From Klebsormidium nitens (lineage: Eukaryota > Plantae > Klebsormidiophyceae): a stretch of 33,284 bases of DNA. Both the position numbers and the translations under genes were made by a program. Below the pieces are notes generated by a model, which was not told the origin of the DNA, made no database searches, and worked only from the letters and a program-made list of their open reading frames with translations. The stretch is from assembly GCA_000708835.1 (NCBI GenBank), contig DF237558.1, forward strand, positions 1 through 33,284. Direction: 5' to 3'. Positions 1-33,284 of this stretch are shown one piece after another. The first letter of the stretch is position 1, and each line of letters opens with the position of its first letter.

Positions 1-1062
1 GTTGCTCAGATTTCAGCCATTCAGGAGAGGTAATAGACTCAGAATCGAAGGAGGCAAGTAAGCAGAGCGCTACCTAGGGCGCCTTCGTGATGATGGCGCT
101 CAACATGGGAACTTGAGCAAGCACCCCTCCAAGAGGCGTCCCCGTTCCTTAGTCGCTCATGCAGTTGCGGTAGGCAGCTGAGCTTCTATAGCCTAGTATA
201 GGCTGGGGATCTGCTCTTCGATTAACTTTCTGAATGGGAATGGTCTATGAGGTGCTTGGTAACGGAATGGCGTGAGCCCGGCCCGTATGAACAGCGCGTC
301 CCCTTATGGTGCAAGCAGATGCCAGAAGGCCGGGGGGGGCTGGGTGCCCGGTACAATGACCGGGCTGAGTTGGGCTGGAATGCAAGGTCGCGCCAACTGG
401 CGGGCCCCTAACTTCCTAAGTTGGGTAACAGACTAACAGTCTTAAAACAGCTAGAGGCCTCCGACTCCGAGTCGAGATATTTGCACTGCGCCGGCGTCGG
501 TACCGACCGGGCGTGAACCCTGCACCTGGACGAAGAAGCTACCGTAGGTAGCAGGTAGGTATGCCGGCCGTGGACAGGGAGCACGAGAGATCGACACAGG
601 TAGGATACCCAAAACCTGTGCGGTCGGTATCGAGCCGAGCTGCAGGTACGGTACCAACAAGGCCTAGTCTCTAGAGCTCTGACGGGTCTGACTCTGACCA
701 CAGGCCTAGCCGCACTTCCCGGAGATATCCTCAATTCTGACGAATCAGAACACTGCAATTACGATTCGTAGTATCCCCGGGCGATGGGATCAGAGGGATC
801 GAGCTCCCGCGAGCCACCCGGGGGAAGCAAAAATCTGACGGGTGAATGTAATACCACTCGGCAGAGCACCGTACCTACTCAGACTGGTGCTCACTGTTCA
901 CTGTTCACTGTTCAGCCTTGGCTTCAGTTCACTGTGCAGTGACGAGTACCGGTACCGGAGATTTGGATCAGCTGTTGTTGCAGGATCCATTTCAAGGTCA
1001 AATCTGCACCCAGGGGGCGCTACAGTTCCGTCGCTCCTCTTTCCTTCTTTCCGCAGCACATC

Positions 1063-1921
1063 ATGGGTGAGTTCAGAGCGTTTGTGGGCGGGCTGGCCTG
1101 GGCCACTGATGACAGGGCGTTGGAGCAGGCCTTCAGCCGCTTCGGCCAGGTCCTGGAGTCCAAGGTGCGCTACATCTGCCTCCTCAAAGCCTTGACCATT
1201 ACCGCTGGTGCTCGAGCTTTGTAAAGCTTGGGCTGTCTCCGCTGCTCATGGTGGTCAACTGCTGTTATTGCTCGTAAAGGCTGGTTTGTGCTTACTGCGA
1301 ACAAGCCCAAGATGGTTCCACCTTCAAGAAGTTTGTTGTTTTGTAGTCTTCCATGCCCCTTTTGGTTATGCTTTAATATAGGATCAATTTATACAATGGT
1401 ATACATCAGTGCTCTCTGCATGGGTATTGCCGCTGTCACCTGCAACCATTTAAGCAGCGGCAATGGTTTGCCAATTGGTGCAGGGATTGGAGACCATACT
1501 CCATGCACAGTGCTGTATTGTAATTCGGCTTCCTCATCCTTTGACATCCTGCCTTTCATGGTCCTGCCAGGTCATCAGTGACCGCGAGACTGGGAGGTCA
1601 CGTGGTTTTGGCTTCGTCACTTTTGCCGACGAGAACGCTTTGAACGCTGCCATCACTGAGATGAACGGCTCTGAGTTGGAGGGCCGCCAGATCACCGTGA
1701 ACCAGGCGCAGTCTCGCTCCGGCGGCGGCGGCGGCGGCGGCCGTGGCGGCGGCTATGGCGGAGGTCGCGGAGGCTATGGCGGCGGTGGTTATGGCGGCGG
1801 CGGCGGCGGCTATGGTGCCGGCGGCGGCGGCTACGGTGGACAGGGTGGCTATGGTGGACAGGGTGGCGGCCAGGGTGGCTATGGTGGCCGTGGCGGCGGT
1901 GGCGGTGGGCAAGGCTGGTAA
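1063..1921 (+). CDS. GRP7: Glycine-rich RNA-binding protein (single RRM + Gly-rich tail), GRP7/GRP8-like; 2 exons, 150 aa
   Basis: Exon 1 1063-1164 reads [34 protein letters not shown] (RNP2). A GT-AG intron spans 1165-1570. Exon 2 1571-1921 reads [18 protein letters not shown] (RNP1)...ITVNQAQSR, then a GGYG-rich tail and TAA. Sequence and intron position match plant GRP7/GRP8 as I know them; GRP7 versus GRP8 cannot be distinguished. Confidence 0.93.
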
Positions 1922-3361
1922 TGGATGAGCGCGCAGAGGCAGAGGAAGGGGAGGATGGCTGGATCAGGTGTAGGAGGAGTAAAAGAATGAATGCAGAATG
2001 ACTTTGTGACCTTGTCTTGGGTATCTGCTACAAGAGGCTGACATGCGAGGCAGGAGCTGGGCAACCCCTGCAAGCAACACACTCCGCTAGGGTTCAGAGT
2101 TTGGTACCACGCAATATTCGCTGTCTGCCTAGTGCAGCGGCCTAGGTTTTGTCTCGTCCTTTCTGTGATCAAGTTTTGGTCGATAATTATGGTGCCAGCA
2201 GAAAAGGTTGGCAAGTTATCATGTCAGGTTTTGTTTCTCTGAGACCCGGTTGAGACGAAGCGCTGTTGGCAAGCCAGAGCAGAGTTGGCCAGAAGAATCG
2301 ACTTAGAATCAAGCACAGAACTTCTTTCGGAAGAGGGTCACTAGTATCTTGCGTCAATGCCGTTCGCTTTCTTGCAATGAATTCTCAAGACTCTCTAGTT
2401 AGCCTGGTTCGATTGTCTTGTGACTACGCAGATTGTATCGATGAATAAGTGGGCAAGCAAATTGAGTGTTCAGAGTTCTCGCCAATCCTCTTGGAGCATC
2501 TCCAAGTTGCCCTCCCCAAGCTCGTGTGGCATGCATTTGCCCTTGACTTCTGATCTGTTAGTATCTCATGATTAGCATGCACAACCTATGGATCTGATTA
2601 GATGGACCGCCCAGATGCCTTCTGTATGGTTTGCCAGGTCTCAGGTTTTTGAGCATTGGGCATCCTCGGGAAACCCTGTTTGCTTGTATCTTTCTCTCTT
2701 TTCCAAATAATATAGGCTGTATTTTGATTTGAGCGCCGACCGTTAGTGCACTAAGGCCCAAATGCTTTAGATAATTAAGTATATTTCAAGTGTACCTGTT
2801 GACACACCATCTGCCATGCATATCTGTCTATTATTGCTTTCATACACTTGATTGGTGACCATGCATGCTGCTTACCTTGTGAGTCGCTAGAAGCTTAGCA
2901 CGTGGAGTATGTACTTTGAATCTTTTAGTACTCACTCCAGCCATGAGCATATAATCATGTATTTGTTGCAAAGAACAGCATGTATTGAACTACTCGATAT
3001 GACAAAGTTTCTTTCCCGATCCAAGCAACTGTCACTTGCCAAATTATAGCATGCACAGCTACTGCATTTGCAGGATGGCATGCAGCTCACTTCATCGTGA
3101 TCCCTCCTCCGGCTCTAGCTCACATTATACACGATGTCAAATGTTTCCATCCCCGGCCCCAACGCTTCTGTTCTCAACATGCTCGTGTAATGTGCGCACT
3201 TGTGAAGTGAAGTATGGTCCATCGCTCCATCTGGGCGGCTCCGCTCCAGCTGCATACCTGTCCTGAGCAAGTGGCCGCCAAAGACACTTGGGGCCTCGTA
3301 CGGCCATCCTCCACTTCGACCTTTCTGTGGGCCGTTGCCTGCTACCCGCCACTCTGCGAGT

Positions 3362-6300
3362 TTACACCGCGGTGGTGAGGGTGCGTTTGAGGGCCACCAT
3401 GTCCGCGTTCAGGTTGATCCTGCACGACAGCCACCACAAGTTCGTCAAAAGGAGTCTTTCTGTCTTGACTCGTCTGCATGCGTTCCCCGACATCCGAGCT
3501 TTCGCCCCATTACGCTTTCCTGGAGCACCCCGCCTCCTGCTGTCCGCCTCCATGCAAGCACCAGCATTGTGCTGTGGCAACGGGAGTCGGTCTCCTGAGG
3601 AGCCGTTACCTGAGGAGCGGTGCCGCGGCGGCAGTGGCCGTGGGGGAGGAGAGGAACGTGGGGGCGAGGTCGCGCAGGAGGGCCAGCTGCTCCAGCACCT
3701 CGCCTGCACGCAGCACGCAGGTGGAGCTCAGGACAGCGTGCCGCAAGGGGCCGCAGAGCAGGCCGAGCGGCAGCCGCGCTGTGGGTTGAACCACTCAAAT
3801 AGCTCGACGACTTCTGATTGCGGTCCAAGCAAGAACTCATCTGAGGCACGAGTTGGCCACACTGCCGGGCGCCGAGTCTGGCTGTGCGGGCCGCGCTAGG
3901 GCTCACCCTGGTCGGTGAGGCGCGGGTGCGCGCGCACGAGGCGCGCCAGCAGCTGCTCCTGCCGCAGCACGCAGCGGCCCTCCTCCTGGGCCACGGACCT
4001 GCGCACCCCAGCAAGCGCGGCCCGCGTCACCAACGTGGACCACGGCAATTGAGGCAGCCGCGATGGCAAGCATGCGCGCGCAGTATCCATCACGGACAGC
4101 GTGGGCGTCACTGCTACGCATAGCCCATGGTGGTAGAAAAGTAGAATCTCCATCTGCAGTGAAGCTGGGGAGGACGAAACGTACTACAACGATGGCGACT
4201 GAATATCCAGCCAGTTTAGCCACCTGGATGACCTGCTTGATCCTCGCACACTTTGAGCGGACAACTGGGGCACCCTGGAAGACTCGAGTGTGCAGAAGCC
4301 ACGGCTTGCCATAAGGTTACACCGTTTGCTTCCATCGTCCAACATCGTCGGTCGGGGCCCTGCGGTCAAACTGAACGGCATGGCGCTGACTGAGCGAAAA
4401 ACCTGTTCTGCTTTCAGCTATCGACGCAAACGCGTTCGGGTCCCGTTCGGGTGTGTGCCTCGAACAGTTTCGAGACCTCCCGCAGGCAGCCCCCCATGTC
4501 CTCCTCGGCGCTGCTCACCTGAGCAGGTTGACCAGGCCCGGCAGCTGGGCGAGCATCCTCCGCCGCCTGCGCTGCGCCATGGCCGCCGCACCGTTGTCCG
4601 CCTCCTGCCGCCGCTGCTTGGCCGCCACCTGCAGCACGGCCGCCCACACCGTCAGGCGCCGAGGCCCCGACAGGCGCATACCGATCGGGCCGACGACCCG
4701 GCTCCACACCTGGCCAGGAACAATGCAGCCGCAGGGCGCAGGGGACTCGCTGTGCGTGGGCTGCTGTGGGGCTCACCTGCCGCAGGATGTCGAGGGGCAC
4801 TCCCTGCAGGCTGGCCGCTGCTGCCTCCCCGCCCGCTGGCAGCCACACTGTGGGCGACGCGGCAGCCCCGCTCTCGCACCCCGCACTTTCAATGACCCGG
4901 CAGTCGCTGTCTGTTGCACTCGAGGTGGATGTCTGCTTGCCTCGACTGGACCCGCCCCTGCTGTCTATACAGTACGGGTTACTGTGCGTACGGCCAGCGG
5001 CCCCTTGCTCCTCTGTGGCGCCACTGGGCTCGTGTCTCTCTCGCGCGCTGGGCTCCTCGCCTGGCCCGCTGGCCCTCAGCCTGCGGCTCCCTTTCCTGCC
5101 CATGTCACCCCGTGCGTCGCCTGTGGTCCCTGCGACCAGGTCAAACGTGGCCGCCAAGGAGCGCGGGGTGGGCGGCCCTGCCACTCGCGTCGGCCGCGGC
5201 TCCAGGGGCCCAAAGGGGCTGCCGGCGTGGCCCGAGGAGGGGGAGCGCGCTGCTGGGTCCACTGCCAGCTCGGAGCTGGGGGAGCAGGCAGCGCTGGCAG
5301 GGGCAGTCGCCGGGCAGGGGGCTGCGCGCGAGCCGGGAGGAGAGGGGAGGGGGGCGCACGGGATGTCGGGGACCTGCCAGCAACACTGACAGACATGGGT
5401 CGACAGTCTGCGGCTCAGTGGTGATAATGCACAGTCCAAAGGATGCAAGCAGGGAGGCGCGTTCATTGCTGGGTGCTCCTCCCACCCCTCTCGCCAGTGG
5501 CAATCTCCTGCAATGCTGTGGCCCTGCATGCTCAATCCGGCAGCAGTGCTGCCCCGCTGGCGCGGGCCCCACCTGGTCGAGGTCGAAGGCGGGGTGCCAG
5601 CCGTGCGTGTCAGGAAGGGCGTGCTGGTGCAGGAAGGAGCGGTGTGCTGTCTCCGCTGCGCGCCTCAGCCGCTCTCGGAACGCCTGCACCCGCCGCTGGC
5701 TCTGCTCCTGCAGGGCGGACGGGCCGCATGATGGGACGAGGGCGGGGTCTGCACCACCAGAAGAAGGGGCTCAATTTTCTGAGGCTGACGCATGTTCAGC
5801 CAATCCGGCAGGTTGCAGAGGCGCAGGCCCATGGCCGTTGCGCAACAAGGCATGGGCAGCAGGTCCACCTGCTCCTAAGATGCCAATCTGGAGTAGATAT
5901 CTGGTATCTCCTCCCCCCACGCTCACCTCTGTCTGGCTGCGCACCCTGGTCTGGGGTGACGGCAGCGGGCGGGACGGGCTGCAGCAGGATGCGCAGCTCC
6001 CACTTGGCTCCAGGGGGTGTCTGCGCGTCCGTGAGCAGGCCCGTCCCAGCGCAGGCGGGGGCGGGGCGGCGCGCAGGCATGTAGTGCAGGGTGAACGCGT
6101 CAGGGTGCACACCCACCAGCTGGGCGAGCAGGGGCAGGGTGAAGCGCCTGCACGCAGCAACAGGTGAGGCCAGGGGAGGGGGCAGCGGGCCAAAGCAGCC
6201 AGAGCGGCGCTGGGCTGCCAATGTGGAACCGCGAATGGTAAGGAAGTAGCAGAAGCACGAGAGGGCAAGTGTGGGGAGGGCACTGCACTGAGAGGGATCA

Positions 6301-7524
6301 CGCAGTGAAGGTCGTGGGGACAAGGCGCCCATGTCTCGGTCTGGCCGGGTATCACCCATGCAGAGCACCGCTTCATAATGCGAGTGTTGCTCACCTGCCG
6401 GTCGTATCCTCTAGCGGTTTCCTGACGTTCTCAAAGGTGCACGCCTTCTTTCTCGACGCCAGCAAGCTGCACACGCCCTCCAACTTGCGGAAGAGCGCCT
6501 CCAACTGAGCGTACCTGCACGCAACGCGCAGCCACTTCAGATGCGCCTTGCCGTACACGCAGCCAGCGCCGCTGCTCCCCGGGCCATGCAGAGAAAGTTG
6601 CCGGACGTCCACGTTGGGACCCACCACATCGCCTCCTGGGCTTGGAGCCCTGCACAACTAGACAGAAGCACAGAGTAGGCGCGGCATGCTCATGCACGCG
6701 CGGGTGATGAATCAAGGACGCCAAGTGGGAGGGCAACAGCCGGCTCACTTTGGTGGCAGCGGCCGGCCAGTTTGTTTGCCGGATGCTTCGCCTGGGCCCC
6801 GTGCACCCTTCCTTCTCTTGGCCTGGACTGGTGAAACAGCAGCGCCGACTTGTGCCGCTGTGCGCTTGGGCTCCTGCCGGGTAGACGTGCGTGGGGCCGT
6901 TGCAGCACCTGGGGGGGAACTGCCCAGCGTCTGCTGCAGCTCCAAGGCCATCGCCGCCAGCTTGCCGCCCGCCCGCACCTGGACACAGAGGCGGAGAGCG
7001 CTTACCATGGGAGGGGCCACTGGAGCAACATAAAAACATGCCCCAAACACGCACCCAACTCTCAATGTAAAGGCTACTGGGTCAGCAGAGATTGTTCTAG
7101 CAGATCTACAAGTGCAAGGCATAGTGGTGGAACTTCAAAAGGAAATCAACTCAAGGAGGGGCCTACTGCACCCATACACAGCGATGGATTGCTAAACCCA
7201 GTCATTGATGCCTTCAACAAGCCACAAACGTTGTCGTCTTTTCATCTCTGGTCCTTGAGCACCTCCCACTGCAAGCAGTGAACGCCCGTGGGCAGTGTTC
7301 CTCACCCTGCTCTTGACACTCCTCCAGTTTGCAAACTGGTCTGGCACTTCCCCGCCGGCTGCAATAATGCCCTTCTGCTCAGCGGCAGCGGCAGCCATCA
7401 GGGCGCCCCTTCCTTTACGGCGCAAGGGGGACTTCGGTGGTGACTGCGCCGCAGCGTGGGCAGCCATCCCTGGGGAATGGCCCTCACGAGATGGCAGAGG
7501 TGCTCTACTTGACGGCGGTGCCAT
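3362..7524 (-). CDS. CDT1: DNA replication licensing factor CDT1-like; 10 exons, ~683 aa
   Basis: Phase-consistent GT-AG model (minus strand): 7524-7306, 6978-6749, 6649-6395, 6147-5927, 5748-5573, 5373-4777, 4628-4519, 3998-3907, 3703-3610, 3419-3362. CDT1-type motifs: YAQLEALFRKLEGVCSLLASRKKACTFENV...TGR|RFTLPLLAQL, RRVQAFRERL...AHRSFL...WHPAFDLDQ|VPDIP, LQGVPLDILRQ|VAAKQ, RRRMLAQLP, EVLEQLALLRDLAP. The exon 5 acceptor (5748) is the least certain boundary. Confidence 0.88.
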
Positions 7525-7771
7525 TTAATGGCAGATGATAAGGTGGGGGATGTATCTGGGACAGGACGTCACTTTGACCACTTCTAAAATGAACAATGTC
7601 TGGGCCGTTCCGCTAATGCAGCCCTCGGACCCAGTTTCTCAGCAACTGCAACGCAGCAAGAGGTCGTCTTCTAGTCAGATGACGAAGGTACTCCAACTTG
7701 CGACCAGCAGTGCTATGGCGACGCAGGATGTGTCAAGACTCATGTCATGTCACAAGCGGTGAAGATGCTGC

Positions 7772-7779
7772 CCGCCAAA
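7772..7779 (-). promoter_or_regulatory. E2F-type site (TTTGGCGG) upstream of CDT1
   Basis: CCGCCAAA on + equals TTTGGCGG on -, ~250 bp upstream of the CDT1 ATG. It fits the E2F consensus TTTSSCGS, and CDT1 is a known E2F target in plants. A single 8-mer could occur by chance. Confidence 0.45.
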
Positions 7780-8204
7780 GTAAACTTGCCTCTTTCAGAG
7801 CCTGCATCCTCCTATTAAACTGGAGTGTTTGGAGCTTCTTGGTTCAAGTAAAGTCTCCCTGCATATTATAAGTTAGGCCCCTCTTCCATCTAGCGGTCGG
7901 TCTTCCTTTCCTAAGTTCCCATTGGCCAAAACCCCCTTTTAATTAATAATACTAATACTAATAATAGTATACTAATACTATATAGTATTATTATATATAT
8001 ATAATATTACAATAACGGGAACAACACGCTTAAATATCCACGTGTTATTAGTGCCTAGGATGCTTTTTTACGCTGTTTTTATCCATCTAATACCATCCAA
8101 CTACCTCCGAAAAGCACGGGCGGAGTGTACATTGAGACCCCTCACATATTTAACCGTTACCACCCACCATAACCCTATTTTTAACCAATATTTAACCCCA
8201 TTCC

Positions 8205-8362
8205 GAGCACGTATATATTTTAACGGAGTCCTGGATCCCGCTAAAATATATACGTGCTCCAAGTCCACATTAAAATCCCTATTTGTAAGCAGTAATTAAC
8301 CCCACTCCTAGCACGTATATATTTTAAGTGAATCCAGGACTCCGCTAAAATATTCACGTGCT
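8205..8362. repeat. Two ~54-bp hairpin units arranged as inverted copies of each other
   Basis: Unit 1: GAGCACGTATATATTTTA (8205-8222) and TAAAATATATACGTGCTC (8242-8259) form perfect 18-bp arms. Unit 2 (8310-8362) has near-identical arms, and its spacer contains ATCCAGGACTCCG, the reverse complement of CGGAGTCCTGGAT in the unit 1 spacer. Confidence 0.9.
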
Positions 8363-8637
8363 CCGAGTCCTCAGAAAAAAAATTTGAATTTTATCCAGGG
8401 TGGGCGGGTGGGGCAGTATAATATATTTAATAAGGATTAAATTTCCTTCATTTGACGTCTTCCTGAATCCCCCACCAAAACCCCTACAGAATCTCTGGCT
8501 GATATCCTCACAAAAAAAATTTGAATTTCTCCCAGGGCGGGCGGGTAGGGTCGGTATATTGTCTTTCATCTGGATCTTTTTCAAGTCTTTTTGAATCCTG
8601 CACTTTATCACTTCAAAATCATCCTCCCGAATCCTCC

Positions 8638-8660
8638 AAAAAAAAATTTGAATTTTACTG
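8638..8660 (+). promoter_or_regulatory. Inward-facing A-tract/TGAATTTT motif in the TIR (candidate early promoter)
   Basis: AAAAAAAAATTTGAATTTTACTG lies ~43 bp before ATG 8703. The mirror copy at 33172-33194 lies ~45 bp before ATG 33127. Related copies occur at 8374-8392 and 8513-8528 and upstream of many internal genes. Confidence 0.6.
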
Positions 8661-8702
8661 CAGATTTAACTCCGTCTTATTACCCCAACGCGATCATATA
8701 CA

Positions 8703-9047
8703 ATGTCTCCGTCAACAGTTGCTCATCGTGTTTTAAGCAATAGTCTTCCAACTGATATATGTTTACATATTATCGAATTGGTTTTTGGAGTCAACGAAGA
8801 AGACTTGTTTAAGCGATTTCGAGACCTATTCAATGATGCCGAACAATCGTACGATTACCGAAAAAAATTAATGGATGACATGATGGCAGACAATTTTCCA
8901 CCTCATGTTATCAAGAATCATTACAACCGTCTTATTAAATTACCTTACCTGGTGGACGATGGTGATTTTGGATACTATTTGAGTATATTTGCGTCACCAG
9001 AAACTGATAGATTCTTCACAGTTCCACGCTGGTTTCTTCGTATATAA
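8703..9047 (+). CDS. Hypothetical protein, 114 aa; F-box-like LPxDI motif near the N-terminus
   Basis: Clean ATG-TAA ORF directly inside the left TIR; contains SLPTDICLHII. Confidence 0.7.
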   Translation: MSPSTVAHRVLSNSLPTDICLHIIELVFGVNEEDLFKRFRDLFNDAEQSYDYRKKLMDDMMADNFPPHVIKNHYNRLIKLPYLVDDGDFGYYLSIFASPETDRFFTVPRWFLRI

Positions 9048-9155
9048 GACGGGTGGATAGGTATCACTATATTGAAAGCTTGATCGGTTATTACCTTGAA
9101 TAGAGTGTATTATCTGACTTAAGATACTTATTCGGATAGGAAATCTAATCATCTT

Positions 9156-10676
9156 TCAGTCCTTCTTCGTCTTGGCGTTTGTTTTTTTAGTAGGTGTTTT
9201 CTTTTTATTAGAAGTGAAAAGTTCATCGAGTTTGGATTCCAGCATATCGACCTCGTCTTCCGCATCTTTTAACTGTTGTTTCAGTTCGTCTCGTCGCTTC
9301 ACAGCCACCTGGTATCTGTTGATCGTCTTGTTTATAATTCTTTCCCTTGGCGACAATCCTCTTTCCGTACCCATGTCTGAACTCTCTGCTTTTTGCGTGG
9401 TCTGATCTGGTGTCTTCGGTGGTGATGGTGACGGTGATGGTTCGACCTTCTCTTTACCTTTTGACTCTTTCTTCTGCTCCGTCGTTTTCAGATTGGCGAT
9501 GGGAATGTTTTCTTCATCATCAGAGTCAAAGTCGTATTCTTCATCCTCGTCTAGATCTTGATAACCCATCTGAGACGGGATTGAATGCCCCATTCTCATA
9601 CCTAGCTTTCTTCGCTCCGCTATCGATGCTTTTGGATTCTTCCTTAACCACCACGTAATGTACTTACGGCGGAGGATGTTTGCACCTATGTTTTGACTTG
9701 AGTCGATTTCCTTCTTCTTTCCACGTACTATAAGATTGAAGACATCTACTACTTTTCCCGATAAACCTGCTGGAGTATAAGTTACGTTTATAGGTTTGTC
9801 ATTTTTTTGTTTGCAAAGTAGGTACTTCCTCGGAAACGTCTCGTAACTTTTGATGATTGCTTGAGCCAGTTTCGAACCATAACCTTTCCCGAGAACTTCT
9901 TGATATACACCTAGCGTATCAAGAGCACTTTTCTTATATTTTCCGATTCGCATCGTGACTTGCCCATTCTTTTTGTCAATTTCCATCTTGTTATATTCCA
10001 CGGATGCCGTGAATGCTTCATGATTGTCATAAAGTACTACTTTGACAAAATCTTCGATACGACGCGGAGGGATGTCTGTATAAAGCAAAGATAGTATACA
10101 ATGCATTGAGTCGTTCCAATCAGAATCATGCTCATACCCTTCGTTGACTTTATCCACTTTGCGAGCGAAAGTTTCCCATGATAGAATACGTCCGTTATAC
10201 ATAACCTTGGACGACTTGTGTCCAACGTTATCATTCTTTACCCTCTCATGTTCTTTCGAACCTGCATCCATTAGTTTGCTATAGAACAGCAGCACTTCGT
10301 GGCTCAACCCACCGTCCCCCACTACAAGGAATTTATCGATCACGCTTTTGAACGTTGTGAAGAATGTAGTCTGAGAGCTTTTAGCATACCATTCGGTAAT
10401 AATCTTATAAATCTGCTTGGTCTTACTGAAAAACTCATATGCATTCTGTGACTTCCATATTTCGGTTGGAGGTGGTTTCTTCGCTTTTGCCCTCTTTGGA
10501 GGTGGCTTGTTCGGATCTTCTTTTTTGGTTCTCTGACCCTTCTTACGGTTGTCATAAACGATTTGTGCAAGTGCTCTGATACGAATCTCGTAACTTTCAC
10601 CTGTATTGTCAGACAATATCGCTCCTGATGTCAAGTCCTCACACAATTGCTCTAGAGTGTAATCTGGATATACCAT
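9156..10676 (-). CDS. Tyrosine recombinase/integrase (PLV/virophage type), 506 aa
   Basis: Catalytic-like motifs in the expected order: IPPRR (R), IGKYKK (K), NILRRKY (HxxR position with N for H), RMGHSIPSQMGY (H...Y). An acidic/basic coiled-coil tail follows. Confidence 0.82.
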   Translation of the reverse strand: MVYPDYTLEQLCEDLTSGAILSDNTGESYEIRIRALAQIVYDNRKKGQRTKKEDPNKPPPKRAKAKKPPPTEIWKSQNAYEFFSKTKQIYKIITEWYAKSSQTTFFTTFKSVIDKFLVVGDGGLSHEVLLFYSKLMDAGSKEHERVKNDNVGHKSSKVMYNGRILSWETFARKVDKVNEGYEHDSDWNDSMHCILSLLYTDIPPRRIEDFVKVVLYDNHEAFTASVEYNKMEIDKKNGQVTMRIGKYKKSALDTLGVYQEVLGKGYGSKLAQAIIKSYETFPRKYLLCKQKNDKPINVTYTPAGLSGKVVDVFNLIVRGKKKEIDSSQNIGANILRRKYITWWLRKNPKASIAERRKLGMRMGHSIPSQMGYQDLDEDEEYDFDSDDEENIPIANLKTTEQKKESKGKEKVEPSPSPSPPKTPDQTTQKAESSDMGTERGLSPRERIINKTINRYQVAVKRRDELKQQLKDAEDEVDMLESKLDELFTSNKKKTPTKKTNAKTKKD

Positions 10677-10780
10677 TCTGCCTGCCTTATATATTTTAAG
10701 AGCATATAATTCTGGGCAGAATTCGATTTTTTTTCCAGACGAGCATTCAAAACAGAAAATATATTCTCATCTAATTACAA

Positions 10781-11047
10781 ATGACTACATGCAAAATCTG
10801 TTCAGACTTTGAATCCCTGAGACGTGAATATTTAAAACAATGCTATGCTCGCCTTCCCGACGAAGTCAGGAAGGAAAGATCTAGAAAACAGAATATAAAA
10901 ACAAAGCAAAGGTATCTAGATGATCCTGAGTTTAGGCAGAGGCGTCTAGATTATGCTCGCAATCACTACTATGCAAAGAAAGCTAAGCAATCTGCTGCTA
11001 CTGTTTCTAATGCAAAGTCTGCTGATGTTTCTGATGCCAGTTCTTAG
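10781..11047 (+). CDS. Small basic protein, 88 aa; possible DNA-binding protein
   Basis: ATG ORF with an N-terminal CxxC and a K/R-rich helix (RQRRLDYARNHYYAKKAK). Confidence 0.65.
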   Translation: MTTCKICSDFESLRREYLKQCYARLPDEVRKERSRKQNIKTKQRYLDDPEFRQRRLDYARNHYYAKKAKQSAATVSNAKSADVSDASS

Positions 11048-11071
11048 CCTAATGCTGCTGCCAAATCAGAA

Positions 11072-12046
11072 CTATTTCTTGTTCACGTCAGGATCATAGT
11101 GAATCTGAGATTTCCTGTAGACCCTCTTCATTTCCTTATACATCCTATAAGTTGCACTTACGTCTACTCTAGGGTCGATAGGTACTGAGCAGTTCTCTGG
11201 ATCAGGACAGCAGTGAAGCATGTCAACATGGTCTTTACAGAACGGTAGTCCATTGAGGGAATACATAACCTGTTTAACTTTGCACCGTCCGAACATGCAA
11301 GGTGGTGAAAAATCCCCGTACTTAGCACCAAGTTCCCTGAACCGCTTTGCTTTGGGAAACTTAATCACTCCAACATTAGGCCACCGAGGTTGTTGCTGGG
11401 GTTGAGGATTGGGTTGCTGCTGGGGTTGGGGATTGGGTTGCTGCTGGGGTTGGGGATTGGGTTGCTGCTGGGGTTGGGGATTGGGTTGCTGCTGAGGTTG
11501 GGGATTGGGTTGCTGCTGGGGGTGCTGCTGGGGGTGCTGCTGGGGTTGCTCCTCTCCTTGGGGATTGGGTTGCTGCTCTGCTTGCTGCTCTCCCTGCTGC
11601 TGATTTACTTCTTCCCCGTCATCTCCTACTGATTCTTGGTCAGATCTGACCCCAAAATTCAGATGAGAACCATCTGGACGCTGAGTACCATCTATATAAA
11701 AGTTTCCTACGAGAAGTCGAAGCAATCTGACCAGGAAGTATGTGCGTGTTTGATAGATGTAGAGCCGTGCTTGAGCTGCAATTGTCTCGGGAGGAGTCAG
11801 TGGCTGGTGTCTGTTCTCTACAGAATACCAGAAGGCGTCGAACTCAGCATCTGCGAGAGCCCTCCTTAATCTAAAGCGGATTCGCCTTGCTGCCCAATAT
11901 GTGAACAGTCCAAGCAGCCAGCCGGCAAAGAACCATCCCAGCACTATCCTTGTTGCAGAATAATGCTCGCCATCCACAACGAACACATCCCATATCTGCT
12001 TCACGATATTTGGAGGGGCTGGACACTGCTGCTGAGAGTCCGCCAT
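11072..12046 (-). CDS. Predicted single-pass membrane protein with Q/P/N repeats and a Cys-rich C-terminus, ~324 aa
   Basis: First ATG at 12046 (MADSQQQ). Hydrophobic segment IVLGWFFAGWLLGLFTYWAA is followed by RRIRFRLRR, then (QQQPNPQP)x5 and a Cys/His cluster (CMFGRC...FCKDH...HCC...C). Confidence 0.7.
   Translation of the reverse strand: MADSQQQCPAPPNIVKQIWDVFVVDGEHYSATRIVLGWFFAGWLLGLFTYWAARRIRFRLRRALADAEFDAFWYSVENRHQPLTPPETIAAQARLYIYQTRTYFLVRLLRLLVGNFYIDGTQRPDGSHLNFGVRSDQESVGDDGEEVNQQQGEQQAEQQPNPQGEEQPQQHPQQHPQQQPNPQPQQQPNPQPQQQPNPQPQQQPNPQPQQQPNPQPQQQPRWPNVGVIKFPKAKRFRELGAKYGDFSPPCMFGRCKVKQVMYSLNGLPFCKDHVDMLHCCPDPENCSVPIDPRVDVSATYRMYKEMKRVYRKSQIHYDPDVNKK
11388..11580. repeat. 24-bp coding tandem repeat (QQQPNPQP) x5 plus degenerate units
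   Basis: gggttg(g/a)ggattgggttgctgct(g) units run in tandem from ~11398 to ~11518, flanked by 12-bp QQHP units. Confidence 0.9.
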
Positions 12047-12086
12047 TGTCCTTGCTTGCTCCTCGCAGAATGCCTTCCTCTTCGCA

Positions 12087-12226
12087 AATGGTTTCTCAGA
12101 ATGACTTGCTGGAAAGAATGGTTTCCCAGAAATCATTCTGCCCGTGAAACGATTTCCGCAAAACGATTCTGAGTCTCAAATGATTTTCAAAAATGATTTC
12201 CACCGTCAGATATTGACAAAATCATT
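12087..12226. repeat. Cluster of nine AAYGRYTY motifs upstream of the membrane-protein gene
   Basis: Copies at 12087, 12100, 12117, 12130 (reverse), 12148, 12162, 12179, 12192 and 12218 (reverse). TTTCCACCGTC also occurs twice. Confidence 0.6.
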
Positions 12227-12327
12227 TCCACCGTCCGATCTAGGGTTCTGGCAACCGAAAAGGGCGGTCACGCGGTCGGCGGTTTCAACCGCTGAAAGAA
12301 AAAAGGAAAACCGTCGACGCTCGGAGT

Positions 12328-12618
12328 CTACGGAGTATTAGATAAGAACGACGACGCCATGTGAGCTCGCTGAAGCCCAGTGTCGACACGGTCTGCACCG
12401 CGACCAATACCTCTGATTACTTTATTCACTGCCTCAGCACCGCGAGCTCCTTTAGTACCACCAATCGCAGAACCCAAGTGACTGCTCAAGTGCTGCAGAA
12501 GTGGACTAGTACTGTGGAAAATATTGTTTGCATGGTGAACTCCGATCGCCGCTCTTTTCAAAACGTTCTGCCCAAAGTGCAATCCTTTCTAAAGAGTCTT
12601 TCCTAAGCTTCCGAACAT
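12328..12618 (-). pseudogene. Small basic amphipathic-helix protein (96 codons) interrupted by an in-frame TAG
   Basis: ATG at 12618 gives MFGSLGKTL*KGLHFGQNVLKRAAIG...; the TAG is at 12591-12589 and the frame stays open to 12328. The ATG has the same TTATAAAC leader as the MCP gene. Confidence 0.7.
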
Positions 12619-12638
12619 GTTTATAACTTATGATTAGA

Positions 12639-13478
12639 TTATTTACGCATGTACTTACTGATAAATCCGACCTTCTTCATGGAAACCAGATTTTTCATAG
12701 CAAGTAACATTTCATTTTTCTTTTCTTTGTAAGTTGTCATCTTTAGGACAAGGGTAAAATCGTTGATCTGTGGCAGACTGTTCCGTTGGAGGTCTGTAAT
12801 CTCCACATGCAATTGACTTATGTTCTTATCTTGGAGCTGGAGCTCGTATGGTGCTCCGACAATATAGTTAAACGGAGAGAACGCTTGACTGGTCGACCAG
12901 GGTATTAAACCCAGAATGGTAGAGTTTACTACTTGCCCGTTGCTAAAATTATCATAAGTCTGCCTCGCCAGACTCATTCCGTACATGTGAATGGCGATGT
13001 TGTTAACAGAGAATCTGAAGTCCAGCACTTGAGTGCTGTGGATCGTACTGCTTATGCTGCTGGTCAGACTCGTGAATCCAAATGTCTGAGCGTGTGTTGG
13101 GTTCTCAAAACTAATCTGATAATTTTCAGTGAAATTGAAAGAAAGTATCTTCTGATTCCTCATGTACAAACACTTGCAAGATGAGAACTGAGCGGAGACT
13201 TGGGCAGCAAAATCAACGTAGTTGTATGTCCCGCTTAAGATGTTTACCTCTGTCGTTATTCCTGTGCTAATCTGATGGAAAAAAATGGTATTGTTGGTAT
13301 CATTAATCACGTAAGCATCATTACGGTTAAAGCAACAAAGCAAAAGCGAGATGCTCATTGTTTCGTCGTTTTCGCAGGTTAAAACATTGATGTCAAAATT
13401 AAACGTCTGTATGGTCTGCGAGCTGTCTGAATTCAGGTACACTATCTGAGTCCCAATCACCTCTGTCGTGTCTGTCAT
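12639..13478 (-). CDS. Minor capsid (penton) protein, 279 aa
   Basis: Beta-rich. Has the N-terminal IVYLNSD..TFNF pattern, an insertion with ILSGTYNYVDF, and the C-terminal ISQLHVEITDLQRNSLPQINDFTLVLKM pattern typical of PLV/Polinton single-jelly-roll pentons. Lies next to the ATPase and MCP. Confidence 0.75.
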   Translation of the reverse strand: MTDTTEVIGTQIVYLNSDSSQTIQTFNFDINVLTCENDETMSISLLLCCFNRNDAYVINDTNNTIFFHQISTGITTEVNILSGTYNYVDFAAQVSAQFSSCKCLYMRNQKILSFNFTENYQISFENPTHAQTFGFTSLTSSISSTIHSTQVLDFRFSVNNIAIHMYGMSLARQTYDNFSNGQVVNSTILGLIPWSTSQAFSPFNYIVGAPYELQLQDKNISQLHVEITDLQRNSLPQINDFTLVLKMTTYKEKKNEMLLAMKNLVSMKKVGFISKYMRK

Positions 13479-13490
13479 ATTACCTTATAT

Positions 13491-13589
13491 TTAGATTTTC
13501 ATACCCATCGTAGAACATTTGAAGCCATATATTGCTTGAATAATGCATCTCACACCGTCGTCGCCAACGTGCTTACACTTCCCAGGCAT
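13491..13589 (-). pseudogene. Internally deleted third copy of the Cys/His-repeat nuclease gene
   Basis: Reads MPGKCKHVGDDGVRCIIQAIYGFKC, 15/24 identical to the N-terminus of ORF 18296. It is fused out of frame to TTC TAC GAT GGG TAT (FYDGY), the C-terminus of ORF 18296. It keeps the CAAGATG start context and an upstream AAAAAAATCGATTTT motif (13619-13634). Confidence 0.85.
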
Positions 13590-13640
13590 CTTGACACTCT
13601 GGTCTCAGAGTCTCTAATAAAAATCGATTTTTTTCTGCGA

Positions 13641-14113
13641 TCATATTTTTTCCATTATGAGAGTAAGCTGCCAGTTCGCTGTGATTGGTGTTGTGCTGGT
13701 ATACCTGGATAGTTCGACAGTGATGGTCTTATTAGCAAAGAGACTAGAGTCCGTGATAACCAGTGGTCTCAAATCCTTTTGCAGATGATTTCCTAGCACA
13801 CTGCACAGTGTCGAATCGTTGTTTCGATTGTACGAAGCAAAAGATCTAGTCTGCATCAGCTCCAAGATTGCCACGTTCGTAATCGTATTCACTGTTCCCT
13901 CGATCAAGAATTTTCAACGAAGAGGTGGTAATTTCCTTCTGCCACCAGATTCGGAACGTCCACGTGGAATACGAATTGGTTGTTCATCCCGTTAGACAGA
14001 GCGTCCTGACTGTCCAGAATGATCTTGTAAGGGCGGGGGGTTGGTATTCCAATGAAAGAGTCGTGCTTTAATGAACTATAAGTGTTGGCATATGCAATTT
14101 GCCTGTTCTCCAT
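13641..14113 (-). pseudogene. Second, compact penton-like protein (~157 aa) split by a 1-nt deletion
   Basis: ORFs 14113-13904 and 13907-13641 join if one base is added at GAAAATTCTTG (~13910). The fused product has YKIILDSQD...FVFHV at the start and TITVEL...NWQLTLIM at the end, paralleling the adjacent penton. Confidence 0.62.
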
Positions 14114-14133
14114 TTAATCTTTTGCTTCGATTT

Positions 14134-14487
14134 TTATTTGACTGTTTTTTTCAACTTGTCTTCCAATCGTTTCTTCTTAGCGTGAGCTTTGTTCATCCTT
14201 TCGAGACTGACCCCCTCGTCGATAGCAAAGACTGAAGCAAGCATGTTTGCATAAGCGTCCTCGATCGAAGGGTCGAATTCCTTCAACTCTTTGAGTGCTC
14301 TCTCATGCCGTTCTTGTCTCTTATCCATTTCCAGCAATTCTTCCTTCGTAAACTCAGCACGCTCCGCGACTTTCGTTTCGCTCTCCACTTTGATTGCTTC
14401 GATCTCCTGCTCTATCTTTTGAATTTCCAGAGCGGTCTCTTCTTCCTTTAGAATGTCCAGCAGTGTGTCCTCACTTAGTTTAGTCAT
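14134..14487 (-). CDS. Hypothetical coiled-coil protein, ~117 aa
   Basis: ATG at 14487 (MTKLSEDTLL); E/K-rich heptad-like sequence. Confidence 0.7.
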   Translation of the reverse strand: MTKLSEDTLLDILKEEETALEIQKIEQEIEAIKVESETKVAERAEFTKEELLEMDKRQERHERALKELKEFDPSIEDAYANMLASVFAIDEGVSLERMNKAHAKKKRLEDKLKKTVK

Positions 14488-14512
14488 AGTTATTATATGA
14501 TGATAAAATAAA

Positions 14513-15391
14513 ATGACGATTAAGACGAAGTCGCTGAAGCATCTGGTGCTCAAGGAACTTAAAAACAATAAACCTTTGTACCAAGACGTCCCCTTCCCAA
14601 AAGATTTGTTTGTTCCTTATGGTTTGGTCTCGTTGATAGGAGGTCTTGGAAGTGGAAAGACGACCTACCTACTGAAGACGCTTCAGTTGTACGAGACAAC
14701 GAAGACCTTCGACAAGATCTTTTACTATTCGCCCACCATAGGTTATGAGGAAAAGCGTGAGTATCTGCCTGAGTGCACCGAGGTCTTTGAAGATTTCACC
14801 CTTGACCTGTTTTTAAAGCACAAAGAATTCATCAGAAAGGAGATCGAGGATTACAAGATTGTTATATACTACATGGAGATCTACTACAAAGCCATGAGAG
14901 GTCAGCATATATCACATTCTGAACAACTTATTCTCGAGAGCAACGACTACGAACCTATGACTACTGATTACAAGCATATGCCCTGCTTCTGTATGGTCTA
15001 TGATGACCTACAATCAAACAGATTGATTTATTCGCCTAACATGAAGACGTCCGTGAGTCAATTTTTTTTAAATTGTCGTCATTTCAATACCATGTGTATC
15101 TTCTCCTGCCAGACGTTTAAGAATGCCATTCCAAAACAATTGAAAAGCAATATTGCGGTCTACATCTTGTTTAAATGCAAAGCATTGAAGCAGCAAAAGG
15201 ATATTGCAGAAGATCTGGTCGGTGTATGTCCAGTTGAGACCTTCGTTGCGTGTTGGAACTGGGCTTGTGAGGTCAAGTACAGTGCTTTTGTGATGGACAG
15301 AAACGCTGACGAACACCTGATGTTTAGACGGAACTTCGACACTCAGATTATACTGGATGATAAGGACGTGAATTTTCATAAAGAAAAATAA
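14513..15391 (+). CDS. A32/FtsK-HerA family genome-packaging ATPase, 292 aa
   Basis: Walker A GGLGSGKT, Walker B CMVYDD, arginine-finger motif CRHFN, then FSCQ (conserved Q) - the layout of PLV/NCLDV packaging ATPases. Confidence 0.92.
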   Translation: MTIKTKSLKHLVLKELKNNKPLYQDVPFPKDLFVPYGLVSLIGGLGSGKTTYLLKTLQLYETTKTFDKIFYYSPTIGYEEKREYLPECTEVFEDFTLDLFLKHKEFIRKEIEDYKIVIYYMEIYYKAMRGQHISHSEQLILESNDYEPMTTDYKHMPCFCMVYDDLQSNRLIYSPNMKTSVSQFFLNCRHFNTMCIFSCQTFKNAIPKQLKSNIAVYILFKCKALKQQKDIAEDLVGVCPVETFVACWNWACEVKYSAFVMDRNADEHLMFRRNFDTQIILDDKDVNFHKEK

Positions 15392-15412
15392 ATCATGACG
15401 GTTATTCATCAA

Positions 15413-15724
15413 TCATTCCATTTCCTTAATACGCTCTATGATTTCCGAATCTTTCTCGGTATAAATCCAAGCCTTGAACATCGAGTGCAATCTTTTGTGG
15501 TCGAGCAACTTCATTCCATTGACGTATTCATACGGGTGTTGATCTTTGAATAGTTCAACTACATCATCCATCCTCTCGCTCACTAATTTGTCATTTACTT
15601 TGATACCAAAACTAACTTCATAGACTATTATCGAATCGTTCTCTTCGTCTTCATAATAGTCATCAACGGTAGTCTCGACTATCTCGTATGAATTCGCCAT
15701 TGCTTTAACTATCCGATTTGTCAT
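15413..15724 (-). CDS. Hypothetical acidic protein, ~103 aa
   Basis: ATG ORF filling the gap between the ATPase and the next unit; no recognisable motif. Confidence 0.6.
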   Translation of the reverse strand: MTNRIVKAMANSYEIVETTVDDYYEDEENDSIIVYEVSFGIKVNDKLVSERMDDVVELFKDQHPYEYVNGMKLLDHKRLHSMFKAWIYTEKDSEIIERIKEME

Positions 15725-15760
15725 GGAAAAATAAAAAGTTTTTTTTGAGGGGTTTCGTTC

Positions 15761-16097
15761 TTAGCTCAAATCAACACCTGGGCGTAGTTTCTTTGGTGAG
15801 CCAATGCAACGTACCTTACATGCATCTATGTACATCTGTGGATTGTCGCCCTTGGGTGGATCAGCAAACCCGTGCCCAAATCTACTTGTGGTGTCAGATT
15901 CCACCAACTTGTTTCCGTGGCGAAGGTTAGCATTGAAGAACTGCCCGTTAAATCTGCAACGCCTGCACGCGAATCTCCTCGTCTCTATCTTTTTTGGTGA
16001 AGTGGTTGTTAATTGTCTTCATGGGTACAGTAGGTTCAGGATAAAGGACACTTTTCGTTAACCCAGCGGTCGCGAATGGATACGGTGATATGCTCAT
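15761..16097 (-). pseudogene. Possible ~111-aa protein broken by a +1 frameshift
   Basis: ATG 16097 (MSISPYPFATAGL...) has a TTATAAAG leader and stops at 15948. The +1 frame continues FNGQFFNANLRHGNKLVESD...GVDLS to TAA at 15761. Confidence 0.45.
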
Positions 16098-16139
16098 ACT
16101 TTATAATAAAGTGAGATTTAAAAAAAAAGAAGTGGATGA

Positions 16140-17474
16140 TCACCACACGACCCTCAAGTTCCTCCCTGCACCGACCTCAAGGATACCATCACAGCATGCG
16201 AAAACGTACGGAAGGTATGAACCAGTACCAGCCTGTCCATCCATGTTAGACCAACCAGAGTTGGGAGCAACAGGGGCGGGTAGGGTATAACCGCTCCCGA
16301 CCGTCTGCCAGGCGAGTTGTACTTGATTCCCTGACGTATCCGTTCCACTGATCCACCTGTCAGAAGGACGGCTCGGTTGATCAAAACTGACCATGTGGGC
16401 GAAATAATTTTTCTGGAAGTTAGTCAGGTTGCTCATGGTCGACGTAATATGTGTGCCCGCTATATCCTTGGTCAGACCAAGAACGTCAAGGTTGTTCTCA
16501 TAAATCTCGATGGGCGTCGCAGGCATTGATGGATATTGCACACTGTTCAGAGTGAAGACCGAGGTCGACACGTCATGTCCAACGGAGGTGAAAGCGGTAG
16601 AAGAACCTGTCACGGTGTCAAGGAAACCACCTTGATAGGTTGCACCATTCAAAAAACCACCGATCACATGAGAGAGACTCTTAGAGTTGACTGGAACTTT
16701 GATCGTCTGGTTGGGTGAGCCAGCAATAGCAGATGTTGAGAAGAAATTGTAGTACTTGAAAGGCAGTTGGAGAGGGGCACGAGACATCTCAGACTCGAGA
16801 TCGCTCATGTAGCCTGAGTCGCCAAAAGACCACATGTCTACCGTGCACTTCAGGTTATTCAGAATGACGTTCTGGAAACCGCTTACGGAAGGAAGGTAAA
16901 GTTCGCTGTTGCTGGCACTCATCTTCAGAGCATTGATCCAGGGTTGAGCCACGGTCAGAGCAACACGTACCTCACCAATGACCTGCGTCGAGATGACACG
17001 GGGTTGGATGGACTCGAGCACTTCGCCGAAGTTGGTTAGGCAGAAGGTCGTCGAGGTATTGGCAGTTCCTACAGCAGGAGCAGCAGTTCCAGCAGGACGC
17101 ACGTCAGTTGCTTTGAGAAGAGCGTTGTTCTTGGTGAAACGCCTCTTGAACGTGTCGTTCGCCATCCAGTTCAATTTAATGTTGTTCAGAAGGTTCAGGT
17201 TCTGAGTTCCAGGCACTACTGCTGTACCATTGATCTGAAGTTGGATGTTGGTGAACAGAGACTCGACGTTCGGGGGTGCGAAGTTGGTCGAGTCGAGCTT
17301 GTAGTCAAAATAGAGGCGAAGGCTATCTAACGCAATCGTCCCTGAAGGAAGCACGAAGGTGATCGTCTGACCAGATTGCACGTTCTGGGTCTGGGTCGGG
17401 TAAAAGGTGAACTTGTTCTTTGAGAAGTCTTTTACGATCTGGCATCCGTACTTCAGAGAAGGATGGATAGGCAT
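16140..17474 (-). CDS. Major capsid protein (double jelly-roll, PLV type), 444 aa
   Basis: N-terminal SKNKFTFYP...GQTITFVLPSGTIALDSLRLYFD matches the PLV MCP pattern. Size, beta-rich composition, FTLNSVQYPS in the second roll, and proximity to the ATPase and penton agree. Confidence 0.88.
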   Translation of the reverse strand: MPIHPSLKYGCQIVKDFSKNKFTFYPTQTQNVQSGQTITFVLPSGTIALDSLRLYFDYKLDSTNFAPPNVESLFTNIQLQINGTAVVPGTQNLNLLNNIKLNWMANDTFKRRFTKNNALLKATDVRPAGTAAPAVGTANTSTTFCLTNFGEVLESIQPRVISTQVIGEVRVALTVAQPWINALKMSASNSELYLPSVSGFQNVILNNLKCTVDMWSFGDSGYMSDLESEMSRAPLQLPFKYYNFFSTSAIAGSPNQTIKVPVNSKSLSHVIGGFLNGATYQGGFLDTVTGSSTAFTSVGHDVSTSVFTLNSVQYPSMPATPIEIYENNLDVLGLTKDIAGTHITSTMSNLTNFQKNYFAHMVSFDQPSRPSDRWISGTDTSGNQVQLAWQTVGSGYTLPAPVAPNSGWSNMDGQAGTGSYLPYVFACCDGILEVGAGRNLRVVW

Positions 17475-17502
17475 TGTTTATAATCTTCGTGCAGATAATT
17501 AT

Positions 17503-18237
17503 TCAGACCACGTACATAATATCCGTTTCCATCATATCATTTAATTCCAACCAAGCGGACTTGATATTTTTGTATGGTTCGCCCGTTGTTCTGTTCACGA
17601 CTCCCAATTCTGACGCAAACCTCAAAAGTCGTTTCCTAAGTTCCGCTTTCTCCTTTACTTTCCTTTTTATTATACTTTGCTCGTATGCTTCGGTCAGTTC
17701 AAACCATTCCTTTCTGAAAGGAGTCAGATCGACTTTCTCTATTGTGAGAGGAATCTCCTGTGGTGCTTTTTCTTTCGACTTGCTACGGGTTCTTCTAGGA
17801 GATACGACCTCGCTCTGTTCTTCCTCCGCTTCTTTCCTTGACTGTTCTTCTGCATATCTAATTGCTTCTTCCTCTGCTTCTCTTCTACGTGCTTCTTCCT
17901 CTGCTTGTCTCTCGTGCTCCGCCCATTTCTTAAATTGAGCCTCCTGGAACTTCCGCTTCAATTCTTGCAGTCTTTCCAATTCAATCTTCTCCTGTTGCTG
18001 CTGTATCTCGAGTTTCTTTTTCTGTAATTTTAGTTTTTTCTCCTTGATCAGGTCTTTCATCAACCTGTTAAAGAATGCTGACTGGGACTGAGGTTGGTCA
18101 TTGGCACTTATAAACTCCTCCCACCCGCTTGGTAAATCCTCGCCAGCGTGTACCACAGGAAAGGGCGTGATCTCTAGTGCTCTTATACTTCCCACGGGCA
18201 TGGAGGGGATGAAATCACAATCACAGCGTCTGTCCAT
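17503..18237 (-). CDS. Hypothetical coiled-coil protein, ~244 aa
   Basis: Likely start at ATG 18237 (MDRRCDCDF), since the longer track start overlaps ORF 18296. Long E/K/Q/R-rich central helix. Confidence 0.7.
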   Translation of the reverse strand: MDRRCDCDFIPSMPVGSIRALEITPFPVVHAGEDLPSGWEEFISANDQPQSQSAFFNRLMKDLIKEKKLKLQKKKLEIQQQQEKIELERLQELKRKFQEAQFKKWAEHERQAEEEARRREAEEEAIRYAEEQSRKEAEEEQSEVVSPRRTRSKSKEKAPQEIPLTIEKVDLTPFRKEWFELTEAYEQSIIKRKVKEKAELRKRLLRFASELGVVNRTTGEPYKNIKSAWLELNDMMETDIMYVV

Positions 18238-18295
18238 TAAGGTCTCGAGAGAAAAAAATTGAATTTTACTTAGGATGGGAGGATAGCGAGACAAG

Positions 18296-19351
18296 ATGCC
18301 GTCGAGGTGCAAACACATTGGCAATGATGGGGTGAAATGCACCACTCAAGCTACATATGGTTTTCAACGACCGCCTCAAAGATGCGGAACGCATAAACAG
18401 ACAGGGATGAAGGATGTTCATAGCCGAAAATGCGGACATGATGGATGCGAATCATTAAAACCAAGTTTTAACGACGCTGGGAAGAAGACTGGGCGGCTAT
18501 GTGGAGAGCATAAAAAACCAGGAATGATAAACGTTGCTGAAAGAAGACGGTGCAGACATGATGGTTGTGTCAAGGTGTCATGCTTTAATGAGTCTGGACA
18601 GAAGAAGGGTATATTTTGTGAAACGCACGCACTGCCAGGAATGAAGGATGTTAGAAATTCTAAATGCAAACATGGTGGGTGCGAAATACAACCAAATTTC
18701 AACATTCCTGGAAAGAAGAAAGGTGAGTACTGTGAAACTCACGCTGATCCAGAAATGACAAATGTTAAGTCTCCACGATGCAAGTCCGACCATTGCAACA
18801 TGATCATTTCAAACAAGTTCGAAGGATATTGCTTTTACTGCTTCATCAACCTTCACCCCGACGAGCCACTCGTGAGAAATTGTCTGGTCAAGGAACTTGT
18901 TCTGAAAAAAGCCTTGAGCGAAGGGTTGAAAGACAACAGATTTGTTCACAACAAATCCATTCGGGTCGAGATCGAATATGGTATTTACTCCTACAAACGC
19001 CCCGACTTCTACTTCGAAGAAGACGACCATGTCATCATCATCGAAAACGACGAAAATCAACACAAAGATTCTCACTACTCCGACGAACCTGGAAGATATG
19101 ACGCCATCTGCAGAGCCCTGAAGAAGCGTGTCGTCGTTCTTCGCTTCAATCCCGACAAGTACCTCGACAAGGATCAGAATAGACATGTGTCATGCTTCGC
19201 TACAAACAAGGAGACCCGTATCATGTATTTGAAGAACAAACCTGAATACGAGAGGCGGGTTTCTAAACTCGTCGAGAGATTCCTGCACCACGCCAACAAT
19301 GCACCGACCAAGGAGTTCACGGAGGAGAAGTTGTTCTATGACGGTTATTGA
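18296..19351 (+). CDS. EsV-1-7-like Cys/His repeats fused to a PD-(D/E)XK (Vsr/DUF559-like) endonuclease, 351 aa; intact copy
   Basis: Four units of C-x4-C...FN...C-x2-H (one N-terminal variant plus three ~38-40-aa units), then CxxxxC...YCFYC, then RPDF...IIIENDENQH...VVVLRFNPD. AAAAAAATTGAATTTTAC at 18252-18269 lies just upstream. Confidence 0.82.
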   Translation: MPSRCKHIGNDGVKCTTQATYGFQRPPQRCGTHKQTGMKDVHSRKCGHDGCESLKPSFNDAGKKTGRLCGEHKKPGMINVAERRRCRHDGCVKVSCFNESGQKKGIFCETHALPGMKDVRNSKCKHGGCEIQPNFNIPGKKKGEYCETHADPEMTNVKSPRCKSDHCNMIISNKFEGYCFYCFINLHPDEPLVRNCLVKELVLKKALSEGLKDNRFVHNKSIRVEIEYGIYSYKRPDFYFEEDDHVIIIENDENQHKDSHYSDEPGRYDAICRALKKRVVVLRFNPDKYLDKDQNRHVSCFATNKETRIMYLKNKPEYERRVSKLVERFLHHANNAPTKEFTEEKLFYDGY

Positions 19352-21551
19352 TTTTTTTCCTCATAAGATTCCTTGGAAAATCCAGTTCATATAGACTGTC
19401 GGGTTTCCACTTATAGCGTTGATGTTGAAGACTATACCATTGCTCATGCTCGGGATACTGTAGTTGTTGACTGACATATTGTTGTTCATGAAGGATTGCT
19501 GTACAAACGTACCAGTTTGCCCAGCTAATCTACTGAGGTTGAGTGTTAGCATACACGAGACTGGATTAATCACAGTTGTTTTCATAAAGACCAGTAATTG
19601 ACCCATACAAGTCGAAGATCCGCTGCCCCAAATCTGCGAGGTATCGAGATACCCTTGCGTCGCCGTGCTGAATGTGATATACCCTCCTGGATTTGTGATG
19701 ATTACAGGCGTGCTGCCAACTTGATTGTAGCTCGGAATGTTGAAAGCATCATAACCGATTGAGAACCCGTTCGCAGAGTGAGAGGATGTTAATGAATTGT
19801 TCACGGCAGTTCGCACCGAACCCCCAGACGTAGCATTCACTGATGTCAGTGTTCCTGACGAACTTTGTGTAAGAGCATAACCAGTGGTGCTGAAACAGTT
19901 CACATTTCCAAAACTGGCGTCTCCACTGAAAGCACTACCTACTTGAGCCAGTTGTATAATCGCTCCGTTTCTAAATTTCGAACTACCATCATCGTACAAA
20001 ACGAGATTCGAAGCAGTTTGAGCAGAGTTCAACCAAACCATTTGAGGCTTCTGAGTGCATAGAACACCTGTTCCGTTGAGTTGAAGATAACCTTGAACAT
20101 TAAGTTGATTTGTCACGTTGACCATTCCTCCTACGTTCAAGTTTCCAAGATTTGAACAATTACCGTTGGTATCAACGGAGAGCAGATTAGACCATGTTGT
20201 ATAGTTCGAATTGAAGGGTTTACATACGTTGAAAGCAGCCGCAGAATAACTACCACTGATGACGGCTCTCACTTGACCACCAGCCCACTGACCAAATCCG
20301 TACCGATCACTTCCACCATAATTTGCAACAGTCATCCATCCAGGGTCTGAAGCAGGAAATTGAAGTCCTCCAGTAGCACATGTTGCAACTCCGTTGACGC
20401 AATTGGACGCGTTGATAGCGGCGTTCGATACGGTAGTGAAAGCGGGCGAGGTATTACTTAAAACCGCGGGTACACCTGTCAAGTAAGAGTATGCCAAGTT
20501 TCCTTGTAGCGTGGTACAGTTAACAGTTCCACCCACGTCTAACGTATACCCAGGTGAAGCGTTATTGATACCTACGTACCCAGTGGAATAGGGTATCGTA
20601 AGAGGTCTGAGACTGTTCGAAGCACCATTCGATGTTCCAGAGAATAACATGTAGTAAGAACTTCCGTCGTAGCGGTGTATCATGCTGTTGTTAGTTGAAC
20701 CATACCAGTAGCGTGTATGACCAGCACCATCATACCCAAACAGACTGTTAGACCCTGCTATTGTGTTTCCAGCGATAACATTCGAAGTTTGAATGAGATT
20801 TCTGACATAAAGGTTTCCCGTGTCGCAAGTTAGCGACATCATGCAGTTCTCAGCGATGTTCTCCCATATCCACCCTTGTTGTGTCCCATTTCCTGCCCTT
20901 ACTCTGACATGGTGAGAGGTACGTCCATCAAGACTCGTACATGCTGTATTTGATGCAGCACTCTTACCAGCACCAGACTGACACATATACATTGACCAAT
21001 TTGCATCTCCACTGTCCCAAAATCTGAGTCCTTTCTGATAACCCGTATCGCTTTGAGTGTTGATGCTAGTTATACCATACGAAGTAAGAGTGCCGCTATT
21101 AGACATATTTCCAGCAGCATTAAGAACTCCCGCAATGTTAACATTTCCAGAATTTGATAAAGTTGTACTTGCTATTGTTCCAGAATTAGAGAGAGTCGCC
21201 GATGAGATGAAACCACCCACCTGCAGGTTGCCCGCATTGGACAGATTACCTAGGAAAGTCGTGTCTCCAGTCCTACAATTGAAGAGATGTCTTTCTGTAG
21301 AGTCTATCAAACACCTGAAACTCAGTCCATACCAACTCGCAAGCCCCCCTTGATTTGATGACCCCCCTCCGTTGCTGCTAAAGGTTGCACCATCAACCCC
21401 GTTAGCCCACACATGTACACCAAAGTTCGTGTCGCTGTTTAGACCGACGCAAAAGTTGCTGGTGTACATTCTGAGAGTATTCGATGGCGTCTGCAGACTG
21501 TAGACCGAAAGCGACGTGTTTGAAATTCCGATATGACTAGACTGATTGTTA

Positions 21552-21735
21552 GAAGCGAAGTATGCCTGATTGGACGTGTACTGATACTGTGTTAGGGTAC
21601 TGTAAGATGCCAGACTGTTTGAACCGAAGTATGCCTGATTGGACGTGTACTGATATTGTGTTAGGGTACTGTAAGATGCCAGACTGTTCGAACCGAAGTA
21701 TGCCTGATTGGACGTGTATTGATATTGAGCAAGAC
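21552..21735. repeat. 69-bp (23-aa) tandem repeat in the fibre gene, ~2.6 copies
   Basis: CGAAGTATGCCTGATTGGACGTGTA occurs at 21556, 21625 and 21694; peptide TLTQYQYTSNQAYFGSNSLASYS. Confidence 0.92.
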
Positions 21736-22810
21736 TCGCAAATGAAGGTACTCCCGTCAAATAGCCCCAAGCAAGCGACCCCGCAAACATGGTCGCTACT
21801 GCAGTGCCGTTAACTTCTAAGGGATAACCTGGTGTGGTAGTGCCTATACCGAGACGCCCACCTACTGTAGCGTTGCCCGACACGTTTGCCGTTCCATTTA
21901 CATCGAGAGTCGCCGAGGGTGTAGTAGTACAGACCCCGAACCGTCCGTTGCCCATACAGTTGAATGATGCCGAACCAAGAGATTGTCCCCACATCCCTAT
22001 TGCTCCATAATTACTAGGACTTGCGTTCGAATAATATGAGAATGCATGCCAACTAGTATTGTAATTTGAAAGGGTGTTGACCCCTACGTTAAGCAGATGG
22101 TAACTGTTAGAATTCAGCGAAGGCGTGTAGAGTGATGACGAAATTCCGCTGGTTATGGTCATATTACTGGTTAAAGCGAGACCTCCAGAAATCGTGGTAG
22201 CACCAGCGGCGAGCGTCCCTGTGAACGTCGCGTTTCCTCCGACAGAGATGTTAGAGCCGAGAGTGAGGTTTGAGCGAATATTTACATGGTTATTCGACGT
22301 CTGAAGCCCGTTGAGTTGGAACAGACCGTTCGATGTGGTGGTCAGGCTATAGGTATTGAGGGTTAAATTTGAATTCTGATTAGAGTCCCTGTATACGATA
22401 CACGAGTCTTTGATGACAGTACTCCACTGTCCGATTTCCATGTATGAAGCTTGGTCTTTCAGTTTGATGAAACCTTGAGTAAAATTCATGAGGGTAGTTA
22501 GTCCACTGTCTGCAGACTGAAGCAGACTCGAGACAGCACCAGCCCCGTTGAAAGCTTGAAATGCACCGAAGCCTAAGCCCGCTGCTCCCAACACTGTTCC
22601 ACCGACAGCGAGGGCGTTGGTCGTAGAATCGAAACTGGGTTTATTTGTTAGACTGGAGTAGTCGATCGCGACTGAACTCAGTCTGTAATTCGAAAACGAA
22701 TTTGAAGAATATATGCCGATGTTGCTGGCGAAGACGCTTGTGTTCGATCCAAAGGTAGAGCGGTTTGTGTTGCTGTTGATTAGAGCATACGAGGAATTCG
22801 AAATCGTTGG

Positions 22811-23199
22811 AAAATTGTTTGACGACCATAAAGATGTGTTGCTTCCAAAATTTGCATTCGAGTAGACAGCATTTGAAAAGGTTGTGAAATTGTTGCTCGA
22901 CCAGACGTATTGCTTCCAAAATTTGCATTCGAGTAGACAGCGTTTGAAAAGGTTGTGAGATTATTGCTCGACCAGACAGACATATTGCTTCCAAAATTTG
23001 CATTCGAGTAGACAGTATTTGAAAAGGTTGTGAAATTATTGCTCGACCAGACAGAGGTGTTGCTTGACCAGACAGAGGTATTGCTTCCAAAATTAGCATT
23101 GCTGTAGATTGAGTTTGAGAATGTTGTGAAATAATTGCTCGACCAGACAGAGGTGTTGCTTCCAAAAGTTGCGTTGCTGTAGATTGAATTTGAGAAGGA
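22811..23199. repeat. 75-bp (25-aa) tandem repeat in the fibre gene, 5 copies
   Basis: Peptide unit TTFSN(S/T/A)(I/V)YSNANFGSNTSVWSSNNF. One unit has an extra 7-aa duplication and one carries the 4-nt deletion. Confidence 0.9.
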
Positions 23200-24176
23200 C
23201 GTAATCGTAGCAGTGGATGCAAGAGTATTAATCTGATTACTGGAGTAAGTAGCAGTGTTTGAGTCGTAAGCACGAAGGGGATAGAAAGTGTTAGACGTGA
23301 CAAAGGTCGGAATCAGATTTGAGCAGAAGTTGCCCGTAGTTTGAGCGGAGACGCTTTGGTTGGACGCAAAGACGCTCTGATTAGAAGTAAATACATAGCG
23401 AGGATAAATGTCATTGGAAAAACCTTGAATTGTAGTAAAAGATGAGTTGCTTAATGTGCTTATTGCACTGCTGTTGCTTGAAACAGAAGAAGCCAGACCC
23501 TGCACCTGATTCGAAATCGAAGAAAGTTGTCCTGAAGTCAGTGTACCCGTCAAGGTTAGATTCGACGATACAACCGACCCAACGGATAGTGCCGCAGCGA
23601 TAGAGACGTCTTGCAGAAACTCTGCACAATGGTTTACGCTATACGTAGGATCAATTTGAACACTACTGACTATGTTCGAACCATTTGAAGAAGTAGCGGA
23701 GAAAACGTACGAACCAGACGTAGGATTGATCTCGTTTGTCAGTGAGTACGAGAATTGTAAATTATCGTTGACGAAAAATTTGAGCGTATTTAGGGTTTGC
23801 CGAAGGGCGACGAGATTGTTGCTTGAGAGTATGAAAGGGTAAGTATTAGAGGTCAAGAGCAGATTCGACCCGCTGTATAGACTAGCGTTGCTTGTATACT
23901 GATTCAATCTAAGATAGTATTGGACGTTACTGGAATCTCCCCACATCAATTGATTAACGTTGCTCTGTCCTGTCTGATTGAGGTAGTAGCGGCAAAGGAA
24001 AGTATTTGCTGGAGCGACTGACAACATAGCGACTCCCGCCTGATTGCTGCCGTTTGCTAAGTAAATCAAATTGTTAGACAGTGTTGCAGCGTTTGACAAC
24101 GTTAGACTCATATTAAAGTATGAAAACACAAAAAAGAAGTTCGTTTGTCGAAATTATTTTCTCACATAATGATATA

Positions 24177-24608
24177 ATGGAAGGATATACCGACAACCTT
24201 GCACGTTGGTTTGTTAGAGAGTATCCGCAACTCTGCAAAGACGTTGGTTTAAAAGAGATTTTGGCGAATCCGTTTGGTGCTCTACTAGATCAAAAAGCCA
24301 GACCAAAAGATCTCAAGATTTTGCTCGAACTTCACGCAGTATACAGAGTTTCTGACACAGGTGTGCCCCACCTTCTACCACGGATTTTCACTCCTGAAGT
24401 CGACGATGACGAAATTGAGTCTTTGTACGAAAGGGGTAATGGTCTTATAAATGGTTTACCAAAATCCACCATAAGTGAAGAGGATGTATACTACTATTCG
24501 GATTTCAGAGGAGTTAAGATCCCGATCGCTGTGATCAACTTCTATTGCAAAGCAGTGCCGAGAACAGACGTCCAGTGGTGTGTGCAATATATCAATCCTG
24601 TGTACTAA
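24177..24608 (+). CDS. Hypothetical protein, ~143 aa
   Basis: Start at 24177 is preferred over 24120 because a 28-nt leader shared with ORF 30025 ends exactly at this ATG. Confidence 0.7.
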   Translation: MEGYTDNLARWFVREYPQLCKDVGLKEILANPFGALLDQKARPKDLKILLELHAVYRVSDTGVPHLLPRIFTPEVDDDEIESLYERGNGLINGLPKSTISEEDVYYYSDFRGVKIPIAVINFYCKAVPRTDVQWCVQYINPVY

Positions 24609-24624
24609 TCATCTTATTATCTTT

Positions 24625-26418
24625 TCAGTAGGACAGCGGCGATCGAGTAAAAGACCCACGCCACCCCGCTGAAGAAGGGATCGTCTGCATATTCACAGTT
24701 CCAGAGACCAAATCATTAAAGTTGACTGCATCATTAGGATAGAAAGTTCCTGATGAGTCTATAATCAGACGAGCGTTGTCACCGTACAGACCTGGCGTCA
24801 TTGATGAATTCGCCTGAATTCCAGTCCCAATCTGCATCACAGAACTTCGTACGACCCCGCCACAGACCACGTCTTTTCCAGTTGATAGATTGCTATTGAC
24901 AAAGACGTTCGAATTGGTCGCGATGAGAGCGGACGTATTCAAATTGCTTTTTAAGTACAGACTATTTAAATTGGACATGTTAAGGTTCGAATCAATCGTC
25001 AGGTTTGACGTGATCTGATTGCTACCGTTGCTATAAGACATGGTTAGTGAGATCCCTCCAAAGTCATGTACCCAAGAAGAGTAGTTCGATCCGTTTTGAT
25101 TCTTTAGAATGATGTTTGAGGTATCTGCTCTGATTCCAGTGGTTGAACTGGTAAGAAATGGGTTCAAATTACTGGTACACTGTAGAAAGACGAAATTACT
25201 TTCGCTCACCTTCAGGTTTGAAGAATTTACTTGGAAATAGTTCGATTGCCCTGTGGTCAGACTGATGTTACAAGTCGAGTTCAAAAGCAACGGAGATGCC
25301 GCGTTTGACCCGTTAGATAATGTAATTACATTACATAGGGTGTTAGCAAATATGAACTTCGTCGAAATGTTGCTGGTGTTGCTAATGTTATTGGTTATCA
25401 TTGGACTGCTGATGTTCAAAGAAGAATTCGAAATGGTCGAGATGCCTGATCCTGCTAACTGGACGCTACCCACGACCAGGTTTGAGGAGGTTATTTGAAT
25501 ATTACTCATGCTAACCGCCTGAGGGTACATGGTCTGAGTATTGAAGTCGATCAGAAGATTCGATCCCGTGGTGGTGTTGTAGAGTGATCCGTTATCTGTG
25601 CTGTAGTTTCCAGTCGGTATCACGAACATCTTAGAAAGATCACTCAAATACAAATCTTTTTTTATTCCGATCGAGTTGTTCGATGTTGCTAGAGGGCGTC
25701 GGAAGACTCGCTCCCACGCAATAATTATAGCATTCGAAGAGTCTGCGTTTGAATCTCCCAGAGCATCGTTGAGGGCATCCTTCAAATCACTAGGGATTTT
25801 CGGTTCTGGACTCACCAAATCCTTAAGAGAATTGTATAAATCATAACCCAAGGACGCTAAATCGAAAGCAGACTGAGCCAGATTGAAAAGGTCGAGCCCG
25901 TTGTCTCCTTCTGGAATGTTTTTAAGAGATGTCCAATCTATCTTGGAATTGGAATCAATAATAGGAACGTTCGATCTATCCAGTATTTGCGAAAGGAAGT
26001 AGATGTTGCTGCTCAGAATAGTCGTCGCGTCTACGTAGTTAGCAAGAAGATTGGATGCCGTGAGATTGCTGGACACTGATAAAACGCTGGTCTGCACGTC
26101 GTAAAAGTCTGCAATGCCTGCCGCAAGGTCAGTCAAAATCAAGTTGCTGCCGAGACCTGAAGAAAACGTTAGATTGCAGAGACTGGCATCATGTGCTTGG
26201 AGTTTTGTGGTGGTTATGTTGCTGGCGACGACATTCGACATAAATCCATAGGTGCTAGCAAAACTGTATGCTTCAATGATTCCAATATCTGCATTAGATG
26301 ATTGCACATTGCTGGTGATTATGCTGTTTGACACCGTGATAGAATCGGTGAGAGGATCGACATCAACCTGATTTTCTAGATTTTGAAGGTAAGGATCACC
26401 TAAATAATAATCTGACAT
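24625..26418 (-). CDS. Ser/Asn-rich fibre-like structural protein, 597 aa
   Basis: Composition resembles the giant fibre. It shares the IDWTSLKNIP / IDYSSLTNKP motif followed by a hydrophobic helix. Confidence 0.7.
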   Translation of the reverse strand: MSDYYLGDPYLQNLENQVDVDPLTDSITVSNSIITSNVQSSNADIGIIEAYSFASTYGFMSNVVASNITTTKLQAHDASLCNLTFSSGLGSNLILTDLAAGIADFYDVQTSVLSVSSNLTASNLLANYVDATTILSSNIYFLSQILDRSNVPIIDSNSKIDWTSLKNIPEGDNGLDLFNLAQSAFDLASLGYDLYNSLKDLVSPEPKIPSDLKDALNDALGDSNADSSNAIIIAWERVFRRPLATSNNSIGIKKDLYLSDLSKMFVIPTGNYSTDNGSLYNTTTGSNLLIDFNTQTMYPQAVSMSNIQITSSNLVVGSVQLAGSGISTISNSSLNISSPMITNNISNTSNISTKFIFANTLCNVITLSNGSNAASPLLLNSTCNISLTTGQSNYFQVNSSNLKVSESNFVFLQCTSNLNPFLTSSTTGIRADTSNIILKNQNGSNYSSWVHDFGGISLTMSYSNGSNQITSNLTIDSNLNMSNLNSLYLKSNLNTSALIATNSNVFVNSNLSTGKDVVCGGVVRSSVMQIGTGIQANSSMTPGLYGDNARLIIDSSGTFYPNDAVNFNDLVSGTVNMQTIPSSAGWRGSFTRSPLSY

Positions 26419-26436
26419 TCTTACTAATAAAAAAGA

Positions 26437-27291
26437 CTATTCTTCGAGTATAACGGTAATTCCTTCGTTTTTGAAAAACTTCTTCAATTGGTCGAATGAT
26501 ATAACGGCACTATTAAAATGTTGAATGTAACGTACATAACCGATACAATACCTCTGATGATTTCGATCGTACAATCTTTGCTTTTTAATCTGTCGAAGGA
26601 CACACGGATAATCATCCCCCAAAGTTGGTTTTATCTCGATGCTAATATTCGCTGATAGAAAGGAGCTACGCTTGCCAATAATAGGTTTATAGAACTCATG
26701 ATCGATCTCATTGTATAAGCAACCCAATTCTCCGATGGGTGTTTCTAGTTCCAATGAAAATTGCATATGTTCAAATAATTTACTCTTACGTATGTAAACG
26801 AAATCGTTTTTGGTTATCAATACGTCCGCCCCACTAGAGCATTCAAATTGAATCTTATAAGGCTTCTTGTCCATCCAGTATTCAAAGAAACATCCATTTT
26901 CAACGACTTTTTCAATCCGTATGAACAAATATGAGTCTTTTGTGATGAACTCACTCACTTTCCAGTCTTCTGTCTTTTCAAAGGCAGATTTAGTCTTCTT
27001 CAATAATTCGAGAGTCTTGTCTTTATGCTTTTCAAACAGAGCAGTAACATCGACATTGTGCAAACGCTTGAGAAAAGTCGACATAAAGTCATCATCCAGA
27101 AACTGTATCTGGATCGCGTTGTGATCGGGTGTTGGTGCATCGGTGCTTTGATTCGAAACGATGATGTTATACACGTTTTCGAACTTCTGAAGCCATGGTT
27201 GTTGCTTCAACCATTCACAGTATTTAACATCTGCAAGAAGTTCCGAAACAGGTTTACCTTTATGCTTTCCAAACTCTACCACTTCCTCCAT
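26437..27291 (-). CDS. FGKHKG-motif protein with a putative restriction-endonuclease-like C-terminus, ~284 aa
   Basis: N-terminal EFGKHKGKPVSELL..VKYCEWL (small DUF3820-like module); C-terminal FE..SGADV...SIEIKPTLGDDYPCVLRQIK resembles a PD-(D/E)XK fold. AAAAAAATTGAATTTTGC lies upstream (27312-27329). Confidence 0.6.
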   Translation of the reverse strand: MEEVVEFGKHKGKPVSELLADVKYCEWLKQQPWLQKFENVYNIIVSNQSTDAPTPDHNAIQIQFLDDDFMSTFLKRLHNVDVTALFEKHKDKTLELLKKTKSAFEKTEDWKVSEFITKDSYLFIRIEKVVENGCFFEYWMDKKPYKIQFECSSGADVLITKNDFVYIRKSKLFEHMQFSLELETPIGELGCLYNEIDHEFYKPIIGKRSSFLSANISIEIKPTLGDDYPCVLRQIKKQRLYDRNHQRYCIGYVRYIQHFNSAVISFDQLKKFFKNEGITVILEE

Positions 27292-27434
27292 CAGGATATT
27301 ATCCTTCTTCAGCAAAATTCAATTTTTTTCAATCTAAGAGCAATACTTACTTATACTTCCTCCTTCTTTGAATAATTCTAATACTTTAATCATTTATGTA
27401 ATGAAATAAGAAAAAAAGAGATGTCAAATAGAAT

Positions 27435-27930
27435 GGGTACATTAGTGAAGGTTTGGGTACAATAAGGAACTTTTGGCGATTTTGACTAGACGTGTTTTTC
27501 CTTTCCCTCAACCAGTCCTAATACGAAAAAGTCCGCTAATGTACCCAATCCTTATCAATCAGATTTGGGTACATTAACGAACGTTTCGTGATTTTGACTA
27601 GACATGTTTTCCTTTCCCCTCAATCAGTCCTGTTGCTGAAAAGTTCGTTAATGTACCCAATCCTTCGTTATTCTACCCATACTTTTATTTCTTTATTGTA
27701 TATCTTCAGGATAATTATTCTCAGTGTATAAATTTGTAAGAAAACGAAACAATATCAATCTTAAATAGGTAAGACATTTATATCTCTTAAAAACATGATT
27801 ATATATTATTTAAAAAGAGGGTACATTAGTGAAGGTTTGGGTACAATAAGGAACTTTTGGCGTTTGAGACTACGTGCAGGAAATGAAAAACCTTCTGAGT
27901 CTTTTTGGCAAACTGTCCGTTAATGTACCC
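27435..27930. repeat. Non-coding array of paired inverted GGGTACATTA sites with longer direct repeats
   Basis: GGGTACATTA at 27435, 27567 and 27819; TAATGTACCC at 27537, 27649 and 27921. A 44-bp perfect direct repeat occurs at 27435-27478 and 27819-27862, and a ~76-bp imperfect direct repeat at 27478-27553 and 27590-27665. Confidence 0.93.
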
Positions 27931-28016
27931 ACTTCATATTTCAAATTTCATATATCAATTTCTAAACTTTTGAATTTTACTAATACTTAAAAAGTATCAG
28001 ACTGTAAACAGTAGTA

Positions 28017-28631
28017 ATGGATACGATACCAGTAGTTACGGATGAAACCGTCATTGTAAAAGATGAACCAGTCCGCTTTACATGCGAATACTGTAAAAAG
28101 CAATACGCCTACAGTCAAGGTAGATCGAGACATTATAATTTGTGCTGGGAAAGACACGAGACGATGAAGAAGCAACCAGAGAATCTAGTGAAGTATGGAG
28201 ATGAAGACGAAGATCGTATCACTGATGAACAAATTCTTGATATTCTAGTCGGTACACCGGCGGACGAAGTTATAACAGCAATTATGAAACTGATATGGGA
28301 TCGCCCAGAATATATGAACGTCAGAATATCTGGCAGATTTAGAAAGAACTGTGCCTATTTTGACGGAAAGTATTGGATTCCGATTGACAGGAAAATATTA
28401 GCAATTGAAGTCATTCAAAGAATCGGGTCACTGATCAACAAAAGGAAGCGTACTAATGACGCTATGCAACGAGCATGCATCTATTATCCGACTAATCGGA
28501 ATAGATACAATCAGTTCATTAACATTTTGGATACCGACGATGACGAAAAATGTGTCAGATCTGGACGTCGTGAACGATTGAGAGATATGCAAGACGATGT
28601 TATAAGATGCTTCATAAGAATAACTTCTTAA
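28017..28631 (+). CDS. C2H2/C2HC zinc-finger protein with an NCLDV-like C-terminal domain, 204 aa
   Basis: FTCEYCKKQYAYSQGRSRHYNLC, then RPEYMNVRIS...YFDGKYW. Motif AAACTTTTGAATTTTAC at 27964-27980 lies upstream. Confidence 0.7.
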   Translation: MDTIPVVTDETVIVKDEPVRFTCEYCKKQYAYSQGRSRHYNLCWERHETMKKQPENLVKYGDEDEDRITDEQILDILVGTPADEVITAIMKLIWDRPEYMNVRISGRFRKNCAYFDGKYWIPIDRKILAIEVIQRIGSLINKRKRTNDAMQRACIYYPTNRNRYNQFINILDTDDDEKCVRSGRRERLRDMQDDVIRCFIRITS

Positions 28632-28673
28632 TTTTTTCTATAATCTCTATAATTTTTCTCTACGTTATAGTAA

Positions 28674-29270
28674 ATGGCAGACACTGAGATAGCAAAAAAG
28701 AAGAGGTTTCACATCGACAGTTCAGACGACGAGGAGACTGAGGAACAGCAGCAGGAAGAGGAATCAGAACTAGAGGAAGAGCAGGAAGAGCAAGAAGACG
28801 AAGTTGTGCCAGCACCTGTTTTAAAAACGAAGTCGACCGCCAAGACGGAAGAGGAGAAGGAGGTGCGTAAGAGGAAGGTCAGTCAAGCAGTGTTAGACCA
28901 CTGCAGAAGGATGCGAGAAATGAGATCGAAAAATCCGAAGCCGAAGGAGATATGTAAGACCGAGGTCAAAAAGAAGGTGAAGGCGATCAAACGTGAGGTC
29001 GAGGAACGCGAAGCAAAAAAAATTAATCAAATTTATGAGGAGGTCATTGAGAAACCAAAATTGAAAGCACAAGCGACTCCTAAACCCACAGCATCTCCTC
29101 CCGCGTTCAAAGACATACTGGATGTCAAGACGTACTACAAAACCAAATATCGAAGCAAATATGGAGCAGCGAGACCACCCCCGCCGCCACCAGAACCAGA
29201 GTACGAAGAACCTGAATATGACCAGCGAGAACTACTGAGACAGGCGATGAATTCGGTCAGATTCTTTTAG
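28674..29270 (+). CDS. Hypothetical acidic/basic low-complexity protein, 198 aa
   Basis: E-rich N-terminus, K-rich middle, polyproline near the C-terminus; clean ATG-TAG ORF. Confidence 0.7.
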   Translation: MADTEIAKKKRFHIDSSDDEETEEQQQEEESELEEEQEEQEDEVVPAPVLKTKSTAKTEEEKEVRKRKVSQAVLDHCRRMREMRSKNPKPKEICKTEVKKKVKAIKREVEEREAKKINQIYEEVIEKPKLKAQATPKPTASPPAFKDILDVKTYYKTKYRSKYGAARPPPPPPEPEYEEPEYDQRELLRQAMNSVRFF

Positions 29271-29285
29271 TATACTATATTAGAA

Positions 29286-29636
29286 ATGGATGTTCAATAC
29301 GACAGACGGTTCAAAACCAAACAAGTTCCGCGTCAAACCCCTGAGGAAAAACAGCAAAAGTTCAAGGAATACTGCCAAAAAAACCGAGAGCGGTTTAATT
29401 CGAACGCGAGAAAGTATTATGCTGATCAACCTCTTATTCAATGTGATCCCTGTCGCATCGAACTTCGAGAGAGAAACTTGGAAAGACATGTGCAGACAAA
29501 AAAACATCAGAAGAATCTCCAAAATTATTCTGATCCTAAATTTGAAGAGTGGAAAAAGGGAAATATAATAAAGTCGTTGCGATTGCACGAGTTGGTCAGA
29601 AAGAATGATTTACCTGTCAGGATCAGTTTTGATTAA
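29286..29636 (+). CDS. Small basic C2H2 zinc-finger protein, 116 aa
   Basis: IQCDPCRIELRERNLERHVQTKKH, preceded by a basic helix. Confidence 0.72.
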   Translation: MDVQYDRRFKTKQVPRQTPEEKQQKFKEYCQKNRERFNSNARKYYADQPLIQCDPCRIELRERNLERHVQTKKHQKNLQNYSDPKFEEWKKGNIIKSLRLHELVRKNDLPVRISFD

Positions 29637-30025
29637 TCAAAGTGAATTGTCGTCAATTCTCGTTGATAATCAGATAAAGGGACTTCTTCTTTGCTGTAAA
29701 AATTGCAATTGCAGATATCGTTCAGATCAGTGATGAACTTTATCGTGGGGTTCTTAAATATGGGTGAGGTGATGAGAAGTCCTTCATGAGTATTTCCATT
29801 GCGTCTTTCAACGAACCTGTTGTAGACTTTGTACCAGTCCAATTTATACTCATTATCAAAGTATTTGAAGTTTATATGATTACACCCAAGATTCAAACTG
29901 CAACTTTCTGCAACAACATTGACATAATACATGACCATCATTCTGTCGGACACTGATATGTCCTTCGATTCGTTGTGGAAGAACTCGCGAGCAATGTAGT
30001 CATCAGGAAGAATGAACCTCGCCAT
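29633..30025 (-). CDS. Hypothetical protein, 130 aa
   Basis: ATG ORF with a 4-nt stop overlap with ORF 29286; shares its leader with ORF 24177. Confidence 0.7.
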   Translation of the reverse strand: MARFILPDDYIAREFFHNESKDISVSDRMMVMYYVNVVAESCSLNLGCNHINFKYFDNEYKLDWYKVYNRFVERRNGNTHEGLLITSPIFKNPTIKFITDLNDICNCNFYSKEEVPLSDYQRELTTIHFD

Positions 30026-30118
30026 TATATCATATGTGAGAAAATAATCCTTAGATTTGTTTTAAACGAAAAAAATAAACAACTACTTCGAACTTTTCTG
30101 ACCGCTAATCACATAAAA

Positions 30119-30571
30119 TCAAACGCATTTGTTTCTGGTAACCTTGCTGATCCTGAACCAGAACTCGGGTTCTAATTTGCCATCAATAATATCAGTGAGT
30201 GTAGCAACACTGTCAATGTTATCTTTCGCCTCTCCGTTATTGAATTTTGCGTGATATTCAACGGAATCAACTACAAAGATTGACTTCAGTTTCGTCACTT
30301 GGTTTGTGGCGTTTTGTTGAATATACTCGACCAAGTGACGCAACCCTCTTTTGTACACAGTGAGCCACCCGTAAATCATATGTTCTTTGAAGAATGCCTT
30401 CTGACCTGCTTTTGCTCCTATAAAATCATCCAGTTGCAAACGACACTTTTCAAGAAACACCATAGTCTCGTAAGGATCCATCTCTTTTATGAGATTTTCA
30501 GTGATTTCATCCATCTTAACTTCATCCTTGCTGAAGAAGACCAATCTCTGTTCGGGTGTAAGGGCATCCAT
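30119..30571 (-). CDS. Hypothetical protein, 150 aa
   Basis: ATG ORF with an A-tract/TTGAATTTTGC motif at 30601-30621, ~30 bp upstream. Confidence 0.7.
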   Translation of the reverse strand: MDALTPEQRLVFFSKDEVKMDEITENLIKEMDPYETMVFLEKCRLQLDDFIGAKAGQKAFFKEHMIYGWLTVYKRGLRHLVEYIQQNATNQVTKLKSIFVVDSVEYHAKFNNGEAKDNIDSVATLTDIIDGKLEPEFWFRISKVTRNKCV

Positions 30572-31914
30572 TTTCTAATGTTGATATCTTTCGACATTCG
30601 GCAAAATTCAATTTTTTTTTTCGAATGAGAACATAATATCCATTGTAAAATAACTTTTCTTCGGTGAATTCTTTCGTGGGGATGGTCTTGGCATGGTGCA
30701 AAAATCTCTTAATGAGAGTGTCAGTTCGTATCTCATAGTCTTTCTTGTTCTTGAGGTACATAACGCCTGTCTTCTTGTTCACTGCGAAGCAGCTCAAATG
30801 TCTGTTCTGCTCCTTATCGAGGTACTTGTCTGGGTTGAAGCGGAGCATCACTACAGGTCGAGTCCCCAAATTGAACATGATCTCCATGCTACGTCGGTTC
30901 TCGCACATCTCGTCCCTGTCGTTGTGCTGGTCTTCGTCGTTCTCGATGATGATAACATGCGTGAACATGTCGATCAGAAAGTCGGGGCGTCTGTCTCTGC
31001 AGCCCCCCGACCCATCCACGTCGATCCTCTTGTTGTAGGTAAACTCGTAATCCTTCAGGCGTTCTTTCAGTACTTCTTTGAGAGCACGCTCTTTGGTTAG
31101 ATAGTTTCGGACGGACTGGCTCGTCAGGAAACAGGTTGACATAGCAAAAGAAGCAGTAACCTTTATACTTTTTTTGTACACGTGTATCGCAGTGGTCAGA
31201 CTAGCATTTGGAATTAACAACGTCTTCCATGTCTACTTTTGCATGGTTTTGGCAAAATCGCCCCATCTTTTCGCCAACGTTGTTGAAAATTGGTTGTGTG
31301 TTACAACCCTCATGCTCGCACCTTTTGTTGACAACATCTTCCATACCTGATTTCTTATGATTTTCACAATATTTTCCCTTGGTCTCGCCTTTGCTGTTAA
31401 AAGTTGGTCGGATTTTGCATCCATCTTGTTTGCATCTCGAGTTTTTTACGTCATCCATACCTGGTTTTTTGTGTTTTTTACAGTATCGATCAGTCTTCTC
31501 AGTAGGGTTGTTGAAGTTTGGTTCGGTATTGCACCCAACGTGCTCGCATTTTTTGTTTACAACGTTTTCCATACCATCTGTTTTGTGTTTTCCACAATAT
31601 CGACCAGTCTTCTCATCAGGATTGTTGAACTTTGGTTGCGTCTTGCATCCCTCATGCTCGCATGTGGGTGAAACGAGATCTTCCATTCCTGATTTCTTGT
31701 GTTTTCCACAGTATCGCCCTTCGGTCTCATTAGGGTTATTGAATTTTGGTCGAATCTTGCATCCCTTATGTTCGCACCTTCTTTTCTCGACGACGTTTTC
31801 CATCCCTGGTTTTTTGTGTTTTCCACAAAATTGTGGTGGACATTGAAAACCCTGAGTCGCTCGAGTTCCACACCTCACTCCATCATCGCCGACATACTTG
31901 CACCTACTGACCAT
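30522..31914 (-). pseudogene. Second EsV-1-7-like repeat + PD-(D/E)XK nuclease gene, disrupted between the repeat array and the nuclease
   Basis: True start at ATG 31914 (MVSRCKYVGDDG). Six Cys/His units, five of them 38 aa. In-frame TAG at 31203-31201 (C*SDHC versus CKSDHC in the intact paralog), then an extra C at ~31113 shifts into the nuclease frame (RPDF...IIIENDEDQH...LRFNPD...KLFYNGY). Confidence 0.85.
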
Positions 31915-31971
31915 CTTGCTAACGGTACTCGGGATCGAAGCAAAATTCAAATTTTTTTCCAACCAGACATA

Positions 31972-32454
31972 ATGGCAATCACATTCAAGCAACTTCAAAA
32001 AGTACTGCCTAACGACATCGTGGAAAAAATAGTTTTGCTCAAACTCGAGAAGGAAATCAAAACTGATCCGATCGCCTTCGTGATGAACGGAAAGACTGAA
32101 CTGACGCCCTACCGAAAGTTTCATGTGTTTGATCACATCGTCCAAGGAAAGGTCAACATGACTTCGATCAAATCCTTTTTTAAATTGTACGAGCAATATA
32201 AGGAGAATGAACATTTCTTGAGTTGTTTTTGGCGTGCTTTATACTTTCGTCTTATCAATAATCATCAGAGACATGATAAATACTGGAAAAATGTCAATGA
32301 CTTTATCCTTGAATGTCGTGCTCTCTGGTGTAATTCAAACCACAAGCCATATAAGGTTGATCATGCAAAAAAACCATCAACATGTCTCAAAATGCCCAGA
32401 AAGAATAGCAAAATGTACAAGGCTTTCACGTGGTTCTTTGCAATAGCGGACTGA
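31972..32454 (+). CDS. Hypothetical protein, ~160 aa; F-box-like LPxDI motif near the N-terminus
   Basis: Likely start at ATG 31972 (MAITFKQLQKVLPNDIVEKIV); the longer track ORF overlaps the repeat gene antisense. Confidence 0.65.
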   Translation: MAITFKQLQKVLPNDIVEKIVLLKLEKEIKTDPIAFVMNGKTELTPYRKFHVFDHIVQGKVNMTSIKSFFKLYEQYKENEHFLSCFWRALYFRLINNHQRHDKYWKNVNDFILECRALWCNSNHKPYKVDHAKKPSTCLKMPRKNSKMYKAFTWFFAIAD

Positions 32455-32457
32455 GAC

Positions 32458-32649
32458 TTATTCAGACCATTTCCAACCAGGAATAGTTTCTATCAAGCGA
32501 ATTCGTGCATCAGACAGTTCACCGTTTTTATATTGACGCCTTCGTGCTTCTTGCCACAGTTTTGTTCCATAGTCTTCATTACTGTTGAACTTGCAAGTCG
32601 GATCGGACAATTTGTTGCCTTTGCAACGACAGCAGCGGCACTCTGTCAT
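32458..32649 (-). CDS. Stand-alone helicase-associated (HA) domain protein, 63 aa
   Basis: KLWQEARRRQYKNGELSDARIRLIETIPGWKW matches the HA-domain pattern (W...QR..YK.G.LS..RI..L...G..W). An A-tract/TTTTGAATTTTAC motif lies upstream at 32678-32701. Confidence 0.62.
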   Translation of the reverse strand: MTECRCCRCKGNKLSDPTCKFNSNEDYGTKLWQEARRRQYKNGELSDARIRLIETIPGWKWSE

Positions 32650-32713
32650 GGTTGCTGCTTTCCGACCATAAATCTCCAGTAAAATTCAAAAGTTTTTTTT
32701 TCGAGGACTCAAA

Positions 32714-33127
32714 TTAGTCTTCTTTTCGCAATTTGATGGTAAACTGAACTCCGACACGATAAGATGCATGATATGCACTTACTTTTATTGATTTTCCTTC
32801 AAATATAGGATACCTATATTGAACATATCGATCGTCCTCATTTTCGGCATCATAATCGTAAAGTAGTGATGTCATTGCAAGATGAAACAATTTCTTTTTT
32901 TTTGATACAGGTAGTTCCATATACTGATAATTTGCATCATCATCTTCGTCGTCATAAGGGTTTTCGACGTATTCGTAAAACACTAAATTATGGGTATTAA
33001 ACGATGTCATTTTATCAAGTGGAATTTCATCGTCTATTCGGTATTTATCTCCGTCAAAAACGTCTCCTACGACATTTCTATATATCCTTCCATCTGTTCT
33101 GTTAGGAATATGGATAATAGTCTCCAT
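32714..33127 (-). CDS. Hypothetical acidic protein, ~137 aa
   Basis: ATG 33127 (METIIHIP) lies directly inside the right TIR, mirroring ORF 8703. Confidence 0.65.
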   Translation of the reverse strand: METIIHIPNRTDGRIYRNVVGDVFDGDKYRIDDEIPLDKMTSFNTHNLVFYEYVENPYDDEDDDANYQYMELPVSKKKKLFHLAMTSLLYDYDAENEDDRYVQYRYPIFEGKSIKVSAYHASYRVGVQFTIKLRKED

Positions 33128-33145
33128 TTTGAAAGTAAGAAGGAA

Positions 33146-33284
33146 GGGGTAATAAGACGGTCGGAAGTCTCCAGTAAAATTCAAATTTTTTTTTGGAGGA
33201 TTCGGGAGGATGATTTTGAAGTGATAAAGTGCAGGATTCAAAAAGACTTGAAAAAGATCCAGATGAAAGACAATATACCGCCCC
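33146..33284 (-). repeat. Right terminal inverted repeat (truncated by the window end)
   Basis: 33172-33280 is the exact reverse complement of 8552-8660. Confidence 0.93.

Follow-up and report, generated by a model that had tools for sequence, protein, structure and literature searches.

An integrated Polinton-like virus without a recognisable replication gene in the streptophyte alga Klebsormidium nitens

Introduction

PgVV/Gezel-14T (Phaeocystis globosa virus virophage) encodes an MCP, an mCP, an A32 ATPase, a tyrosine recombinase and a tail-fibre-like protein, all of which have confirmed or putative counterparts in the Polinton-like virus (PLV) described here. It also carries, like this element, a AAAATTGA-type early motif before the recombinase and other non-structural genes. 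AAAATTGA is the early motif of Mimivirus and PgV, and it lies upstream of the Yrec and TVpol genes of Gezel-14T. However, Gezel-14T encodes TVpol (polymerase and SF3 helicase), whereas none was found in our element, and the host and the gene order also differ. Endogenous MCPs of streptophytes have been placed in the PgVV group (Bellas et al.). The endogenous TsV-S2x PLVs of Tetraselmis, which are reactivated by the giant virus TetV-2, resemble the element in their green-lineage host, TIRs and tyrosine recombinase, and in the separation of a structural-gene arm from an arm of variable genes. Their lifestyle is helper-dependent, as we propose for the element. Unlike the element, they contain a D5 helicase-primase beside the recombinase, as in locus L010 (below). 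Virophages (Sputnik, mavirus) and Polintons/Mavericks share with it a double-jelly-roll MCP, an A32 ATPase and integration into the host genome. Virophages use helper promoters, and Sputnik and mavirus mainly employ the late promoter of the helper.

Many endogenous PLVs have no detectable polymerase, and K. nitens has already been screened (Bellas et al., 2023); replication enzymes in PLVs may also escape detection (Bellas et al.). A PLV group without any detectable replication gene has been described (2026 preprint). The bare absence of replication genes in a PLV is not unprecedented, and the premise of our initial annotation, that PLVs normally carry such a gene, was overstated in view of the exceptions reported in these two studies. 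The PLV cluster VC40 (2026 preprint) is like our element in having no detectable replication gene, but by description it differs in size (15–20 kb), Tlr6F, DNA methyltransferase and NCLDV/Yaravirus-like MCP.

Results

The window analysed here comprises positions 1–33284 of K. nitens scaffold DF237558.1 (33,284 nt) and contains an AT-richer element of ~26 kb, which extends from ~7937 to the window end (Table 1). The GC content is 56–69% over most of the host part, except for 45% at 2001–3000, and changes to 34–50% from ~7900 on. At least 25.3 kb of the element lies within the window, and the interior (8687–33145) is wholly inside. Inverted arms of 139 nt each (8548–8686 and 33146–33284) are 95% complementary; the window ends inside the right TIR, at 33284, and both TIRs are only partly verifiable in the window. 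The outer left boundary at 7937 is based solely on the change in composition and the onset of AT-rich sequence, with no comparison possible at the opposite end, where the right arm runs off the window. The left TIR contains a 104-nt tandem palindromic pair (8173–8379) and three ~130-nt repeat units, each with a promoter-like motif (8379, 8516 and 8643). The CDT1 gene model extends leftwards past 5948, with the element ~470 bp upstream of the CDT1 start. Window positions 5948–28237 correspond to locus L004 at 100% identity, in which the annotated CDT1 model spans 20771–22290. No tRNA or Rfam matches were found.

Table 1. Features of the window, with positions in DF237558.1. Names beginning with L denote compared loci.
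Position	Strand	Feature	Length	Basis and remarks
5948..7467	-	CDT1 gene model of the host (K. nitens), 5' portion		Pfam CDT1 and CDT1_C; GC 50–69%
7937..8686	.	Left TIR		Only 8548–8686 verifiable against right arm
8703..9047	+	ORF	114 aa	No homologue; motif 49 nt upstream of ATG
9156..10676	-	Tyrosine-recombinase-like protein	506 aa	47% identity to L001 530-aa gene
10781..11047	+	ORF, basic, N-terminal Cys pair	88 aa	52% to L001
11072..12136	-	ORF	354 aa	Predicted hydrophobic segment, PQQQPN repeat, Cys-rich C-terminus
12328..12618	-	Homologue of L001 96-aa gene, broken (one in-frame stop)		Sequence comparison
12639..13478	-	Putative penton (minor capsid) protein	279 aa	Conservation and relative position
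13641..14133	-	Homologue of L001 156-aa gene, broken (one frameshift)		Also in L008, L006, L010
14134..14568	-	Conserved small gene	ORF 144 aa	Probable ATG 14487, giving ~118 aa
14513..15391	+	A32-type DNA-packaging ATPase	292 aa	Pfam Pox_A32 E=5e-7; Walker A GGLGSGKT; 87% identity to L001
15413..15724	-	Acidic ORF	103 aa	No homologue (Pfam, phmmer comparisons)
15764..16097	-	Homologue of L001 111-aa and L002 108-aa genes, broken (one frameshift)
16140..17474	-	MCP, double jelly-roll	444 aa	HMMER relatives, AF2 model, BFVD matches
17503..18345	-	Charged coiled-coil protein adjoining MCP gene		Probable ATG 18237; conserved in L001, L002, L008
18296..19351	+	EsV-1-7 cysteine-rich repeats (four) and PD-(D/E)xK-like domain, copy 1		Pfam EsV_1_7_cys E=1e-42, PDDEXK_4 E=0.04
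19361..22594	-	Fibre-like N/S/T-rich protein	1077 aa	69-nt tandem repeats; start codon uncertain
22780..24129	-	Repeat-rich fibre-associated protein	449 aa	71–96-nt repeats; 3'-end frame ambiguous
24120..24608	+	ORF	162 aa	No homologue (Pfam, PHROGs, NCBIfam)
24625..26418	-	Fibre-like N/S/T-rich protein	597 aa	Residues 90–597 69% identical to L012 gene
26437..27315	-	PD-(D/E)xK nuclease	292 aa	ATG 27291; N-terminal ExoX-like_C/DUF3820 motif, Pfam E=4e-4
27292..28016	.	Largest non-coding stretch	725 nt	Between divergent genes
28017..28631	+	ORF, N-terminal CCHC zinc-finger-like motif	204 aa
28674..29270	+	Highly charged protein	198 aa	Homologues in L002, L008
29286..29636	+	ORF, basic, zinc-finger-like	116 aa
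29633..30025	-	ORF	130 aa	No homologue
30119..30571	-	ORF	150 aa	No homologue; motif 34 nt upstream
30522..31914	-	EsV-1-7 repeats (six) and PD-(D/E)xK-like domain, copy 2, broken		Pfam E=1e-66
31975..32454	+	ORF	~159 aa	Weakly similar to L008 201-aa gene, phmmer E=4e-5; no Pfam match
32714..33241	-	ORF, probable ATG 33127	137 aa	No homologue; upstream region and motif inside right TIR
33146..33284	.	Right TIR, inner part	139 nt	Complementarity to left arm

We counted 27 genes, which cover 91% of the interior, compared with the ~29 ORFs estimated initially. The size and the TIRs of the element agree with those of PLVs (14–40 kb, often with TIRs, without the pair of pPolB and RVE integrase), and the region is an integrated PLV genome in a streptophyte alga. 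The description "near-complete" holds for the interior, but the right TIR passes the window end and four genes are broken (Table 1). The copy is thus slightly decayed, as are its TIR arms.

The virion module consists of a double-jelly-roll MCP, a gene at the penton position, an A32 ATPase and three fibre-like proteins. The MCP has 333 HMMER relatives, and its AF2 model (pLDDT 84, pTM 0.85) matches 124 double-jelly-roll capsid proteins in BFVD at E<=1e-3 (top E=1.7e-29, TM 0.73), which confirms, by predicted structure, the capsid protein expected of a PLV. A PDB sequence search with the MCP returned nothing significant. The Pox_A32 match of the ATPase, another PLV hallmark, passes the Pfam cut-off. 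The putative penton gene recurs in six elements, each time in an equivalent position, with identities of 85% to L001, 49% to L008 and 22–29% to L006, L010 and L012; it has no family match, and a PDB search with the penton profile found nothing significant. Of the "full capsid module" proposed at the outset, the MCP and the ATPase are therefore confirmed, while the penton is assigned by position and conservation. The coiled-coil protein encoded beside the MCP gene is likely a structural or scaffold protein. IMG/VR scans with the MCP, the MCP alignment, the nuclease and the ATPase alignment gave no matches, nor did two JGI metagenome scans or exact look-ups of the MCP and ten right-arm ORFs.

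The recombinase-like protein has a disordered, charged C-terminal tail. Four homologues share, without variation, RR..D, [YF]K, LR[RH], MG[HTS]S and Y, an order of residues that corresponds to the tyrosine recombinase catalytic site, although HxxR lacks conservation at its first His. No match was found in Pfam, PHROGs, NCBIfam or PDB (single sequence and profile). The tyrosine recombinase annotation is thus supported at the motif level, by catalytic-type residues, but not by a recognised family profile or a relative of solved structure.

No polymerase, primase or helicase was detected by Pfam in any ORF, or by PHROGs and NCBIfam in the element. The NCBIfam "DNA polymerase III gamma/tau" matches on the 354-aa ORF are low-complexity artefacts of the PQ repeat, far below the cut-offs. 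Pfam searches of all ORFs also gave no match to pPolB, rve or any protease family, cysteine proteases included, which distinguishes the element from virophages (Maveriviricetes), with their adenain-like protease, and from Polintons/Mavericks, with pPolB, RVE integrase and protease. A tblastn search with PLV primase-helicases found no match in the element, and an HMM of three PLV primase-helicases, applied to all 435 open pieces of at least 30 aa, reached a best E of 0.053 and revealed no remnant of such a gene. The six-frame Walker A scan identified the packaging ATPase, one weak match in an ORF on the strand opposite another gene, and three further matches, each either interrupted by a stop or confined to an open frame of 35–58 codons. 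Overall, none of the replication genes that are usual but not defining for PLVs (pPolB, TVpol, AEP/D5 primase-helicase, SF1) was recognised, and the initial description of an endogenous PLV without recognisable replication genes held in every test that was run.

Related elements reveal where such a gene could be located. A second, divergent PLV in the K. nitens genome (L010, scaffold DF237950.1) contains an intact 871-aa AEP-PriCT2-D5 primase-helicase ORF (Pfam AEP_C962R E=3e-56), which is 76% identical to that of the metagenomic L012. In both, the gene is flanked by the penton block on one side and the recombinase on the other. The window element has the 354-aa and 88-aa ORFs in this slot, the latter conserved in L001. 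Two closer relatives, L001 (all ORFs open, proteins 47–87% identical to those of the window) and L008, have other small genes there and no primase-helicase; this comparison covers the slot side, and a replication gene may be present in their other arm. Because the window element, L001 and L008 all hold unrelated genes in the slot, the absence of the primase-helicase from it is, as judged from the aligned loci, a lineage trait and not a private deletion. The alternative is a defective copy, whose replication gene was deleted after integration while intact siblings carry one. The four broken genes and the 5% divergence of the TIR arms do indicate post-insertion decay, and an AEP-D5 primase-helicase is encoded by related PLVs, among them one from the K. 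nitens genome itself. We nevertheless consider this alternative improbable because the module was lost or replaced at the lineage level: ORFs occupy the syntenic slot, including one that is also conserved in L001, and no remnant was found in the open pieces. The high coding density also argues against it, as the sole large gap is an ordered repeat array. The earlier suggestion of a lost replication module thus stands for the lineage at this slot, but not for a single defective copy.

Eight non-structural genes are preceded, at 25–55 nt, by an A-run followed by T(T)TGAATTTT, with the core AAAATTGA. These genes include the recombinase, all three nucleases (31 nt for EsV copy 1, 30 nt for EsV copy 2 and 25 nt for the 292-aa nuclease) and the ORFs nearest the TIRs. 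Strict matches number eight in the element and zero in the 7.9-kb host part (shuffle mean 0.83), and six of the eight lie 25–51 nt upstream of an ATG-ORF of at least 100 aa, compared with a background of 8.5% (P=9e-6). The motif is kept at orthologous places, in L001 before the recombinase and EsV genes and in L008 before one gene, and L006 and L007 have a similar A-run+TGAAAT motif before their primase-helicase and nuclease genes. Upstream of the structural genes, another pattern is seen, distinct from this motif. The promoter reading is based on motif resemblance and position rather than on transcripts. By analogy with giant-virus promoters, the motifs suggest reliance on a giant helper virus. 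The presence of NCLDV-like inserts in K. nitens is in line with such a helper, whereas their typing as Phycodnaviridae-like, not Mimiviridae-like, speaks against it.

We favour, with somewhat better than even confidence, an integrated PLV whose lineage lost its replicase gene and whose replication depends on a helper virus. The initial annotation had left the choice between helper and host enzymes open, and the giant-virus-type early motif before eight genes favours the helper. If the host alone were used, the element's own recombinase would excise and integrate it, the nuclear replisome would copy it as an episome or only within the chromosome without any giant virus, and the upstream motif would serve as a promoter proper to the element or read by the host. 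Such a lifestyle is consistent with the presence of the TIRs and the recombinase-like gene, and TsV-N1-type PLVs are reported to be autonomous nuclear viruses. To our knowledge, no giant virus that could serve as a helper has been described for Klebsormidium. However, the motif core is a giant-virus early promoter used by a PLV of proven helper dependence, the motif is absent from the host sequence, and the second pattern of the structural genes fits a viral temporal programme. Dependence on the host alone therefore appears unlikely to us.

The element encodes three PD-(D/E)xK-type nucleases, the 292-aa protein and two EsV-1-7 fusions. EsV copy 2 is inverted relative to copy 1 and broken: a single frameshift separates the frames of its two domains, and the aligned stretch includes one stop symbol. 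The 292-aa nuclease has 75 homologues, and 43 sequences all retain E157, D163, E226 and K228. The best PDB neighbours of its AF2 model (pLDDT 76) are, weakly (E>=0.04), nucleases of the restriction-endonuclease-like fold, and Marseillevirus-like proteins are matched in BFVD (E=3e-11). The conserved D...(D/E)xK residues and the modelled fold point to a PD-(D/E)xK enzyme, while a PDB sequence search found nothing significant. Homologues of this gene adjoin the primase-helicase in L006 and L007.

The gap upstream of this gene contains three units of inverted GGGTACATTA/TAATGTACCC sites inside 112-nt repeats. Eight of the ten window matches to these sites fall in the gap (chance mean 1.3), and its ssDNA fold has a z of -5.1. 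By its sequence, the gap is a candidate origin or an array for binding a regulator. None of the other loci compared contains the GGGTACATTA sites, and in L005 and L006 the nuclease homologues are preceded by analogous repeat arrays. L005, which has the closest nuclease homologue, was rejected as the other half of the element of L002 (GC 50% versus 36.5%), and L009 was rejected as a PLV since it is a giant-virus-like contig.

Some ten ORFs could be assigned neither a homologue nor a fold. One of them, or the nuclease-recombinase pair acting on the array, could be an initiator too divergent to be recognised; the candidates are the 204-aa zinc-finger ORF by the array and the 162-, 150-, 137-, 130- and 114-aa ORFs. 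The 204-aa ORF has no homologue among 5.8 billion proteins, gave nothing significant in a PDB sequence search, adjoins the inverted sites and has an early-type motif variant. The nuclease, furthermore, is tied to repeat arrays in three lineages and to a primase-helicase in L006/L007, and the possible escape of PLV replication enzymes from detection (Bellas et al.) is in line with this reading. However, all candidate ORFs are at most 204 aa, and none has a Walker A or family match. A hidden initiator of this kind has, in our judgement, only a small chance of being right; acting alone it would still need a foreign replisome, which overlaps with helper or host dependence.

Discussion

PLVs could be autonomous viruses, parasites of the virophage type or elements resembling transposons, and the literature has largely not settled which. 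The present element adds a streptophyte alga, from near the root of the land-plant lineage, to the hosts of PLVs without a recognised replicase. Two PLV lineages with common gene order and fibre genes can be compared here within a single host genome, which makes for a clean natural contrast: a primase-helicase occupies a defined slot in one lineage, while in the other unrelated genes fill that slot and no replicase was recognised elsewhere. Each lineage has its own upstream motif. The link between replication-gene content and lifestyle thereby becomes testable with descriptive data.

L010, L011 and L012 share with the window element the order of MCP, reverse-strand ATPase, 156-aa gene, penton, 96-aa gene and recombinase, and the fibre genes of L011 and L012 are 57–71% identical to its own. 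In contrast, the core proteins of that lineage are merely 27–31% identical to those of the window, and its upstream motif differs. The two K. nitens lineages might exchange fibre genes, with the replicase-less one, which would retain just capsid, recombinase and nuclease genes under helper-type early promoters, parasitising either the helper giant virus or the replicase-encoding PLV in trans. We see only a slim chance of this; if true, dependence on a co-resident replicase-encoding PLV would add a layer beyond virophage-like parasitism.

Under the favoured dependence on a helper virus, the motif-bearing genes would be read by the transcription machinery of a giant virus, since the motif core is the Mimivirus-type early promoter common to Gezel-14T and its giant virus. 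The DNA would be copied by the replisome of the helper in its factory, with the TIR repeats and the inverted-site array as probable cis-acting sites, and the element's own recombinase and nucleases may handle integration, excision and processing. Once integrated, the element would be copied passively with the chromosome. With four of its genes broken, further loss in the present copy is possible.

Extent, state and gene content of the element

The window comprises positions 1-33284 of the 52.9-kb Klebsormidium nitens scaffold DF237558.1 and is identical (100%) to the deposited record over 5948-28237. Its host part has a GC content of 56-69% across most of the first 7.5 kb, and from about 7900 onward the GC content drops to 34-50%. 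The inverted arms of the element are 139 nt long and 95% complementary. Because the window ends inside the right arm, the outer boundary at 7937 is placed from the shift in composition and the onset of AT-rich sequence. The interior holds 27 genes (91% coverage) and a single large gap. The element lies upstream of the host gene for CDT1, a replication licensing factor, with the start of the gene model ~470 bp away. The deposited gene models mis-handle the element, including the gene for the major capsid protein (MCP) and a 354-aa ORF, and annotated proteins sought for ten right-arm ORFs were present for none (0/10).

Coordinates of features in the window and in related contigs
Feature	Sequence	Position	Strand	Remark
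GC dip (1 kb)	window	2001-3000		45%, inside the 56-69% GC host region
CDT1 gene model, 5' part	window	start at 7467, seen over 5948-7467	-	host gene
Left inverted arm	window	8548-8686		
Right inverted arm	window	33146-33284		
Product deposited for 354-aa ORF	window	11365-12046		148 aa
MCP gene	window	16140-17474		deposited as 337-aa spliced protein KFL_006090040
EsV-1-7/nuclease paralogue	window	18296-19351	+	
EsV-1-7/nuclease paralogue	window	30522-31914	-	
Fibre comparison span	window	19361-26418		
Fibre comparison span	L011	2300-9775		
Fibre comparison span	L012	874-8951		
Sole large interior gap	window	27292-28016		
10-nt repeat array	L001	8375-8586		
Divergent polinton-like virus	L010	1-12511		
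Primase-helicase	L010	5922-8537	-	intact 871-aa ORF; AEP_C962R (E=3e-56), PriCT_2, D5_N
DNA methyltransferase gene	L012	3144-3446		fragment-sized

Breaks were counted against the intact orthologues of L001, a metagenomic relative, and against the element's own paralogue. A single frameshift interrupts each of two small structural-module genes, and another small gene carries one in-frame stop. In the second EsV-1-7/nuclease copy the two domains fall in different frames, and the aligned stretch contains one stop symbol. The reading frame is open in the genes for the MCP, penton, ATPase, recombinase and nuclease and in the other conserved genes. For the 449-aa gene the repeat-rich 3' end is ambiguous, and for the 1077-aa gene the start. 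The window copy is a slightly decayed provirus.

HMMER found 333 relatives of the MCP in a set of 1.8 billion representatives. In BFVD, the AF2 model built from 58 of them (pLDDT 84, pTM 0.85) has 124 matches to double-jelly-roll capsid proteins, which come from giant viruses, virophages and adintoviruses (best E=1.7e-29). A putative penton gene, named by its position, is common to six elements. The 506-aa recombinase-like protein has no match in the databases searched; RR..D, [YF]K, LR[RH], MG[HTS]S and Y are invariant in four homologues and stand in the order expected for a tyrosine recombinase, and these motifs support its assignment as a putative enzyme of this class. The family to which the 292-aa ORF belongs numbers at least 75 proteins, and its E, D and ExK residues are invariant. 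The model of this ORF shows weak likeness to restriction-endonuclease-fold nucleases and strong likeness to uncharacterised Marseillevirus-like proteins in BFVD; the ORF encodes a PD-(D/E)xK nuclease rather than a replicase. A homologue of its N-terminal part occurs on L009 (Logan SRR28285603), a giant-virus-like contig with many F-box, BTB and kinase genes, which together with the BFVD matches indicates a nuclease family common to the element and giant viruses. The EsV-1-7 motif is known from the Ectocarpus virus and brown algae. In the two inverted paralogues of the window, EsV-1-7 cysteine-rich repeats are fused to a PD-(D/E)xK-like domain, and L001 carries one orthologue of this fusion. 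The homologue search with the 204-aa ORF found none.

Search for replication genes

The initial annotation described a polinton-like virus (PLV) without recognisable replication genes, and the profile and motif scans confirm this. Every ORF was run against Pfam, and ORFs left without assignment were also run against PHROGs and NCBIfam; none of these scans returned a polymerase, primase or helicase. The family matches were Pox_A32 (the ATPase), EsV-1-7 repeats in two paralogous genes, and an ExoX-like_C motif in the 292-aa ORF. A six-frame Walker A scan recovered the packaging ATPase. Beyond that it gave a single weak match, within an ORF that runs antisense to an EsV-1-7 gene, and three others, each stop-containing or in an open frame of 35-58 codons. 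The proposed tblastn with PLV primase-helicases likewise found nothing in the window, nor in close relatives, and a profile of three primase-helicases, run against the element's 435 open pieces, matched none of them (best E 0.053). There is no detectable primase-helicase remnant in the window element. That a cryptic replicase is hidden among the ORFans is improbable.

The primase-helicase slot in related elements

Partial genomes of the same lineage were found in one Logan run (SRR23617307; L001 and L008) and in JGI metagenomes (L002 and L003). Their MCPs share 69% (L001), 52% (L002) and 39% (L008) identity with that of the window; L001 is collinear with the window over 10.3-19.6 kb, and its ATPase and penton are 85-87% identical. 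A second PLV lineage, whose core proteins are 27-31% identical to those of the window, comprises L010, from the same K. nitens genome (DF237950.1), and the metagenome contigs L011 and L012, which like L002 come from JGI 3300060284/5. In L010 and L012 the order is MCP, reverse-strand ATPase, 156-aa gene, penton, primase-helicase and then recombinase. The L010 primase-helicase, modelled by NCBI as a spliced 850-aa gene, is flanked by the penton block and the recombinase-like gene, and the L012 copy is 76% identical to it. The still more distant PLVs L006 and L007 encode a 912-916-aa protein with the same three domains as in L010, directly upstream of a nuclease homologue.

The corresponding slot, bounded by the 96-aa and recombinase genes, contains two ORFs in the window (a PQ-repeat ORF of 354 aa and one of 88 aa), 275-aa and 91-aa genes in L001, and a 144-aa gene in L008. 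These other genes, together with the null tblastn and profile searches, indicate that the primase-helicase is missing from the slot in three lineage members. A private deletion, in which the window copy alone lost its replicase, is therefore unlikely, although a replicase may lie in the unrecovered arm of L001 or L008. Between the 96-aa and 275-aa genes, L001 also carries an iteron-like array of about twenty 10-nt repeats (ACTCAGTTCA / ACTCGGTTCA).

Promoter-like motifs and proposed helper dependence

In one motif, also written A-run/TTGAATTTT, T(T)TGAATTTT follows an A-run; its core is AAAATTGA. The element has eight strict matches to it and the host part zero (shuffle mean 0.83). Six of the eight lie 25-51 nt upstream of an ATG opening an ORF of at least 100 aa (background 8.5%, P=9e-6), and close variants precede the recombinase gene and the 204-aa ORF. 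The motif-bearing genes are non-structural: the TIR-adjacent ORFs at both ends (TIR, terminal inverted repeat), the recombinase, all three nucleases, and the 150- and 204-aa ORFs. No early-type motif precedes the structural genes of the element, which have TATAA-like AT-rich sequence directly 5' of the ATG; this sequence may represent a candidate late-promoter class. TATAA(A/G/T)-like sequence lies within ~12 nt of the ATGs at 17474, 12618, 16097, 13478 and 14487.

The motif also occurs upstream of the L001 recombinase and EsV-1-7 genes and of one L008 gene. An A-run+TGAAAT version precedes the primase-helicase and nuclease genes of L006 and L007, and a further variant precedes the primase-helicase and two neighbouring genes in L010 and L012. 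The Gezel-14T study gives AAAATTGA as the core of the early promoter in both Mimivirus and PgV. The helper-dependent PLV Gezel-14T has it upstream of its Yrec, TVpol and other genes.

The best-supported reading is that the PLV lineage shed its primase-helicase and depends on a helper for transcription and DNA synthesis. The helper is most likely a giant virus, from which the lineage would have copied its early-type promoter and which would carry out both functions. Replication of the element in the host nucleus has a small probability. Bellas et al. (2023) screened K. nitens (the supplement entry carries number 7), assigned streptophyte endogenous MCPs to the PgVV group and remarked on the lack of a detectable polymerase in many endogenous elements, and a 2026 preprint describes one PLV cluster without any detectable replication gene; both the element and the bare absence of a replicase thus have precedent. 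The slot comparison with a replicase-encoding lineage in one genome, the two-class promoter pattern and the fibre-gene exchange described below appear to be new.

Candidate origins

The left TIR contains three ~130-nt repeat units, each with the motif. Three inverted pairs of GGGTACATTA lie in the 725-nt gap that separates the nuclease gene from the divergently oriented 204-aa gene. Eight of the ten window matches fall inside this gap (chance mean 1.3), and as single-stranded DNA the region folds far better than shuffles (z=-5.1). In L006 and in the contig L005, the nuclease homologues have other repeat arrays immediately 5' of them. We infer that the TIR repeats and the array in the gap could be origins.

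Possible exchange of fibre-like genes

Between the two lineages, the best-conserved stretches of the fibre-like genes (597, 449 and 1077 aa) show 57-71% identity, whereas the MCPs are only about 29% identical. This contrast suggests that PLVs sharing a host have exchanged host-recognition modules. L012 carries a D12-class N6-adenine DNA methyltransferase gene between its fibre genes, and the matching window position holds a 162-aa ORFan on the opposite strand.

What the first reader, a model, noticed from the sequence alone, without database searches (positions are those of the whole stretch)
18296..19351. Natural modular 'zinc-finger nuclease': variable Cys/His repeat array fused to an endonuclease
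The intact copy has 4 Cys/His units and the paralog at 31914 has 6, with the same N-terminal cap, linker (CxxDHC...YCFxC) and nuclease. Positions between the conserved C/C/C/H, FN, G and M residues vary from unit to unit, as expected for repeats that each read a few bases. Under an early-type promoter, such nucleases could drive homing or cut a helper giant-virus or competitor genome. DNA binding by EsV-1-7-like repeats is my inference, not established.
Basis: partly seen in the sequence, partly recalled or inferred. Interest (0 to 1): 0.8.

Follow-up and report, generated by a model that had tools for sequence, protein, structure and literature searches.

The report
Zinc-repeat nuclease of an endogenous virus
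A gene in a virus-like element buried in the genome of the alga Klebsormidium joins four zinc-binding repeats to a domain that looks built to cut DNA. It belongs to a very large, unnamed family of giant-virus genes that appear and disappear next to capsid genes the way selfish "homing" nucleases do, which hints, without proving it, that the repeats aim the cut.

Summary
Window 18296-19351 (+) is one intact 351-aa ORF. It has four EsV-1-7 Cys/His units (Pfam E 1.4e-42), a four-Cys knuckle, and a C-terminal domain modelled at pLDDT 93. That domain's only solved-structure neighbours are PD-(D/E)XK nucleases, but the matches are weak and no Pfam family reaches threshold. The second copy has six units and is broken by one stop and one frameshift.

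The gene is not a rarity. A profile search gave 862 representative proteins at E<=1e-30, almost all unnamed and mostly from giant-virus contigs. They share the knuckle, the nuclease module and its acidic/His residues. The N-terminal array varies in kind and number: EsV-1-7-like, a CxxC..CxH repeat, or, in one relative, a canonical C2H2 finger array.

In giant viruses the gene often sits beside the major capsid gene, and it is present or absent at that slot between viruses with 91-96% identical capsid proteins. A related virus-like contig lacks it at the window's slot.

Best reading: a free-standing, homing-like endonuclease aimed by its zinc array. Cleavage, DNA binding by EsV-1-7 units and mobility are inferred, not shown.

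The parts
18248..18267 (+). Promoter-like motif (A-run followed by TTGAATTTT) about 28 nt upstream of the ATG. It contains the 8-mer AAAATTGA.
   Evidence: Repeat families D10/D11, sequence, 12 matches against 0.29 expected. The same motif lies upstream of the second copy and of the L001 orthologue. The 8-mer is named as the Megamimivirinae early motif in PMC11464507. Expression timing here is untested.
18296..19351 (+). Intact gene of 351 aa: zinc-repeat array, Cys knuckle and PD-(D/E)XK-like domain.
   Evidence: ORF, Pfam, AF2 model with mean pLDDT 92.3.
18308..18430 (+). N-terminal cap unit (residues 5-45; C, C, C, H with a longer first spacing).
   Evidence: Counted by Pfam as one of the 4 EsV_1_7_cys stretches. 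Aligns to the cap of the second copy.
18431..18778 (+). Three canonical EsV-1-7 units (residues 46-161; 40, 38 and 38 aa; C-x4-C-x16-C-x2-H-x12). The array region, residues 1-161, has a net charge of +15.
   Evidence: 117-nt DNA period (family D13).
18779..18865 (+). Linker with a four-Cys knuckle (C162, C167, C179, C182) directly before the nuclease-like domain.
   Evidence: All four Cys are conserved in at least 90% of 104 relatives, whatever the array type. A knuckle is present in 214 of 266 family proteins.
18866..19348 (+). C-terminal PD-(D/E)XK-like domain (residues 191-351).
   Evidence: AF2 model of residues 158-351: pLDDT 93.5, pTM 0.83. The top Foldseek PDB hits are almost all PD-(D/E)XK nucleases, but weak (E at least 1.7e-3). 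Pfam PDDEXK_4 is below threshold.
19001..19063 (+). Putative active-site stretch: P236, D237 ... E250-x-D252-E253-x2-H256.
   Evidence: E253 is invariant. P236, D237, E250, D252 and H256 are conserved in at least 90% of 104 relatives. 142 of the 152 top profile hits carry the motif.
19139..19156 (+). Second conserved block L-R-F-N-P-D (residues 282-287) on the fourth core strand.
   Evidence: N285 and D287 are invariant. R283, F284 and P286 are conserved in at least 90%.
30522..31914 (-). Broken second copy: cap plus five units, the same knuckle and the same C-terminal domain. It has one in-frame stop and one frameshift, and its last ORF runs 37 codons past the normal end.
   Evidence: The pieces were searched apart and never joined.
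31942..31954 (-). The same promoter-like motif about 27 nt upstream of the second copy's start.
8548..8686 (.). Left arm of the terminal inverted repeat of the host element. The element has GC of about 42% against about 60% in the host flank.
   Evidence: Inverted repeat I1, 139 nt, 95% complementary. GC profile.
33146..33284 (.). Right arm of the terminal inverted repeat. It runs off the end of the window.

Best explanation
The gene encodes a free-standing, homing-like site-specific DNA endonuclease of a polinton-like or virophage-like element integrated in the Klebsormidium nitens genome.

Proposed mechanism:
(a) Each EsV-1-7 unit folds round one zinc ion (C, C, C, H). The basic four-unit array docks on DNA and supplies target choice. 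This step is inferred.
(b) A conserved four-Cys knuckle ties the array to a PD-(D/E)XK-type domain. Its D237, E250, D252, E253 and H256 bind divalent metal and cut DNA. The fold and the conservation are shown; the activity is inferred.
(c) The gene is transcribed from a mimivirid-early-like promoter motif. The motif is shown; the timing is inferred.
(d) As in phage free-standing homing endonucleases, cutting a genome that lacks the gene, followed by repair from a genome that has it, would spread the gene. That would explain its patchy presence beside conserved genes, its several copies per genome and its decayed copies. The distribution is shown; the process is inferred.

My estimates for the separate steps: active DNA nuclease about 0.75; array determines the DNA target about 0.5; selfish, homing-type biology about 0.45.
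For: Architecture and fold:
- 4 EsV_1_7_cys units.
- Confident AF2 models.
- The best solved-structure neighbours are almost all PD-(D/E)XK nucleases: McrC, the R2 restriction-like endonuclease, Bax1, bunyavirus cap-snatching endonuclease, PspGI, Hjc and RecU (probability 0.87-0.99).
- The strand and helix order, with PD at the start of one strand and E-x-D at the end of the next, fits that fold.
- The weak Pfam hits that recur among 104 relatives come from the same clan: DUF559 in 8, Hjc in 4, MTES_1575 in 3, PvuRts1I_N in 2.
- BFVD gives full-length matches to giant-virus proteins, several named 'Endonuclease' and two named 'DUF559 domain-containing'.

Conservation:
- E253, N285, D287 and R321 are invariant.
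- D237, E250, D252, H256 and the four knuckle Cys are conserved in at least 90% of 104 relatives.

Modularity:
- The same module carries EsV-like arrays of 0-12 units or CxxC..CxH arrays of 0-15 units.
- In L042:9086-10588 it carries a canonical C2H2 array (zf-H2C2_2 E 5.9e-52, zf-C2H2 in 7 stretches), with a C-terminal part 31% identical to the window's (E 1e-26).
- Within one genome the nuclease modules of paralogues are 71-83% identical, while their arrays are 43-56% identical and differ in length. In the window the figures are 59% and 48%.
- Variable unit positions are few and clustered: positions 4, 9, 11, 14, 24 and 25 across 299 units.

Distribution:
- The direct neighbour is the giant-virus major capsid gene in 25 of 81 cases, and in 10 of 34 cases on contigs of at least 50 kb. 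Other neighbours are an HNH endonuclease, VLTF3 and an RNA-polymerase subunit.
- Among 79 loci chosen by capsid similarity alone, only 2 carry the gene next to the capsid gene.
- L006 (filled) and L088 (empty) have flanks 91% and 87% identical in DNA, with 1881 bp against 199 bp between them.
- Among relatives of the window's element, L001 has the gene at the same slot and L086/L087 do not.
- One copy in the window is decayed.
- Several copies can occur on one giant-virus contig.
Against: - No activity or binding data exist for any member.
- The fold matches are weak (Foldseek E 1.7e-3 to 0.1, TM 0.3-0.4).
- No sequence match to any solved structure, and no Pfam, NCBIfam or PHROG family above threshold.
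- The canonical Lys of the PD-(D/E)xK motif is an Asp here.
- EsV-1-7 repeats have never been shown to bind DNA. In Ectocarpus they occur without any other Pfam domain (bioRxiv 10.64898/2026.04.27.720984).
- Variable positions between structural residues occur in any repeat family.
- The window and L001 keep the gene at the same slot while their core genes are 69-87% identical. That fits vertical descent as well as mobility.
- Present/absent patterns can arise from deletion alone.
- The 80 giant-virus loci were the best matches to the query and may be one clade with inherited synteny.
- The copy sits in an endogenous element that may be silent.
Confidence: 0.5

Rival explanations
1. It is a weapon rather than a selfish gene. 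The nuclease is made early and cuts the DNA of the host, the helper giant virus or a competing element, giving the element an advantage without copying itself into the cut site.
For: The nuclease-like fold and conserved residues are the same as for the best explanation. An early-type promoter motif lies upstream. The gene keeps a stable position in two related elements. The Tetraselmis study proposes that restriction-modification genes carried by related elements act against competing viruses (PMC9356565).
Against: This does not explain why giant viruses carry the gene preferentially next to their own capsid gene, with filled and empty alleles among close relatives. It also does not explain why copies decay. 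No partner immunity or modification gene was seen beside it.
Confidence: 0.2
2. It is a DNA-binding regulator or chromatin protein. The zinc array, the knuckle and a nuclease-derived domain bind DNA, for example at promoters, without cutting. The conserved acidic residues would serve metal-dependent binding only.
For: The one studied EsV-1-7 protein, Ectocarpus IMM, is a developmental regulator, and the repeat is proposed to be a new zinc finger (bioRxiv 10.1101/2024.02.19.579948). The array is basic, with net charge +15. The canonical catalytic Lys is missing.
Against: A nearly complete set of acidic and His residues is conserved across hundreds of very divergent members, which is typical of active enzymes. 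The patchy, multi-copy and decaying distribution is unlike that of a core regulator.
Confidence: 0.1
3. It is a target-site nuclease for integration. The element has no recognisable integrase, and this protein would make the break in host DNA through which the element enters the algal chromosome, in the way the R2 element pairs zinc fingers with a restriction-like nuclease.
For: No integrase or recombinase domain was found in any ORF of at least 120 aa in the element, although it is integrated and has inverted terminal repeats. R2 proteins are among the best structural neighbours. The Tetraselmis study speculated that zinc-finger genes of related elements might serve integration (PMC9356565).
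Against: Most family members are in giant-virus genomes, at several copies each, next to capsid genes. That has no link to integration. The related contigs L086 and L087 show no copy at the syntenic slot or anywhere in the 4.7-11 kb sequenced.
Confidence: 0.08
4. The arrays do not read DNA. They bind protein or RNA, or simply stabilise the protein, and any target choice lies in the knuckle and the nuclease domain.
For: Treble-clef-like zinc modules often mediate protein contacts. A weak LIM-domain match covers the knuckle region. Thirty-two of 266 members have few or no array units, and short forms of about 190-200 aa exist. The full-length model has pTM of only 0.65, so the position of the array relative to the nuclease is undefined.
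Against: In one relative a canonical poly-C2H2 array, of the kind with the conserved inter-finger linkers typical of DNA-binding fingers, fills the same position. The arrays are strongly basic. The short forms may be fragments of metagenome contigs.
Confidence: 0.12

Closest known systems
Unnamed giant-virus proteins with the same full-length fold, for example UniProt A0A481Z7X3 'Endonuclease' of Pithovirus LCPAC304, A0A3G4ZWE6 of Faunusvirus, A0A2R8FFX4 of Brazilian cedratvirus, A0A2P0VP85 of Tetraselmis virus 1, and EsV-1-115 (BFVD)
   Same: Zinc-repeat array plus the same C-terminal domain over the full length (Foldseek E 1e-16 to 1e-29, 18-31% identity). They belong to the same family as the window's gene.
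   Different: They lie in giant-virus genomes, not in a roughly 25-kb polinton-like element inside an alga. None is characterised. Their names are automatic annotations. Array type and unit number differ.
Free-standing homing endonucleases of phages and eukaryotic viruses, and Vsr-like or PD-(D/E)XK homing endonucleases such as those reported in mirusvirus introns (PMC12768974)
   Same: A nuclease gene that stands alone between conserved genes, has a patchy distribution among close relatives, neighbours other endonuclease genes (HNH), and occurs as multiple and decayed copies.
   Different: Cleavage and homing are not shown here. The targeting module would be a tandem zinc-repeat array, not the usual helix-turn-helix or similar domains. 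The gene is not inside an intron or intein.
R2 retrotransposon protein (PDB 9dou, 9nl2, 8gh6): zinc fingers plus a Cys/His knuckle plus a restriction-like endonuclease
   Same: Among the best structural neighbours of the C-terminal module (probability 0.97-0.98). Same logic: zinc-finger targeting, and a zinc knuckle directly before a PD-(D/E)XK domain.
   Different: There is no reverse transcriptase here. The match is weak (E 3e-3, 13% identity), so this is a resemblance and not demonstrated kinship.
Engineered zinc-finger nucleases and type IIS enzymes (a C2H2 array or recognition domain plus the FokI cleavage domain)
   Same: A separable DNA-targeting array joined to a PD-(D/E)XK-fold cleavage domain. 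The relative L042 even has a true C2H2 array.
   Different: The window's array is of EsV-1-7 type, not C2H2. FokI was not among the structural neighbours listed. Nothing is known here about dimerisation or cutting distance.
EsV-1-7 repeat proteins (Ectocarpus virus EsV-1-7; the brown-alga regulator IMM; Pfam PF19114)
   Same: The same repeat, well above the Pfam threshold, with the C-x4-C-x16-C-x2-H-x12 spacing. The EsV-1-7 protein itself matches the array structurally (E 1.1e-14, 32% identity).
   Different: Those proteins are arrays with no other Pfam domain. Here the array is fused to a nuclease-like module.

Membership tests
EsV-1-7 cysteine-rich repeat (Pfam PF19114) | Match to the Pfam model above its gathering score | tested here: met
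   143.7 bits against a cut-off of 25, in 4 stretches. The second copy's array piece scores 220.8 bits in 6 stretches.
EsV-1-7 cysteine-rich repeat (Pfam PF19114) | Tandem units with C-x4-C-x16-C-x2-H-x12 spacing | tested here: met
   Units of 40, 38 and 38 aa in the intact copy and five of 38 aa in the second copy. 299 units with this exact spacing occur in 77 family proteins.
EsV-1-7 cysteine-rich repeat (Pfam PF19114) | Zinc binding by the C, C, C and H residues | not testable with these tools
PD-(D/E)XK nuclease superfamily | Core fold alpha-beta-beta-beta-alpha-beta | tested here: met
   The AF2 model (pLDDT 93.5) has the expected element order. The Foldseek PDB top hits are almost all PD-(D/E)XK nucleases with probability up to 0.99. 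The matches are weak, however (E at least 1.7e-3, TM 0.3-0.4).
PD-(D/E)XK nuclease superfamily | Acidic residues of the motif (D on strand 2, D or E on strand 3) | tested here: met
   D237 and E250 are conserved in at least 90% of 104 relatives.
PD-(D/E)XK nuclease superfamily | Lys of the (D/E)-x-K motif | tested here: not met
   That position is D252, conserved in at least 90% of relatives. It is followed by invariant E253 and by H256. This is a variant motif.
PD-(D/E)XK nuclease superfamily | Match to a curated family model above threshold | tested here: not met
   PDDEXK_4 scores 14-16 bits against a cut-off of 22.3. Nothing was found in NCBIfam or PHROGs. PADLOC gave only one weak hit.
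DUF559 / Vsr-like endonucleases (Pfam PF04480) | Match to the Pfam model above threshold | tested here: not met
   DUF559 is the commonest weak nuclease hit, in 8 of 104 relatives, but the best E-value is 0.016 and none passes threshold. Two BFVD neighbours are named 'DUF559 domain-containing' (E 1.6e-4 and 7.7e-4).
DUF559 / Vsr-like endonucleases (Pfam PF04480) | Profile-profile or structural superposition on a solved Vsr or DUF559 structure | not tested
   No comparator sequence or structure could be fetched without typing it from memory. No Vsr entry appeared among the Foldseek hits listed.
Free-standing homing endonuclease genes | Present or absent at one slot among close relatives | tested here: met
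   Giant viruses: L006, L008, L029 and L089 are filled and L088 is empty, with 91-96% identical capsid proteins and DNA flanks 87-91% identical. The gene lies next to the capsid gene in 2 of 79 capsid-selected loci. The window's lineage: present in the window and L001, absent in L086 and L087. Loss by deletion is not excluded.
Free-standing homing endonuclease genes | Position beside conserved essential genes | tested here: met
   The capsid gene is the direct neighbour in 25 of 81 cases, and in 10 of 34 on contigs of at least 50 kb. VLTF3 and an RNA-polymerase subunit are also neighbours. In the window itself the neighbours have no assigned function.
Free-standing homing endonuclease genes | Site-specific cleavage of the allele that lacks the gene, and gene conversion | not testable with these tools
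   No sequence-based proxy could be computed, beyond the observation that homology between L006 and L088 ends about 130 nt inside the 3' end of the capsid gene.
Zinc-finger nuclease in the strict sense (C2H2 array plus cleavage domain) | C2H2 beta-beta-alpha fingers | tested here: not met
   The window's protein has no C2H2 Pfam match. The feature is met only in the relative L042:9086-10588.
R2-type restriction-like endonuclease proteins | Reverse transcriptase domain in the same protein | tested here: not met
   Pfam finds no such domain in the 351-aa protein. The resemblance is limited to the knuckle and nuclease.

The most novel reading that the evidence does not exclude
EsV-1-7 units, and the commoner CxxC..CxH units, are modular DNA-reading zinc modules. 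A handful of hypervariable surface positions in each unit (4, 9, 11, 14, 24, 25) would specify a few bases. On this reading the family is a natural, highly diversified set of array-programmed nucleases spreading through giant viruses and their parasites. By extension, the roughly 2000 EsV-1-7 proteins of brown algae, including the developmental regulator IMM, would be sequence-specific DNA-binding factors.
Probability: 0.25. Interest if true: 0.9.

Novelty: new variant of a known kind. Interest (0 to 1): 0.62.

Why it matters
If the reading is right, three things follow.

First, a very large block of 'hypothetical proteins' in giant viruses and polinton-like elements gets a function: selfish, array-aimed endonucleases that sit next to capsid and transcription genes. 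This block comprises hundreds to thousands of sequence clusters, and the nuclease module has no family model.

Second, the EsV-1-7 repeat gets its first functional context. Its biochemical role has been open since it was found in the brown-alga developmental regulator IMM. Here it occupies the position that a canonical C2H2 DNA-binding array occupies in a sister protein. That makes 'EsV-1-7 repeats bind DNA' a concrete claim that structural work can check.

Third, nature would have made zinc-array nucleases many times over, with arrays that differ in kind and number on one cleavage chassis. That is of interest for understanding how DNA-recognition modules evolve.

If the reading is wrong, the result is still useful. 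The gene is an ordinary member of a widespread viral family and not a special feature of this window.

Tried and rejected
- Sequence searches of the whole protein and of family profiles against solved structures found nothing, or only chance zinc-ribbon and LIM matches.
- PHROGs and NCBIfam found nothing. PADLOC gave one weak, unconvincing hit.
- The phage collection gave no match for the protein or for the neighbouring 444-aa gene.
- The word search with the single protein found only 3 relatives and badly understated the family. The exhaustive profile search was needed.
- That profile also kept array columns (326 positions), so its total of 6950 hits includes array-only proteins. I use the 862 hits at E<=1e-30 and the motif count (142 of 152) instead.
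- I tried to show that the conserved 444-aa gene near the target is the capsid gene. Pfam, solved structures and a profile-profile comparison with giant-virus capsid proteins all failed, so that stays open.
- An IMG/VR scan with that gene found no relatives.
- No tRNA gene marks the insertion.
- Placement in the DUF559/Vsr-like group remains a lead only.
- I rejected the idea that the two window copies are part of the terminal repeats. They are only 48-59% identical in protein, and they lie inside the element.
Full report
WHAT IS THERE. Window 18296-19351 (+) is a single ORF of 351 codons with an ATG start. Pfam finds four EsV_1_7_cys stretches in it (E 1.4e-42, 143.7 bits against a cut-off of 25). 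It also finds a sub-threshold PDDEXK_4 match in the C-terminal half. The layout is as follows:
- a cap unit (residues 5-45);
- three canonical units of 40, 38 and 38 aa with C-x4-C-x16-C-x2-H-x12 spacing (residues 46-161);
- a linker with four Cys (C162, C167, C179, C182);
- a domain of about 160 aa.

The array is basic (net charge +15) and the rest is neutral. A second copy lies on the minus strand between 30522 and 31914. It has a cap plus five units (Pfam: six stretches), the same linker and the same C-terminal domain. The arrays are 47-48% identical and the C-terminal domains 59%. That copy is broken by one in-frame stop and one frameshift, and its last ORF runs 37 codons past the normal end. 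I searched its pieces apart and made no joined or mended version.

WHERE IT IS. The first ~7.5 kb of the window have 56-69% GC and hold an RRM/glycine-rich gene fragment. From about 8 kb onward GC is about 42%. A 139-nt inverted repeat (95% complementary) joins 8548-8686 to 33146-33284, the last base of the window. A Pox_A32-type packaging ATPase lies at 14513-15391. So the gene sits in a virus-like element of about 25 kb, of polinton-like or virophage-like type, with terminal inverted repeats. A look-up showed that window 5948-28237 is identical to Klebsormidium nitens scaffold DF237558.1 (assembly GCA_000708835.1) at the same coordinates. The host is thus a streptophyte alga. No integrase-type domain was seen in any ORF of at least 120 aa, and there is no tRNA gene.

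THE C-TERMINAL DOMAIN. No curated family claims it (Pfam, NCBIfam, PHROGs, PADLOC), and no solved structure matches by sequence. AF2 models are confident: whole protein pLDDT 92.3, residues 158-351 pLDDT 93.5 with pTM 0.83. Foldseek against the PDB returns almost only PD-(D/E)XK-fold nucleases at the top: McrC, the restriction-like endonuclease of R2 retrotransposons, Bax1, bunyavirus cap-snatching endonucleases, PspGI, Hjc and RecU. Probabilities reach 0.99, but E-values are weak (1.7e-3 and worse) and TM-scores are 0.3-0.4. The order of strands and helices fits that fold, with P236-D237 at the start of one strand and E250-x-D252 at the end of the next. In 104 relatives, E253, N285, D287 and R321 are invariant. 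P236, D237, E250, D252, H256, R283, F284, P286 and the four linker Cys are conserved in at least 90%. The canonical Lys is replaced by Asp, so this is a variant motif. Among the weak Pfam hits of relatives, DUF559 is the commonest nuclease family (8 of 104, best E 0.016), followed by Hjc, MTES_1575 and PvuRts1I_N. Two BFVD neighbours are named 'DUF559 domain-containing'. I conclude that this is a PD-(D/E)XK-type nuclease domain, probably near the Vsr/DUF559 branch. The fold and the conservation are shown. Activity is inferred.

THE FAMILY. The word search found three relatives. They were already instructive:
- P0001 has five EsV units and lies in a contig syntenic with the window's element.
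- P0002 is a nuclease-module ORF that follows an ORF of at least nine EsV-like units on a giant-virus-like contig (L002 5667-7409). One in-frame stop separates the two ORFs, on a contig labelled as low coverage.
- P0003 has the same linker and domain behind a different Cys repeat.

Because the family scans left the domain open, I ran the exhaustive profile search. It gave 6950 hits at E<=1e-3 and 862 at E<=1e-30. The profile kept array columns, so the larger figure includes array-only proteins. Of the 152 proteins then in hand (the 150 listed hits plus the two other word-search relatives), 142 carry the PD...E-x-D-E-x2-H motif. A profile word search gave 635 proteins at E<=1e-10, all either unnamed or called 'hypothetical protein'. 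BFVD gives full-length structural matches to proteins of pithoviruses, marseilleviruses, cedratvirus, Faunusvirus, Tetraselmis virus 1, Heterosigma akashiwo virus and EsV-1. Several of these are auto-named 'Endonuclease' or 'C2H2-type domain-containing protein'. An IMG/VR scan confirmed at least 162 loci, mostly giant-virus bins and contigs of up to 548 kb, with up to three copies on one contig.

MODULARITY. In 266 family proteins with the core motif, the N-terminal part is:
- a CxxC..CxH repeat array in 210;
- an EsV-like array in 24;
- few or no units in 32.

The knuckle is present in 214. In a mixed set of 230 proteins, unit numbers run from 0 to 12 for the EsV type and from 0 to 15 for the other type. 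One relative, L042:9086-10588 (501 aa, a single ORF), carries a canonical poly-C2H2 array (zf-H2C2_2 E 5.9e-52, zf-C2H2 in seven stretches). Its array sits in front of the same knuckle and domain, which is 31% identical to the window's (E 1e-26). Paralogues within one giant-virus contig have nuclease modules 71-83% identical, but arrays 43-56% identical and of different length. Over 299 distinct 38-aa EsV-type units, positions 1, 6, 10, 12, 13, 22, 23, 26, 27, 31 and 33 are conserved. Positions 4, 9, 11, 14, 24 and 25 are the most variable. That is one face of the strand before the conserved F-N pair, plus the two residues between the third Cys and the His. This is what a recognition surface would look like. 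It is also what any repeat with a structural core shows, so it does not by itself prove base reading. The strongest argument for a DNA-targeting role of the array is positional: a bona fide DNA-binding array type occupies the same place in a sister protein.

DISTRIBUTION. In the 81 family genes from the IMG/VR loci, the direct neighbour is:
- the giant-virus major capsid gene in 25 (10 of 34 on contigs of at least 50 kb);
- an HNH endonuclease gene in 10;
- VLTF3 in 4;
- an Rpb3/11-like subunit in 4.

These 80 loci were chosen by the family gene and may be related to one another. I therefore fetched 80 loci by the capsid protein alone (72-96% identity). Of 79 with a capsid ORF, only 2 have the family gene next to it and 76 have none within 6 kb. 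An HNH gene follows the capsid gene in 18. L006, L008, L029 and L089 read VLTF3 | capsid | family gene | HNH. L088, whose capsid protein is 96% identical to that of L006, reads VLTF3 | capsid | HNH. In DNA, L006 and L088 are 91% and 87% identical on the two sides, with 1881 bp against 199 bp in between. Homology stops about 130 nt inside the 3' end of the capsid gene. In the window's own lineage, L001 keeps the gene at the same slot: it is 39% identical overall while core genes are 69-87% identical, and it has five units against four. L086 and L087, whose 444-aa gene is 52% identical, have a 62-nt gap there and no family gene. Patchy presence beside conserved genes, company of another endonuclease gene, several copies per genome and a decayed copy are the classic marks of free-standing homing endonuclease genes. 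They do not exclude repeated loss.

PROMOTER-LIKE MOTIF. An A-run followed by TTGAATTTT lies 27-32 nt upstream of four ATGs: the target, the second copy, the gene starting at 30571, and the ORF ending at 27315. It also recurs in the terminal repeats. There are 12 matches against 0.29 expected. The same motif lies in front of the L001 orthologue. The target's copy contains AAAATTGA, which PMC11464507 gives as the early regulatory motif of Megamimivirinae. The bare 8-mer alone is not significantly enriched in the window (6 against 2.55 expected). Early expression is thus plausible but untested.

LITERATURE. In the library searched, the EsV-1-7 repeat is described as a possible new class of zinc finger of unknown biochemical function. 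It is greatly expanded in brown algae, and in Ectocarpus it has no other Pfam domain in the same proteins. A study of Tetraselmis polinton-like elements notes 'Zn finger' genes of unknown role (PMC9356565). Vsr-like and PD-(D/E)XK homing endonucleases are reported in mirusvirus introns (PMC12768974). I found no paper describing this array-knuckle-nuclease family. The library is incomplete, so this absence is weak evidence.

VERDICT. The gene is a member of a very large, unnamed viral family that combines interchangeable zinc-repeat arrays with one nuclease chassis. In giant viruses it shows a distribution typical of selfish, homing-like endonucleases. The kind is known: a modular site-specific nuclease, a free-standing homing endonuclease. 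The targeting module and the nuclease subfamily are a new variant. Nuclease activity, DNA binding by EsV-1-7 units, any recognition code, and any action on helper or competitor genomes remain inferences.

STEPS LEFT OUT AND SLIPS. I made no joined, mended or consensus sequence of the broken copy or of any relative, and I give no places of breaks. I did not fetch any comparator by name or from memory, so the DUF559/Vsr placement rests only on what the tools returned. There were two slips. First, in my reasoning I recalled short motif patterns of the Vsr/DUF559 family from memory, as a lead. It is also a substring of the repeat that one search had already shown at 18243-18288.

Noticed in passing
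window 1-33284 (L085 = window 5948-28237): The window is Klebsormidium nitens scaffold DF237558.1 (GCA_000708835.1) from base 1. In the stretch examined (L085), the gene list returned by the look-up shows only two gene models over the virus-like element. One of them, the spliced model KFL_006090040, is built across virus-type ORFs. The target gene is not called.
   Followed up: partly
window 8170-8690 and 33146-33284: The terminal region holds tandem copies of 103-137 nt, each carrying the promoter-like motif (8363, 8500, 8627), and a 57-nt hairpin-forming inverted repeat (8202-8366). The right arm runs off the window, so the full length of the terminal repeat is unknown.
   Followed up: partly
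window 19361-22594 (-): A 1077-aa ORF next to the target is rich in Ser, Asn, Gly and Thr and contains three 69-nt tandem repeats (21544-21750). It looks fibre-like but has no Pfam match. The homologue in L086 is 1437 aa.
   Followed up: no
window 16140-17474 (-): A conserved 444-aa gene (69% identical in L001, 52% in L086) has no assignment by Pfam, solved structures or profile comparison with giant-virus capsid proteins. It could be the capsid gene of the element, but this is unverified.
   Followed up: yes
window 11362-11625 and 22756-23198: Two further coding tandem repeats: a 12-nt period inside ORF 11072-12136, and a period of about 75 nt inside ORFs 22641-24129.
   Followed up: no
window 1463-1921 (+): The host-side ORF has an RRM domain (E 2.1e-12) followed by a Gly/Tyr-rich tail encoded by GGC repeats. 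It is probably an exon of a glycine-rich RNA-binding protein.
   Followed up: partly
L042:9086-10588: A giant-virus contig encodes a single 501-aa ORF with about 8-10 canonical C2H2 fingers, the same Cys knuckle and the same nuclease-like domain, directly after a major capsid gene. In architecture it is a natural C2H2 zinc-finger array fused to a nuclease-like domain.
   Followed up: yes
L006 6787-11256 against L088 6001-8785: The slot between the capsid gene and an HNH endonuclease gene is filled by the family gene in some viruses and empty in a virus with a 96% identical capsid protein. The last ~40 codons of the capsid gene differ between the filled and empty alleles.
   Followed up: partly
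L088-L167 (capsid-selected giant-virus loci): An HNH_3 endonuclease gene directly follows the major capsid gene in 18 of 79 loci, and VLTF3 precedes it in 32. The 3' side of this capsid gene looks like a hotspot for endonuclease genes.
   Followed up: partly
P0003 and most of P0004-P0277: The commonest array in the family is a repeat of about 20 aa with CxxC..CxH spacing and no Pfam model. It is present in 210 of 266 members.
   Followed up: partly
window 26437-27315 (-) and 14134-14568 (-): Weak, sub-threshold Pfam hints: ExoX-like C-terminal motif (E 4e-4) and FtsK/SpoIIIE N-terminal region (E 8e-4). The second ORF overlaps the start of the packaging ATPase gene.
   Followed up: no
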